A stretch of DNA of 63,954 nt, the filler included, from Reclinomonas americana ATCC 50394 (Eukaryota), in assembly GCA_048213135.1 (NCBI GenBank). It is 6 parts of 3 records of this genome, joined end to end, with 100 filler letters (N's around TTAATTAATTAA, not from the genome) between each part and the next. Parts side by side here need not be neighbours in the genome. Positions count along the whole stretch, not along the records: positions 16,881 to 26,652 come from PS015119.1; positions 26,753 to 48,163 come from PS015119.1; positions 48,264 to 53,442 come from PS015119.1; positions 53,543 to 61,889 come from PS015119.1; 2 more parts are not named here. One strand, written 5' to 3'. Below, piece by piece: positions 1-63,954 of the stretch (the first letter of the stretch is position 1; each line of letters opens with the position of its first letter). Below the pieces are notes generated by a model that made no database searches, was not told the origin of the DNA, and worked only from the letters and a program-made list of their open reading frames with translations. Position numbers and translations under genes: made by a program.

Positions 1-275
1 GGGAATGGAACGGGAGGGAGTGGCGAAAAAAAGCGACGCAGAATGAGAGATCGAGGGAAAGACAAAGTAGATTCAGATGGAGATGCAGATGGAGAGACGA
101 AAGGTGGAAACAGTTTGGAAAGGGGATGTATATTGAGAGAAGGATAGCGGACTGCAAGGGAGGGAGGTGAGCTGAAGGCAATTATACAATGCAGTAGGTG
201 GAGAGGAGAAGTGTGTGGTGCGAGGAAACAGTGTTTACAATTGCACTCACCGTTGTATTTGTGCGCGATTCACAG

Positions 276-2129
276 CCACAAACATTGCATGGGACGAGAA
301 CAGCAGCACATCGAGCAGGCGGAGCTCTACGTGTTCGACAAGTGGTATGTGGGGCGCTGTTGCTTGCACCCATTCCGCATTTTTTCGTGCCCGTCCTCAT
401 CGGGATTGTGCTCGGGTTCGCAGCCAAGGCGCTTCCGGAGTTCGACATGATTCCAGTTGTGCCACGTTATTCGGATACTGTTGACTTGCAGAGCGGGAAT
501 GCGCTGCGTCGATTTGTCATGCGGTGGAAGGTATGGCTGCTTGCTGAGTGCGATTGTCGTCCTGATGGGGAATTAAGGAATTGCTGTGCAGCACAATGAT
601 CTTCCGCTTGCCCTCGTGCCGTGGACGTTTGTGATCTTGTGGTGAGTGAAGGCGGAGAAGGGGAAAACAGGGGAAGGGCAGGAGGCGAGAAGAGAGGGAG
701 AGTAATATGGAGGGAGAGTGGGGAAGCAAGAGAGAGAGAGAGAAAGCCGGTGGGGACGGAGGGATGGAAAGAGGGCGTTGTGGATTGGTGAGATAGAAGT
801 AGGGAGAGAGACCAGCTGCAGGAGGAGGAAGAGGGCTGGGTTGCAAGGAATGGGCAGTATCTGAGCATGCAGAGGGTAATGGGGTGGAGAGCGAGCTGGC
901 TTAGAGAGAGAGAAGCGAGAGGGAAAGGGTATTGCGAATTATGTGCTTTGTGTGAGAGTACAGAGGAAAGTAGGGTGGAGAGTGCATGCGGGGGAGAGTC
1001 GCAGAGAAGAGGGCAGTGTGAGAGAGATTGCGTGCAGATGCAACGTAGGGTGGACAGTAAGAGTGGGGAAGCAAGAGAGAGAAAGGAGAAAAGGAGAAGA
1101 TGGAAGTGCTGCAATACCAGTAAAGTTAACACCGCTGAACTGATAAGTTTGTCAATTTCTTGCAGGCTCACCGGAGCCTTCCTCATTATCATGACTCTTA
1201 TCACGGCGTCGAGGTGAGTTGTGGTTGCGTGAATCATGCGCCTGTCGGAGATTCTCACGGGCGTCGCTCAGAGTGATGAAGGACTTGGAGGCGGCGGGCA
1301 ATGGAGGTCTCATTGCGTCGGCATGTGGAATAAGGTGTGTGTGGAAGTGTTGATGTTGCTCTTTTCTTTTCTCGATGTTTTCGCTGACAAGTTGTTTGTG
1401 TGTGCCACAGTGGTGCGTGAAGGAGAGGAGGGCGGAGGGGAGGAGAGGCAAAGGGAGGAGAGAGTGACAGAGAAGCGCAGGGAGAGGGGTGCATGCAGAG
1501 AGAAAGAAGCAATATGATAGAGCGTGAGAGGAGACAGACATGTAGAGAGATACGTGAAGGTAAGAGTGGTTGAAGAAGGGAGAGGAGCAAGAGGAGAGAG
1601 AAATAGCGGAGTAACGTGAAATTGTTTGTGCCTTTGGGTTGCGAGAGTGAGACGATAAGCATGTGTGCCAACAAGTGTCGCGATTGGCTGTTGCCTCACA
1701 CTTTTCGTTCCCCCATGTACTATCGAATGACGATCGATGTCTGCTTCTCGTTGCAAATCATCAGTGGTGAGTGACAGCCTGTCTTGTCAACAATGAGTTT
1801 GTCTTGAATCTAAATGAGCGGGTCTCGCTGTGACTGCAGGCCCAAGGTGCGACGGTGACCTGAGCGACTTTTGTATTCGCTACACTGCTGACCTCTTGCT
1901 GCTTCATATTGTTGTCGCAGACATTCTGGTTAACGAGCCCCTGAAGATTGCGTTCTTTGCATTCCTTGGTGAGCGAGGGTGATGTTTCTTTTTGTCGCCA
2001 GTCGGTGGCCGAGTAGGTTTGTGTGGTTACTCAAGGCGAGGGTTCATGTACCGCGCAGGTTGGAACTTCCGGGATTTGTTGTCGACGGCGACGGCGGCCA
2101 CGGTGGTGAAGGTGATCAATGTGGTGTAA
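276..2129 (+). CDS. Partial multi-exon gene, probable polytopic membrane protein of unknown function (5' end not resolved)
   Basis: GT-AG-bounded exons splice to hydrophobic peptides (...FVMRWK|HNDLPLALVPWTFVILW|LTGAFLIIMTLITASR|VMKDLEAAGNGGLIASACGIS|VAIGCCLTLF...|DILVNEPLKIAFFAFLG|WNFRDLLSTATAATVVKVINVV*). The frame of the first exons is ambiguous. Confidence 0.45.
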
Positions 2130-2278
2130 TCGAGAAGGAATGAACATGGGAGTACGTGGTGAAAGCATGCATGGATGAGAATTTACTCGACCCGAGGTGT
2201 CCACTCTCTTGATGTCATAGAAACTCTGCCCGTCACCGTCGACGAGAAAACAGCGACAGCACTTGCAAGTGAGAGATG

Positions 2279-2399
<121 letters not shown>

Positions 2400-3335
2400 N
2401 NNNNNNNNNNNNNNNNNNNGTGTGTGGCCGACCGCTCATTGCAGAAATCGTCCAATGCAGAAAATCACCAACAAATAGCCCACCTATTGCTATTCCTCGG
2501 GTCAAGGCCAAGGTCAGTTGAATGATCGAAATCGACCTGTGCATGCACATTCTGTCTTCGTTTGTTTCTTGTGTTGATGCTTCCTTGGGTTGGTTGTTTG
2601 TTCTCTGTTCGTCTTGTTGTTGTTTTGTTGATTGCTGTGGATTCAATCACGTGCATTGCATTTGACGCGAGTGACTTGGTTTGAGACGGAGAGAGAGTGA
2701 GAGAGAGAGAGAAAGAGATGAAGAGACAATGTGTGTGCGTGTGACCGACTGCTCATTGTGGGAGAGAGAAGTGAAGAGGGTTGGGTTCTGGATAGGAGAG
2801 AAAATGTGAGTGATTGTATGTGTGAGAGGTGGGAATGCGAGAGCAGATATGTGAATGCGTATGGTGTGCTCGTGTGCGATGGGGAGCGAGAGAGTGTTTG
2901 TGTCTCCGTATGAGAGAGAGAGCAAGGGAGTCGATAGAGTGCGTGCGTTGGAGAGAGAACGATTTGTGTGTTTGTGTGTCAGAGAAATAGAGTGAGTGTG
3001 TGTGAGAGAGAAAGAACTGTCTTGTTCTGCCGCTGCCAGCAGCGAGGAAGGAGTGCAATAGTGTATCGAGAGTCGTATTTGCTTGTCACAGAGTGAGTTT
3101 GAATGACATATGCATGTGTATGTGCTGCATCTTTTCTGAATGCCAGCATCAGAGGTCGGCACCTCACGCGCTTGTGGATACCTGTCTCTTGGCTTCATGG
3201 GTCGAGACATTGAGGGAGCGAGGATGTGTGTGTGGATGAGAAAGAGAGAGATCGACCGTGTGCCTTTTTGACGGAGAGAGATTGTTCACAAGATCGCATT
3301 GTGAGTGTGTGTGAGACACAGAAAATGGGAGACGT

Positions 3336-3372
<37 letters not shown>

Positions 3373-3483
3373 CAGATACCTCGCCTGTGAGTGACCTGAC
3401 GTCTCTTGTTGTTGGGATAGAAACAGTAAGGGGAGGGAGCGAGTATGTGTGTGTGTGAGAGAGNNNNNNNNNNNNNNNNNNNN

Positions 3484-5015
3484 CCCCTCCACCCACCTTT
3501 CTTCCCCGCAGCAGCAGCTGGCGGATCATTCTTTCGCCGCGCACTGCTCAACGTGCTGCTCCCCGCCGCACTGCTCCTCGCCGACAACGCATCGCCGCCT
3601 CCCTCAATCAGCTTCATGTAATCGTCGTCGTCGAGCAGACTCGGCGTCGCACTGCCTCCACCACCACCACTCGCAATGCTCCCACGTCCACCGAGTCGGC
3701 CAACAGGTGGGGGAGCAGCGGCCAGCGATGACAAGCTGCTCGTGCGACGTCCTGTTGGTTGAGAAGGAGTGAGGGGGAGGGAGGGAGGAAAAGGGGAAGG
3801 AGGAAAAGGGGAAGGAGGACAAGGGGAAGGAGGAAAAGGGGAAGGAGGGGAAAGTGGAGGAGGGGGGAGAGAGGAGAAGGAGGAGGAGGAAAAAGAGGAG
3901 GAGGAGGAGGAGGAGATGATGATGAAGAAGAAGAAGAAGAAGAAGGAGGACGACGAGGAGGAGAAGAAGAAGAGGAAGAAGGAGAACAGGAGCAAGAACA
4001 AGAAGAGGAGGGCAAGGAGACGAGGGGGACGGAGGAGAAGACGACGACAACAACAACAACAACAACAACAACGAGAAGAGGGAGAAGAAAGAAGAAGAAG
4101 GAGGAGGTCGATGAGAAGAAGGTGCAGGGGAAGCGGAAGAAGGATAACAGGAGCAGGAGGGCTAGGAGATGAGGGAGAAGAAGAAGAGAAGGGAGAAGAG
4201 GATCGAGAAGAAGGAGGAGAAGAAGGAGGAGGAGGAGAAGAAGAAGAAGAAGAAGAAGAAGAATTGGAAAGGGAAGAAGGAGGAGGAGAAGAAGGAGAAG
4301 AAGAAGAGGAAGGATGATGAGGAAGGGGAGAGAAGGAGACGGGAGGAAGGAGGGGAAGAAGAGAAGGAAGCAGAGGATCGGGAAGAAGAAGGAGGAGAAG
4401 AAGAGGGCCAAGGAGACGAGGGAAGGAGGATGAGAACAACAACGACCAGAAGGAGGAGAACAAGTTCGCGGAGAAGAAGAGGATCGAGAAGGAGGAGAAG
4501 GAGAAGAAGAAGAGGGCGGATGATGAGTAAGGGGAACAGAAGGAGAAAAAGAACAGCAACAAGAACAATAAGAGGACGAGGGAGAGAAGAACAGCAGCAA
4601 GAAGAAGAAGAAGAAGAGAAGAAGAAGAGGGAGATGAAGGAGCAGGAAAAGGGGAACAAGAACAAGAAGAGCAGGAGGAGGAGGAGGAGGAGGAGGAGGA
4701 GGAGGAGGAGGAGGAGGAGGAGGAGAGGAAGAACAACAGAAGGAAGAAGAGGATCGAGAAGAAGAGACGATGCCTGAGAGAATGCACAGAGAGAGAGAGA
4801 GAATGAAAGACAGAGAAAAAGAGGAAGACACACAATACCTGCTGACTCTGGAGGAAACGCAGAGGCGCCCTCACCGGGAAACTGTGTGCAATGAAAATAT
4901 CGCAAATCAGTGACGTCGCCCTCAGTCTCTCACACACACACAAATGCACACACTCAACTCTGCTCTTTGAAAAGGGATCATCATCGCCGTCCTTGCCCGC
5001 ATCACTGCCGGGCAT
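3484..5015 (-). CDS. Hypothetical low-complexity protein, partial multi-exon
   Basis: Putative exons MPGSDAGKDGDDDPFSKSR|FPVRAPLRFLQSQQ| and ...RRTSSLSSLAAAPPPVGR...DDDDYMKLIEGG...KKGGWR, separated by a ~1-kb low-complexity intron. Runs into a gap. Confidence 0.4.
3760..4780. repeat. ~1-kb polypurine (GGA/GAA) low-complexity tract with a (CAA)n insert
   Basis: Almost exclusively A/G on the + strand. It produces the spurious poly-S/L/E/R/K ORFs in the ORF track. Confidence 0.9.
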
Positions 5016-5414
5016 CGCACTGACAGAGAGAGAGAGGGAGTTGAGAGACACACACTTCTTTCTCACACACACAGAGACAAATGAATGAATCAAGCGTGCA
5101 GGGCACTCACCCACTGGACGACTTGCGCCCTCCCAGACGCGGTGCGCCACTCAAGGAGGCCATTGTGCACACACAGAGTGAGTGAGAGGCAACAGGGACA
5201 GTCCGCTGCATGCGAGCACTGTCCGTAACGGTCGACGAGAACGAACTTTGTGTGAGAAAAGATGAGAAGACGCGCTCGGTCTGCCTTGCCTGCATTACAC
5301 TGCTGCACAACGAGCGCATGTGAGTCTCTGTGACAGTGCAAGNNNNNNNNNNNNNNNNNNNNTCTCCTCCTTTTTGCAATTTCTTCAGTGTGTCCTCACT
5401 CACTGTGTGTGCAG

Positions 5415-6983
5415 AGTCCCGATGTGGTGCAGGAGGCGGACGAGATCCTCGCGGCGCTGGGTGAGCCGGGACCGGAGACGCCGCACAGCTCGCGCCCGAT
5501 CTCGCTCTACACGATGGAGTCGTCGCATGCGGGCGATGGCGCGGAGGCGGCTGCTGCCGGTGCCGATGAGGACGAGGACGAGTCGGACTACTTGGTGCTG
5601 CCGGACGGCACCTTGATGGCGGTCAATGCCTCGGGTGTGCGCTCACCGGTGCTGTCGCCGCACCGCGAGCTGGCCGAGTCTGCTCAGCAGCTGCAGGCCA
5701 CGGAGGTGTTCGACGACGACGACGAGGAGGAGGAGGAGGAGGAGGGAGACAATTTCGCGGCAGCGGAGCAGCGTGAGGAGGAGGAAGACGACGATGACTC
5801 GGATTATGTGGTGCTCGCCGACGGGTCGGTCATTGCCGTAGCCCCGGGCGCCGGCGCCCCGCAGCAGCAGGAGGAGAAGTCGTTTGAGGAGGAGATTGAC
5901 TGGGCGGCCACGGCCGATGCCGTCGTGGCACCGGCGTCTGGTGTGCAGTCGATAGTGGCCACCAGCAGCGTGGTCTGCGGCGACGAGGGTGAGGAGGCAG
6001 ACTGGGGTGACGACGAAATGAGCGCGCTGGAGAGCATGCGCGGCTCGGCTCTGCTCAACCAGGACCTCGAGGAGACTGGCGGCAAGGAGGAGGGCGATGA
6101 GCAGGAAGATGGCGAGCAGCAGCAGCGGCAGCAGCAGCAGCAGGAGGCCGCCGCACTGGCACCGCGTGAGGTGAGGCTTTTCTTTTTTGCTCAGTCAGTC
6201 GCAATCAACTCACTGTGTGCATTGCTGCAGATTCCTCGAGTCTCCGCCGTGATGGAGTCCGACACTGATCCCGACTCGCCGCGTCTCTTTAAGAAGTTTG
6301 AGACGCAGCTCCACAAGAAGCCGGCCATGCGCAACATGAAGATGACCACCGTTAGCAACATTGTCACCACCCACGACAACGAGTCGCCGTCCTCGGCCGC
6401 CGGCAAGACGCCATCCACCACCAAGTCTCCGAGTGCTGGTGCAGCGGCAGCTGCTGCCGCTGCAGCTCTGGCCCGCACTCCTTCGTCTGCCACCTCCAAG
6501 CGACCGACGCCGAGCAGCAACGGCAACGGCAACAGCAACAGCAACAGCAACAGCCAGGCAAATGCGAATGCCCTCACACCGGCGTCGGTCAGCAGTCGTG
6601 CGTCGAGCCGCCGAAACTCCACCAGCTCCGGCCCCGGATACTCGGCGCCGACGGCCTCGTCCTCGCGCAAGGTCTACACGCCGGGCTCCACTGCTCCGTC
6701 GTCGCCCAACGCGGACGAGAGTGTCGGCACGTCACTGCCGGCCGCTTCACCCACCNNNNNNNNNNNNNNNNNNNNNNNNNNNNNNNNNNNNNNNNNNNNN
6801 NNNNNNNNNNNNNNNNNNNNNNNNNNNNNNNNNNNNNNNNNNNNNNNNNNNNNNNNNNNNNNNNNNNNNNNNNNNNNNNNNNNNNNNNNNNNNNNNCCCT
6901 TCGGCTGCGCCACCAAGCGCTACTTTGAGCGCGATCCGCCGCTGATGCGCCAAGGCCTGCAGCGGACGAGCAACAAGGCGTAG
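5415..6983 (+). CDS. Acidic, Ser/Pro-rich intrinsically disordered protein of unknown function (5' part lost in gap)
   Basis: Long GC3-rich ORF after the cag acceptor at 5414; in-frame intron 6171-6230 (gtgagg...gcag); stop TAG at 6981-6983. Confidence 0.7.
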   Translation, partial: SPDVVQEADEILAALGEPGPETPHSSRPISLYTMESSHAGDGAEAAAAGADEDEDESDYLVLPDGTLMAVNASGVRSPVLSPHRELAESAQQLQATEVFDDDDEEEEEEEGDNFAAAEQREEEEDDDDSDYVVLADGSVIAVAPGAGAPQQQEEKSFEEEIDWAATADAVVAPASGVQSIVATSSVVCGDEGEEADWGDDEMSALESMRGSALLNQDLEETGGKEEGDEQEDGEQQQRQQQQQEAAALAPREVRLFFFAQSVAINSLCALLQIPRVSAVMESDTDPDSPRLFKKFETQLHKKPAMRNMKMTTVSNIVTTHDNESPSSAAGKTPSTTKSPSAGAAAAAAAAALARTPSSATSKRPTPSSNGNGNSNSNSNSQANANALTPASVSSRASSRRNSTSSGPGYSAPTASSSRKVYTPGSTAPSSPNADESVGTSLPAASPTXXXXXXXXXXXXXXXXXXXXXXXXXXXXXXXXXXXXXXXXXXXXXXXPFGCATKRYFERDPPLMRQGLQRTSNKA

Positions 6984-7419
6984 TACTGTACTGTAGATTG
7001 TCGCTCTTGTTTGTTTTTTTTGTTTTGCCCCCCCCCCTCGTATACCGCGCCCATGTAAGAGTAATGAGTATGATTGATCGTTAATACACCCGAGAAACGT
7101 TGTTAGAAATCGAAAGGAGATGGGGGGAAGATCAACATCGTCCCGTGCCTCTGCGCTGCGATGCGCATGCGCTGCCGCAGAATTGCCTTTGTGCCGGTTC
7201 CTGTGCAAGCCGCTCCCCTGGCGCACGAGTACGATATGCAGTTCCCTCAGCCACCTTCCTCGACCCCTTCTCGGAAGAGTCGAGGCCGCCGATGAGCTTC
7301 AAGCTCGCGCGAAAGGTACCGGTGCTGTCGAAGGAGCAACTGCATGAAATCGGTGAATCGTTGGTGGCTGATTTCAGCGCTACTATACGTTTGCTGACGT
7401 ACGCCGTGAGCTTGGTCTG

Positions 7420-10400
7420 TTGGTGGAAGCCCGCGCTCGGAACGTGGATGGCGTCGACGTCGAGCAGCCGATTCTGGTCCCTCCGCCCTTGCTGGTGTCC
7501 TACGAGAGCGCGCGCCCTTACCTCGTGGCGCTGTCGGAGGAGACGTACGGTCGCTTGATGGCCCCTGCAGCGTGTGCTGCTGCTGCGGAGTCGGCTGCCC
7601 GTCGCCAGCAGGAGCCTGGCGCTGCCGGCGGCTCTCGTCCTCGTCGCATCCGTGAAGAGTGCACCACCCAACAACACCTGGTCATCGTTCGCTCCCTCCT
7701 CCGCTTGTTCCAGAAGCACCACCACGAGTCGCCAGCGGCTAAGCCGGCGGACAAGGTGGCGCCCCTTGCCGTCGCCTCTGACCTCCGCTCCGGCTCTCTG
7801 CGTGCTTCCTTGTCGAAAGACTGGCAAGCTGCTGTCGACCGCCTCCCTGGTACCATCAAGGCGTCGGTCCCCTCGACCGGCGTTGTCTGGCGTGGCAGCT
7901 ACAGTGACATTCGTAGTCGTCTGCTTGTTGCGCTCAACAAGGCCTTGAGTCTTCACAGTGCGGCAAAGAAGAAGGCTGATGCAACTCGCGCTGCCCTCAA
8001 CTCCAGCCGCCTGCAGCACCTTACCGTGTCAATGCCAACAAGGCTTTCCAGCGTGTCAACAACGAGTTCGAGGCCGAGCGTGGCAAGTGCGCCAACATCC
8101 GCTACTCTGGCTCGGTCGACGACACTGTGTCTTTCTACCAGCAACTTACGGCCGCCGTCGACAACCCACCGACTGACTGGCCCGACCTTCAAGATCTCGG
8201 CATCGACAGCGAAGCCGACTTCCGCATGCCTGACGTTCAACACACCTTGGCCGCCCAAGAGTCTCCACTCTGCAACACCCCAATGGTCACTGTGTCGAAT
8301 GTTCAGAAACTTGTACTGCTGAAGTCGCTCCACAAGGCGGTGGCGACTGGCTTGGATGGCGTGCCGTACGAGGTCTTCCAGTACTTTGCCGACCGCAAGG
8401 GCGACACTGAGGTAATGGGCTGGGTTGACATGGTAGCTGACATCATCCAGATTGCTCTGTGGTCCTGCCACTCGCCGCACNNNNNNNNNNNNNNNNNNNN
8501 NNNNNNNNNNNNNNNNNNNNNNNNNNNNNNNNNNNNNNNNNNNNNNNNNNNTTTCGCAGTGATGTCCTCAGCCCTTTGTCTACAATGCCATGGCATCTGT
8601 GTTCATTCGTGGCGTTCGCGCCCTTCGTGTTGGTTACTCTTTCTGTGATTCCGACATTCGTGTGTGTGTTTCTGCCTTTGCCGATGATCGTCACGTGGTG
8701 GTGTCTTCCGTTCGTGAGGCGCAGCTGGTCCTGGATCTGTCCAAGCGTTTGGCCGAATGGTCTGGCATCGCCGACAACCCGCAGAAGTCATTGGTGCTGG
8801 CTCTGGTCCAATGCAGGCGCAGAACTTTGTGGCGGAGGAGTTCGATCCCGAGCTGCTGATTGCTGGCACTGCGTTGCGATCCATGTCATCTGTCACTGAG
8901 TGCGATCGTTGGCGCCTTGGCTACCCGTTCTACTCACCGACTCGTACAAGTGAGGCGAGAAAGCAAGTTGGCGGAGATGCTGGAGAAGCAGCTCTTCACT
9001 CCGATCGAGGTCATCAAGCAGTCGTCGTTGTTGCCGCTCCAGAAGGTGGATGCTGTTCTCCCCAAGGTCACCTTTGTCATGTCGGCCGTGGAGCTCCAGC
9101 CGGAAGTGCTCGACAGCATCCGACTCTGCCGGCACACCCTTCCTCTACACTCCGCTGTCGAAAGGTGGTCTCGGCCTGTACTCTGTGGTGGAGCGAACGG
9201 CCTCTCTGTTGATCAACTCGGCGGTGAAGCTGTTGACACACCGCCGACCGCTGACTCGCCGTGTGACGGAGCGTGCATGCTCCACTGCTCGGTGAAGGCG
9301 GCCGGTGGTCGTGTTGACGACTTCTCGCCGTTGCCGACTGCTGGTTTGGTGGCCAAGTACCGGCAGACGAACGAGGTCACAGACTTCAATCGCCAACAGC
9401 TGCTCGCCACAGCGGTATTTCTCTGTGTTGCTGTCTCCTGTTGCTCCTCCGGCTGGTGCTGCTGCTGTTGCTCCTGGTGCAGGTACTCGGTTTCATGTGG
9501 CCACTGATCCGAATGCTCCTCGCCGCGCTGTTCACTCCAATCTGATGGGTGTTGCTCTCGGGCACGCTCTGAAGTTGAGTGTCAGTGTGGAGGTGCATCC
9601 GGCTGCTGCTGCTGCTGGTCAGTCTCCGCTGGTGGTCGGACGGCTGGCTGGCTGTCGGTGGTGTTGTGTTTCCCTTTGCTTCTCGCTTTTGCCTGCGATC
9701 TCACACTTCTATTCCAAGCGCCACGTTGTGGGTTGGAAGGCGCTTGCGGATGTGTGGTGCCTTTGTCGATTTTCTGCAGAAGGCTGCTGCTGGAACCCAT
9801 GACGTGGTGGCTCAGGGCAACGGCATCACCGAGAAGGAGCAGCGCTTCCTGTGCAAGATGCGGACCAACTCCGTCATGCACAACAACAAGGCGGCGGTCT
9901 TCAGCGGCAACCCTGGTGGCCCTGCCTCGCTGTGCCCACTTTGTGGCAAGGAGTCGGAGTCGCTCGGTCATTTGCTCAACGGCTGTGAAAAGCTGAAGGG
10001 CTTGTGGACAACGCGCCACGACAACGTGCTTGGCGTCCTTCAAGCGGCTCTGGTGCGGCGCCCCAAGGTGGACGGTGTGGCGTGCCACGCCAACTTGGCC
10101 AGGCTCAAGCCGGACCTCACCCTGGTTCATGAGGGCACTGGTGAGATCTGCTCGGTCCAGGTGGTGGAGTTGATGTGCCCCTTCGCCAACGAAGACTCGG
10201 TCAAGACCAAGTACGACTTGTTGGTCAAGGCAATCAAGCAGAAGGTCGGCGATCAGGCCAAGGTCGAGCTGGTGGTGCTCCCTGTGACCTCGATTGGCAC
10301 GGCATCGGCCTTGGTGTCGACTGGCCTCCGTCGTCTCGGCGTGCGCAACGTCCGACAGTGCATCTCTCGCCTTTGCACGACAAGCTTACGTACAAGTTAC

Positions 10401-10475
10401 TCGATGTTTGTCCAACGATGCAAGGGAGTGGGTGGTGCACAGGTTCAGGCCGGAGTACACGTGGGGGTGGTGTGA
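7420..10475 (+). pseudogene. Disrupted RT-RLE polyprotein ORF of copy A
   Basis: Conserved motifs are spread over several frames (frameshifts near 8020, 8580, 8810 and 9140, among others). The C-terminal RLE segment is open from ~9780 to the TGA at 10473-10475. Confidence 0.85.
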
Positions 10476-10836
10476 GAGAAGTAACAGTTTCCCAATGCTT
10501 GCCCCACTGTTCTTCTTGATATGATCAATATCTTTTTGTCTTCTTCGTAGTTACTGCGATGGACGTCTTCTGGTGGTCACAGCTGACGAAGTCTTCTTCC
10601 AGGCCTGGAGGCCGTGTGTCCTGAATAGGGCTTTATTCTCAACATCGACAACACACTTAAAAACAGTTTTAGTCGTAGAAGGAAAGCACACGAGACTTGT
10701 TGGCGATCACTGGTAGATGCTCATTGTTGAGTAAGAAGTGGCGTGGTGTGAGAGAAGTAACAGTTTCCCAATGCTTGCCCCACTGTTCTTCTTGATATGA
10801 TCAATTTCTCTTTGTCATCTTCGTAGTTACTGCGAT
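10467..10836 (+). repeat. Direct repeat (at least 94 bp, period 276 bp) of the retroelement ORF end and 3' UTR
   Basis: 10467-10560 recurs at 10743-10836 with a few substitutions; the second copy is cut by a gap. Confidence 0.9.
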
Positions 10837-11014
10837 NNNNNNNNNNNNNNNNNNNNAGTTTCTATTATATGCTTTCAAGCAATGCAAAAATGAAGATCGC
10901 AGAAAAAATGGACTTCTACGCGCGTAGCGCAGCGGTCGTTGAAAAACGGAGGGGAAAAGTAGAACATTCGCGACCTCGCGTAAGGCAGCAGCTAGTCTAG
11001 TTCTCATACATGGA

Positions 11015-12340
11015 TCAATATCCCAGGTCGCCGATGCTGATACTGTGATCTAGATCTGCAATGTCGATCCCGCGGTCTCCATGCGCACCTGCTGCAGCTG
11101 GCCAGGGTCCGAGCTGAGCTCTAGGACTCGAATACGGCACCGCCGGCGCCGGCGCGACAGGCGCAAAGCCTGTAGCTAGGCCACGGGGGGCGATAGGAGT
11201 TGTACTTGCCGCTAAGCGGGCAATCAAAAGAGTTCCAACCAGGCTGAGGCCGCCGATACCAGTTCCAACACCGAGCCAGGCCTTCGCTGATGCATCAGTG
11301 ATGCCGCCCCACAAAGTGAGTGCAAGGCACACCACTCCAACCATGATAATGGCACGAAGGACCAGAACTCGCCATCCGCAACTCGCAGGAGAAGGTGTAA
11401 TACCTTTATCTGCAAGGCGCCGGTGGACGAGCTCCCCAGGGTGGTCCACCTCATGAACGATACCGGTGATGTAATCTTCAACACGACGTGACTGCCGCCA
11501 CTGTCCACAGCAACCACAGCTGCAACTTTTGCAGCAGCAGTCAACTGGAGCGTCAGCAGGAGGCCACGCATGTGGATCATTCGAATTTGTGTCATCGACC
11601 CACACTGTCGCGCCGTCAACCATCAGGAGCTTGAAATCTGCGTCAACGTTGTATTCCTCCTTGGCGGGAAGGTGACCATATTGGCGTGCAAAACGATCGC
11701 AGTCGCCTTGGAAAAACGTATAGCAGTCGTCGGAAGCCTGCTCGACGACCGTAATCGTTCGCCCTCGCCTCATGCGGTCGCCTCCGCAGCAAAACGAAGA
11801 GTGGCTACAGCCGCAGCACTCTGCACAGTCACATTCACGCTCTCGGTTCAAACAACAGCAGTGCTGATAATCGTCGACGTCCCTCTGAGCACGATGTCGA
11901 TCTACATCGCGATCGCGCACGCGTGCAGTGAGTGGGCAACAGCAGGTGCACAACATTGCGTTGACTGCACAGCAGTTGAAGTTGCAGCGGCCAGTCTTGT
12001 ATCCAGTGCCAGCGACTGCCTCATTCTCTGCCGCAGCTAACGGCTGTCGACAGGCATGCCATCCCTGTTGCGCACAACACGCACACCCACAGCATGCTGC
12101 GTAGCAGCACACCTGAGTACAGCAGGTGTACCGGCAACAACGGTACGGCAGTCGAGACCAACCCCACGGGCAGCACACAGCCTCGCGGCTGCAGCACAAG
12201 TGGTACTCAAATCGAGTCACACAGGCTGCATCGCGGCAGTCGCCATACGCGTCGTTATAACCAGCAGGCCAGCGTCTGCAGTCGCGAGTATCAGAACACG
12301 GGCCACACCAGTGACAGCCAATGCGTGACGGCAACGACAT
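11015..12340 (-). CDS. Intronless cysteine-rich protein with two C-terminal transmembrane helices
   Basis: Open frame from ATG 12340 (or GTG 12463) to TGA 11015. Many CC/CxxC clusters; hydrophobic segments VLVLRAIIMVGVVCLALTLWGG and AWLGVGTGIGGLSLVGTLLIA. Confidence 0.65.
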   Translation of the reverse strand: MSLPSRIGCHWCGPCSDTRDCRRWPAGYNDAYGDCRDAACVTRFEYHLCCSREAVCCPWGWSRLPYRCCRYTCCTQVCCYAACCGCACCAQQGWHACRQPLAAAENEAVAGTGYKTGRCNFNCCAVNAMLCTCCCPLTARVRDRDVDRHRAQRDVDDYQHCCCLNRERECDCAECCGCSHSSFCCGGDRMRRGRTITVVEQASDDCYTFFQGDCDRFARQYGHLPAKEEYNVDADFKLLMVDGATVWVDDTNSNDPHAWPPADAPVDCCCKSCSCGCCGQWRQSRRVEDYITGIVHEVDHPGELVHRRLADKGITPSPASCGWRVLVLRAIIMVGVVCLALTLWGGITDASAKAWLGVGTGIGGLSLVGTLLIARLAASTTPIAPRGLATGFAPVAPAPAVPYSSPRAQLGPWPAAAGAHGDRGIDIADLDHSISIGDLGY

Positions 12341-12489
12341 TCGGTCAAACTTGGGCCAATAACTCACGGATTTGGATCGGAGCTCCGGAGCTTGAGGATC
12401 CGGAAGAAGTTCGCACACGTTCGATTCGGTTGCTTTGCGGTGGCTCGCGCCAGCGCGGCTCACCTACATTATTGCAGTCGAATTTGACC

Positions 12490-15400
12490 ATGGGAGGATG
12501 TTGGGCCTCGCACGTCTACTTTGACAATTACCCAGATGTGACCACTGGGGAGTACGTCGCCAGCGGAGTGAAGGAAATGTACACGAAGGCTCGCTCCTGC
12601 AGCACTGCCAGTATGCTGTTGTGGCAACTTTCGCACAGAGAGAGGTTCAAGGTGGGTGGCACGCAGCGAGCGAACGTGCAGCGCACGCGGTTCGCGCAGC
12701 TGGGAAACCTGAACACGTGCACGCTCGCTGCCTTCCCCCTTCCCTTCACACACGCTGCGCTGCGCTGCGTGCTCACGCACAGAGCAAATATCGCATGCGA
12801 TATCATCGCCGCCGCGTTCACGTATGCACTTACATGTCAGCACGTGCACTCCTCACCAGCTCACTGCACATGTCGCATGTGTGATCGACACTCGTCGCGA
12901 CTGTGTTGCAGTTTACACAAGAAATGTCCATAGCAACACCAACTTTCCTGTCTCTGCTTTGCACGCACATGTCCTCGTTTCAACACTGCTGCTGACGTGC
13001 ATCTCCCCCCAGAGCACCACACGCGTGGCAGTCCGCGCAGCCCCGGATTATGACAGGAACCTCATTTTTATGGACATCACCTTGCGGCCGCGCGCAAACG
13101 AGCCCACAGGCGCTGACAGTAGAGGCGTCGACGATTCGGTGGTACAAGAACAAGAGGAGGAGAATGAGCACGTGCACATTCGCGTCGGCGGCAACTGCAT
13201 GTTTGACTCCTCGTCATTTTCTGCTTTCGGCTTTTTCCGCACCGACAAGGTGCAGAAGGCCGGGCGATTCCGTGCCTCGATCGAGCCGGCGCTCCTGCCT
13301 GGTGGCTTGGAACTCTTCATCCTGGTTCTGTACCCAGATGGTGGCATCCTTCCAGAGTACGTGACGGGTCCGGCGCCGACGCGCAGTTTCGAAATCACAT
13401 TCGAGATGGAAAGGCCAGATTCCGAAAGGCATTCGCGGTCGGAAGCTGCAGCCGGCACCAGCGTTCACGCCAGCGAGCTGGATTGGAGTGATCACGATGA
13501 CCTGCTAGGCAGAGGAGCCGACGCCGAAGATCTAGATCCAGTGTACGACCTGAGCACCCCGCGATCGAGATTCACCGCCGCCGCCGTCAGGTGTGTGGGG
13601 GACACACGCAACGCCCACCGTTCCACTTTGTTCACTGACTGTAGGCACGCGTGACGAGGTCCAGGGCGTCGGCAGTGGAGCACAGCGAGGGTTCATCCAG
13701 TGCCAGCTTGTCGGCTGCATTCAGTGCGAGCCTGCACAGGCTGCTCTTTGGAGTCACCCGTCGCATTGTTCGTCGCCTGCAGGAAGATCTCACTGCGTCG
13801 TTCATCGTTCATCTTCGTGATGTGGAGTGCGATGCCGAATTCTTCAGCGGCACGAACGCTGCAGATCTTTCGTGGAGGTTTGCTGCGCCCGTAACATTGC
13901 GTGCAGTGATCTCAGCAGTGATGGTGATATTGTTCTCAATTGGCAGGTTTGCCCGGTATTTGACAAGTCAGCGCCGAGTGATCCCTCGCGCTGGTCTCCT
14001 TCGGCAACTCTTCGGTGACCATGAAGCCGCGAATTCGATGGATCTTTGTGCCTGCTGCCAGGCGTTGCTTGCAGCGTCCTTCATGCCGACGAGTCGTGTG
14101 CCGGACGAAACCAATGTGCCGATACCAAATGAGCAGTACTGGTTACTTCCCAATGCTGACATGCGGGTTTGTCACTATTCTGTACCCACGCTTCTCTTGC
14201 GCTGAATTGGAACCGCGCAGCGAACCAAACTAACGTGTGCTCTTTCCTCACCAGGGAGCTGTCGAGTCGATCCAGTTCATTCACCGTCGGCTTTACCAGT
14301 CGCAAGGCGGTGACGAGGACTGGAAACTCTGGGCTAGAATGCAGCAACAGCTGCACTCTGCGCTACTGTTGTGTCTGCGCCATTTCCTCCAGTCGCGGCG
14401 GGATGTGGACATTGTTTCCCTACTTCGCCAGTACGCCGAGGAAACTGTAGAAGGTGCGCAACACGACTTGCAGTTGCCTCCATCTTCGTCTTTGCACTCA
14501 GCGACTACGATACCTGGCCATGTGCAGCGGCAACTCTGTGGCAGGCATTCGGGTTGTCAATCGGCGATGCTGATGAAATGCTCTCTGCTCTTGGCGCCGG
14601 TGGTCACAGCGAAGACGCTGGCCAAGACGCACGCACGGCCGTGGCCGTGGGAAGCGACTCGACGACAACGTGGATCGTTCTTCACAGTATCGCTCGCTAC
14701 CTGCCGCCTGATGATGCAAGTACGTGCTGCGCTCTGTTGCGTTCACCCAAGTGATGTGCAGCTGACCATGGCCACACGGCCGGGGAGTACAGGCACAATC
14801 TTGGCGAAATTCAACAGTGTCCAGTCTGCCGCAGCAGAACTAAACCGCTGGCCGCTTGATGCACCCGCTCAAGCTGCACGTGTCTCACATAAGGTGGACG
14901 TGTGTCTGATCTATGCCCTCCGCGGTCTCGACATCATCCGATTCGGCAGCCAACTGAGACACCAGGTTCTTCAACGAGATCGCGACGGCATTATTTTACT
15001 TCCGCGTCCACGACTTCTCGGCGCTGGCTTGGTCGGCTACGAGCTACTTCCACGACTTGACGCAAATATGCGGACATATCAGCGAGGCAAGTGCCTCGTT
15101 GCGAGTGTGGAGGCGAGTGATGCAACTGGGTTTGTTCAAGATACTGCAATCGTCCTCTCACTGATGACTTTCTTTGCAGTGGTGCGGGCAACCATCGTCA
15201 ACAATCGCAAGCTTGCCGTTGACCACGGGCACCGACTCTTCCAGTGCAGCAGCAGGAGCAGCCGCATCAGCTTCCGATGTTGTACTCCATTCCTCTGCGG
15301 CCGAGCGTTCGACATCCCCGTTTCCGCACGTGCGGTCGGGGAACACAATCTCCGTCGGCGGGGGCCGGTTTTCCTTCGTGACAACGGTCGTTTGCTGGCC

Positions 15401-15536
15401 GCAAGACCTGCAGCCACAGCCAGCTGCATTCAGTCTGTTGCTGAAGTTGCCTGGGGCGGAAGGAGAACCCCTCAAGATACGCTTCCGGGTTAAGCGGGAT
15501 CGGGCTCAGCTCCAGCCTGTCGACTATGACCAGTGA
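12490..15536 (+). CDS. Multi-exon orphan protein with an N-terminal MGGCW motif (possible myristoylation/palmitoylation)
   Basis: ORF pieces 12824, 13651, 14237, 14371 and 15174 join in frame through short introns (e.g. 14167-14253, 14431-14501, 14720-14792). No recognised domain. Linkage of the 5' exons is uncertain. Confidence 0.55.
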
Positions 15537-16158
15537 ATAACAAAATAGAGAATGAGATTTTACTGACACGCACGCGAACACGGCAAAGGGAAACACAACA
15601 CCACCGACAGCCAGCCAGCCGTCCGACCACCAGCGGAGGCTGACCAACAGCAGCAGCAGCCGGATGCACCTCCACACTGACACCCAACTTCAGAGCGTGC
15701 CCGAGAGCAACACCCATCAGATTGGAGCGAACAGCGCGGCGAGGAGCATTCGGATCAGTGGCCACTTGAAACCGAGTACCTGCACCAGGAGCAACCGCAG
15801 CAGCACCAGCCGGAGGAGCAACAGGAGACAGCAACACAGAGAAATGCCGCCGAGGTGTGGCAACTGGCAGCTGTTGGCGATTGACGTCTGTGACCTCGTT
15901 CGTCTGCCGGTACTTGGCCACCAAACCAGCAGTCGGCAACGGCGAGAAGTCGTCAACACGACCACCGGCCGCCTTCACCGAGCAGTGGAGCATGTGCTCC
16001 GCCACACGGCGAGTCAGCGGTCGGCGGTGTGTCAACAACTTCACCACCGAGTCGATCAGCAACAGAGAGGCCGCTCGCTCCACCACCGAGTACAGGCCGA
16101 GACCACTTTTCGACAGCGGAGTGTAGAGGAAGGGTGTGCTGGAGTTCGCGCGTTGGAG

Positions 16159-16255
16159 TCGGACTAGGCAATAGCGCCTAAGAGACTGAATAGCCTTCGA
16201 GCGCGGCTGGGCTGTTAGCGACAAGCCGAAACAGGTTCGGCACTATGCCGAGTTG
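16159..16255 (-). pseudogene. ~97-bp fragment resembling a bacterial AhpD/carboxymuconolactone-decarboxylase-family (peroxidase-related) gene
   Basis: Translates QLGIVPNLFRLVANSPAALEGY, then SLLGAIA after a 1-nt shift, matching the remembered family motif LGxVPNLFRxxAxSPAALEGYLxLxGAL. Absent from copy A. Confidence 0.7.
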
Positions 16256-16749
16256 GCCAAGGCAGAGTCGGATACTATCGCGGATCTTGCAGTCGATTGT
16301 GGCGAGCACGTCCGGCTGAAGCTCCACCGCCGACATGATAAACGCGGCCTTGGTGAGGACGAAGCGGCGAACGGCATCCACCTTCTGGAGCGGCAACAAC
16401 GACGATTGCTTGATGGCCTCGATCGGAGTGAAGAGCTGCTTCTCCAGCATCTTCGTCACTTGCTTCCTCGCCTCACTTGTGCGAGTCGGTGAGTAGAACG
16501 GGTAGCCAAGCCAACGATCGCACTCAGTGACAGATAACATGGATCGCAACGCAGTGCCAGCCATCAGCAGCTCGGGATCGAACTCCTCCACCACAAAGTT
16601 CTGCGCCTGCATCTGACCAGAGCCAGCACCAATGACTTCTGCGGGTTGTCGGCAATGCCAGACCACTCGGCCAAACGCTTGGACAGATCCAGCACCAGCT
16701 GCGCCTCACGATTGGAAGACACGACCACGTGACGATCATCGACAAAGGC

Positions 16750-17027
<278 letters not shown>

Positions 17028-18199
17028 TATTGGAATCACAGAAAGAGTAACCAACACGAAGGGCGCGGACGCCACGAATGAACAAAGACGCGCAAAATGG
17101 AGAGCTACGAGTGGCATGTGGGCGATGCGAGAAGTTAATGTGTGAGTGAGCGAGAGTGTGTGTGTGTGAGAGGGAGAGAGAGTGTGTGTGTGCGAGAGAG
17201 AAAGAGGGGAGAGAAGAATAAGTGAGGATGCAAGCGACACATGCAATCACGGCATCTCTTCATGGCATTCTCTCTCTCCTTGTGTGTCAGTGTGTGCGTG
17301 TGTGCAAGAGTTTGTGCAAGTATGTGCAAGTTAAGTGCAAGAGTGTTGATCGGTGTATTTGTGTGTGAGTGAGTGAGCGTGTGTGTGAGTATGTAGGTGT
17401 GCATGCGCGTGCAGCGCTCTCCAACCGCCAGTGACTCGGCAGAGGCGTATCAAACGCTCGGCGACGAGATGCTGATGTGGAGAGAGTTCTGCACACACCA
17501 ACCTCGCCCACAGCCTTGATGATCTGGAACTGCTCCGGCCCGTAAAAAAAGCTGCCAAGGGCACAAGTGGTGTGGTCTCGGCGTCTGCACATCGTCGTTG
17601 TATGAAAAATGTGGACGTCGACTTCGACGACGGACGATCTAAGGGATGCCGCTGTAATCCAGCTCACCGCGGCCATACCCTTCCTTTCTGGGTCGACTGT
17701 AGTAACACGCACCTGTTGGACAAAAAGACTGCACCCCGCAGCGACACCCCAAGTCCCGTCCCATTCATGCCCCAAACCGACAGTCAAGTGAGTTGTCTCG
17801 CGCGTTAACCAAGGCGTCTCTGCCACGCCTCGCGCACTTAACGGTGTCTTTCGACACCAACCGACAACGCTTTGACGTGGCCACACAACACAAACAAACA
17901 ACAAACAGGAAATATGACTGACACAATCATGGTGTGTAGAGCTGATCACTGCGATCCTCGCGCTCCTCTCTCTCTCTCTCCCTCTTCTCTTTCTCTTTCC
18001 TTCTCTCTCTCTCTCTCTTTCTCTCTCTCTTAGGCATGGGAGTTGTCATTACATTTCCCGCCCTCACAGATTGATCACACGTGCAAACCGACGTGATCAT
18101 CATCATCTTCATCATCATCGCCTTTCTCTCTCTCTCTCTCTGTGTGTGTGTCTCTTCGACCCGTCACTAATGCTCATGCTGGCTCCTCTGTGCACTATC

Positions 18200-21100
18200 A
18201 GTTGGACTCTCTCAAGAAGGACCTCATGCCACTGAGCCCCTCCTCCCCCTCATCCTCCTCCTCGTCGTCGTCGTCATCGTCGTCGTCCTCGCCTGCCGAC
18301 TTCATACGCACTGCGGACCACACCACGCTCTCCATCGGTGGGCATGATTTCTGCCACATACGCAACACAGCTGCTTCCTCTGTGCATTGACGCTGCCGCT
18401 GCTGCTGCGCAGGCAACACGCGATTCGAACTGCTGTTTCACCAGTTGCTGAGTGTGCCGCCGGCGGCCGCTGGCGAAACTGCCGCGCTGATGACTGCCTT
18501 TCTGCGCGGTTTGTGCTTCTACGCACCCTGGCTGCATACCGCGGGAGGCTCACTTCTGCTGTCTGCAGAGCACGGAAGTACAGTGATCCAGCTGACTGCC
18601 GATGGTGTGGAGGCACTGGTTCATGCCGTCAGCGTTGCCGTGGAGCAGCACTTTCCACAGGTGACCGGCGATCGCGCACGTGTGTATATGTCGCAGTGTG
18701 TCTCACACACTCTCCGTCGACGTTGTGTAGATGAGCTCCGCAGGATGCATGGCCGATGCGCCGCTGTCGCCGCTGGACGGCTCGCCTCTGCTGTCGCTGC
18801 TCGATCTGGTGCAGGCCGCGTGCTACCAGCCGGCCGAGCATGTGCCCAACAGTAACAAACTCGCGTTGAGTCGTGCCGGCTTGGTGCCGTCGTTGCGCTC
18901 GGTCCTCATGCAGCTCGGCGCTTCCGGCACGGTCGAAGAGCGCTGCTCGGTGTACCGGGCACTCACGAGTGCCACCATGTACGATGGTACGTGTGTGCGT
19001 CGACGGAGGCCACCCTCACGCGGTCGTGTACTCACGATGTTTGCCTTCTTGGACGAGCGCAGAATCGGTCACCGACAACATTGCCGACACGCCGTGCGTG
19101 AAGGTATTGCTTCCCTTTCCTGTCGTCTACGATATCCCTCATGCACCAAGTTAACCAGTGTCCTCACACAGCTCGTGTACGACGATGTTGTGGCTTGGTC
19201 CGACACGGGCGATGTGGCCTCGCTGGCCCTGCCCCTCACCTGCCTCTTTGTCCAGCTTCGCGGAGGTTGATGATGTGCCTTTTTCATTCTCTCTTGTGTG
19301 TTCCCCTCATTTACTTTGTTTGGTGTTGCCGACAGCCAAGTGCGACCGAGTCGCCGTGGGCGAGTGGGGTGCTGCCGAACTGTGTGCGACACTCCTAACC
19401 AAGTTCCACTCGTGTGCGGCCATTGTCACGCTGGCCGCCGGTGTCATGCAGCGCCTGGTGTTGGACCTGCACAACGTGGCTCTCGTGCAGCACGCCAGCG
19501 GTGTGGAGAATCTTCTCAGTGCCTGGCAGACGCATCGACAGGAAGAGGCCGTGGTGAGGCGTGTAACTGCGGCACTGACCAATATTTTCTCGAAGACCAG
19601 TTGCGCACACAGTATCATGTCGCACGCACACTGCAGTCTCACCATCGATGCAGGATCCGTGGCCGAGCCGACACGCACCGAGCTGTGCAATGTGGTCCTT
19701 GGAGTACTGCAGTCGTGCACCGCACAGACATCCTCCGACGTTGTCAACAACGTCTGCTCTCTCATTGGCAATCTGTGCATGGACGGTGCGTGCTTGCTGC
19801 TGGCCGTGGATGCTGTCACCTTTCGCATCTCTGATATGCTTTTTTTACTATTTGCAGGTGACGCATTGTCCATCATGGCTGCCACTGGTGTGGTGCAGGC
19901 AGTGGTGGAAGCCTGTCGACAGCGCATGCACAAGACGAGTGATGTGTTGCGCCTCATCACGACTCTCGGTCACTTGTGCGCCAAAGGTTTCGTCGAGAGC
20001 TCCTCTTTCTTAAACTGGGTGCGATGAGGATGCCGACGTTCATCGCCATCATATTCTCAGAGTCTGTCAAGTTGCTTGCGTACCAGGCCGGCTGTGTGCA
20101 GCTCTTGGCCGACCTGTTGCGTCGTTGCCTGACCGATTGCGACATGTGCCAGCGCGTGGTGTGCGTCCTCGGAAACTTGTCGTATACGAACGGTGCTTGA
20201 CAGTGTCTTGCCTCTGTGTGTGTGAGAGAGAGAGACAAGAAAGATGCAAGCGTCAGCAGTTGTTTGCTCTTCTGTCTCTCTTTCTCTCTTACTCTCGGAA
20301 ACCTGTCGTATACGAACGGTGCTTGACAGTGTCATGCTTATGAGAGAGAGAGGGAGAGAGAGAGATGCAAACGTCAGCATTTGTGTGCTCTTCTGTCTCT
20401 CTTTCTCTCTCACTCTCGGAAACCTGTCGTATACGAACGGTGCTTGCCTCTGTGTGTGTGAGAGAGAGAGACAAGAGAGATGCAAACGTCAGCGCTTGTG
20501 TGCTCTTCTGTCTCTCTTTCTCTCTCACTCTCGGAAACATGTCGTATACGAACGGTGCTTGACAGTGTCTTGCTTATGAGAGAGAGAGACAAGAGAGATG
20601 CAAACGTCAGCACTTGTGTGCTCTTCTGTCTCTCTTTCTCTCTCATTCTTGGAAACCTGTCGTATACGAACGGTGCTTGACAGTGTCTTGCCTCTGTGTG
20701 TGTGAGAGAGAGAGAGAGAGACAAGATATATGCAAGCGTCAGCAGTTGTGTGCTTTTCTGTCTCTCTTTCTCTCATTCTCGGAAACCTGTCGTATACCAA
20801 TGGNNNNNNNNNNNNNNNNNNNNNNNNNNNNNNNNNNNNNNNNNNNNNNNNNNNNNNNNNNNNNNNNNNNNNNNNNNNNNNNNNNNNNNNNNNNNNNNNN
20901 NNNNNNNNNNNNNNNNNNNNNNNNNNNNNNNNNNNNNNNNNNNNNNNNNNNNNNNNNNNNNNNNNNNNNNNNNNNNNNNNNNNNNNNNNNNNNNNNNNNN
21001 NNNNNNNNNNNNNNNNNNNNNNNNNNNNNNNNNNNNNNNNNNNNNNNNNNNNNNNNNNNNNNNNNNNNNNNNNNNNNNNNNNNNNNNNNNNNNNNNNNNN

Positions 21101-23089
21101 NNNNNNNNNNNNNNNNNNNNNNNNNNNNNNNNNNNNNNNNNNNNNNNNNNNNNNNNNNNNNNNNNNNNNNNNNNNNNNNNNNNNNNNNNNNNNNNNNNNN
21201 NNNNNNNNNNNNNNNNNNNNNNNNNNNNNNNNNNNNNNNNNNNNGTAGTAGAGAGAGAGAGAGGAGAGAGAGAGAGAGATGCGTCAGCAATTGTGTGCTC
21301 TTCCGTCTCTCCTTCTCGGAAACTTGTCGTATACGAACAGTGCTTGACAGTGTCTTGCTTATGAGAGAGAGAGATGCGTCAGCATTTGTGTGCTCTTCTG
21401 TCTCTCTCTCTCTCTCATTCCCTCTCCTTCCCTCTCTATCTCGCTGTGTGGGTGTCTCTTGTGACCCTTCACCATGCAGACGAGGTACGACTCGCGATTG
21501 TCACCAGCGGCGCTATGGCCCTCATGGTCGAGGTTCGCAAGCGTACGACAGACTTGTTGAGTGGAAGATTATTGTGCTAAATACACTTGTGTGTCTTCGG
21601 CAGAGTGCCCGCCTGCATGTCGACGACGAGGTGCTGGCGAGCAATACCCTTCGTGCACTCGGCAATCTGGCTCTCGTGGGTCTGTCTTCCTGCCCACTAT
21701 CTCCCTCGAGTGCGTGAGCACCCAACTGACAACGTTTGTGCTTCGCAGAATCACTGGTTCGCGTTTTTGTAGCCCTCGGTGTCGTCACGCTGTGCTGCGA
21801 TCTGCAAGAGCGACACGGAAGCAGCGCACGAGTGTGCGAGTTTTTCGCCCTCATTTGTTGCGTGCTTCGCGCACCCGTTGCTCCATGCCATGCCCGCCTG
21901 TTTCACTCACTGCACGGTTGGTTGCTCGCAGGCACCAATCTGTTTTACACTGGTGTGTTGACCGCCACTGGCGCGACCGTGGTGACGCAGCGACTGACCA
22001 CCATGTGCAGGTCACTACAGTCGAGAGCTGTGCGGAGCACTGGTGGGTCGTCTGTCGTCGGCTCTGGCTCGTCACGAAAATGAGCGATCCATGGTCACCC
22101 GCACGCTGATGAGTCTGGCCAATGTCTGCAACGGAGGGTGCGTCGATGATGACTTCTAAGGCGATCCCGCCAAAAGCTCATCTCTTTAATCGCAGCGACG
22201 GAGTACGCCTGCAAGTGGAGCAAACTGGTGTTTTTGCGTGCATGCAACGACTGGTGGAGTTGCACGCCGGCAGTCATCAGTGCACACGACAGGCGGTGCG
22301 TGATGAAGTGCAGTTGTTGAAATGCATTCGCCCTCACTCCACGAAATATACAACAACGCAGGTCCGCTTCGTGCATGCGTGGGCCAATGATGGTGAGTGA
22401 CGCACAGTACTGTTTGTCGGCAGAGATATACTCACTGAGGTTCATGCAGCTGCCCGTCGCTCTGTCATTGTTCAACGCGGCATCATTCCTCCGCTGCTCA
22501 GCGCCATTCAGCAACACACCGATGAACCGGCTCTGCTGAAGGCAGCACTCACGTTTTTGGTGGCCTTTGCAGACAATGGTTGCGGTGGTGGTTGTTGTGA
22601 ATCAATCAATGTCTGTGTTTCTCATCGCCAGTTCCACCAGAGAGTCGCGCCACGCTGCTGGACGAGCACGGCGCTGTGGATATGTGCCTGTCCGTGGTCG
22701 AGGACACAACAAGAGCCGCCGGTGCATCCGGCCTCACCGTTGCGCCTGCGCTCTTCATGCACACTTTATATGCACAGTTGTCTGACTTGGCTTCGCAGGC
22801 CGAGCAATTGTCGACCCTGGAAAATCGACTGTCGATGGCCGTCAAGTTCCTGCACACGTCGGCCTGCGTCTCTGGTGCGGTCCCCTCTGTCTCACAGTCC
22901 TTGTGCCCTACACTCGCCTCACAATACCGGCAGGTGCCGCCAAATGCCGCATGGTCGACGCCAATGCCGGCGACGTTCTGCACGTGGCCGCCGAGACATG
23001 CACTCGCCCGTGGCCGCACATCGCACAGCAGGCTCACCAACTCGCCGACCTCCTTCACAGGCACCATCACCAGCAGTGAAAAACGATGA
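18200..23089 (+). CDS. Armadillo (ARM)-repeat protein, many exons; start uncertain
   Basis: Spliced ARM-like repeats, e.g. AGCVQLLADLLRRCLTDCDMCQRVVCVLGNLSYTND|EVRLAIVTSGAMALMVE|SARLHVDDEVLASNTLRALGNLAL; stop TGA at 23087-23089. Confidence 0.8.
20168..21420 (+). repeat. Intronic tandem repeat of ~115-130 bp derived from an exon/intron junction
   Basis: Core ctcggaaacctgtcgtatacgaacggtgcttg at ~20168, 20294, 20415, 20530, 20648, 20778 and 21315, with a 441-N gap inside the array. Confidence 0.9.
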
Positions 23090-23204
23090 AAAGCAGAGTG
23101 TCAAAGATGTGTCCTGCATGTTTCTTGTTTTCTCAAACAATGGATCGGTGGCGCAAGTCGGCATGTCTCGAAGGCCTTCGGTGTGTGGCACTGTGTGTGT
23201 GTGT

Positions 23205-23237
<33 letters not shown>

Positions 23238-23395
23238 ACGCGCGCATCCTCATTCCTGAGCAGAGCCAATCGACGAGCTTCTCGCGTGGTCGCTGCACCC
23301 GCACAAACTGCGCATCACTCAGCGACGTGCTTCCATGTGCATCCAGTGCGTTGTGCGGGAATCGAGGAGTGCCATCATGCATGCACAAAGAGAGA

Positions 23396-24671
23396 ATGAC
23401 TGATTTGAGTGTCACACAGACAAGCCCACTGTGCGCAGTCGGTGCTGCGTCACTGTCGCGTCTGGAGGGCTCTCTGTCGGTAGCGCCATACACCGGGCGC
23501 TGTTGCGTTCTCTTTCTCACGCACACTCTCTCCCCCTATCTCTCTCTCACTTCCTCACCAGTGGACCAGCGTGTGTTTGGCGACGACACTCTGTGCTGGG
23601 ATTGCCCGAGTGGCGTGCTGACCATGTGCTGGCACGACACCACTGATCACTTGTTGGTGGGCTGTGCGGATGGCAGTGCGCGTGCCTATAGCTTGTCGGC
23701 GGGTGAGGCGACGCAGCCGCAGTCGTTCGACTTGGAAGGCCCGCCGTGCGTCGCCACATTTCGCTGCATCTCCGCCTCCAAAGTGGTGCGTTGGTTTTGG
23801 CAGGAGCCAAGTACGTCGCGACAAGGTGACTGACATTGGTGATACGAACCCCAGGGCGCTGCAGTTCCCGACAAGTGGCCACAGTCGCGGTCGGTGACGC
23901 ACGTAGCCATTCCTCGTTGCGTGCAAATGACAGCGGCCTGCCTGCTTTTTTTCTGTTGCGTGGCTCACTGCGTGGAGTAGGCGACTCGGATACGTTCTCG
24001 GCGGTCGAGAACGAGCGTGTGCATCTGTGGTCGATTGAGAATGCGGAGCGAGCGCTCTCCACGGCCAAGGTGCGTTGCAGGTGTTGTTGTTGCCCGACTG
24101 CGCGGTTGACTGAGCACGCTGCAGGTGAGCAACGAGCCGCTGACATCGCTGTCGTGGAACCCCAACGACAGCCACCTGTTTGCCGTGTCGTCGGTGAGCG
24201 GCCACACCAAGGTTGTCGACACTCGCGACCTCCGCAATCCCGACAACTCTGTCACGTGGAAATGCGGGCACGGCAGCACAAATGGCACGCACGCGGTGTC
24301 GTGGTCGCCACTGATACCGCACTGGATCGCCACGGCGGGCGGTGACGGGTTTGTGCGCGTCTATGACGTGCGAAGCACTTCGGATGCGGTGTTCTCGTTC
24401 CCAGCGCACCAGTCGTTGGCTCTGCATGTTGCGTGGCAGGGAGCCGTGTGGAATTTTCTCGTTGCCTGACGTGTTCGTTGCCGCGCAGGTGGCCTGGTCG
24501 CCGGCCTACTGCGACGTCCTCATCAGCTGCGGAGTGGAAGATGTTGTGCGCGTGTGGAATCTCAATCTGGAGCCGCACTGCGCGTTCTCCAAGGCGGATG
24601 ATCCGCAGATTGTCGACGGTCTGTGCCGTGGGCGTATCGACATGTTTGTTGTTCATCGAGCTCATGTATCA

Positions 24672-24728
<57 letters not shown>

Positions 24729-26470
24729 GTGCTTTGACACGCACCACGCGTGGAATCCCATGTTCCTCACGCAGACGGGCGACGTGCTCAGCTTTCCAGT
24801 GGCCACCGAAGAATTCGATCGAGTCAGCGATCTGATGCTGGAGTTTCGTATCTCACTGTGTGCATTCAAACTCTGTGTTTCTGCCACTGACCGATGCTTG
24901 GCAGGACCTCGGAACTCGGCAAGTCGTACTCGCCATCGCAGCGGCAATTCGTGCAGCTGCTGTACTCGATGCAAGTGCGCAAGGCGTACCGCAAGCTGGA
25001 GGATCTGGTGTTGGAGTGCCAGCAACAGCGCGAGTTGCGTCCTTTTCTGGTTTGCGCGTCTATGTCACCGGGCACTCAATAATCGAGCACTGCAGCTTTG
25101 CCATGGCCATGAAGCTGGTGGACATGGGAGTTCCACTCGACCCGGTGACATGCACGAGCGTTCCCGGCGACGGCAGCGTGGCCACTCCGGCGTTGCCGCC
25201 GTTTCCCACACCGCCACCGGCGGCGCCAGCGGCAACGGATGCTGCTGCTGCGGCAGGGACAGCGCCTTTGCCAGCCGATGGTATGTCGGATGAGCTCCTC
25301 TCTCTCTCTCTCTCTCGCTTCGTCCGAACCATGTCTTGTGTGCCAGCGGCCAGTCGTCCGGTTCACCACAAGGATGCAGTGGCCAGATTCCGTCGCGAGC
25401 TCGACTTGTACTCGCAGCGCCTGCTCAAGACTTTCCCGATCACTCCAGTGCGTTTGAAATACCTTGAACAGCACCTGGGAGAACTCGTGTGTTGACGCAA
25501 CTTGCTCTCTCGCTCTCTCTCCTCGGCAGGATGTGCAAGAGCAACTGCGCAAGGTGCAAGACACGACGGAGAATTTGCGCCTGCTGCGGCTCATCAAGCA
25601 GCGCGACTTTACGGATCCCGCATCCATTGATCGCGAGTATCGCGAGCTTGTGGAGCGCAATCCGCGCTTCCTCGACGTGGACGTGGTGCTGGTGCGTTCG
25701 TGTGTGTATCTGTCTGTGCCCATCTATCATGTGTGCTGACATGCACACGTCTTTCATTATCGTGCAAGACGGTGATTGAGGCCCTGTGCGAAGAGAGCTA
25801 CGACGCTGGCATGGGCGCACTGTCCCGTTGGCTGGAGGTGGTCGAGGATCTGGATCACCGCGACTCATCACAGCGTGTGTGCTCGCCCTTCTTCCAGCAA
25901 GTCGCCGGACCCGCCATCGGTCCACTGCTGTTTGACGCCGCCAACACCGTGTCGTTGCCGGAGGTCAAATGTGAGTGCGCGCACACACGTCACGAGGCAA
26001 CATACCTACCGGCTCGTCGTTCACTCACTTGTCCTCCTCCGCAGACGACAAGGTGACGACGACGGTTCGCGTGCCAAGTTTGGCCTCGAGTGCCGTTTAC
26101 GAGGTGCTGCTGTTGAACGCCGCGTTGCCGGCGTCGGGAACCTCCACTGCCGAGGGCAGTGCCAGCGCGGGGTCGGTGACCACTGTACGCCGCCGGGAGC
26201 GACCGGCTCGGAAAGCAGTTGCGATGCACATTGGCGCTGTTGTGCACAGAAGTCGCGTGTTGTACTCACCCACTCCATTCCGCACAGTCAACGAAACGAC
26301 TGCCGAGGCAGTCGACGGCGCCAACCATTTCCCGCGAACACGTGTCGTCCGTCATGCAATACGGCGGTGGGCCACTCGACGCCAACGGTGTGGTTCGCTT
26401 CATGGAGCGTATTCGGAACCAGTGCGAGACCGACCCGGCGTTCCTGCGCGCCCAGGTCGAGGCCACACGG
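23396..26470 (+). CDS. WD40-repeat protein with a helical C-terminal region; 3' end lost in gap
   Basis: Spliced WD repeats: LTSLSWNPNDSHLFAVSS...KVVD, HAVSWSPLIPHWIATAGGDGFVRVYDVR, AHQSLALH|VAWSPAYCDVLISCGVEDVVRVWNL. Confidence 0.8.
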
Positions 26471-26518
26471 TCTGTGCACATTCACTTCCTTTGTTCTGCA
26501 CTCTTGCACTGATGTCTC

Positions 26519-26652
<134 letters not shown>

Positions 26653-26696
26653 NNNNNNNNNNNNNNNNNNNNNNNNNNNNNNNNNNNNNNNNNNNN

Positions 26697-26708
26697 TTAA
26701 TTAATTAA
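26697..26708. other. Artificial scaffold linker
   Basis: N44-TTAATTAATTAA-N44. Confidence 0.95.
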
Positions 26709-26757
26709 NNNNNNNNNNNNNNNNNNNNNNNNNNNNNNNNNNNNNNNNNNNNTGTAG

Positions 26758-27519
26758 AGCTGCTGGAGATGTGCGTGAAGAACGACAAGAACCTGGCGCT
26801 GGAGATCAAGCGGCGCTCGGAGGCCGACAAGGTGCTGCAGGCGTTTTTCGAGAACAGTCTGAATGACACGCGCGAGGCCATGGAGAAGAAGATGAATGAC
26901 CGTTTCTCGCACATGCAACTGACGATTGAGGTGCTGGCCAAGCGCACGGCGCAGCTGGAGCAGGACCTCAAGGAGGAGCGTGAGTCGCGCGCGCGTGCCG
27001 TCGAGGACACTGGCAATGTGCTGTTGGGGTCAGTCTACATTGCGCTCTTTGCTGCATGTTTTTCCGATGATTGCTGACATCGATGACAGCGAGATCCGCA
27101 TGCTGCAAACATCACACGAGCAGGAGAAGCAGAACCGCATGGACAAGGAGGCGGCGATTACGAGGAAGCTGACGGAGGATGCGAACCGCCTGGCGGAGCG
27201 CATTGAGTCGGAGCACTTGCAGCGCGAGGCGGCGCTGGCACAACTGCGTGACGATCTTGACAAGAACCAGCGCGTGCGCGACAAGACCGACGAGAAGTTC
27301 AAGTCGATTTGCGTCGAGGAGATCGAGACCCTCAAGCAGGGCCTGCGAATCGAGTCGGAGGCCCGCGAGGCCAGCGAGGAGGAGATGGTCCGAACGATGA
27401 AGGATGTGAGTCACGCTCCTTGTAGTACGCCTTTCGATGCTGCTGTCCACTCACTGATTTATTTCTCTGCGCAGGTGATCAACGAGCTGAAGGAGGGCTT
27501 GCACATCATCTCCAAGTAA
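26758..27519 (+). CDS. SF-assemblin/beta-giardin family striated-fibre protein (N-terminus lost in gap)
   Basis: LALEIKRRSEADKVLQAFFE...EERESR...ESEAREASEEEMVRTMKD|VINELKEGLHIISK*; introns 27029-27089 and 27406-27474. Confidence 0.85.
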
Positions 27520-27772
27520 GGAGCAAGCACGCGAAAGACCGACCACTTCTGTTCATATGCGCGACGAGGAGTCTTGCTCCTCGTCTGGTGCAACCCTACA
27601 CATTTTTTCCTCCCGGCCATTCTCTCCTCTCTTGTCTCTTTTCTCTTATCCTTTCTGTGCGAGAGTCGCTTCTGTCGAGCGTCGATGTACACCGGTGTAC
27701 TTTGGTTTCCATTTGTCGACGCGCCCGTCAATTTCACTTGTTTTTTCGTCGTCGTCTGTAAGCGAGAGAGAA

Positions 27773-30716
27773 ATGTCTTCCAAGCGCGTCATGGTGTCTC
27801 AAGAAAAGGTGCTCTCTCTCTCTCTCTTTCTCTCTCGTTCTNNNNNNNNNNNNNNNNNNNNNNNNNNNNNNNNNNNNNNNNNNNNNNNNNNNNNNNNNNN
27901 NNNNNNNNNNNNNNNNNNNNNNNNNNNNNNNNNNNNNNNNNNNNNNNNNNNNNNNNNNNNNNNNNNNNNNNNNNNNNNNNNNNNNNNNNNNNNNNNNNNN
28001 NNNNNNNNNNNNNNNNNNNNNNNNNNNNNNNNNNNNNNNNNNNNNNNNNNNNNNNNNNNNNNNNNNNNNNNNNNNNNNNNNNNNNNNNNNNNNNNNNNNN
28101 NNNNNNNNNNNNNNNNNNNNNNNNNNNNNNNNNNNNNNNNNNNNNNNNNNNNNNNNNNNNNNNNNNNNNNNNNNNNNNNNNNNNNNNNNNNNNNNNNNNN
28201 NNNNNNNNNNNNNNNNNNNNNNNNNNNNNNNNNNNNNNNNNNNNNNNNNNNNNNNNNNNNNNNNNNNNNNNNNNNNNNNNNNNNNNNNNNNNNNNNNNNN
28301 NNNNNNNNNNNNNNNNNNNNNNNNNNNNNNNNNNNNNNNNNNNNNNNNNNNNNNNNNNNNNNNNNNNNNNNNNNNNNNNNNNNNNNNNNNNNNNNNNNNN
28401 NNNNNNNNNNNNNNNNNNNNNNNNNNNNNNNNNNNNNNNNNNNNNNNNNNNNNNNNNNNNNNNNNNNNNNNNNNNNNNNNNNNNNNNNNNNNNNNNNNNN
28501 NNNNNNNNNNNNNNNNNNNNNNNNNNNNNNNNNNNNNNNNNNNNNNNNNNNNNNNNNNNNNNNNNNNNNNNNNNNNNNNNNNNNNNNNNNNNNNNNNNNN
28601 NNNNNNNNNNNNNNNNNNNNNNNNNNNNNNNNNNNNNNNNNNNNNNNNNNNNNNNNNNNNNNNNNNNNNNNNNNNNNNNNNNNNNNNNNNNNNNNNNNNN
28701 NNNNNNNNNNNNNNNNNNNNNNNNNNNNNNNNNNNNNNNNNNNNNNNNNNNNNNNNAGTCACAATGTGCAGTCGACTCACTCACACGCTGTGAAGGCACG
28801 AGCTGCTCTGCTGGCACACCACCCCTTTGCTCTGTGTGGTGCCGACCTCGCCGACTCTGCACACACTCTGTGCGCGGTGATTGACCGCCCAGAGAGTGCC
28901 TCTCGCATCACCAGTGAAGAGGAGCTTGTCGACGCCGTGGTCTCGGCCGGAAGCATGGTCGGTCAAAGTCACGACCCCAATTGAAGCTGCATGTCGTTCC
29001 GATCGTTCGACTGACCGTGTGTAATATTATCGAACATGTGTGTGTCTAGCAACTGCGCGATGCGCTGTCGGTGGTGGATGTGCAGCAGCTGGCGAGCAAG
29101 ATGGGCGTCAAGGTGCCGCCGGTGGTGACCAACCCGCGCGCTCATCAGCGAGTGGTGAAACAGGTGTGTACGGAAGCGGTGTCTTGTTCGGATTTGAGAA
29201 CGAGAGAAACTGACTCTTGTTTTGTTGGTGCAGCTCATGCAGCGGTGGACGGAAGAGGTGGAGGTCGACGACGAGGAGCAGGGTGGCGGGTCGAAGCGCC
29301 GACGCGCCAAGAGCTCCTTCAATGTGTTTGTCAGCGACCAGATGCTGGCCATGGCGAATCCGCAACCGGACGATGTGGAGAATGTGAAGTGCGTGGAGTT
29401 GCCTGTGTGTTATCCATGGTGTTGCTGCTCCTCAATCAGGTGATCTTCTACGTGCAGTGCGTCCGCCCTCAACATGAGGGACAGGATGAAGGAGATCGGT
29501 TTGTATGCATGCATGATGCGTTGTGTGCAGTCAACAGCTGTCCCGTGCTAACTTTTCTGCCAGCGCGTCGCTGGCGCACCGTGACGCTGGAGGAGCGTGC
29601 CGAGTATCGAGATCGAGCAGCGCGTGAGCGTCAACAGCCTTCCTCGTTCTCTTCCTCCAAAAAGGCAAAGAGCGAACCGGAGGCACCAGCCGTAAGCACC
29701 ACCGCGGCTGCTGCGACTGCAGCGGAATCCGCTCCAGCTTTCACTCCCAAGAAACCCAAGACCGCCTACGCCTGTTACACCAGTGCCGAGCGCAGCCGGT
29801 GAGCACCCTACCGACTATTGGCTCGGCATACTTCCTTCCTGCCTCTCTCACTGCATGCTGCACCAGTGTCGTCGCCGAGAATCCACAATTTGTCGGTCAG
29901 CCCAAGGAGATTACTCGTCTCCTATGTTGCGTCGCAACTTGAAGACCACGGTCACCCTTCCCACACAAACTCACCTTCCCCGCTCGCAGCCGAAAAGTGG
30001 GCGACAGCCACTGCCGAAGTGAAGGCCACGTACGAGGCCATGGCCACGGCCGACCGTGAGCGGTACCAACGAGAGCTGACCACGGGAGAAGTTGAAGGTC
30101 TGGCACCCATTGTTGACATCGTGACATTTTCACGCCGCTCACATCGAGAACAGCACCGCGGGGCGGCAAGGCACCGTCAGGAGGGAAACGCGCACCCAAG
30201 AAAGCAGCCGACAATGGCGACAGTGGTGCTGCGCCGGCCGCGGTCGAAGAGGACGGACGCAAGGCACGCTCGGCGTTTGCCATTTTCTCCGCCGCCAAGC
30301 GCATGGAGTTGCGTTGCATCCCAGCACCCACCCCAACAGTGATACACGCCGTTACTGACGAAACTCACAGGAATCCCAACATTCGCCTGACGGAGATTTG
30401 TTGCGTTCCCTCCACCGTCTTCCACCCCCCAGTCTCTCCTCCCCACTGACCATCGCACACAGCGGCACTCTGGCGCGACACATCCGAGGCCAATCGCGCT
30501 CCCTTCCAGGAGGTGGCGGAACGCGAGAAGGCAGCACTGCAGGCCTCCAGTGTGCCGCTGACTGCTCTCAGTGCCACACCCGCGCCACCTCTGCCAACAA
30601 TCGGCGCCGACATGCTGGCGAATCTGCCGCCGCTGCTGTCGACCGACATGGCATCGCTGCCGCCGCTGCTGGCGACCGACATGGCGTTGCTGCCACCTCT
30701 GCCCCTGCTGCCGTGA
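27773..30716 (+). CDS. Protein with three HMG boxes
   Basis: Spliced boxes RRAKSSFNVFV...KEIARRWRTVTLEERAEY; PKKPKTAYACY...EITRLLSEKW...KATYEAMATADRERY; KARSAFAIF...ENPNIRLTEISALWRDTSEANRAPFQEVAEREK. Linkage of the ATG exon at 27773 across the gap is assumed. Confidence 0.8.
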
Positions 30717-30792
30717 TGCAAGAACACAAGCACACCCACACACATTCACGTCTATTTCGTCTCCGTATTCTCTCTACGTGTCTCTGTTGCGA

Positions 30793-34992
<4,200 letters not shown>

Positions 34993-35163
34993 CACACTGA
35001 CAAACACACACTGACACAAAAGAGAAGAAGAGAACAAAGACACACACACACACACACACACAGAAGAGGAAGAGAGCAATAAGACACAGACAGCACTCTC
35101 TCTCTCTCACACACACACACAGACACACACACACACACACTCACACAGACACACACACTCACA

Positions 35164-35217
<54 letters not shown>

Positions 35218-35302
35218 CTTTCCAATCGTTCATTGTAATCGACTGAAATGCGTCTGTTGATTTTCTTCTTCTTTGTTTGTGTTTTGTTTGTTTGTTTTTC
35301 TT

Positions 35303-35545
35303 ATGGCTGATGATAGCAATGGAGATGCTTCGTTGTCGTTTGAGAATGAGCTGATGGCGATTCAGATGCGGTTGGCGGGCGCGGAGCAGAGGTTGGGCGA
35401 GAAGGTGTGTGTGTGTGAGAGTGAGAGAGAGTGTGTGTGTGAGGGAGAGTGTGTGAGGGAGTGTGTGCGTGTGAAAGAGAAAGAGAGAGCATTGTGTGAG
35501 GGAGAGAGATCGACTTGTGATTGTTGATTTCGCGATGTGTGTGTG

Positions 35546-35582
<37 letters not shown>

Positions 35583-38500
35583 GAGTGTGTGTGTGTGTGA
35601 GGAAGTGTGAGAGAGAGAGAGAGCTTTGTGTGAGGGAGACATCGACTTGTGATTGTTGATTTCGCGATGTGTGTGTGTGTGAGAGAGAGAGAGAGTATGT
35701 GCGATGTTGGACTGCGTTGTGTGTGAGAGATCGTTCTGTGATGAGCAGTTGTGCACTCTCACCGTCTCTGCTTGTCCCTCTTCCTCTCTCTTTCTCTCTC
35801 GCCTCTCTTGCGTTTGTGAGCAACGTGCGATCGTTGGTTGTTTTGTGTGGCGTGGAGACTTGATAGTGAGAAACGCAGTCGTTCTTGGCCATGTGTACGT
35901 GTCTGAGCGAGTGTGATCGCTCAGCGTTGGTGTGCATCGGTGTCGATCGTCGCTTTTCTCGTCTCTCTTTATCTCTCAAACACATTCACAAACCGTCATC
36001 TCTCAGCGCCCTTCTCTCCCTCTCTTGGTTCACACACTCGCACGATTGCTCGCACAGTCACGGTTCGCTGGTGCGTGTTTCTCAGCACGTAGGCGATGGC
36101 TGCTTGCTTACCGTTGTTCTTTCGTCGCCGGTCTTCTCTTCCTCCTCACTCCACGTGTGTGTGTATTTCTCAGCTCGATGGCGATGGCAGATCGCTCATC
36201 GTTGTGTTCTTCGTGCCCTCTCTGTGACATGCTTGCACTATCACTCGCAGTCGCGGTTTCTGTGTGTGTGTGTGTTCCTCAGCACGTAGGCGATGGGTGC
36301 TCGCATGCCGTTGTTCTTTCGTCGACCCCCTCCTCTCCTTACGGGTGTGTATTCCCCAGCTCGCTGGTGATGGCAGATCGCTTCTCGTTGTCTTTCATCG
36401 CCATTCCATCTCTCCTCATGCACACACATACGTGCACCCTTTTCTTGCACAACTGCGGTGCTCATGTGTTCCGTAGCGAATTGGCGATGTGGTCGCTTGC
36501 CGTTCTCGTTTCTCGATGCCGATCGCTTTTCTCTGTCTCACGAACGCAGTGTACCTGTCGTTCTCGTTCTCTCGTCTCTCTCCCATGTGTACGCACCCCA
36601 CATTTCGTTAGGGATGCCATTTTATCGCCTTTCTTTCGTCTTCTGTTGATGACAATCATCGATCACGCATCTCCATACCGCACACTGTCGCATGCACTTC
36701 TCCCTTGCATGGCTCACTTGTACGATCCTACCCTCTTTTGTCATTGCTGTTGCTCTCCCCCTTCACCCTTTCACCCTCCCTCTTCTCTCCCCAGGACAAC
36801 ATCATTGAACAACTACGAGCCTACTGCGTCAGCCTGCAAGAACAACTGGAAGACGTCAAGGACGACCTGCGCACGACTGAGGAGAAGTGTGCGGTTCGTT
36901 ATCCCCCATCCCCCTTCCACCCTTCCCCCCTCCCTTCCCCCGTCATCCCCACCCTTCTCCCACCCGTAGGTGGAGGTCTACGTGGTCAAGGAGGAGAAAG
37001 AGTCGGAGGTGCTGGAGAAGGAGGTGACGATCCGCTCACTGCAAATCGAGGTTGAGCGGCAGAGCAACGAGGTGGCGCTGTACCGGCAGTACGAGCTGGA
37101 GAACATCAAGCTGCGCAAGTCGGTGGTGGAGCTGCAGGAGCGACTGTTGCGAGTGGAGCGGGAGTCGACGCACCGGGAACGCGACCTGAAGGAGGACATT
37201 GCGAGATATCGCTCGATGCTCGACGAGGAGTTCCGCTCGCAGCTCGCCTCCAGCGAGGCGCGCTTTCGACAAATGGCATTCGACGATCTCGACGAGGAGG
37301 CCAGGAAGGCTCTCACCGAGAATCGCAAGCTACACAAGGCGCTGTCGGAGCAGAGCGATCAGGTGGAGTTGATTCTCGAGCGCGCACGCCATCTGGAGGC
37401 CGAGAAACGGAAACTTGTGCGTTTTTCATTCATTCTCGCAAGATTCATGTTGCCTTTGATGATGATGATGATGATGGTGCTGATTATTGGAATGGCGCAA
37501 AAAGACGGTGGACGTGTCGGTGAGCCACGAGGCGGAGGATTTGCGCTCGCGGGAAATGAGTATTCTGCGCAAGCGGCTGTACGAGACGCAGACGAGAGCG
37601 ACGCAGCTCGAGGATGCGTTGCGCACGAGAGAGGTGGAGCAGGCGTCGATGCAGCTGTTGTACTCGGAGTTTGAAGTTGCGTCTGCGTGGCGGAGGGAGC
37701 GCGATGTCATGACCGGTCCTCACATGCTGCATGCAGCGGCTGCGTGGGGAGTTGGAGGAGACCAAGAAGAAATACGAAGCCGCCAAGCTGGAGGCTGAAA
37801 GGTGGCGCGCCAAAGCAATGCATGGCGCCAGCAGTGAGCCCGAGTCGTCGGTGCGTGCTGATTTCCGTGCTAGTTGCATTTCACGAGATACAGAAAAAAG
37901 AAGTCTCACTTGTCGCGCATACAGTTTCTCTCTCGCCTTCCGCCACGAGTTGCGCGTCGTTTTTTGCCCCGTATTGTGGTCCTCACTCGTGGCCGTTACT
38001 CACAACTCCCCTTTCCATTCTTCTCCCCCACCTCCCGCACGCACAGTTCCGCGCCGATCGAGGTTTGTCTGCTTTGGCGCACGCATTTTTTATATATTGA
38101 GTGCGTGTTTCCGATATCGGCGGTGAAAAAATTCTCACAATACACAACACCACCACCGACGGCAGACGACGAGGCAGCAATTGACGAGACGCATGCCAGG
38201 AGGATAGGCGACAGCGAGGAGGACACCAGGCGCATCTGGAACGCGCAGCTGTCGGGTGATTCCACCCTGGGCGATCGTCCTGTTTCACTCTTCTCCAGCG
38301 AGGCCTCTTCGCCCACGCAGCAGCTGCCGCAACCCCTTTCGGCGTCTGGCTCCGAGGGGCAACAGCAACGCACGCGCGCTGCACCGCCTCCCTCGCCGCA
38401 CCTCTACCCGGGTGGACCGCTGCGCTCGGAGGCCGAGCGCGTGGAGAAGGATCGCGCACTGAGCGTGCTGAACAAGGCCTCGGTGCGCGTGGTGGCCAAA

Positions 38501-38590
38501 CCGGCCAGGCGCGCCGATGCAGCAGCAGCACTGGCGGCCAACGGACTCGGTGTACAGGGACGCGCACCGGTTCGTTACGTTGTACCGTGA
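35303..38590 (+). CDS. Ciliary/basal-body coiled-coil protein, CFAP157/BBOF1-like
   Basis: Spliced coiled coil including AFDDLDEEARKALTENRKLHKALSEQSDQVELIL, which resembles this family; stop TGA at 38588-38590. Confidence 0.6.
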
Positions 38591-39560
38591 CAGTGAAGGG
38601 AAGGAAGCACGAGAAAGACGGGTGGGCAAGTGTGTCTGTTTTCAGCACCGATTGCCTTTTCAAGTGGCAGGCTCCGCCTGGCTGCTGTGCCCATAGCATC
38701 TTTCGCACGGACGATGACCGCCGCACGTCGCCGTGTCGTAGCATGTCCTACACACCCGATGCCGCGGCGTCCTCTCAGCAAGGACCGCATCCACGCACGA
38801 GATTCCCGCAGGCCGGCGCCTCCTTTCGGGCACGCCATGCGACATTCGTCTTTCGGCATTACCGGCGCCGCGAATGAGCATCGATAGGTCCACGCTCAAT
38901 GGCTGTGTCCCCCCTCTCTCTCTTCCCACCCACTGACACAGGCGCATGGGTGGGCGTGTTGCGTTGTGCGTGCACATATATTCATTGGTTCGCACAACAA
39001 GAATAGAATATGTGGTGGCGACCGAGTGGCCTAAATTGAATCTTGCGCGACACGATCGTGTGCACACGTCAGCAACGGTCGCCAACGACACCTCCCGCAA
39101 CGCATTTGGCGACAGCAGTGCTCCCACCGGATGCCCACGGCGCGAGGGTGAGTTGGGGTCGCCATGATGTGCTTTAGCCGTTTTCGGCGATCACTGCTGT
39201 ATCGTGCGCGGATTGTTTTCACTTTATTCTTTTCCTTCCCTCCAGTCGTGTTCGTATCTCACTTTCCCTTTCGCTGCGCGCGCAGGTTCATTGCCAGCGC
39301 AGGTGGAGCCCCGGGGCGCCCGCGATGACGACGAGACACGGCGGTTGTGCACAATCAAGGCAAGCAGGTGGCTTTTCAATTGGTCCTTGCCCATTGACGA
39401 AAGACGTTTGCCCTTTTTTGCCGCCGTGACCACGAAGCGACACAGAACACAAATTGGACGACGGAGCGGAGAGCGCGCGCGCACACTACCTCGAACAAAC
39501 GACGCGGAGAGAGAGAGGAGAGAACACGCATTCTTCCTGTGCCTTCTCCTGCCTTCTTCC

Positions 39561-40175
39561 ATGGATCAATCGTCTGCGGCCTTGCTTCGCGGACAGACCC
39601 CCACCAGTGGCAACAGCAGCAACAGCAGCAGCATCGCAGCTTGCCTTCAGCAACACCACCATCTCAACCCTCTTCTTCACCACCACCACCACCACACTCA
39701 GCAGCAGCAGCAGCAGCAACAGCAACAGCAGCAACAGCGGTACTCTGACGGTCTGCTGATGGCCGGCGTCTCCACCTTTGGCGACTCGATGCACGAGCAC
39801 GGTGGCCGAGTTCCTGTTTCCGTCGTGTCGCGCACCAGTGGATCGTTTGTGCTGCCGCTCTCCATGGTCGCCGTCGATGACCCCTTTGGCCAGGCACAGC
39901 AGCACCAGCAGCAGCAGCAGCTCTATCAGCAGCAGCAGTTCCAGCTCTTGCGCCAGCAACAACAACAGCAGCAGCAGCAGCAGCAACGAGCGGCGGTTGG
40001 CGACGATTATGATGGTGTTGCGGAGGATCAGCAGCTGGACTTTGATGGCCTCGTGCACCGACAGCGCCTGCAACAGCAGCAGCAGCAACTCCAACAACAG
40101 CAGCGACAGTTTATGGCGACCGCTTCTTCCTCAGATGGGAAAGCAAATTCGTCGTCGGCGTTTCAACAACATCAT
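39561..40175 (+). CDS. N-terminal fragment of a poly-Q/poly-H protein, truncated by gap
   Basis: ATG 39561, open CAG/CAA-rich frame up to the N gap. Confidence 0.6.
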
Positions 40176-40471
40176 NNNNNNNNNNNNNNNNNNNNNNNNN
40201 NNNNNNNNNNNNNNNNNNNNNNNNNNNNNNNNNNNNNNNNNNNNNNNNNNNNNNNNNNNNNNNNNNNNNNNNNNNNNNNNNNNNNNNNNNNNNNNNNNNN
40301 NNNNNNNNNNNNNNNNNNNNNNNNNNNNNNNNNNNNNNNNNNNNNNNNNNNNNNNNNNNNNNNNNNNNNNNNNNNNNNNNNNNNNNNNNNNNNNNNNNNN
40401 NNNNNNNNNNNNNNNNNNNNNNNNNNNNNNNNNNNNNNNNNNNNNNNNNNNNNNNNNNNNNNNNNNNNNNN

Positions 40472-41290
40472 CGCCTGAACATAGCACGCCGCTAAGAGTT
40501 AACTCATCGGAGGAGACAACTCCACACACACAAACCTGCGGCGGCTTGCTCGGATCCGTCAGTTCCTCAGTAGACGCCACACCAATGCCCATCATGCGCT
40601 GCTTGACCACGGCACCGACCACGTACGACAAGGCCGCAAACGACACACACGTGATCAGAACACGATTCGGCAGCGCCTCCGCTCCCTGTCGTGCACCACC
40701 GACTCTCGCCTGCGCCGCTACATCCATTGCCACTCCCAGCCGCAACATCTCCTCCTCTTCCACGCGACTCCGATGCAGGAACGTGAGGAAGGACACGAAA
40801 GCAAAGGCCAACACCGAGGTGACGATCCACGAGCTGCTTGCATGCAACAACGATGAAATGAGGACCGCAGCAGTGACGGGAAGCGATCAGTGCACGCAAC
40901 AGAAAGCGTGCCAGCAGTCGCTTGAACATGCTGGGTGGACGGATCTTGATCTTGGTCGGTGGCACCGGTGGAGGCGGAGGCAGCGCCACATAGGTGACTG
41001 CCACTGGCGGTGGCATCACGCCGGGTGTGGGCAGTGCAACGGGAGGCGGTGCACTGACACCCACACCCACAGAGGCCGCCACTGAAGCAGCAGCAGCGTC
41101 GACACCACTGCAGGCGAAAGTGTGAGAGTGAGGAGAGTGTGACCGAACACACACACACACACACGAAACGATGATGGCGACGGTGGTGGCGACGGGGGAG
41201 AGGGAGGCACTGCGGCTGCGGTGCTATTGTTGCGCGCGGGGAGGAGCAGCAGGGAACGCACAGTGGTGGTCTGTGGCGCAGGGTGGTTAC
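40472..41290 (-). CDS. Partial Pro-rich membrane protein of unknown function
   Basis: Exons ...PPVPPTKIKIRPPSMFKRLLARFL|SSWIVTSVLAFAFVSFLTFL...VLITCVSFAALSYVVGAVVK with two hydrophobic helices. Confidence 0.5.
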
Positions 41291-41559
41291 GTGCAGACAG
41301 TGTGAACAGTGTGCGCACGTGCGGCACTGTCAGCGCACTGCGAGGCACACACAGCGAGGGTGAGTGGCGGTCTCTCGCGTGCGTGTGTGCGGGATGAAAA
41401 AGACTGACCGAGAGAACCACATGAGCTCTCCTCTTTGCAGCGCGATCGAGAATAAAACCCTCCCGCCCTTTCCAACAGTTTTTTTCCGCTCGCAGGAGAA
41501 CATGCATGCTGCTATTTGTGGAGCGAGTGGTGGTCGAGATTCACATTCTTTATAGACTA

Positions 41560-44500
41560 CTACTGCACTGGGTACCACAACATGTGGATCTCCGAGACCA
41601 TGATTTCGCAAAACGCATACTCGGCACCCTGTGCGGCGGACGAGTTGGTTGGAAGCAGGAGCACACTCACAACTCGAATCGACTCACCATGGCGACAACC
41701 TGCTCCAGCACCTCCGCCAGATCGCTCTGCAGCACCGAGACCAGTCGCTGACGCTTCGTTGACTCCTCGGTGGGGAGCAGCAGCTTCGCCTCCGACCATA
41801 GCACAGCCAGCAGGTTCTCAATCATGTCTGTCACACGACATGAGTTTTAAATACAGCACACAAACTCGCAGCCCAGCGACGCAACAAACAGTATTGTCGA
41901 GACCGCGACTCAATTCCGCGCTCTGCTGCTCCAGCTGCCGCTGCACCAGCGCCTCTAGATCGTGTGGTGGATATCGCATTGCAGATCCCTGGTCGCCGAA
42001 AGCGATCTACAACGCCCACCATTGAGCACACCGCTTTCCTCCATCCATTCTCCTGCTCACTCGCCCATCACGCACCTTCATCATCTCCGCCTGGCTCAGA
42101 TCGTTCGCTTGCTTCTGCCGCACGTCCTCCAGTGCGCGCTTGAGCATCTCAAAGCGGTTCACCGCATACCGCAACGACTCGCGCATCACATCCGAGAGCG
42201 TCGGCTGCCGAGTGCTCACACCTCGGTGACCTGTACGATCGGCGTGTGAGGAAACAGGAGAGTATAAAGGTGAGAGAAGCGGTTGCAGAAGTACATACCG
42301 AGCTCCAGCGCAAGTTGTGGCGGTGAAAAGAGCGGCTCCTTGGCTCCTGTTTGCGCCTCCCGCACTGTTTGCATCGTCAGTCATTGGGTGGACGACGTAG
42401 GAGGAATGGAAACGAAACACGTACCCATCACCACTTGCCGGCAGTGCGTAATCAAATTCTTGGTGATCTTTTCGCACAGACGAACCACTGTGCAAGAGAG
42501 TGAAGTGGTCACGCACACGGCATGGAACAGGATGCAGTTCACAAAAAAGACGCCACGCACCAGCAGGCGCGAGCGTCGACGGGGAGGTCGACAGCAGTCG
42601 CACGTATCGCTCAAGAAGGGCAGGGAGTTGGCTCTCGTATTTGAGCAGCTTTGGCTTCAACTGTGTTTTCAAAAAAATGAGCACGTAAAAAAGCCACACC
42701 CAGACCAGAGAGAGAGAGACGAAATGCGCAACATTCCGTCGCAGAGCACCCGCGGACAACAACCACAGCGAGGTGGCCTGGTAAATCATCTGCAAGGTGA
42801 CGGTGTCACTGGTCTCTTGCAGCTTGAAGGCGCGCGAGAACAGACTCGAGTGTTGCTCGATGAAATGTGCCACCTGTCACAGCATCACACGTCAGCACTA
42901 GCGCACACACAGACAGCGGCGCACAATGACGCAACAGCATCCTGCGGCTTGACTGAATCGAACTTGGCCAGCTCCGACAGCAGGGTGAAGCACGCCGACA
43001 GATACCGCTCGTGTCGCTCCGCCACCGACATGTGGAAGCCGTCTGCAGGAAAAAACCTAAGGTGAGTGCAAAGCATTCTCGCCACGAGCGGCGGCGACGC
43101 ATACCAGCAGTGCGCAATGTGTGTGCATTCGGCGACCTCCAATCCGAGTGGATACGACGCAGGTACTTGGCACTGTTCAGCACCTCCACAGTGTTGCAGT
43201 TGCACAGCAGCTCCACACCGCTGTCCTTTTGCGCCAGCTGCGAGAGGAACGACAGGCGCGACTCGAACAATTTGAGCCAGTAGTCTGTGTGCGCATTCGT
43301 CTCGGTCGCGTCAGCAGTACGTCTCATGTGGGAAAAACAACAAGACTCCGCACCAGACATCTCCTTCGTCGACTCCATCAATGCATTGTCCAGCTCCACC
43401 AGATCTGCAGGTGACATGAGCAACACTTACTACACCCCCAGTTCTCCGACACCAAGCACCCACCATTGACGAGCTCAACCAGTGCATGCTGGTTCAAGTG
43501 GCGCAGCAGGTGCTCACGAGTCTGCAAGTCGAACAACGCCGAGAGTGCCGCATGCGCCACTGGCTTCCACTCGCGCGGACCGTTGCAGCAGTCGGCACAA
43601 ATCATGTCACACAATGCGTTGTCGTACTGCGTCAGTCGCGCCTGCTGCTCCGTCTCCAGATACACGGCGGCCGTCGGCGCACCGGCATACAACTGCTGCA
43701 GCACCGCGGATTCCTCCTTTGATTGTTGCGCCAAGTTGGCCGAGTATCTACCATGCAAAGTGTGAGAGCGATTCGCAAGGCAACAGAGGGACACTGTGGA
43801 CGAGACCTGGAGTAGTGCATCAGCACCGTGTACAGACAGCCGCGGACGTCTGGGTGGAATTTGACCGAGGCGGCCAGCGCCGCCAGCAGCGCCTGCAAGA
43901 GGTCCACGCAGTCCTTGACCACGTTGGCGTTCTTCACCGCTGTAAACCCACATGAGGTAAGTCAAGCGACATGTGACTCGAGAGACATTATTCGCCACCC
44001 GACGAACCGTGACCCTCACTCTCGCGTCGCAGCTTCACCATCAACACGATGCACGCCTCGCCGAACAGCTTGCGCAGATTCGCCGGCATGCTGTGCTCCG
44101 CCAGGTACACCAATAGTCTCTGCAGCAGCTGGAACACCACGCGGTACTGGTCCTCGGGTGGAATCTCCGTGAACCGCTTGGACAAGGTCACTTCCACGAC
44201 CTGCTTCCATCCGCGGAAGAGATTCAGCACGTCGGCCTCGGCATCACTCGCCGAGTTCCACTGTGACGCAAAGGTGACCAACTGGCGAATCTCATCAGAC
44301 GCCTGCGAGGTGCGCCAAATAAGTTAGCAACACGTCCTCTGTCATCGCAACCCACGCTCTCCGAATCTCGACTCACCTCCACCACACTGCGTTGCGTCTC
44401 GGCCAGTACACGGAAACACACAGCCAGAATCGTGGGGATGCTGTAACGCGTCTCGCCCATTTCCGACATCTGCGAAGCATGCAGAGTGAGTGCGGCAGCA

Positions 44501-47500
44501 CACAAGCACAAGTGGGGGTGGCCAAATGAGAACGGAACCTCCTTGCACGAATCGACATCCACCTCAAAGAGGATGCTCAGCCGTGGTCGCTCCGGCCGCG
44601 GGAACACCCCATACGGCAACGCCTCCAGCCACTGCAACATCTGGAACGAACCATGGTCGCGAGCCACATCCACAAACTGACTGCCGTACGACGACACTTC
44701 GAGTCTGCAAAGAGGGGAGAGTTGGCAAGGAGAGCGTAGAGAAGAAGAACGCACACGGCACGACGCACCTCTGCCACACGCTCTGGTACAATTGAGAAAT
44801 CACGGTTGACACTTGTCGTCGCACATCGTCTCGTCGATGGTCTGCGCACGAAAGCACACAAATGTCGCGCTCAGTGTACGTGATATAACCATAAATACCA
44901 ATGAAAAGAATAACGCACCGAGGAAGAGTGCAATCGCCGTGGTCTGGAACAAGTATCCGTGGCCGCGAATGCGCATCAGATCAGAGACGAAATCGGGACT
45001 GTCGAGGTCCAACGTCGGCAGCGGCAGAAGCGGACTGGCAAACAACTCGCCGAGAACGTCGGTCTGCAGCACACACTTTGGTTGGTCACCATACACTTAG
45101 CCCGTCTGACATGCACACGCACGCAACATCTGACGCTTGCAGGTAGCCAAAGAGAGCCTCGGCCGTGTGGCGGTCTGCCGCAAACACCGACACGAGCTGC
45201 ATGGCCAGTGCGTACAACTCGGGCTGCTCGCCTGCATCCGCCACGAGGATCTGCCGCACGGCACGCAAGCACGACTTGTCTCGGGTTGAACTCGAAGTCA
45301 CTGCCGAGGAGAGCGCCGATCAATATCTCTGTCTCCGTGAGCACACACGCACAGAGTGATGACACATATATTGCGCAACAGTAGTACTCGTCAGCAATGC
45401 CATCGTCGCGCATGAAGCCGCACAAAAAGTGCGACAGAGTGTATGTGTTTGGCTTGGCGCAGCGGATGAGGAACTTGAGGAGCCAGCCACGCATCTCCGC
45501 TTGAACCTGTGACAAATTATGAGTCGGTGGTGAGCATGCTGGAANNNNNNNNNNNNNNNNNNNNNNNNNNNNNNNNNNNNNNNNNNNNNNNNNNNNNNNN
45601 NNNNNNNNNNNNNNNNNNNNNNNNNNNNNNNNNNNNNNNNNNNNNNNNNNNNNNNNNNNNNNNNNNNNNNNNNNNNNNNNNNNNNNNNNNNNNNNNNNNN
45701 NNNNNNNNNNNNNNNNNNNNNNNNNNNNNNNNNNNNNNNNNNNNNNNNNNNNNNNNNNNNNNNNNNNNNNNNNNNNNNNNNNNNNNNNNNNNNNNNNNNN
45801 NNNNNNNNNNNNNNNNNNNNNNNNNNNNNNNNNNNNNNNNNNNNNNNNNNNNNNNNNNNNNNNNNNNNNNNNNNNNNNNNNNNNNNNNNNNNNNNNNNNN
45901 NNNNNNNNNNNNNNNNNNNNNNNNNNNNNNNNNNNNNNNNNNNNNNNNNNNNNNNNNNNNNNNNNNNNNNNNNNNNNNNNNNNNNNNNNNNNNNNNNNNN
46001 NNNNNNNNNNNNNNNNNNNNNNNNNNNNNNNNNNNNNNNNNNNNNNNNNNNNNNNNNNNNNNNNNNNNNNNNNNNNNNNNNNNNNNNNNNNNNNNNNNNN
46101 NNNNNNNNNNNNNNNNNNNNNNNNNNNNNNNNNNNNNNNNNNNNNNNNNNNNNNNNNNNNNNNNNNNNNNNNNNNNNNNNNNNNNNNNNGGTACAGCGCG
46201 GCCAGGAATCCCAAAAATCCAGACAGGAATGACTGCTCACGACGACGCCGGTCACCTGCGGAAAAGCGGAGACTCTCAACGGATGCACAGAGACACTCAC
46301 GCACACACACACACAGAGCATCGCACATACCGTCGATACGCTCACGCTGGAAGAACATTTCGCCCACATGATGCTGCTGGTACAACCTGCACGACAAGAG
46401 TCAATCAAACAAAGACGATCTACACACCACCATTGCACGAGTGCCACCGCACCAGAGCTCCTCGATCTTGGCCAGCGCATCCAACTCCTTGTTCATCAAC
46501 GACACCACCGACTGCGCAAAATGATGCAGGGTCAGGCTCAGCCGCTCGCGGTTCGCCTGGTCCGACAGGAATGTGGTGCCGCGCAAAGTCTCCTCCAAAA
46601 ACACAAACACATTCATGCGTTCGTGTACAAACGGTTGCAGCAGCTGCAGATCCACTGCACAACCCCAGCCAACATGCGACGTGAACACAATAGAAGCGCA
46701 ACCGTGAGCGTCGCACCACACCGGGACGCAACAAAGATCATCGCTTCTCGCGGTCTTGGCAAAGAGCACGGCAGTCACCGCGGCAAAGCTGCGCGAACCC
46801 GGTTCGGCTTTCGCCCACGTATCGTCGGCGGCCCTTGCTTCAGCCTTGCCGACGATTCCGAGCTGCGCGTCCAAGTGTTTCGACATGTCGATAGATTGCA
46901 GCAGCGCGTTGCGCTTGACTTCGCCAGTGCGCGCGTCCAGCACGCTGGGCTCGTGAAGGGCACAGAACAGGGCGGCGTTCAGGAACAGACATGTGCGTTG
47001 CGCAAACGCCTCCTACGTGTGCGTGAGCAGGCATACACCACGCAAAACTGTGTCCCGGACACAAACACACACACACACACACGCAACTCGCAGATTCTTC
47101 TCAAACTCCACCGACGCCAAGCGCAGTGTCTTTAGCACAGCCTTGACGTCGTCCTGCGACAGCTGGAACTCGCGCGTCAAGTAGTACACGAACACGGCGA
47201 CGCGGCTGACATAGATCCATCGATCGGCAAACACCGGGTGCTTCGGGTCTAATGACAGATTGTGCTGCGAGGGAAGAGAGGGGGAGTGAGGGGGGACGAA
47301 ACAAAGACGATCTAGTGTGCAGATTGTGGCGCAACTTCAATGGATGCACACAGCTCGCGCACCCACCCTTGCTGCACCAGGCTCGACCGCACGTTGAACA
47401 TGAGCGACTGAAAGCGAGTGGCATCTGCCAGCTCCACGTCGGCAGTCGACTGCGCGAATGATAGGCTGTTGAGGGACCATGGCACACAAGAACGGCGCAC

Positions 47501-47970
47501 ACACATAAGCGTCACCTCCAACACAATCTGCAACACATCCAGCAGAAACACGCGCTCCGTGTGGAACTGCTCGACGGCATGCGCCACACGCTGACCGCCA
47601 CTCAGGTGCGGCTCAATGTCCTTGGACGCCGACCACACTGCCTGCGATGTGGCCTTGCCCAGCATCAACACCTTCGAGACCTCCTCCACCTGCAATGCGA
47701 CGCCGAGTTACAAACACATGATGCACACACACACAAGAGGATGCTAGCTTGCCTCCTTCTTGGCGCCCTCGGGAAGACTGGCGAAATCAGCACGCGCCTG
47801 CGTCTGCTCAGTGTTGCTCTGCACCCGTTCGTCAATGAGTGAGTGGCAGTGAAGAAAAGGGACGAGAGCGAAGGGAGCAAGAAGAGAGAAGGGTGATTGA
47901 AAGGTATGAGAGGAGCGTCTGCGTGAAGAACAAGAAACGATAGCAAGTTGGCTGCTGCCTCTTTGCAATG
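41560..47970 (-). CDS. NUP205: Nucleoporin NUP205/Nup192-like (5' end unresolved, internal gap)
   Basis: PNTYTLSHFLCGF...SCLRAVRQIL...PELYALAMQLVSVFAADRHTAEALFGYL, GWKQVVEVTL, CADCCNGPREWKPVA and YMIENLLAVLW resemble NUP205 blocks; stop TAG at 41560. Confidence 0.75.
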
Positions 47971-48067
47971 AGTGTCAGCGTGAGAGACAGCAACAGAGAG
48001 AGGCAAGAAGGAAGGAGAGTGAAGGGTGTGAGCGACGCATGTTCACTTCTGTTACATCGCACGAGTG

Positions 48068-48098
<31 letters not shown>

Positions 48099-48207
48099 AC
48101 AAACACACACACACACACAGAGTGAGAGAGAGAGAGAGAGAGAGAGACGAAGACGAAAGGAAANNNNNNNNNNNNNNNNNNNNNNNNNNNNNNNNNNNNN
48201 NNNNNNN

Positions 48208-48219
48208 TTAATTAATTAA
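48208..48219. other. Artificial scaffold linker
   Basis: N44-TTAATTAATTAA-N44. Confidence 0.95.
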
Positions 48220-48263
48220 NNNNNNNNNNNNNNNNNNNNNNNNNNNNNNNNNNNNNNNNNNNN

Positions 48264-48325
<62 letters not shown>

Positions 48326-48345
48326 TCTCCTCTCCTTCCACTCAC

Positions 48346-48931
48346 CATATCAACGAGATCTTCTCCCATGGAGCTCTTGAGCTCAATCTCCTTCCAAAAG
48401 TCCTTCTCAAAGCTCAGCTTCTTCAGCTCCTTCTTCTCCTCCTCCAAGAACGCCACATCCTTGTCAATCTCCTCCTCCAAGTGCCTAAACAAACACACAC
48501 ACCCACACAAGTCAGTCTCTGTGTGTGAGAAAGAGTGAGAGTGAGAGAGCGCAACTTGGTGTACTGTCCCAGTGTCTTCAGTGCAGAGTCGGCCAAGGCC
48601 TGTCGCGCACGATCGCCCTTTTGTTGGCTCATCATCAGGTCCTGTGTGTGCGTGAGAGAGAGTGTGAGTGTGTGCAAGTCATGACTGTTTTTAGTTGCCT
48701 TCTTGTTGCACTTATCACCTGCTCAAGTAGCGTTGTCAACCGGTAGAACTCTTCTCGTGTGAAGCGCTTGAGCTCACGCGCGCGAGTGGCCAACAAACCG
48801 AGCTGTGAGTGACTGACTGTGTGAGTGACTGTGACACTCATTGTTCGTTCTGTGTGTGCGTGTGTGCTCACCTGCTGCTCCATGTCAGCAAACTCCTCAG
48901 GTGAGAAGATGCTCTCAAAGCCTTGCGCCAT
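48346..48931 (-). CDS. N-terminal exons of an unknown coiled-coil protein, truncated by gap
   Basis: MAQGFESIFSPEEFADMEQ|LGLLATRARELKRFTREEFYRLTTLLEQ|DLMMSQQ...YTK|HLEEEIDKDVAFLEEEKKELKK, with GT-AG introns in frame. Confidence 0.7.
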
Positions 48932-49035
48932 CCTCGCTCTCTCTGTCTTGTTGTGTGTAAACGGACGCGGACACATGACAAAACGGTGGACGTTGATTTC
49001 CTGCCCTTCACTCTCTCTTTCTCTCTCTCTCGTGG

Positions 49036-52000
49036 TTAGTCGCGGAAGAAGATGCGTGCGCTGAGGAAGGAGAAGAACAGCAGCTCGAACTCTCTTCGGT
49101 ATGACATGATGCGGTTGACCGTCAGTTGCAAATGCTGCGTCTCGTCGTCCTGACGTTTCCGACCGGCCAGCTCCCGTCGTACTTTCTCTGTTGGCGGTGT
49201 GTGTGTGTGTGTTAGTCAACTTGCCCTCCTCTCGCGTATACCCGCTGCCTTTCCGAACCTTGTTCCTCGCTGTAGTGCATCTGCACGGACTCGAACCATC
49301 GCAGGCCGTCGAACTGCTTGTTCTGGTCCAGCAGCTTGAGCACAAAGGCCAGACCGAGTGCGAAGCCGTCGTCGCAAAAGTTGCTCTCCTTGTTCTTCTT
49401 CGTCAGCTTGTCCTTGCTGGCCAGCATGTGGTCCACGTAGGAGAGCGTCAGCGGTGGTACGATAATGTAAAAGTTGCGCAAATGGAAGTTCTGCTCCTTG
49501 CGCATCTCGTCCTTGAAGACCTCCACCAGGATCTTGAAGTAGTCGGAGCCCTCGGCGAACTTTTGCATCAGGTTGTTCAGCACCGAATCCACGTTACTGT
49601 GCGTGCGTGATGGGGCGGTCAGAAACCTCCCTCTTCATCCTTCACAGCCCTTGGAGAAAATAAATTGCACTCACCGAGCGGCAGTCACCGACTCCTCTGA
49701 CAGGCTGGAGGCCACCGCCTGCTCCTCATAGTTGGGCGTCTTCTCCAGATCTGTGTGCCCAAAAAAAAACGTGAGAGACATAACCCCCCCCCNNNNNNNN
49801 NNNNNNNNNNNNNNNNNNNNNNNNNNNNNNNNNNNNNNNNNNNNNNNNNNNNNNNNNNNNNNNNNNNNNNNNNNNNNNNNNNNNNNNNNNNNNNNNNNNN
49901 NNNNNNNNNNNNNNNNNNNNNNNNNNNNNNNNNNNNNNNNNNNNNNNNNNNNNNNNNNNNNNNNNNNNNNNNNNNNNNNNNNNNNNNNNNNNNNNNNNNN
50001 NNNNNNNNNNNNNNNNNNNNNNNNNNNNNNNNNNNNNNNNNNNNNNNNNNNNNNNNNNNNNNNNNNNNNNNNNNNNNNNNNNNNNNNNNGGCGTTGGTGC
50101 CCAGCTTGCGAATGTCCTTGTTGAACTTCTCCGTGCGTTTCAGCGGCCACATGTTTTGCAACGACTCGCGTTGTTCGCGGAAGAAGCGAATGTCGGTGAT
50201 CAGTCGCGACTTGATGTAGTCGTCGTACAGGAACTGGGAGAAGATGAAGAACTTGCGCGACAGGAACTGGTACACGAGGTTGACCTACACAGGCGCGTGA
50301 GTGACGGGAGTCGCATGAGCACGTGTGCGTGTGTGGCGCAAACGCAACTGTGGTGTTCATGATACCGGTGCCGTGTGTGCGAATCGAGTTGGAAATGTGA
50401 CGAATGTTGATGGTGTTGAGGTGCTTTGAATCGGTGGCGGCGCATCGCTCCACAAACACCTGATTGTAAATGTCGTAGCTGTAGCGCGACACGAACAGGT
50501 GAATGTTGCGCGTGATTTCCAGCACGTCTAGGCCCTGTGACGGAGGGGTGCGAGTGAGTGCACAGTGGATACGAACAGCACGGCAAGCGCGACCGCACGC
50601 AACTTGCTCCAGTGTGGCGCCCGGCAAGTAGACCTCGGGCAACTCGAGACCGTACTTTTCACGCGCCAGATTCCTCATCTCGCCGTACGTCTTCCAATCG
50701 TGCAGCGCAATCGCCGTCAAATTGTAGAACGTCTGATTCAGGTAGTGACTCACGCTCCCTGCAAAAAGGCCAGGATGAGAACCACAGACCTTCTCATACG
50801 CATAAAATTCATATTTCGAGAACGCACCCTTGATGTCGATGAGATCGCCAAAGATGCGCACGGGTCGCAGCTTGAAGAACGATGCCGGGTCGCGCACCGT
50901 GCTCGCAATCTGCTGTCCCCGCTGGCCGAGCACCACCGTGTGGATGTGCAGACGCAAGTCGTTTTCTACATCGCGGCACAGGGGCTGGATGACGTGCTCG
51001 CGCAGCGTATCCTCCAGCTCCTTCTTGTAGAGCACCACCAGATCCTCCGGCTTTTCCAAGTGCTGCTGCTGCCGCAGCGTGCGCTCGCAGTCTTGGAAGG
51101 CCACCATCATGTACTGTGGCGGAAGGTGAGCGTAAGCATCAACGCCGGGAAAACCAGGCAGTCAACAAAGACACACACACCGGCAGACGGAAAGCAGCCA
51201 GCGGTGAGTCATACACGTGTCGCATGTACACAGGAATGAGCTCGCGATGGCCATACAAAAACGTGCAGTCGCATGCCTGGCGGACGCGGCGCCACATCTG
51301 TCCCACCATCTCCCACAGTCGGAGATGCGACTGCAGCTCCTCCGCCTCCACCTCGCGCACCACCGAGCCCGACATGCACACCACCGCTGCGGCCGTACGC
51401 GCAACCGCCAGACGCTCCTCCGTGGGAGGTCCACGCAGCGCTTTGATCATCAGCGACACGGCCGACAGCTGATCAATCTGGTGTGGTGGCACGCGACGGT
51501 TGGCGGCCTCCAAGCGAGCCTTGCCGTGCACCAAAATGTGCTGCATGCGGTGTGAGACATCCTCGGCCACCACCGGCAGCAGCTCGCCGTACACAGCACT
51601 CTTGCGGTAAAACATTTGCTCAATGGCCTGTAACGAACGCAAGAATGGGGTTAGCGAGGGAGGCGAGAGAATTTGCAAAGTCATGACAGACAGCACCTTC
51701 AACATTTCCACCAGGCGGCACAAGCCGAGCACCTGCTGCGCCGACATCTTGCGCTGAAGATCCACATGCAGGTATAGGCAGTGCTTGAGGAAGCCCGCAA
51801 TGCGGTTTGCCAGGAAAATGCCCTATAAATATCCAGTCAGCATGCACCCTACTCACATGCATGGAGCAGACAACACGCAACATTCAACAGCGTGCGACCC
51901 TCCTGTGCGGCGCGCGTGTGATTGTCGGCACTCGGCAACCAACTGGTCTCCGACTGCACCGACCACGCATCCAGCTCCAGTGCAAACTGCTGCACTCGTC

Positions 52001-53356
52001 TGTGTCGCCGGAATCGTGTCAGTCGTGTGCGCTGTATTCAGGAAAAGACAAGCAAACGCAACGAGTCAAACGTCGTATCGCAGAGCTTGACACTCTCCGC
52101 ACGACCCTCGGCCAGATGCCGATCAATGTCCTTGACGCCGAGGACCGGAACCAGGCCGGGCGCGTTCTGCACCAAGAACTCGGCGGGGAACCACGCCGTG
52201 TTGCCGTACAGATGGAGAATGGGCAGGTGCTGAGCGACAGGATGTGAACATCCAACCTGCACACGGCCAGCACTCTCTCTGCAGGGTGCGCGCTTACCTT
52301 GCGCTGAATGTCCCACACAGTGCGGAAGAACTTCTTGTCGGTCACGTCGCGGAAGACGGTAAAGTAGAACACCACCAGAGAGCACAGGCCCACGTATTCC
52401 TCGCGCACGTTGTTCTCGTTCGGCGCCCCCACTCGAGTGCTCATGAACGCCAGAATGTTGCGCATGGACTCCATGAACTGGTTGCGGAAGGTCTCGTTGG
52501 CACGCACATTGGCCGTGCCCGGCAGATTGTACTCGCGCTCTGTTGTGGCCAGCTAATCGTTCCACCAGCAGCAGCAGCGGCGTGTGAGCAACACACAACA
52601 CACAAATGCATCGCACCAATGCAACACACCTGGAACAGCAGGCCATCCAGCAACTGGCCCTCCATGTGCTGCAGCACGCGATCGAATTTCCTCACATCCT
52701 CCAGGCTCACGCCAAAGCGGGTCGAGTCGGCGCGCACCGTGCGCAACATGCGCTTGTACACGCCAATGCAGCTGCGGAAGTTCTCGTTCTTCGCAATCAG
52801 CGTGTCCATCGTCACGAGGATGCTCAGCAGCTGGCCCAGGTTGACAATCGCGTACTGTAGCATCACACACCACACACAAAGGCACTCAGCACGACGAGCC
52901 AACCNNNNNNNNNNNNNNNNNNNNNNNNNNNNNNGACACAAACAAAGAGCGTGACTGCATCCAAACACAGCAAAGTGTGCGGAATAACAATCACGCGGAG
53001 GTGCGAGGGTGTCATTGCATTCCGATCCGCAATTGACTTTGCTCTCTCTTTCTCTCTCTCTCACTCACTCTCTCACATGCACAGACACACACCTCGTGTG
53101 AAGTTCGTGTCGAGTGCGTCGGCCAGCTTGTTGGCTTGTGCCGTGAATTCTTCCACAAATGTGGTCAGTCGGTCTAGTTGAATATCCTGCGGCAACTCTG
53201 CACATACACAACACACAAACAGACGCACACACACAGAGAGAGAGAAGAGTGAGCGTGAGCGGGTGTGAGTGAGTGTGCGCGACAATTTCCGCCCACACAA
53301 CTTTCCGGGTCGCCACTGAATGCATCAAAAGTGTAGGCATCATCATCGTCATCCAT
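49036..53356 (-). CDS. WASHC4: WASH complex subunit 4 (SWIP/KIAA1033)
   Basis: [101 protein letters not shown]. Confidence 0.95.
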
Positions 53357-53486
53357 GCGACTGGCGGTGGCCGACGGCGCAGCCGACGAGGACGACGCCA
53401 TGAGAAACAATCAAAGTCACACCTCACTCGGACAGTTCCCTCNNNNNNNNNNNNNNNNNNNNNNNNNNNNNNNNNNNNNNNNNNNN

Positions 53487-53498
53487 TTAATTAATTAA
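53487..53498. other. Artificial scaffold linker
   Basis: N44-TTAATTAATTAA-N44. Confidence 0.95.
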
Positions 53499-53542
53499 NN
53501 NNNNNNNNNNNNNNNNNNNNNNNNNNNNNNNNNNNNNNNNNN

Positions 53543-53720
53543 CTACGTTGGGCTGGAAGCGATAAAACTGCGACAGCACACGCTGCGTATCGTCGTCGTA
53601 GCAGCCGAGATTCACAAACAACGTGTCCACTGTGTTGGTGGACTGCGCGCGCACAGACACCGCCGCCACCGCAAGCAGCACAGCAGCAACGGCGACCACA
53701 AGCAATGGTCGCATCATCAT
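53543..53720 (-). CDS. N-terminus of a secreted protein, probably beginning a WSC domain; truncated by gap
   Basis: Signal peptide MRPLLVVAVAAVLLAVAAVSVRA followed by FVNLGCYDDDTQRVL (WSC-like LGCYxD...RxL). Confidence 0.55.
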
Positions 53721-54208
53721 TTGTGTGTGTGTGTTGAGTGGTGCTTTCTCTTTCCTCCTTCGCGCTCTGCAATATACACACAACAGTAGCAGCAGTTGCA
53801 GTCAGTGCGTATGTACATGCAACACAACAGCGCGACACACACACACACACACACACACAGACAGCGAGAGAGAGAAGAGTGTGCGTGTGACAAAATGGCG
53901 GTCATGGTCACTTTTGTCGCGTGCACTTGCAGCATGCACATACACACGGTGACACACACACATACACATACAAACACGCGCGCGTGCGTGCGGACACACA
54001 CAAGCAGCACATGCACACAAGCAGAGCGCACAAACACACTTGTGCAAATCGCACATGATGCGAGAAACAACATGCAGAGACAAGCTCACACACACACGCA
54101 CACTCCCTCTCACTCTCACCCAGACGTGCATATGCTCCTCACCTAACACACACGCGAAAGACAACAGTTTCCACACTTTCCGACAGGAAAATTGCTCTTT
54201 GTGTGATC

Positions 54209-55771
54209 ATGTTTGGTGACGCAGAAGTCTCGTCGACCTTGGGATGGATATCCGTCTTTTCATCCGTGGTCTTCTTCGGCTCCTTTGCAGTGCCATCGAA
54301 GATCAAGTCCATGCGAGTTGCGCATCTCTCACTGTCACTCACTTCACTCCATGTGTGTTGCTCACTCGTTGGTGTGTTTGCAGGAGGCGAATGTCGACCC
54401 GTTCATCACGGCCATGTATCAGAACTTGGCGGCGTTCTTGACCAGTTGGTTGGTGCTGACGTATGTCAAGTTTGAGTGGACCAACTGGGGTGCGTGTGTC
54501 TCCCACACTAGTGTGAGTTGCATGCATGCATTGACTTCGTGTGTCAAGGATTGGCTGGTGCAGCGCTGTGGACGCCTGCTGGTGTGCTGGCACTGGCGTC
54601 GGTGCGGCTCATTGGTCTCAGTGTGGCGCAGGGCTTGTGGTGCGTGCGCATGTGTGTTTCTTGTCACGAATGACTGCCTCTCAAGTTCGCCGTGCAGGAG
54701 CGGCATTACGAGTTCTGCGTTTGCCTGTGAGCTTCTCTGGTGTTGTTGTTGACGGGTTTCGTTGCGCAGTTGTGGTGTCGTTCCTGTGGGGCGCGCTGTT
54801 TTTCCGCGATCCGATCAAGAACTTGGCGGGAGCGCTGGGCGGTCTGGCGCTGCTGCTCATTGGCATTGCGGGTATTGCGCTGTGCAAGCCCGAGACGGAG
54901 GAGAGCACGGAGGGTGAGTTGTGTGAGGGAGACGCGCTGGCTTGTTTCGTGCTGTGTTGATGCGTGTCGCAGGCAAGTCGGTCAATGGTGACGGTGCGCG
55001 ATTAGCAGCACGGTGCGTCCTCGCTTCCCTTGGTACGTCTGCGGTTCCATGTCACACTGAACCGTGCAACAGTGATCCGGCGGAGAATCAGGGGCTGCTG
55101 GGACCAGGTGCCGCGGACGACGATGAGTTGCGTACCCCCGCACGCCCACTGCTGGCCGTCAACGACTTGGAGAAGAAGAAGCCGGTGTCGAAGCGCATGC
55201 TCGGCTTTGTGTTTGTCATTATTCTGGGGTGAGCGGCATTCTTGCGTGCGACCCTGCTGTCGATTGTTGCTCACCACGTGCCGTGTGCAGAGTCATGAAT
55301 GGCTCCATGATGGTGCCGGCGCGCTACGATACCAACGTTGCGATCCTCATTCTCTCACTTCCCCACTTCTTCCCGTCTCCCTCCTCACTCCCTCCACAGA
55401 AATCAATATCCTACGTGTGCAGCTTCGCCGTGGGCGTGCTCGCCATGTCGGTGCTGCTGTCACTCGGCTACTACGGCCTGTACAAGCGCGGATTGCCAGA
55501 CAAGAACCATCTGAAAGTCGCCGCGCTGCCTTCGATGCTCACCGGCCTGTTGTGGAACATCGGCAACGTCTTCAGCATCTACGCCTCCATGTCGCCTCTC
55601 GGACTGACCATTGGCTTCCCGCTCACCCAGACCGCGCTGCTGGTCAGCGGCCTGTGGGGCCTGTTCCTGTTCCGCGAGTTGCGAGGTGCGAGGAAGATCA
55701 CACAGTTTTTCCTCTCCGGTGCTATCTTGTGCGCCGGTGCCGTGCTGCTCGGACTCTACGGACACGAGTGA
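54209..55771 (+). CDS. TMEM144: TMEM144-family (DMT-superfamily) transporter
   Basis: SSVVFFGSFAVPSK, GLSVAQGLWSG, VSFLWG, GLLWNIGNVFSIYA...GFPLTQTALLVSGLWG..FRE, assembled across short introns; stop TGA at 55769-55771. Confidence 0.85.
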
Positions 55772-55842
55772 CGAGCACGCCGCAGTAATGTATCACTAAA
55801 CAGTAGTTATTCTTAATTATTTTTAGTGGCGGTGGTGGTGGA

Positions 55843-58800
55843 CTATCTGTCCCGTCGACTCTGCCGACGAGTTGCGGAATGGGCCGATTGTGGACGCGAT
55901 CGCACTGCGGGGCTCACCAGTCCGGAGCTCGAGACGCTGTTGGTGGCAGTGGTGGCCTTACTGGCTGGTGACGATGGCGCAGGCCGCCGGCGGGTTGGAC
56001 TCACCGACGGCGAGATGGTCCAGTGTGGTCGAAATGCACTCAGCGTGCGCAGCAATCCACGAGACAGCCGATTGCCTGCATTTCCCACGCACCGCAAGAG
56101 TGTGAGGAAAGCAGAAGAGTGCGCTTCGCGCAGTGTGCACTACCACCCCCTCACCGCGATTGATGTCGACGAGATCGGTCTGCCGATTGAAGCGCAGTGC
56201 ATCTGTGGAGACGAGAGAAACATAAGTGGTGCTCAAGTATCCGACAACAGAAACAGGTACTGACCGGTGAGGAACCGCTGGCACTTGTCGCTGAATCCAT
56301 TGTCGCCGACATTGACTGCCCGAAGACTGCACGTTGGACCGGAGTTCACTTCGAGTGCAGCGCAGAGGCCGCGGATGGCACGGTACACGCAGTTGTTGCC
56401 TGCATTGTGTGTGATCAGTGACAAGCGACAGTGTGCATGGCAGTGGTGGTGACAACGACGGAACGACTAATGTCGAGTGTCTGCAACACGGTATTGCTGC
56501 GCAGACCCACTTGCAGTGCATCTTCGGCGTCGTCTGTCAAACCCGTGTCTTCGCATCATGTGAAGGGGGAAGAGCGTAAGCATGGAAAAAAAGATGATCA
56601 GTATGCTCGTGGCTTGCGATCGCAACTCGACAAGCCGAGGTGGAGCAAAGTGCTGGATCGGGGTTTTGATGATGAGAGGGTGCGAAATAATGCCATAGGA
56701 GACGACAATCACAAACGCACCTGTTGACACACAGCGCATACAGGAGCTGAAAGGCGTGTGTGCCCATCTCAGGGTTGTCTGCAAAATGAATGATGCACGT
56801 GAGGAACATGCGATATTCAAGAGGTACAGCTCAGCACGCAGGCCTCGGCCAGACCTTCGAGAACAAGAGATTGCAGCGAGCGGTTGCTACGAAGCAGTTC
56901 GGCCAGCAAGTGACCCGAATGGTGCGCCAGTCGATTATCTGCACTCCGCGAGTGAGCGAGACGAAAAGCACAGTTGCTGCTCCCACCAAGGGCATTCACG
57001 CAACGTGCCAAGTCCAGTTCCCGCAGTGTGGTGTTGTGCTGCAAGCCGTTGCACAGTTCGAGGACTCCGCGATCTTGCACAATGTTGCCACGGAGTGACA
57101 ATCGTCGCAGCGATCGATTCACACGCAGCGCTGTGCCCAGTCGTGCCACTGATGGGTCCACCAACGCAGTCCCTGCATGCGTGGAGAGGCAGTGAGAACG
57201 CGGCTACATGAGGGCGCACAGTGCTGCTGAGCAAAAAAAACGCAACAGTCGAGCACGAGAGCGGCAAGGGCACACTGAGCAGTGCCCAGATGCCGGCACA
57301 ACAGGGTAAAGCCAGCCACTCCCGGCGGTGATCGCGACAGATCGAGCAGTTGCAGTGCAGGTACAGCACAGACTCCACGCAAGAAGGCCTCCGTCTCCTT
57401 CTCAATGTTGCACTCTGCATTTCACCAATCAGACTCAGAACATTCTGTGCTTCAACGAGGAGGAGGAGACGCACGTTGCACACAGAGGCGCACAATGCCA
57501 CCGGCGTTCCCCAACAGCCCTTCGCCGAGGGCGCGCACATCGGCAGCCGTCAGTCGCATCTCTGTGTGATTGCAACATGAGGAATTGCTCACGATCAGTC
57601 GTAATGCAGCAGATCCAGCGGGCCGCAACTGATGAGTTCCAACTCGCGAAGCGTCGGAATGGCTCGAATCATGTCGCTCATGACGGGAATGCCGTATGGT
57701 CCGAGGTCGGTCTCTGCACGGCAGTGTGAATTGATGCATCGACATGAAGAGAATGCGAGTGAAGAACTGCGACGTACCACGCAGACGGATGGCCGCAATG
57801 TTGTGAAACGCATGTGAGAACTCGATAAACCTCTTGCCCGGGAAGAACGGCGGCGCCGACTCCCACACCTCGTTGTCAATGACAACCGTCGCATGTCTGC
57901 CGCGTAGCGAGTCAGGTTGCGCTGCCATAGAAGATCAGGAATGGCGACTCACTCACTCGTACCTGACAAGCAATCGGGAGAACCACGTGGACACCCGCCT
58001 GTGCCAGCGCCATTACATGAACAGAGCGATGAGAGATGAAGCTCGTGCGAGGTACAAAGTAACCACAAACCACAAGTATTGAACATCGTCGGCCGACAAG
58101 CACGACAGCACCAGCGCCCATAGTTCCTTGGTCAGTGTCGGCTGTGTGCGCAGGTCAGCATCGACAGTCACACAATCCAACACAACGGCGATGCGTACCC
58201 GTTCTGGCTCCGATGACATCAAGTCCACACTCTGCATGAGTCCGAGAATGGAGTGAGGTTAACAGAACTCCACACTATCACCACACAATGTGTACACGAG
58301 TCGCACCTGCTCACTGTCGTACTCCGACATGGACGAGGACGATGCCGAATACTGCAAAGAGGAAGACTGTGAGGCCATAGGCGACTACCAGCAGCGCAGC
58401 AATGGGAAACAGCACTCAACAATGGAAGATACACGGAGACCAGTGTCGGCACTGCGCATTCTGGTTGGACTGTCGCCCATCATAAGGTCGGTCATGAACT
58501 GCACGAGACTCGTCGTCAGTCACTTGCCCTCCATCACACAGACAACACAACCCATGCATGCTCACCGCTCGCGGCACCTCTGCCCCACCCGCAATGGAGG
58601 AACTACGCGAACGCATCGAACCCATGACTCGCAAGCCGAGAATCGAGTTGCTGCGCCCGCGCGACAAGGGCGACCCTTCCGGTGACACGGAGCTGCGAGT
58701 GCTGTCGTCGTCTGCCGTGGAGATTTTGGCAGGTGGTGGAGACCGCCGCGGCTCCTCCACGCCAGGTACATGGACGCGCCCCATGACCACGAATGCCGAC

Positions 58801-59934
58801 TGGGTGACGACCTCGGGGTGCTCTCGCAAAAATTGCTCCTGTCGCCGCCGGTTCTCCACCCACTGCTGCAGCGGTCGCTCGCCAGACAGATACCGCTGCA
58901 AATACTCGGCCTCAATCATCTCGCTCTGCCGCCGCTTCTGTTCCATGCGCTTGTCGCGCTCACGTTGTTCGATTTCCTCCGCGGTCGGCAGCTCCACCTG
59001 CATGACGCGCACCACACCGAGCATGGTCGACGTCTTGCGCATGCGATCTTCTGCGGACTCGGCCGTGGTAGCCGCAGTCGTCGGTGCCTTGCCTGTGATT
59101 CGCGAGGCCAGCAGACCGGCCATGCCGCGACCAAAGCGTGCTGCGTGCACGCGATGAGATGTTGAGTGTCATGAAGTACTTGGAAGTCAACATGATCGAC
59201 TCACCTGCAGCACCAGCGGTGGGTGCTGCCGCCGCTGCAGGTGCCGGCGCCGGAGCAGTCTCTGCTACCGGCGGTGGCGGTGGCAGCGCAGATTCCGGAG
59301 CAGGTTCCGGAACCGGCTCTGGCGCAGGCGCGGCAACCACCACCGGCTTCTCCGGCTCCACCATCGTCGCCGCAAAGCTACCCTTCCGCACGCGCGTGGA
59401 CGACCGCGGCCGCGTCATCGATCCCGACAACTCCATCATCATCTCCTCCCTCTCGGCCTTCATCAGCTTTGTGCGCTCCTCATCCGACATGTACAACGGC
59501 AGCGGCTGCTCCCGCAACTCACCCTGCCGCGTACGCCGCCCCGAGTAGATCACCGCCGCCGGCGATCGAAACCGCGCAGATGCCGCATCCGGCGGGTTAA
59601 ACAACGGATCATCGCGATCCCACGCCGCCAACACCGACTCATCATCATCGCCGTCATCATCACCGTCATCATCGACGCCAACACGACTAACAGCAGCAGC
59701 AGCGATCGAAGCCTTTCGTCGCTGAGCCACTGCACTCTCCTGCGCGTCGACGCTCGGTCGGACGATGACGGGTCGCGGAGCGGACGCTGCGTACTTTTGG
59801 AGGCGGGCCAGCGAGCTCGGAAGCTCCACCAACGCCGATCCACCGGTCGCCGCCGTCATTACGCTGCCGGCGCCATCGTCCTCGCTGCTGTCGGAGACGG
59901 AGGAGGGCGCACGTGGCGAGAACGCCGAAGCCAT
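55843..59934 (-). CDS. F-box and RI-type leucine-rich-repeat protein with a long disordered N-terminus
   Basis: Continuous spliced model: MASAFSPR..., F-box-like LTKELWALVLSCLSADDVQYLW|RVSTWF, then LRRs (LRRLSLRGNIVQDRGVLELCNGLQHNTTLRELDL; LRAVNVGDNGFSD). Confidence 0.7.
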
Positions 59935-60000
59935 GCTCGATAATCGGACTTGGGACAGCGCCTGAGCAGGACGACGGGGACGGATTGATTGACACACACG

Positions 60001-60738
60001 ATGGCGGCTGTGGAGCGCGAGGTGCTGCGATCGTGGCTGCAGTCGGCGGGCATTTCGCAGTATGAGGACAACTTCAAGGTATGGCTGCGTCGACGCGCGT
60101 GTGTGTGTCTTTGTGAGTGGAGTTGTCTCTGGTGGGCGTGTGTTTGTGAGAGAGACATCAGTTGTCGTTTGTTGTGAGCGCTACTGGGATCTGTGACTGT
60201 GCGCCTGGGTCTTTCTGTGGTGTGTCTCTCGTGTGTGTGCGTCTGTGGGAGGCGACTCGGGTGTGTGTGTGTTTGGGGTCGAACACGATTAAAACGGTCT
60301 GGTGATGGCCGTCTGTGAGGAAACACCCTCTCGCACGCCTCTCTCTCACACACACACGCACGTGCGTGTGGTGTGCGTCTCTATCGTCCACTTTCGTGCT
60401 GTGCCGGAGAGATGGGAGTGTGAGAGAGAGAGCAGAGACAGAGAAAGAGAGTGAGTGTGAGTTCAAGTGCCATGTCGAACCGCAACGGTCACATGATCAT
60501 TTTTGTGAGACAGATTCGATGCCGGTGATCCCTCTCTCACTCTCTCACCAAACACACAGGCCATTGGCATTGATGCCAGCAACCTGGTCACGCTGACCAT
60601 GCAGGACTATGCGCGTGTTGGTGTCGTTGATTTGCAGGATCGCAAGGTGCCCTTGTTGATTGATTTCACTCGCTCCACTCTCTGTGTGTCTCACACACGT
60701 GCTCTCTTGCCCATGTACACAGCGCCTGTTCCAGCTGA
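60001..60738 (+). CDS. N-terminal SAM domain of a KIF24-type kinesin-13, truncated by gap
   Basis: MAAVEREVLRSWLQSAGISQYEDNFK|AIGIDASNLVTLTMQDYARVGVVDLQDRK|RLFQL, close to the remembered KIF24 SAM motif TMxDYxxLGVxDxxDRKRLFQL. Confidence 0.8.
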
Positions 60739-61301
60739 NNNNNNNNNNNNNNNNNNNNNNNNNNNNNNNNNNNNNNNNNNNNNNNNNNNNNNNNNNNNNN
60801 NNNNNNNNNNNNNNNNNNNNNNNNNNNNNNNNNNNNNNNNNNNNNNNNNNNNNNNNNNNNNNNNNNNNNNNNNNNNNNNNNNNNNNNNNNNNNNNNNNNN
60901 NNNNNNNNNNNNNNNNNNNNNNNNNNNNNNNNNNNNNNNNNNNNNNNNNNNNNNNNNNNNNNNNNNNNNNNNNNNNNNNNNNNNNNNNNNNNNNNNNNNN
61001 NNNNNNNNNNNNNNNNNNNNNNNNNNNNNNNNNNNNNNNNNNNNNNNNNNNNNNNNNNNNNNNNNNNNNNNNNNNNNNNNNNNNNNNNNNNNNNNNNNNN
61101 NNNNNNNNNNNNNNNNNNNNNNNNNNNNNNNNNNNNNNNNNNNNNNNNNNNNNNNNNNNNNNNNNNNNNNNNNNNNNNNNNNNNNNNNNNNNNNNNNNNN
61201 NNNNNNNNNNNNNNNNNNNNNNNNNNNAGCTGTGGTGCAGTGAGAAAAGGTCAGTGACCGCCGCCGCCACCACCACCACCACCACCTGCCTCGCACTCAA
61301 C

Positions 61302-61889
61302 TTGTTTCCGCTCATTGAGCAAATCAAACAACTTGCCGCCGTAAATCTCAAAGAACGACACCCATACTTGCAGCTCGGGGTAGTCGACCAACCGCTCGTA
61401 AATGTCCTGGGCGGCCAGCAGGTACAATCCCACTACATCGTCCTTGCCCAGCATGGTGTACGTCTTGCCGGAGCCGGTCTGGCCGTACGCAAAGCACGTG
61501 GCCTTGCCGCGGTTGAAGACCACGTCAATCAGCGGCTGTGCTGTTCGCATGTACACCTGCGCACAGAATTTCGCGTCAGCAGCTGGAACGGAAGCAGTCT
61601 TGACTGGCACGACTGCACACCTCCTCGTTCGGGCAGTCCTCGTCAAACACCTCGTCAAACTGGAACTCGTGCGTCTCCACGTAGCGAGTCAGATCGACCT
61701 TGATCCTGCATGGTCCCGCATGTGAGCATTGAGGCCATCCCTCCTCTCTCTTTTTCTCTCTCTTCCGTGCGCAACTTGGGCTCGTGCACAATCAAATGCG
61801 ACTGATCCATCACACCCAGCACGTCGGCATCGGCACGGCCAGTCTCCTTGCGGTTCAGCGGACGCTTTCGCACCGCCACGCAAATCTTT
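61302..61889 (-). CDS. Kinesin-13 motor domain, N-terminal half
   Basis: [25 protein letters not shown] (KVD finger), [41 protein letters not shown]. Confidence 0.92.
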
Positions 61890-61933
61890 NNNNNNNNNNN
61901 NNNNNNNNNNNNNNNNNNNNNNNNNNNNNNNNN

Positions 61934-61945
61934 TTAATTAATTAA
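61934..61945. other. Artificial scaffold linker
   Basis: N44-TTAATTAATTAA-N44. Confidence 0.95.
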
Positions 61946-62067
61946 NNNNNNNNNNNNNNNNNNNNNNNNNNNNNNNNNNNNNNNNNNNNCTGCAAAGAGC
62001 GAGAGAGGCAAGAGAGTGAGAGTGAGCACAAGAGATGTCGCTTGTGTGCTGTCTCTCTCTCTCTCAC

Positions 62068-62536
62068 CGGGAAACTGGAACGCCTCGAGATCTTCCAACT
62101 CATCGCCCGAGTCGTCCTCCGGCTCCTCCTGTGCGGTCTCCTCCACAATGTACGTGTCCTCCTCCTCCTCTTGATGGTCCTCATTGATAGTCACATGCTT
62201 TGTCGCGTCCTCGCCACCCTCGAGCAGAGCATCGACATTCCCATTGTGGTCGCCGTCGTCGTCGTCCTCGTCGCCCTCATCCGCAGTCACTGTGCACGTG
62301 TGTGTGAGAGTGCATCAGTAGGTGTGAGTGTCTGTCTTTCTTACCAATGACCTCCTTGTCGGTGACCACCACTGTGTCGCCGTACATGGTCTCCATCACT
62401 CCATCCTCGTCGCCGGCATCAAGCATGCCTGGTGTGTGTGTGAACTGTGTGAGTGACTGAGAGAGAGTATGTGTGTGAGAGAGAGTGACGTGCACAGACC
62501 ATCGGCGCTGTCGTGAGCGACGCCGTCGTCGTCCAT
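62068..62536 (-). CDS. Very acidic N-terminal exons of an unidentified gene, continuing into the linker gap
   Basis: MDDDGVAHDSADG|MLDAGDEDGVMETMYGDTVVVTDKEVI|VTADEGDEDDDD...AFQFP, with GT-AG introns. Confidence 0.6.
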
Positions 62537-63528
62537 TGTATGTGGTGATCAACGTGCGGATGACGTGGCGAATGCATTGATTTGTCCCCGTTCGGATTTG
62601 CGATATCGAAATGTGCTTCTCCAGCGAAGAGGCGTGTGGGCAGCAAAGGAAACGCAACTGCATGGTCAGTGCCATTTGGAAGGATGTGTCAGAGACGGAG
62701 ACGTGCTGAACTGTGCGAGATGCAGACTGTTCCCGACTTGCAGTTGATCATGAATTCGAATTTGGAAGCTGCGATCGCGATATCGCGAGATCTAGAACCC
62801 TAACATACTCTAGAATTCTTCTGTCTTGTGTGTTTTTTTTTGCTGTCCTAGACAAATGGTTGGGCTTGGCTGTTGACTATTGGTTAATTTGGCGTTGTTG
62901 GAATTCGAATTCGCGCTGTGAGATGCTGACGCAACAACGCTGGTCTGGAAATCTATGTTTCGCAAAAATATGTGACCACAGCACCTCTGTCCCTGCTTCA
63001 ACAAAGGTGGCGAGCAAGTCGAAAGAGTATCCGTTTGAACTGGCATGTTTTCAGACATTGTGCACCACAACATTATTCTGTGCATTCCTCACCCGTAGCA
63101 CATCCACGCCTTCTCCCTTGTCCCTCTCCACCAACCCTTGATCATATTCACCCCACCTCCGAGAATAGAATCGGCACCGCTCATCATCAGTTTGTTTTTC
63201 CTGCTGACCGGCTATTTTTGCATGTGGGCCCGCTTTGATCAATGTGTGATGTTCGAAACCGGTTTTGTTGTTTCACCACCTGTCGNNNNNNNNNNNNNNN
63301 NNNNNNNNNNNNNNNNNNNNNNNNNNNNNNNNNNNNNNNNNNNNNNNNNNNNNNNNNNNNNNNNNNNNNNNNNNNNNNNNNNNNNNNNNNNNNNNNNNNN
63401 NNNNNNNNNNNNNNNNNNNNNNNNNNNNNNNNNNNNNNNNNNNNNNNNNNNNNNNNNNNNNNNNNNNNNNNNNNNNNNNNNNNNNNNNNNNNNNNNNNNN
63501 NNNNNNNNNNNNNNNNNNNNNNNNNNNN

Positions 63529-63912
63529 AACTCGGTGATGTCCGTGTGGCCAAACTGCGCGGCCACATGCAGCGGTGTGCTGCCGCGAGCCACATCACGA
63601 TGCCGATTGCGTGAATCCAATCGCGCCCCATGGCTGCAGCAGCAGGCGGCACATATCGAAGTGTCCCTCTCGCACCGCCAGCCACAGGGCCGAGAAGTCG
63701 GCGCGGGAGGGCGCGCCGTGTCTGCGCTCCTCCGCCACCACCATGCGCTGCGCCAGCAGCTGCTGTGCTGTGCCCACATCGCCAGTCTCCACCGCCTCGA
63801 AGAACAAGTCAATGGGCCGCTCGATGAACGCCGCCGATGCTGCCGCTGGTGGTGCGGCACCGTGTGTGGGACTCGCACTGCGCGACTTGGGCAACACACT
63901 GGTCTCCGCCAT
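63529..63912 (-). CDS. Ankyrin-repeat protein N-terminus with an apparent 1-nt frameshift
   Basis: FFEAVETGDVGTAQQLL, SALWLAVREGHFDMCRLLL, then in another frame HGARLD...GSTPLHVAAQFGHTDITE. Confidence 0.75.
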
Positions 63913-63954
63913 TGTTTTTTTTTTCCGGTGTGGTTGGTCTCTGCTCACAGCGCG

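Follow-up and report, generated by a model that had tools for sequence, protein, structure and literature searches.

Does an unusual intron start, GTTGCG, define a class of 5' splice sites of its own in this stretch of the Reclinomonas americana ATCC 50394 genome, and if so, how are such sites read? The window analysed here is the whole stretch of DNA (63,954 nucleotides, filler included), in which an earlier note had placed 34 introns opening with this hexamer, spread over nearly every gene, and had taken them for a major class with a donor consensus displaced by one base. GTTGCG is present on the given strand at all 34 coordinates (34/34). It occurs 97 times on both strands of the window, against a mean of 54.99 (sd 7.41) in dinucleotide-preserving shuffles, none of which (0/100) reached that number, and within genes 60 copies are in sense and 19 in antisense. 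The hexamer alone is insufficient to make a donor, because 18 exonic sense-strand copies are predicted to be unspliced, including 3 inside homology-verified exons.

Homology provides junctions that depend on no donor motif. We used a protein-to-genome spliced aligner that permits any GT..AG intron and has no donor matrix, and placed 12 introns in WASHC4 (query P0001, 55% identical) and 10 in NSUN5 (query P0062). Nine of these 22 introns open with GTTGCG, where independent frequencies at +3 to +6 lead one to expect 1.7 (p 2e-5); they comprise eight donors listed in the earlier note and an unlisted one at 31811 in NSUN5 (Table 1). When more distant NSUN5 queries were aligned, 4 of the 5 GTTGCG donors were kept with P0061, 3 of 5 with P0064 and 1 of the 3 within its range with P0067. 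In WASHC4, three of the four GTTGCG introns (51881, 50603 and 50348) lie at positions common to loci of distant eukaryotes, in the same phase, and these other loci have GTGAG, GTAAG or GTAAT donors.

These results are complemented by a self-trained gene finder, run with GT as the sole donor rule and then with an independent-position donor matrix. GTTGCG was already the commonest donor under the GT-only rule (13 of 92 introns, then 25 of 194), and it opened 32 of 171 introns under the matrix, with which 18 of the 22 homology introns were exactly recovered and 4 missed. With no donor motif or only the independent-position one, the gene finder recovered 30 of the 34 listed donors, 25 in strand-resolved models and 5 in models for the + strand (HMG and TMEM144 genes); a further 2 were placed by homology alone, which brings the supported donors to 32 of 34. 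The donor at 46702 (-) is ambiguous: the model favours the GTTGCG at 46732, 30 nt upstream, with the same acceptor. The one at 37949 (+) restores the frame only if two micro-exons (24 and 16 nt) are assumed, and is not picked by the model.

Table 1. Introns opening with GTTGCG in the window. Listed, donor claimed in the earlier note; both rules, gene finder with the GT-only rule and with the independent-position matrix; matrix, gene finder with that matrix.
Span	Strand	Length (nt)	Gene or context	Status	Evidence and remarks
19600..19653	+	54		listed	matrix
21857..21931	+	75	WD40-repeat	listed	both rules
22579..22640	+	62	WD40-repeat	listed	both rules; G at -1 (one of two)
22739..22798	+	60	WD40-repeat	unlisted	matrix
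23502..23561	+	60	WD40-repeat	listed	both rules
24428..24488	+	61	WD40-repeat	listed	both rules
25034..25095	+	62	WD40-repeat	listed	both rules
26218..26287	+	70	WD40-repeat	listed	both rules
29926..29989	+	64	within second HMG box	listed	+ strand model; next exon from HMG_box profile position 37
30308..30370	+	63	HMG-box	listed	+ strand model
30400..30462	+	63	HMG-box, 29-nt exon before	listed	+ strand model; next exon from HMG_box profile position 38
31098..31673	-	576	NSUN5	listed	spliced alignment P0061, P0062, P0064, P0067
31749..31811	-	63	NSUN5	unlisted	P0062, P0061; P0064 and P0067 a few nt off; G at -1
32502..32563	-	62	NSUN5	listed	P0061, P0062, P0064; P0067 and gene finder give 32546-32497 instead
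33328..33391	-	64	NSUN5, 18-nt exon before	listed	P0062 and gene finder; P0061, P0064 omit the 18-nt exon
33509..33571	-	63	NSUN5	listed	P0061, P0062, P0064
37676..37736	+	61	coiled-coil	listed	both rules
37949..38046	+	~98		listed, candidate	intron-like (CTCAC, CAG); two micro-exons needed; passed over by model
40834..40900	-	67	Nup192/205-like	listed	both rules
41828..41885	-	58	Nup192/205-like	listed	matrix
42661..42732	-	72	Nup192/205-like	listed	both rules
42874..42935	-	62	Nup192/205-like	listed	both rules
45064..45127	-	64	Nup192/205-like	listed	matrix
45301..45379	-	79	Nup192/205-like	unlisted	both rules
46655..46732	-	78		unlisted	gene finder; listed 46702 lies inside and would give a 48-nt intron, same acceptor
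47013..47087	-	75		listed	both rules
47265..47335	-	71		listed	matrix
48485..48555	-	71		listed	both rules
50285..50348	-	64	WASHC4	listed	P0001 (NTT/VNL); position common to L010, L011, L013, L015, L016, L017
50535..50603	-	69	WASHC4	listed	P0001 (TLEQ/GLDV); position common to L006, L010-L016
51823..51881	-	59	WASHC4	listed	P0001 (LLN/GIFLANR vs LLR/GYLLAYR); position common to L017
52000..52062	-	63	WASHC4	listed	P0001
54317..54383	+	67	TMEM144-like	listed	+ strand model
55337..55399	+	63	TMEM144-like	listed	+ strand model; next exon = TMEM144 profile 216-320
56549..56626	-	78	LRR	unlisted	both rules; AAG acceptor, weaker
56939..57004	-	66	LRR	unlisted	both rules
57173..57246	-	74	LRR	listed	both rules
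57562..57629	-	68	LRR	listed	both rules
61706..61775	-	70	kinesin motor	listed	both rules; joined reading HEP-K-IKVDLT

GTTGCG is the top donor of our curated set of 141 introns, 119 of which come from the self-trained gene finder, which makes errors: it opens 38 of them, against 4.5 expected from independent frequencies at +3 to +6 (p 2e-24), i.e., 27% of the curated introns and 41% of the 22 placed by homology. The word is rigid, since related hexamers are rare among the curated donors (GTTGTG 3, GTTGAG 1, GTTGGG 1). At least one GTTGCG donor was found in 10 of the 11 tallied genes having at least two introns (the tally also took in an SF-assemblin model with one intron and, at the window's end, a stretch with three, neither of which has such a donor), and in these genes GTTGCG stands beside GTGCGT, GTGAGT and GTGTGT donors. 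The data thus support GTTGCG donors as a major, statistically separate class in the window, and what the earlier note had observed, including their spread and their mixing with ordinary donors, is confirmed. We found no published description of a GTTGCG donor motif in the literature. The introns that carry it are almost certainly real spliceosomal introns of the major type (GT..AG), in a protist rich in introns.

The ordinary form joins an exon-final G to a loose intron start (GTGCGT, GTGAGT, GTGTGT, GTAAGC and others), GTGCGT being the commonest among the GTG/GTA donors (16/72). The second form, W/GTTGCGY, has a rigid intron start after an exon-final A or T, and almost never G: the last exon base is T in 17 and A in 15 of the 38 GTTGCG donors and G in only 2, against G in 45 of the 72 ordinary donors. 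The same partition is found among the homology introns, where GTTG[CT]G donors follow 10 of the 11 exons with another final base and 1 of the 11 with G (p 3e-4), and among all 141 introns (39/80 against 2/61). About a third of the window's short introns open with GTTGCG, chiefly after exons without a final G. The two forms differ in 5' end recognition only. Both are short (median 64 nt for GTTGCG and 68 nt for ordinary introns, p 0.70), close with a CAG acceptor and carry the branch-like motif CTCAC/CTGAC some 16 nt from the intron end. The general motif CTNAY is found in 34/38 GTTGCG and 43/72 ordinary introns, at median distances of 16 and 17 nt respectively, and C occupies acceptor position -3 in 33/38 and 58/72.

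What distinguishes the two starts can be written as a shift. GTTGCGT differs by a single base from the ordinary -1 to +6 string GGTGCGT; it is that string moved one base, consistent with a register displaced by +1. Position +7 of the GTTGCG donors is T or C in 33/38, where the ordinary +6 is T in 47/72. The canonical U1 5' end is ACUUACCU. When it was paired with the donors using RNAduplex, the GTTGCG class reached a mean of -0.65 kcal/mol against -5.42 for ordinary donors, and the shifted register was picked in 3 of the 38 GTTGCG donors while a bulged register was chosen in 1 to 2 (G+1 on C8 in two, one of them with downstream pairs). Two points stand against a displaced register: the canonical U1 end is not predicted to hold it stably, and -1 would face U10, favouring A and tolerating G, yet T is about as frequent as A and G is avoided. 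The interpretation offered in the earlier note is partly supported: the one-base relation, the exclusion of G at -1 and the T or C at +7 favour the shift, whereas the pairing with canonical U1 and the single donor of the human-type shifted form, GTTGAG (1 against 38 GTTGCG), do not.

We infer, with about even confidence, that the most likely mechanism is one snRNA reading 5' splice sites in two registers, sorted by the exon-final base. This RNA would need a G facing its position 9, the C normally opposite exon position -1. Sites whose exon is free, as far as coding goes, to finish with G would be read in the ordinary register; at the others the first G of the intron would fill that place and TGCGY would be read one base further in, GTTGCGT behaving as a GGTGCGT that carries a single mismatch and is still cut at the sole GT. 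A U1 5' end altered at positions 5-6 (ACGUAC or ACGCAC for ACUUAC), or help from a protein, would be expected, because the invariant +5 C and the base that canonical U1 has there do not form a pair. In a scan of 256 variants of U1 positions 4-7, ordinary donors paired best with ACGCAC (-8.75 kcal/mol), which also came near the top for GTTGCG donors (-6.79); ACGUAC gave -7.08 and -4.8 kcal/mol. The ordinary GTGCGT donors do not themselves require a changed U1, because the lineages with C at +4 that they resemble, also in CTGAC/CTCAC (Thecamonas, and the Mamiellales with GYGCGY), retain a standard U1, as described in bioRxiv 10.1101/2022.06.08.495308, section 16 of which reports no GTTGCG class in them.

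The closest parallel is the human +1 shifted register (Roca and Krainer 2009, re-measured by Tan et al. 2016, PMC4856993), in which U likewise follows GU at +3, the consensus is displaced by one base, and G+1 replaces the exon's G-1 opposite U1 C9 while the cut remains at GU. The human sites are of the GUUAAGU type, with A where GUUGCGY has C, and canonical U1 is not predicted to hold the form found here. As the earlier note had held, such registers are rare elsewhere: by the figures in Tan et al. 2016, all human noncanonical registers together account for 1.5-2.1% of 201,541 5' splice sites, unlike the share that a single form takes here. GUUGCG can also be seen as GUGCG plus an additional U, as in the human bulge +2/+3 register (54-68 sites; Roca et al. 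2012; Tan et al. 2016, Table 3), but a bulge leaves the exclusion of G at -1 and the rigid +5 C unexplained.

A second U1-like snRNA (5' end …RCGCAAC…) beside a standard U1 might instead recognise GUUGCGY in the normal register by Watson-Crick pairing. Within the major spliceosome, GTTGCG introns would then form a set of clients with an RNA of their own, in the way that U12-type introns depend on U11. We consider this unlikely. The rigid hexamer, the missing exon consensus and the almost nil canonical pairing would all follow from it, and in the scan of 256 variants AGCAGC and AGCAAC (-7.1 and -7.0 kcal/mol) were the ends pairing best with the GTTGCG class alone; yet no snRNA gene was found within the window, and the one-base relation to GGTGCGT together with the exclusion of G at -1 is simpler with one RNA in two registers. 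U12-type introns are themselves a second class with a rigid 5' word (RTATCCTT, with branch word TCCTTAAC) and no exon consensus, but both words are absent here, and the 3' half of the GTTGCG introns is that of ordinary introns. For Physarum, bioRxiv 10.1101/2022.06.08.495308 reports U1 candidates of a standard and of a modified kind, which counts in favour of a second U1.

Recognition free of U1 pairing is quite unlikely: GTTGCG would then be an extreme 'right-handed' splice site, recognised either directly by U6/U5 or chiefly through a protein, be it U1C, a LUC7-type zinc finger or some other RNA-binding protein. The near-zero predicted U1 pairing and the wholly intron-sided consensus agree with it, but a fixed six-base word strictly tied to -1 resembles base pairing more than protein preference, and we know of no protein with GTTGCG specificity. 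In the account of Kenny et al. 2025 (PMC11842720), different LUC7 paralogues serve two classes of 5' splice sites, with the consensus on the exon or on the intron side, a separation similar to ours; those classes are opposite ends of a single consensus read in one register, whereas the intron-sided class here uses a word of its own that is shifted by one base. That GTTGCG is the conserved end of a recently inserted family of introner-like mobile introns, as its rigidity and the uniform short length might indicate, is highly improbable and already contradicted, because three of the four WASHC4 cases occupy positions common to distant eukaryotes, and moreover the introns have no internal sequence in common: any shared 8-mer was found in 80 of 666 GTTGCG pairs (all low-complexity) against 157 of 2145 ordinary pairs, with the hexamer's reverse complement inside 1 of 37 introns. 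Equally improbable is an artefact of manual or automatic modelling, with frames restored by chance in GC-rich DNA rich in open frames: the self-trained gene finder over-predicts introns and leaves exonic sense copies unspliced, but the nine exact homology junctions, the shuffles, the sense bias and the rank of GTTGCG under the GT-only rule contradict it.

An altered U1 5' end would have precedents. The preprint bioRxiv 10.1101/2022.06.08.495308 describes U1 5' ends that have changed together with the donors in Entamoeba (ACAAAC with GUUUGUU, thus U at +3) and Mastigamoeba (ACGUAC with GUACGU, thus C at +4), lineages that share a lineage-wide atypical donor with the case described here and in which the U1 5' end was evidently able to change. 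They are described as having one near-universal donor form, and Entamoeba as intron-poor, whereas here the same intron-rich genes contain both forms side by side, sorted by the exon-final base. The donors of this window suggest a splicing machinery that routinely reads intron starts one base off the normal register.

We counted donors in a census of 141 introns from one 64-kb window, 22 placed by homology and 119 resting on a gene finder made for this analysis, the latter taken from zones of clear strand. The census left out everything below 17,400 (repeat-rich, with poor models), two stretches of antisense extension (29046-30949 and 55088-55900), and the NSUN5 and WASHC4 models of the gene finder. 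GTTGCG is the donor of 38 of these introns, whereas 4.52 are expected from the +3 to +6 base frequencies of the same set (binomial p 2e-24); of the 22 introns placed by homology, 9 start with it against 1.69 expected (p 2e-5). The earlier note had described the hexamer as occurring in nearly every gene, and it is found in 10 of the 11 genes with at least two introns in the tally. The class is narrow: beside the 38 GTTGCG donors there are 3 GTTGTG, 1 GTTGAG, 1 GTTGGG and 1 GTTGCA.

The last exon base (position -1) differs between classes. It is G before 45 of the 72 ordinary donors (GTG or GTA) and before 2 of the 38 GTTGCG donors (Fisher p 1e-9), where the others are A (15), T (17) and C (4). 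In the homology set, GTTG[CT]G follows 10 of the 11 exons that end in a base other than G and 1 of the 11 that end in G (p 3e-4). At +7, 33 of the 38 GTTGCG introns have T or C. Beyond the 5' end, the remainder of the intron is alike in both classes. Median lengths are 64 nt (GTTGCG) and 68 nt (ordinary GTG/GTA; p 0.70), a CTNAY word (mostly CTCAC or CTGAC) is present in 34/38 and 43/72 introns at a median of 16 and 17 nt from the 3' end, and C occupies acceptor position -3 in 33/38 and 58/72. As placed here (9 exactly by homology, 29 by gene models), the 38 GTTGCG introns start with GT, end with AG and keep the frame on removal. A branch-site-like motif is predicted in this class 10-40 nt before the 3' splice site, and by their sequence features these introns classify as U2-type (major) GT-AG introns.

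The junctions placed by homology come from a protein-to-genome aligner written here, which accepts any GT..AG intron of 35-1500 nt at a flat penalty and has no other knowledge of donors. With the WASHC4 homologue P0001 as query (1134 aa, 55% identity to one exon), 12 introns were placed, and the four that start with GTTGCG are exactly those listed for this gene in the earlier note. Across the junctions TLEQ/GLDV and NTT/VNL the residues are identical to those of the homologue, and LLN/GIFLANR pairs with its LLR/GYLLAYR. With the NSUN5 homologue P0062, which had the top score of four queries (745), 10 introns were placed, five of them starting with GTTGCG: the four that had been listed were recovered, and 31811 was added. 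The more distant NSUN5 homologues P0061 and P0064 skip an 18-nt exon, so that donor 33391 is lost; 31811 is shifted by a few bases with P0064 and P0067, and P0067 uses 32546 in place of 32563. We preferred the P0062 junctions because this is much the closest NSUN5 query. In total, 9 of the 22 introns placed by homology start with GTTGCG and 2 with GTTGTG, and the second donor class may extend from GTTGCG to GTTG[CT]G. A search with the WD40 exon at 24125-24427 returned no homologue. The Nup192/205-like exon had five matches, and the best (P0151, 35% identity) is too divergent for placing junctions: its alignment uses donors 42935 and 41885 again, with implausible acceptors. Pfam continuity over junctions was informative for the HMG, TMEM144 and kinesin exons only, and is weak for exons below 40 aa.

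The gene finder is a self-trained Viterbi model with three-periodic Markov coding scores, which began with no position matrix and with GT and AG as its sole splice rules. In the first pass, with GT as sole donor rule, GTTGCG was the top donor hexamer (13 of 92). It opened 25 of 194 introns once a length prior and a branch/acceptor score were added, both independent of the donor, and 32 of 171 with an independent-position donor matrix, a version that exactly recovered 18 of the 22 homology introns. Such a matrix treats positions as independent and is therefore unable to generate correlations between them. Several GTTGCG-type junctions were off by a few bases in the motif-free version.

The earlier note had listed 34 GTTGCG introns, and the hexamer is present on the right strand at all 34. 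The model with the independent-position matrix recovers 25 of them; five more (29926, 30308, 30400, 54317 and 55337) lie in + strand models that had lost to wrong antisense extensions at strand resolution. With 32563 and 33571, found by homology and not by the gene finder, 32 of the 34 stand. The other two fared less well. Position 46702 is ambiguous: a predicted 78-nt intron with the identical acceptor starts 30 nt upstream of it, at another GTTGCG (46732), and the 46702 version would be 48 nt long, below every verified intron length. At 37949, where a convincing intron-like stretch lies downstream, the frame closes only via two micro-exons (24 and 16 nt) and the gene finder takes another path, which leaves this a putative intron.

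Counting both strands, the window has 97 copies of the hexamer, against a mean of 54.99 (sd 7.41) in 100 dinucleotide-preserving shuffles, none of which reached 97. These copies comprise 38 donors, 18 in sense exons, 4 inside sense introns, 19 antisense and 18 outside gene zones. Sense copies outnumber antisense ones by 60 to 19 (p 4e-6), which indicates a strand-specific signal despite the unspliced copies. The hexamer alone is insufficient for splicing. Three of the unspliced exonic copies are within homology-verified exons, mainly as Leu-Arg codons, and we found no depletion of GTTGCG in sense exons (18 copies, where the 60 permutations of its letters average 13.3). An A or T at -1 as the switch between spliced and unspliced copies was rejected, since these bases also precede 11 of the 18 unspliced exonic copies.

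The window belongs to an intron-rich eukaryote and is a gapped draft sequence, with 24 runs of N (joining filler included) and about 56% G+C among called bases. Tracts of (CA)n and (GA)n are numerous, their hexamers being about 15-21 times over-represented in the whole window. Pfam searches of the open frames identified a WD40-repeat gene, SF-assemblin, an HMG-box gene, NSUN5, a Nup192/205-like gene, WASH complex subunit 4/7 (WASHC4), a TMEM144-like transporter, an LRR protein and a kinesin. An inverted pair of repeats of about 1.1 kb may, from its sequence, be a retroelement remnant; gene models around it are unreliable.

Features of the window by position, with same-phase introns of WASHC4 in metagenome loci of other eukaryotes (L006 to L017)
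Feature	Position	Strand	Remarks
WASHC4 GTTGCG donor	52062	-	
WASHC4 GTTGCG donor	51881	-	same-phase intron in L017, donor cag/GTGAGA
WASHC4 GTTGCG donor	50603	-	same-phase introns in L006 (caa/GTGAGT) and L010-L016 (cag/GTAAGC or cag/GTAACC)
WASHC4 GTTGCG donor	50348	-	same-phase introns in L010, L011, L013, L015, L016 (act/GTAATT) and L017 (aca/GTAATA)
NSUN5 GTTGCG donors, listed	33571, 33391, 32563, 31673	-	recovered with P0062
NSUN5 GTTGCG donor, unlisted	31811	-	placed with P0062
GTTGTG introns placed by homology	53198-53301, 31928-31986	-	preceding exon ends in A in both
Micro-exon, NSUN5	33392-33409	-	18 nt; support from P0062
Micro-exon, HMG gene	30371-30399	+	29 nt; flanked by two GTTGCG introns
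Possible micro-exons	37925-37948, 38047-38062	+	24 nt and 16 nt; around the putative 37949 intron
Predicted exon	39702-40175	+	glutamine runs (QQQQ...); ends at assembly gap
Inverted repeat, about 1.1 kb, two copies	8593-9679, 15583-17091		pieces 86-99% complementary
ORF adjoining one repeat copy	9579-10472		weak zf-RVT Pfam match
Purine-rich (GAG/GAA/GGA)n block	3746-4800		long, low-complexity
Paired 44-N runs around 12 called bases (five)	16781-16880, 26653-26752, 48164-48263, 53443-53542, 61890-61989		sites of joining filler

The sequence GTTGCGT (+1 to +7) differs by a single base from the ordinary GGTGCGT (-1 to +6), and at GTTGCG sites G+1 stands for G-1, as in a displaced consensus. Taken with the near mutual exclusion over G at -1, the simplest reading is that of one recognition helix in which U1 C9 must face a G. 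An exon whose last base is G would supply it and be read in the normal register. Where the exon lacks a final G, intron G+1 would face C9, with U+2 as a mismatch opposite C8; TGCGY would then be read one base further into the intron, and cleavage would remain at the sole GU. The human shifted register follows the same logic, and Tan et al. 2016 (PMC4856993) put noncanonical registers, the shifted one included, at 1.5-2.1% of human 5' splice sites.

RNAduplex energies, computed with parameters for unmodified RNA and an assumed U1 5' end, average -0.65 kcal/mol for the 38 GTTGCG sites with the canonical U1 5' end, vs -5.4 for GTG and GTA donors. With this U1 neither the shifted register (G+1 on C9 in 3/38) nor one with a bulged U at +2/+3 (G+1 on C8 in 2/38, one with downstream pairs) is favoured. 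Opposite U1 position 5, the displaced register would place C in 39 of the 50 GTTG donors and A in only 3, whereas human shifted sites have A there. Near-zero pairing and this C make a poor fit to canonical U1. In a scan of the 256 variants of U1 positions 4-7, ACGCAC serves both classes well (-8.75 kcal/mol for ordinary and -6.79 for GTTGCG donors) and ACGUAC fairly well (-7.08 and -4.8), and shifted pairing would be favoured with a hypothetical U1 reading either. Altered U1 5' ends are described (bioRxiv 10.1101/2022.06.08.495308) for Entamoeba (ACAAAC with GUUUGUU) and Mastigamoeba (ACGUAC with GUACGU); the same preprint reports that Thecamonas and Mamiellales favour C at +4, a likeness to the ordinary donors of the window, with U1 still standard.

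We regard a displaced register on a possibly altered U1 as the best explanation, with about an even chance of being right. That a second, dedicated U1-like RNA reads GTTGCG seems unlikely to us; in the window, no Rfam family, snRNA genes included, reaches its gathering threshold, nor was any U1 found at E<=1, where only weak microsatellite-type miRNA and sRNA matches appear. A shade less probable again is a reading by a protein or by U6/U5, which would be akin to the LUC7 'right-handed' class outlined in PMC11842720. The near-equal numbers of A and T at -1 are explained by none of these three readings. More broadly, we tentatively propose, inclining somewhat to doubt, that the major spliceosome here may run two parallel 5' splice-site codes between which the last exon base chooses. 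W/GUUGCGY would be read by a changed snRNA 5' end: that of a single U1 carrying G/C at positions 5-6 and working in both registers, or that of a second U1-like RNA with complementarity to GUUGCG.

Other accounts of the class fail. The lineage-specific insertion of these introns was rejected through a metagenome scan with a WASHC4 exon, which gave 17 loci of other eukaryotes for comparing intron positions: three of the four WASHC4 GTTGCG positions are common to such loci. The same-phase introns there have ordinary donors, which argues that these are old introns whose starts were rewritten in place. No close relative was found among the 17 loci, and GTTGCG has 0 to 1 copies in the four counted. 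Among the 17, L017 is a contig of 3527 nt (44% G+C) whose WASHC4 gene has 12 introns, each 50-63 nt long; at least 5 of these are positioned as in the WASHC4 of the window, all with ordinary GTA/GTG donors. Introner-like mobile introns were rejected because any 8-mer is shared by only 80 of 666 GTTGCG pairs, all low-complexity (157 of 2145 for ordinary introns), and so was pairing of GTTGCG with its complement inside the intron (CGCAAC is internal in 1/37). U12-type introns have the 5' word RTATCCTT and the branch word TCCTTAAC; such an identity was rejected, words of this kind being absent from the intron starts and tails, where GTTGCG and CTCAC/CTGAC stand instead.

Few features of intron starts are as constant as a G at +5 and a purine at +3, and out-of-register sites are regarded as rare oddities in human genes. 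In this window, roughly one quarter to two fifths of introns have U at +3, C at +5 and G at +6, a form that a simple rule ties to the last exon base. Rare shifted or bulged registers in human genes are already known, as are exon-sided and intron-sided donor classes and single atypical donors in several protists, with or without a co-evolved U1. What is new is the displaced form as a main class of an intron-rich genome, selected by the last exon base. In literature full text (figures and supplements lie outside text search), we found no paper naming GTTGCG or GUUGCG as a splice signal and no splicing paper with GTTGC or GUUGC as words. If RNA data confirm these introns, the choice of cleavage site and the pairing register of the snRNA would be separable as a normal, selected state. 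A U1 that has changed or been duplicated would then be predicted, and gene finders with one donor matrix would get a large share of gene models wrong, both in this organism and in its relatives. If the reading of two parallel codes is true, splice-site recognition would here shift register routinely and genome-wide, the first case of its kind, and would offer a natural system for studying how U1 pairing is uncoupled from the cleavage site.

Follow-up and report, generated by a model that had tools for sequence, protein, structure and literature searches.

A second class of U2-type splice donor in Reclinomonas americana, GTTGCG, which U1 may read in a register shifted by one base

The intron-rich window analyzed here, i.e., the whole stretch of 63,954 nucleotides (64 kb) from Reclinomonas americana, contains two kinds of U2-type GT-AG donors, which differ in the exonic base before the cut, carry intronic preferences that are offset by one base, and share their 3' signals. 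In standard donors, which in our reading depend on the exonic G, a loose preference for G-C-G-T comes after G|GT. In the second kind, W|GTTGCG(T/C) with A or T as W, the G-C-G-T core lies one base deeper, behind an extra T. Our tentative explanation, to which we give slightly less than an even chance, is that the 5' end of U1 pairs with the GTTGCG kind in a register shifted by one base.

Introns were inferred from the sequence of this single stretch by an exon-chain dynamic programme, which took its score from the codons, from the branch site together with a YAG acceptor, and from the length of the intron, and never scored exon bases on the donor side. In a donor-free parse every GT received an equal score; in a trained parse donor scores were learned from intronic positions +3 to +6 only. 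GTTGCG is the commonest donor in the former (20 of 91 predicted introns) and starts 33 of 107 introns in the latter. On both strands together the hexamer occurs 97 times, compared to 55.0 +/- 7.4 in 100 shuffles, none of which reaches 97. The final curated set of 117 predicted donors comprises 34 GTTGCG donors, all within 19600-61775, 2 GTTGTG donors and 81 others; GTTGCG thus starts about 3 in 10 introns, and the hexamer is nearly invariant, with no further variant kept. Junctions were fixed by homology in three genes, using orthologue alignments of WASH complex subunit 7 (WASH7), NSUN5, and TMEM144 (Table 1). Since GTTGCG is the commonest donor when all GTs are scored alike, and since 11 of its donors lie at orthologue-fixed junctions, the class is real and not an artefact of donor scoring. 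The broader suspicion that these sites are not donors at all, but errors of gene models or assembly, could appeal to the inference of introns from sequence and to the correction by hand of programme calls at 19946, 50789, 31983, 54654, 54921, and 37873. It is nevertheless extremely improbable, as the eleven junctions are residue-exact, the class appears without any donor model, and false calls would weaken the association described below rather than produce it. Among the rejected candidates, GTTGCG at 19946 is exonic, being read as Val-Leu-Arg within an open exon of ARM-like sequence, the site at 8873 was dropped from the donor set as well, and the programme's choice of 50789 in WASH7 was replaced by 50822..50827.

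Table 1. Donors of the GTTGCG class and standard donors of the three genes with homology-fixed junctions. The exonic base at -1 stands before the vertical stroke, here written as a slash.
Donor	Gene	Position	Strand	Phase	Evidence and remarks
T/GTTGCG	NSUN5	31668..31673	-	1	~575-nt long intron; orthologue alignment ...ALS/FPSVQRM
G/GTTGCG	NSUN5	31806..31811	-	1	63-nt intron; 21-residue read-through gap vs P0122; trained parse
A/GTTGTG (variant)	NSUN5	31981..31986	-	2	after 22-nt micro-exon; orthologue spacing GAT-SITTRLEDFLQCDP vs P0122
A/GTTGCG	NSUN5	32558..32563	-	2	both parses; tblastn segments abut
T/GTTGCG	NSUN5	33386..33391	-	0	19-residue spacing = P0122
T/GTTGCG	NSUN5	33566..33571	-	1	homology stops at YALVCQTLK
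A/GTTGCG	WASH7	50343..50348	-	0	gap-free GIMNTT/VNLVYQF, 9 orthologues; intron position common to other eukaryotes
A/GTTGCG	WASH7	50598..50603	-	0	gap-free alignment
T/GTTGCG	WASH7	51876..51881	-	0	gap-free alignment
C/GTTGCG	WASH7	52057..52062	-	2	gap-free alignment
A/GTTGTG (variant)	WASH7, N-terminus	53296..53301	-	1	tblastn segments 53347-53303 and 53189-53094, 3-residue spacing; earlier parse
A/GTTGCG	TMEM144	54317..54322	+	0	KSMR/EANVDPF in register with P0141, P0143
C/GTTGCG	TMEM144	55337..55342	+	0	RYDTN/KSISYVCSF, spacing as P0144
A/GTTGCG		19600..19605	+	1	54-nt intron; donor-free and trained parses
G/GTTGCG		22579..22584	+	1	trained parse only
C/GTTGCG		22739..22744	+	0	trained parse only; uncertain acceptor (39 nt or ~62 nt)
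T/GTTGCG		23502..23507	+	1	trained parse
C/GTTGCG		23916..23921	+	1	trained parse; another GTTGCG (23955) within intron
T/GTTGCG		24428..24433	+	0	donor-free and trained parses
A/GTTGCG		25034..25039	+	2	donor-free and trained parses
T/GTTGCG	HMG-box gene	29926..29931	+	1	trained parse
A/GTTGCG		30308..30313	+	2	donor-free and trained parses
T/GTTGCG		30400..30405	+	1	donor-free and trained parses
A/GTTGCG		37676..37681	+	0	both parses
A/GTTGCG		37949..37954	+	1	after 24-nt micro-exon; trained parse; acceptor uncertain
T/GTTGCG		40895..40900	-	2	both parses
T/GTTGCG		41880..41885	-	1	trained parse
T/GTTGCG		42727..42732	-	0	trained parse
T/GTTGCG		42930..42935	-	0	both parses
T/GTTGCG		45122..45127	-	0	both parses
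T/GTTGCG		45374..45379	-	1	both parses
T/GTTGCG		46727..46732	-	1	both parses pick 46732; in-frame alternative GTTGCG 46702 follows G
A/GTTGCG		47082..47087	-	0	both parses
A/GTTGCG		48550..48555	-	2	both parses
A/GTTGCG		57624..57629	-	1	trained parse
A/GTTGCG	kinesin	61770..61775	-	2	both parses; joins ...HEPK to IKVDLTRY ahead of Pfam kinesin match
G/GTGTGT	WASH7	52624..52629	-		orthologue alignment set
G/GTAAGC	WASH7	52292..52297	-		orthologue alignment set
G/GTGCTG	WASH7	51691..51696	-		69-nt in-frame intron; read-through = 23-residue insertion vs P0002, P0006
G/GTGTGT	WASH7	51175..51180	-		orthologue alignment set
G/GTGCGT	WASH7	50822..50827	-		read-through = 23-residue insertion
G/GTGAGT	WASH7	49669..49674	-		orthologue alignment set
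G/GTTCGG	WASH7	49253..49258	-		orthologue alignment set
G/GTTCGT	NSUN5	33465..33470	-		orthologue alignment set
G/GTGAGG	NSUN5	33181..33186	-		orthologue alignment set
G/GTACTT	NSUN5	32719..32724	-		orthologue alignment set
A/GTGCGT	NSUN5	32071..32076	-		sole homology-fixed standard donor without -1 G
G/GTACGC	NSUN5	30936..30941	-		60-nt intron; orthologue alignment set
G/GTGCGT	TMEM144	54490..54495	+		intron ends AAG; NWG/LAGAALWTP vs P0141 YWGLVGAALWTP
G/GTGCGT	TMEM144	54640..54645	+		W-S-G continuity with P0141
G/GTGAGC	TMEM144	55229..55234	+		orthologue alignment set
G/GTGAGT	TMEM144	54914..54919	+		less certain
T/GTGAGC	TMEM144	54727..54732	+		less certain

A preliminary description of this DNA had claimed that GTTGCG donors rarely follow G and had called for a genome-wide contingency test of the -1 base against donor class. 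Within the window the association is present: G precedes 2 of the 34 curated GTTGCG donors (T 15, A 13, C 4) compared to 48 of the 81 others (Fisher 3e-8). Of the two exceptions named earlier, 22579 stands, but 46702 gives way to the in-frame site 46732, which lies 30 bases upstream, follows T, and is preferred by the models; the second curated donor after G is 31811, which is supported by homology. The contrast is found in the donor-free parse (0/20, with A 11, T 8, and C 1, vs. 34/71; Fisher 3.3e-5), in the trained parse (2/33 vs. 38/74; 3e-6), under a stricter filter (1/20 vs. 25/34; 6e-7), and in all three intron phases. At the homology-fixed junctions, G precedes 1/11 GTTGCG donors (T 4, A 4, C 2) vs. 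14/15 others, the remaining one following A; two less certain donors add a G and a T. Compared to the expectation from codon position, G is depleted at -1 of GTTGCG donors (2 seen, 12.1 expected) and A/T is enriched (28 seen, 12.1 expected), the non-G bases being A 13, C 4, and T 15 vs. about 6.0, 9.8, and 6.1. The depletion is significant against the codon-position-matched expectation (P 2e-4 to 6e-4, 31-donor set), but not against the 51 GTTGCG sites that were not called donors, because G precedes only 8/51 of these. As also claimed earlier, GTGCG donors commonly follow G (11/15 vs. 2/34; p 3e-6), including 19786, 24070, 25692, 37852, 54490, and 54640, all of which are in the curated set. 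A strong intronic match by itself therefore does not abolish the need for the -1 G, and its loss is tied to the extra T instead. T+3 donors of other kinds (GTTCGG, GTTCGT, GTTGAG, GTTGAT, GTTTGT, and GTTCCG) are preceded by G.

The intronic preferences of the two classes align at an offset of one base, in keeping with the earlier suggestion that G|GTGCG and |GTTGCG are one motif. GTTGCG donors have G, C, and G at +4 to +6, followed by T (20) or C (11 of 34) at +7, and these positions mirror +3 to +6 of the other donors, which prefer G+3 (2.4x), C+4 (1.4-1.9x), G+5 (2.3-3.5x), and T+6 (1.5-2x). The preference for C+4 holds among standard donors with -1 G (23/48 vs. a background of 0.28, P 0.003). 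That the intron nevertheless starts at GT, as argued before from reading frame, is borne out by homology at 55337 and by both parses at 25034 and 37676. When the exon preferences of the other donors are borrowed with a one-base displacement, they give the best fit to the exon bases of GTTGCG donors from -1 to -4 (logL -190.2, compared to -198.7 for a neutral and -207.2 for an unshifted model); the gain, however, comes from -1 only, with -2 and -3 giving no preference to the shifted model. In line with a shift, A/T, which is enriched at -1 of the GTTGCG class, is enriched at -2 of standard donors (41 seen, 29.1 expected). Both classes share a CTSAY branch motif and a CAG/TAG acceptor, U12-like branch sites were found in neither (0 in both), and the bodies of the introns are unrelated; GTTGCG therefore defines an additional class among the ordinary U2-type donors.

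These observations suggest a shifted U1 register and a U1 sequence with G at position 5. The first G of the intron would take over the G:C pairing of the exonic G in standard donors, U+3 would pair at the usual place of U+2, and G+4, C+5, G+6, and Y+7 would pair at the usual places of +3 to +6, while the catalytic core would still cut at the sole GU. This interpretation, put forward in the preliminary description, is partly supported: the offset and the exon fit agree with it, but a human-type U1 5' end, which may not be that of the host, forms a usable duplex in no register (means for 33 donors: canonical -0.16, shifted -0.33, bulged -0.34 kcal/mol). Pairing no better in the shifted register had been named as grounds for refuting it, and the lack of a real duplex amounts to this unless the U1 of the host differs. 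For a stable shifted duplex, the host U1 would have to have G instead of U at position 5, pairing with the invariant C+5. With this base the most stable duplex is the shifted one (-4.95 to -6.95 vs. -3.54 to -5.57 kcal/mol for the bulged one). The same base occurs in a candidate U1 of Mastigamoeba balamuthi, reported to read ACGUAC (preprint 10.1101/2022.06.08.495308); an ACGUAC-type end yields -4.95 (shifted), -3.54 (bulged), and -0.17 kcal/mol (canonical) on the GTTGCG class, and in model duplexes it gives -4.2 where U or C precedes and -7.3 where A does. No snRNA lies within the 64-kb window, donor-minus-control energies differ little between U1 variants, and the support of standard donors for G at position 5 is modest. 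Further points speak against the shift: the enrichment of T at -1 matches that of A, and pairing with U10 predicts neither this nor the strength of the G depletion, G at -1 yielding -6.6 to -7.1 in model duplexes, which should be tolerated. Moreover, where the preceding base is not G, GTTGCG exceeds GTGCGT by 32 to 4, although with an ACGUAC-type U1 a non-G base plus GUGCGU (about -7.2 kcal/mol) is at least as stable.

The same excess, for which single-U1 energies do not account, favours a serious if unlikely rival, i.e., a dedicated reader: a further U1 variant, or a different factor, complementary to GUUGCG would recognize a fixed word without exon contact, and a separate U1 would serve G|GU. 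The near-invariance of the hexamer and the A/T preference at -1, which fits pairing with neither C9 nor U10 well, point the same way. Two U1 5' ends have been reported from a diplonemid genome (PMC12621601) and from Physarum, the latter as mentioned in a preprint by Roy and Bowser. Under a dedicated reader, however, the one-base offset of G-C-G-T relative to standard donors would be a coincidence, and the 3' signals are alike in both classes.

Pure compensation, in which a strong intronic word can stand in for an exonic G and decays in the presence of G, would do without a special register. Exonic and intronic donor positions are well known to depend on each other, the hexamers of standard donors with -1 G are very degenerate, and among the 33 standard donors that lack -1 G the commonest hexamer is GTGCGT (4). 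We nevertheless consider this account improbable, as it explains neither why GTGCGT retains G (7/11) while GTTGCG does not, nor the low C and high A/T at -1, and gives no reason for a word with T+3 and C+5 to be the strong one. Quite improbable is a bulged register, in which the usual pair of G+1 and C8 would form, a single U of the two would bulge, and GCGY would pair as in standard donors. Such a duplex is stable with G at U1 position 5 (-3.5 to -5.6 kcal/mol) and is the best register after -1 G (-7.1), and bulges at +2/+3 were validated for some human donors (PMC4856993). With C9 free, however, an exonic G should be favoured or neutral rather than depleted, and a bulged copy of GTGCGT should be no less dependent on the -1 G than GTGCGT is. 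In addition, the window's donor set holds no GT[A/C/G]GCG donor without -1 G, the single GTGGCG donor (43998) following G.

The position of the WASH7 intron at 50348 is also interrupted in 13 of 25 examined metagenome loci, there with standard donors, which indicates that the GTTGCG class evolved in place.

Even when introns were predicted with no donor model at all, the word GTTGCG was the commonest donor hexamer (20 of 91 donors, the next classes counting 3–5 each), and it is distinguished from the remaining GT donors of the window by the exon base in front of it. It makes up 33 of 107 donors in a parse with a trained donor score and 34 of 117 (~29%) in the final curated set, which further comprises two GTTGTG donors, each preceded by A, and 81 others. 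The hexamer itself is over-represented in the window (97 sites vs 55.0 ± 7.4 in shuffles). The preliminary description had counted 32 of 34 GTTGCG donors without a preceding G; this count was reproduced with slightly different membership, and the claimed lack of G at −1 (the last exon base) relative to other donors proved stronger than stated, with A and T enriched as well. The contrast between the classes holds in every intron phase.

G at the last exon base (−1) in GTTGCG and other donors, by donor set
Donor set	GTTGCG with −1 G	Others with −1 G	Fisher p
Donor-free parse	0/20	34/71	3.3e-5
Trained parse	2/33	38/74	3e-6
Trained parse, stricter filter	1/20	25/34	6e-7
Homology-fixed junctions	1/11	14/15	2e-5
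Final curated set (117 donors)	2/34	48/81	3e-8

At eleven GTTGCG junctions the alignment with orthologues is free of gaps or in register, and the rest come from exon-chain parses (GT...AG, frame restored) and are predicted introns. At the homology-fixed junctions, i.e., those placed by orthologue alignment in WASH complex subunit 7 (WASH7), NSUN5 and TMEM144, the GTTGCG donors follow T (4), A (4), C (2) or G (1), and the others follow G (14) or A (1), two less certain ones following G and T; pooling the two GTTGTG donors with GTTGCG gives p = 8e-6. Eight further GTTGCG sites that look donor-like by eye were not counted (7927, 21857, 26218, 47335, 56626, 57004, 57246, and 60486), and none of them follows G. 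The GTTGCG at 46702, which follows G, has an in-frame alternative at 46732, and the one at 44351, likewise after G, does not share the frame of the donor that was chosen, 44355.

Against an expectation that takes each donor's codon position into account, the class showed at −1 A 13 times (expected 6.0), C 4 times (9.8), G twice (12.1), and T 15 times (6.1). A and T together were seen 28 times against 12.1 expected (P = 3e-8), and the depletion of G had P = 2e-4 to 6e-4 in a version with 31 donors. Position +7 of the class is T in 20 and C in 11 of 34 donors, and the class motif accordingly reads W|GTTGCG plus T or C (W = A/T). A contrary control comes from the GTTGCG sites that were not called donors: only 8 of 51 follow G, so that, measured against them, the depletion of G by itself lacks significance. 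The genome has two donor grammars, G|GT with a loose core and W|GTTGCGY.

Introns were predicted by an exon-chain dynamic programme that scored codons, a CTSAY-type branch site with a YAG acceptor, and intron length; in-frame stops were forbidden, and the exon bases beside the donor were never scored. In donor-free mode every GT received an equal score, and in trained mode the donor score came from the intronic bases +3 to +6 alone. Codon tables were seeded with Pfam-positive ORFs and then retrained. Tables built from the longest ORFs yielded almost no introns and were abandoned, adding an intron-composition term drew the predictions into TC/GA repeats and that version was dropped, and a local-only donor test, which far too many exonic GT sites passed, was not used for counts. 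Junctions were checked against orthologues with MAFFT and tblastn and by reading the DNA. Donors were corrected by hand from 50789 to 50827, from 31983 to 31986, and from 54654 and 54921 to 54640, 54727, and 54914; introns missed by the programme were added at 51696 (in frame) and, in NSUN5, at 33571, 33470, 33391, 33186, 32724, 31673, and 30941. The site 19946 was dropped as a GTTGCG donor because it is exonic, and so was 8873, whose AAG acceptor is poor and lies in sequence rich in repeats. GTTGCA was rejected as a class variant, since G|GTGCGT at 37852 is a better choice of donor than 37873.

At their 3′ ends, the GTTGCG introns carry the same signals as the others. A CT[CG]A[CT] branch motif is found in 26 of 29 class introns and 48 of 61 others, figures that lean towards the motif, as the parser rewarded it. 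Acceptors are CAG or TAG in both classes (24 CAG and 5 TAG in the 29 class introns), and the median intron length is 63 nt in the class vs 73 nt in the others. Introns of the minor spliceosome (U12-type) resemble the class in having a near-invariant donor word and in not relying on an exonic G. However, a U12-type intron is expected to combine an RTATCCTT donor with a CCTTRAY branch site (TCCTTAAC-like) near the 3′ end, whereas the donor here is GTTGCG, and neither branch motif nor acceptor differs from those of the other introns; none of the introns has a U12-type branch site, and a search of the final 45 nt for CCTT[AG]A[CT] gave 0 of 29 class introns. An introner or mobile intron family was likewise rejected: among 88 intron bodies compared, just three pairs share matches, of 14–17 nt and low complexity, and a search of the class for target-site duplications gave no exon-end/intron-end repeats of 3–5 nt. 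The phase-0 intron of WASH7 after the residues MNTT is also present in 13 of 25 metagenome loci examined (of 80 found), with the donors GTAATT, GTGCGT, GTGAGT, GTAAGT, or GTACGC; GTTGCG occurs at this position in 0 of the 25, and none of the 80 loci belongs to a close relative. As this intron is common to several unrelated eukaryotes, its position is old. The shared 3′ signals, the lack of a U12 branch site, the unrelated bodies, and the old position therefore identify the class as a feature of the way in which this organism's major spliceosome reads donors; it is a property of neither a mobile intron family nor the minor spliceosome.

It had been proposed that, at GTTGCG donors, G+1 takes over the role of the −1 G in pairing with U1. 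In such a shifted register, pairing is displaced by one base and G+1 pairs with U1 C9 instead of C8, its partner in the canonical register. This idea is supported by the arrangement of the intronic bases. Standard donors prefer G at +3 (2.4-fold), C at +4 (1.4–1.9-fold), G at +5 (2.3–3.5-fold), and T at +6 (1.5–2-fold), and positions +4 to +7 of the class (G, C, G, T/C) repeat this core one base further in, behind an extra T. Ordinary GTGCG donors do commonly follow G, as noted in the preliminary description: an exonic G is retained where the standard core is at its best (GTGCG 11/15, GTGCGT 7/11), so its loss goes with the extra T and not with a strong core. Other donors with T at +3 are preceded by G; the homology-fixed G|GTTCGG and G|GTTCGT show that standard donors therefore tolerate T+3 when G occupies both −1 and +5. 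A shifted model, which applies the preferences of standard donors one base upstream, gives the class exon bases −4 to −1 a log-likelihood of −190.2, vs −198.7 for a neutral and −207.2 for an unshifted model. The gain of 8.5 over neutral derives entirely from −1, positions −2 and −3 being uninformative.

The duplex energies do not favor the shifted register when a human-type U1 5′ end is used (the sequence printed in PMC4856993): all registers, including the one with a U at +2/+3 bulged out, lie near zero, and with such a U1 the commonest and best-conserved donor of the genome would be nearly unbound in any register. In a scan of 16 variants of U1 positions 5 and 6, the class was rescued by G at position 5 only, with which the predicted energy of the shifted register is −4.95 to −6.95 kcal/mol, against −0.2 in the canonical one.

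Predicted duplex energies (kcal/mol) by bases at U1 positions 5 and 6; the human-type means are for 33 class donors and, in the canonical register, 74 other donors
U1	Class, canonical	Class, shifted	Class, bulged	Standard donors	Exonic GT controls
U5-U6 (human type)	−0.16	−0.33	−0.34	−3.96	−1.89
G5-U6	−0.2	−4.95	−3.54	−5.23	−2.42
G5-C6	−0.2	−6.95	−5.57	−6.15	−3.24

Even a U1 of the ACGUAC type leaves several features unexplained in such models. A non-G base with GUGCGU is predicted at ~−7.2 kcal/mol, A with GUUGCG in the shifted register at −7.3, and U or C with GUUGCG at −4.2; these duplexes explain neither the excess of GTTGCG over GTGCGT after non-G (32 vs 4) nor the enrichment of T at −1, which equals that of A. 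The model further predicts tolerance of G at −1 (−6.6 shifted, −7.1 bulged) and leaves its depletion unexplained. With G at −1, the best predicted register flips to one with a bulge beside the cut site. According to PMC4856993, a bulge at −1 is stable in melting experiments and unused in cells. Speculatively, G might be depleted because such a register is avoided.

The registers themselves are known from humans. Roca and Krainer (2009; as described in PMC4856993) reported the shifted register for atypical 5′ splice sites in humans: as proposed here, G+1 pairs with U1 C9, later pairs move by one, and the cut stays at GU. The exonic −1 base is not G, as in the class, with A in the model oligo of Table 2 of that source. 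However, all validated noncanonical registers together account for ~1.5% of human donors according to the same text, whereas here one fixed hexamer supplies 34 of 117 predicted donors; moreover, the shift does not stabilize GUUGCG when U1 has the human sequence, and the register proposed here is a prediction from sequence and model duplexes. An altered U1 has precedents in Archamoebae. In the part of the preprint consulted (10.1101/2022.06.08.495308), Entamoeba combines GUUUGU donors with a U1 of ACAAAC, T+3 being a fixed donor base as in GTTGCG, and Mastigamoeba balamuthi combines GUGCGC donors with the U1 candidate ACGUAC. The latter carries exactly the G at position 5 that the class needs, and a U1 of this kind therefore has precedent. 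The preference for G+3 and C+4 in standard donors is shared with these co-evolved systems as well; C at +4 (23/48 standard donors with −1 G, P = 0.003; 9/17 homology-fixed donors) is a departure from GTAAGT towards an Archamoeba-type altered U1. A single consensus is described for each of these two genomes, whereas here two classes with opposite exon requirements coexist; neither GUUGCG nor an effect of the −1 base is mentioned in the same part of the preprint.

Taken together, the best explanation is that class donors are read one base displaced relative to standard donors, which would require a U1 with G at position 5; we favor it tentatively, at close to an even chance. The main rival, which we consider rather unlikely, is that a dedicated second U1 or another factor reads GTTGCG. 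A diplonemid genome with two U1 5′ ends (PMC12621601, as far as its text was available) shows an arrangement that would permit two donor grammars in one genome. The bulged register (Roca et al., 2012; Tan et al., 2016, in the available part of PMC4856993) shares with the class an extra U after GU followed by a normal core, but it leaves U1 C9 free and hence predicts an exonic G to be favorable, opposite to the near-absence of G observed; it is quite improbable. Pure compensation is improbable, too, and both fit less well than the displaced reading. That the class is an artefact is very unlikely.

It is conceivable, with chances somewhat short of even, that this lineage has made a rare human escape route a main mode of 5′ splice-site recognition, with ~30% of introns one base out of register, via a U1 changed at position 5 or a second U1 for GUUGCG. 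If so, W|GTTGCG and G|GTNNNN would be two donor grammars of a single genome, opposite in what they require of the exon. The literature matches listed, as far as their text was available, contain no description of a GTTGCG donor class or of one fixed out-of-register word for ~29% of donors, which does not prove that none exists. U1 register choice and the evolvability of the U1 5′ end are live questions in splicing. Of human donors, a small share is known to use shifted or bulged registers, and very few lineages are known to have an altered U1 5′ end. A genome in which about three in ten introns use one fixed out-of-register word would offer hundreds to thousands of natural test cases, bearing on how the cut site is set by U1 pairing, U1-C, and the handover from U1 to U6. 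The finding yields a sharp prediction for the organism's U1 gene(s); in the window, Rfam detected no snRNA gene at gathering score (0 matches), and at E up to 1 it returned 10 far-below-threshold matches to miRNA/sRNA models in repeats and no snRNA. In practice, GTTGCG introns will be missed or misplaced by gene-finding software that was trained on GTRAGT-type donors and includes a −1 G term.

The window (63,954 bases, ~57% G+C, 24 runs of N) contains densely packed, intron-rich eukaryotic genes from ~18 kb onward. Pfam searches of 150 six-frame ORFs named six genes and no more. The best identities in a large protein database are 55% (WASH7), 38% (NSUN5), and 46% (TMEM144), so neither the organism nor any close relative is represented in that database. 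A protein-atlas search with the SF-assemblin ORF yielded no lineage.

Genes, junctions, and repeat blocks in the window
Feature	Position	Strand	Remark
WASH complex subunit 7	49.0–53.4 kb	−	Pfam
NSUN5-type rRNA methyltransferase	30.8–33.6 kb	−	Pfam
TMEM144	54.2–55.8 kb	+	Pfam
Kinesin	~61.3–61.9 kb	−	Pfam
SF-assemblin	26.8–27.5 kb	+	Pfam
HMG-box protein	~29–30.7 kb	+	Pfam
WASH7 MNTT intron, donor	50343–50348	−	Shared with metagenome loci L004–L010, L013, L014, L017–L020
Donor G|GTTCGG	49253–49258	−	Homology-fixed
Donor G|GTTCGT	33465–33470	−	Homology-fixed
TMEM144 intron	54490–54548	+	Donor G|GTGCGT; ends AAG, not YAG
NSUN5 intron	31098–31673	−	GTTGCG donor; ~575 nt
Micro-exon, 22 nt	31987–32008	−	Between GTGCGT and GTTGTG donors
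Micro-exon, 24 nt	37925–37948	+	Between G|GTGCGT (37852) and GTTGCG (37949) donors
Atypical region	1–18000		Long ORFs, e.g., 5364–6755 (+), 3486–5150 (−)
zf-RVT match	9579–10472		Weak, E = 8e-4
Tandem array	20160–21420	+	Units of ~120–130 bases
Second repeat block	33800–35300	both	Upstream of NSUN5

Some features merit separate mention. The AAG acceptor of the TMEM144 intron is the sole one that puts NWG|LAGAALWTP in register with orthologues. The long NSUN5 intron is rich in TC/TG repeats, the other introns of this gene measuring 54–80 nt, and the 22-nt micro-exon was placed by NSUN5 homology. The first 18,000 bases are unlike the rest of the window: their long ORFs have no Pfam match, G-over-C skew is strong in the first 6 kb, and the region is possibly retroelement or repeat-derived sequence. 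A gap of unusual build (12 bases flanked on each side by 44 N) recurs five times, at 16781–16880, 26653–26752, 48164–48263, 53443–53542, and 61890–61989, and probably arose in assembly or masking. The tandem array spans a gap of 441 N inside or after an ARM-like gene; its units are GA/TC-rich, contain one short conserved stretch each, and give weak chance matches to plant miRNA models. The second block consists of long GA/TC- and GT-rich repeated units, in which the gene finder gave spurious introns.
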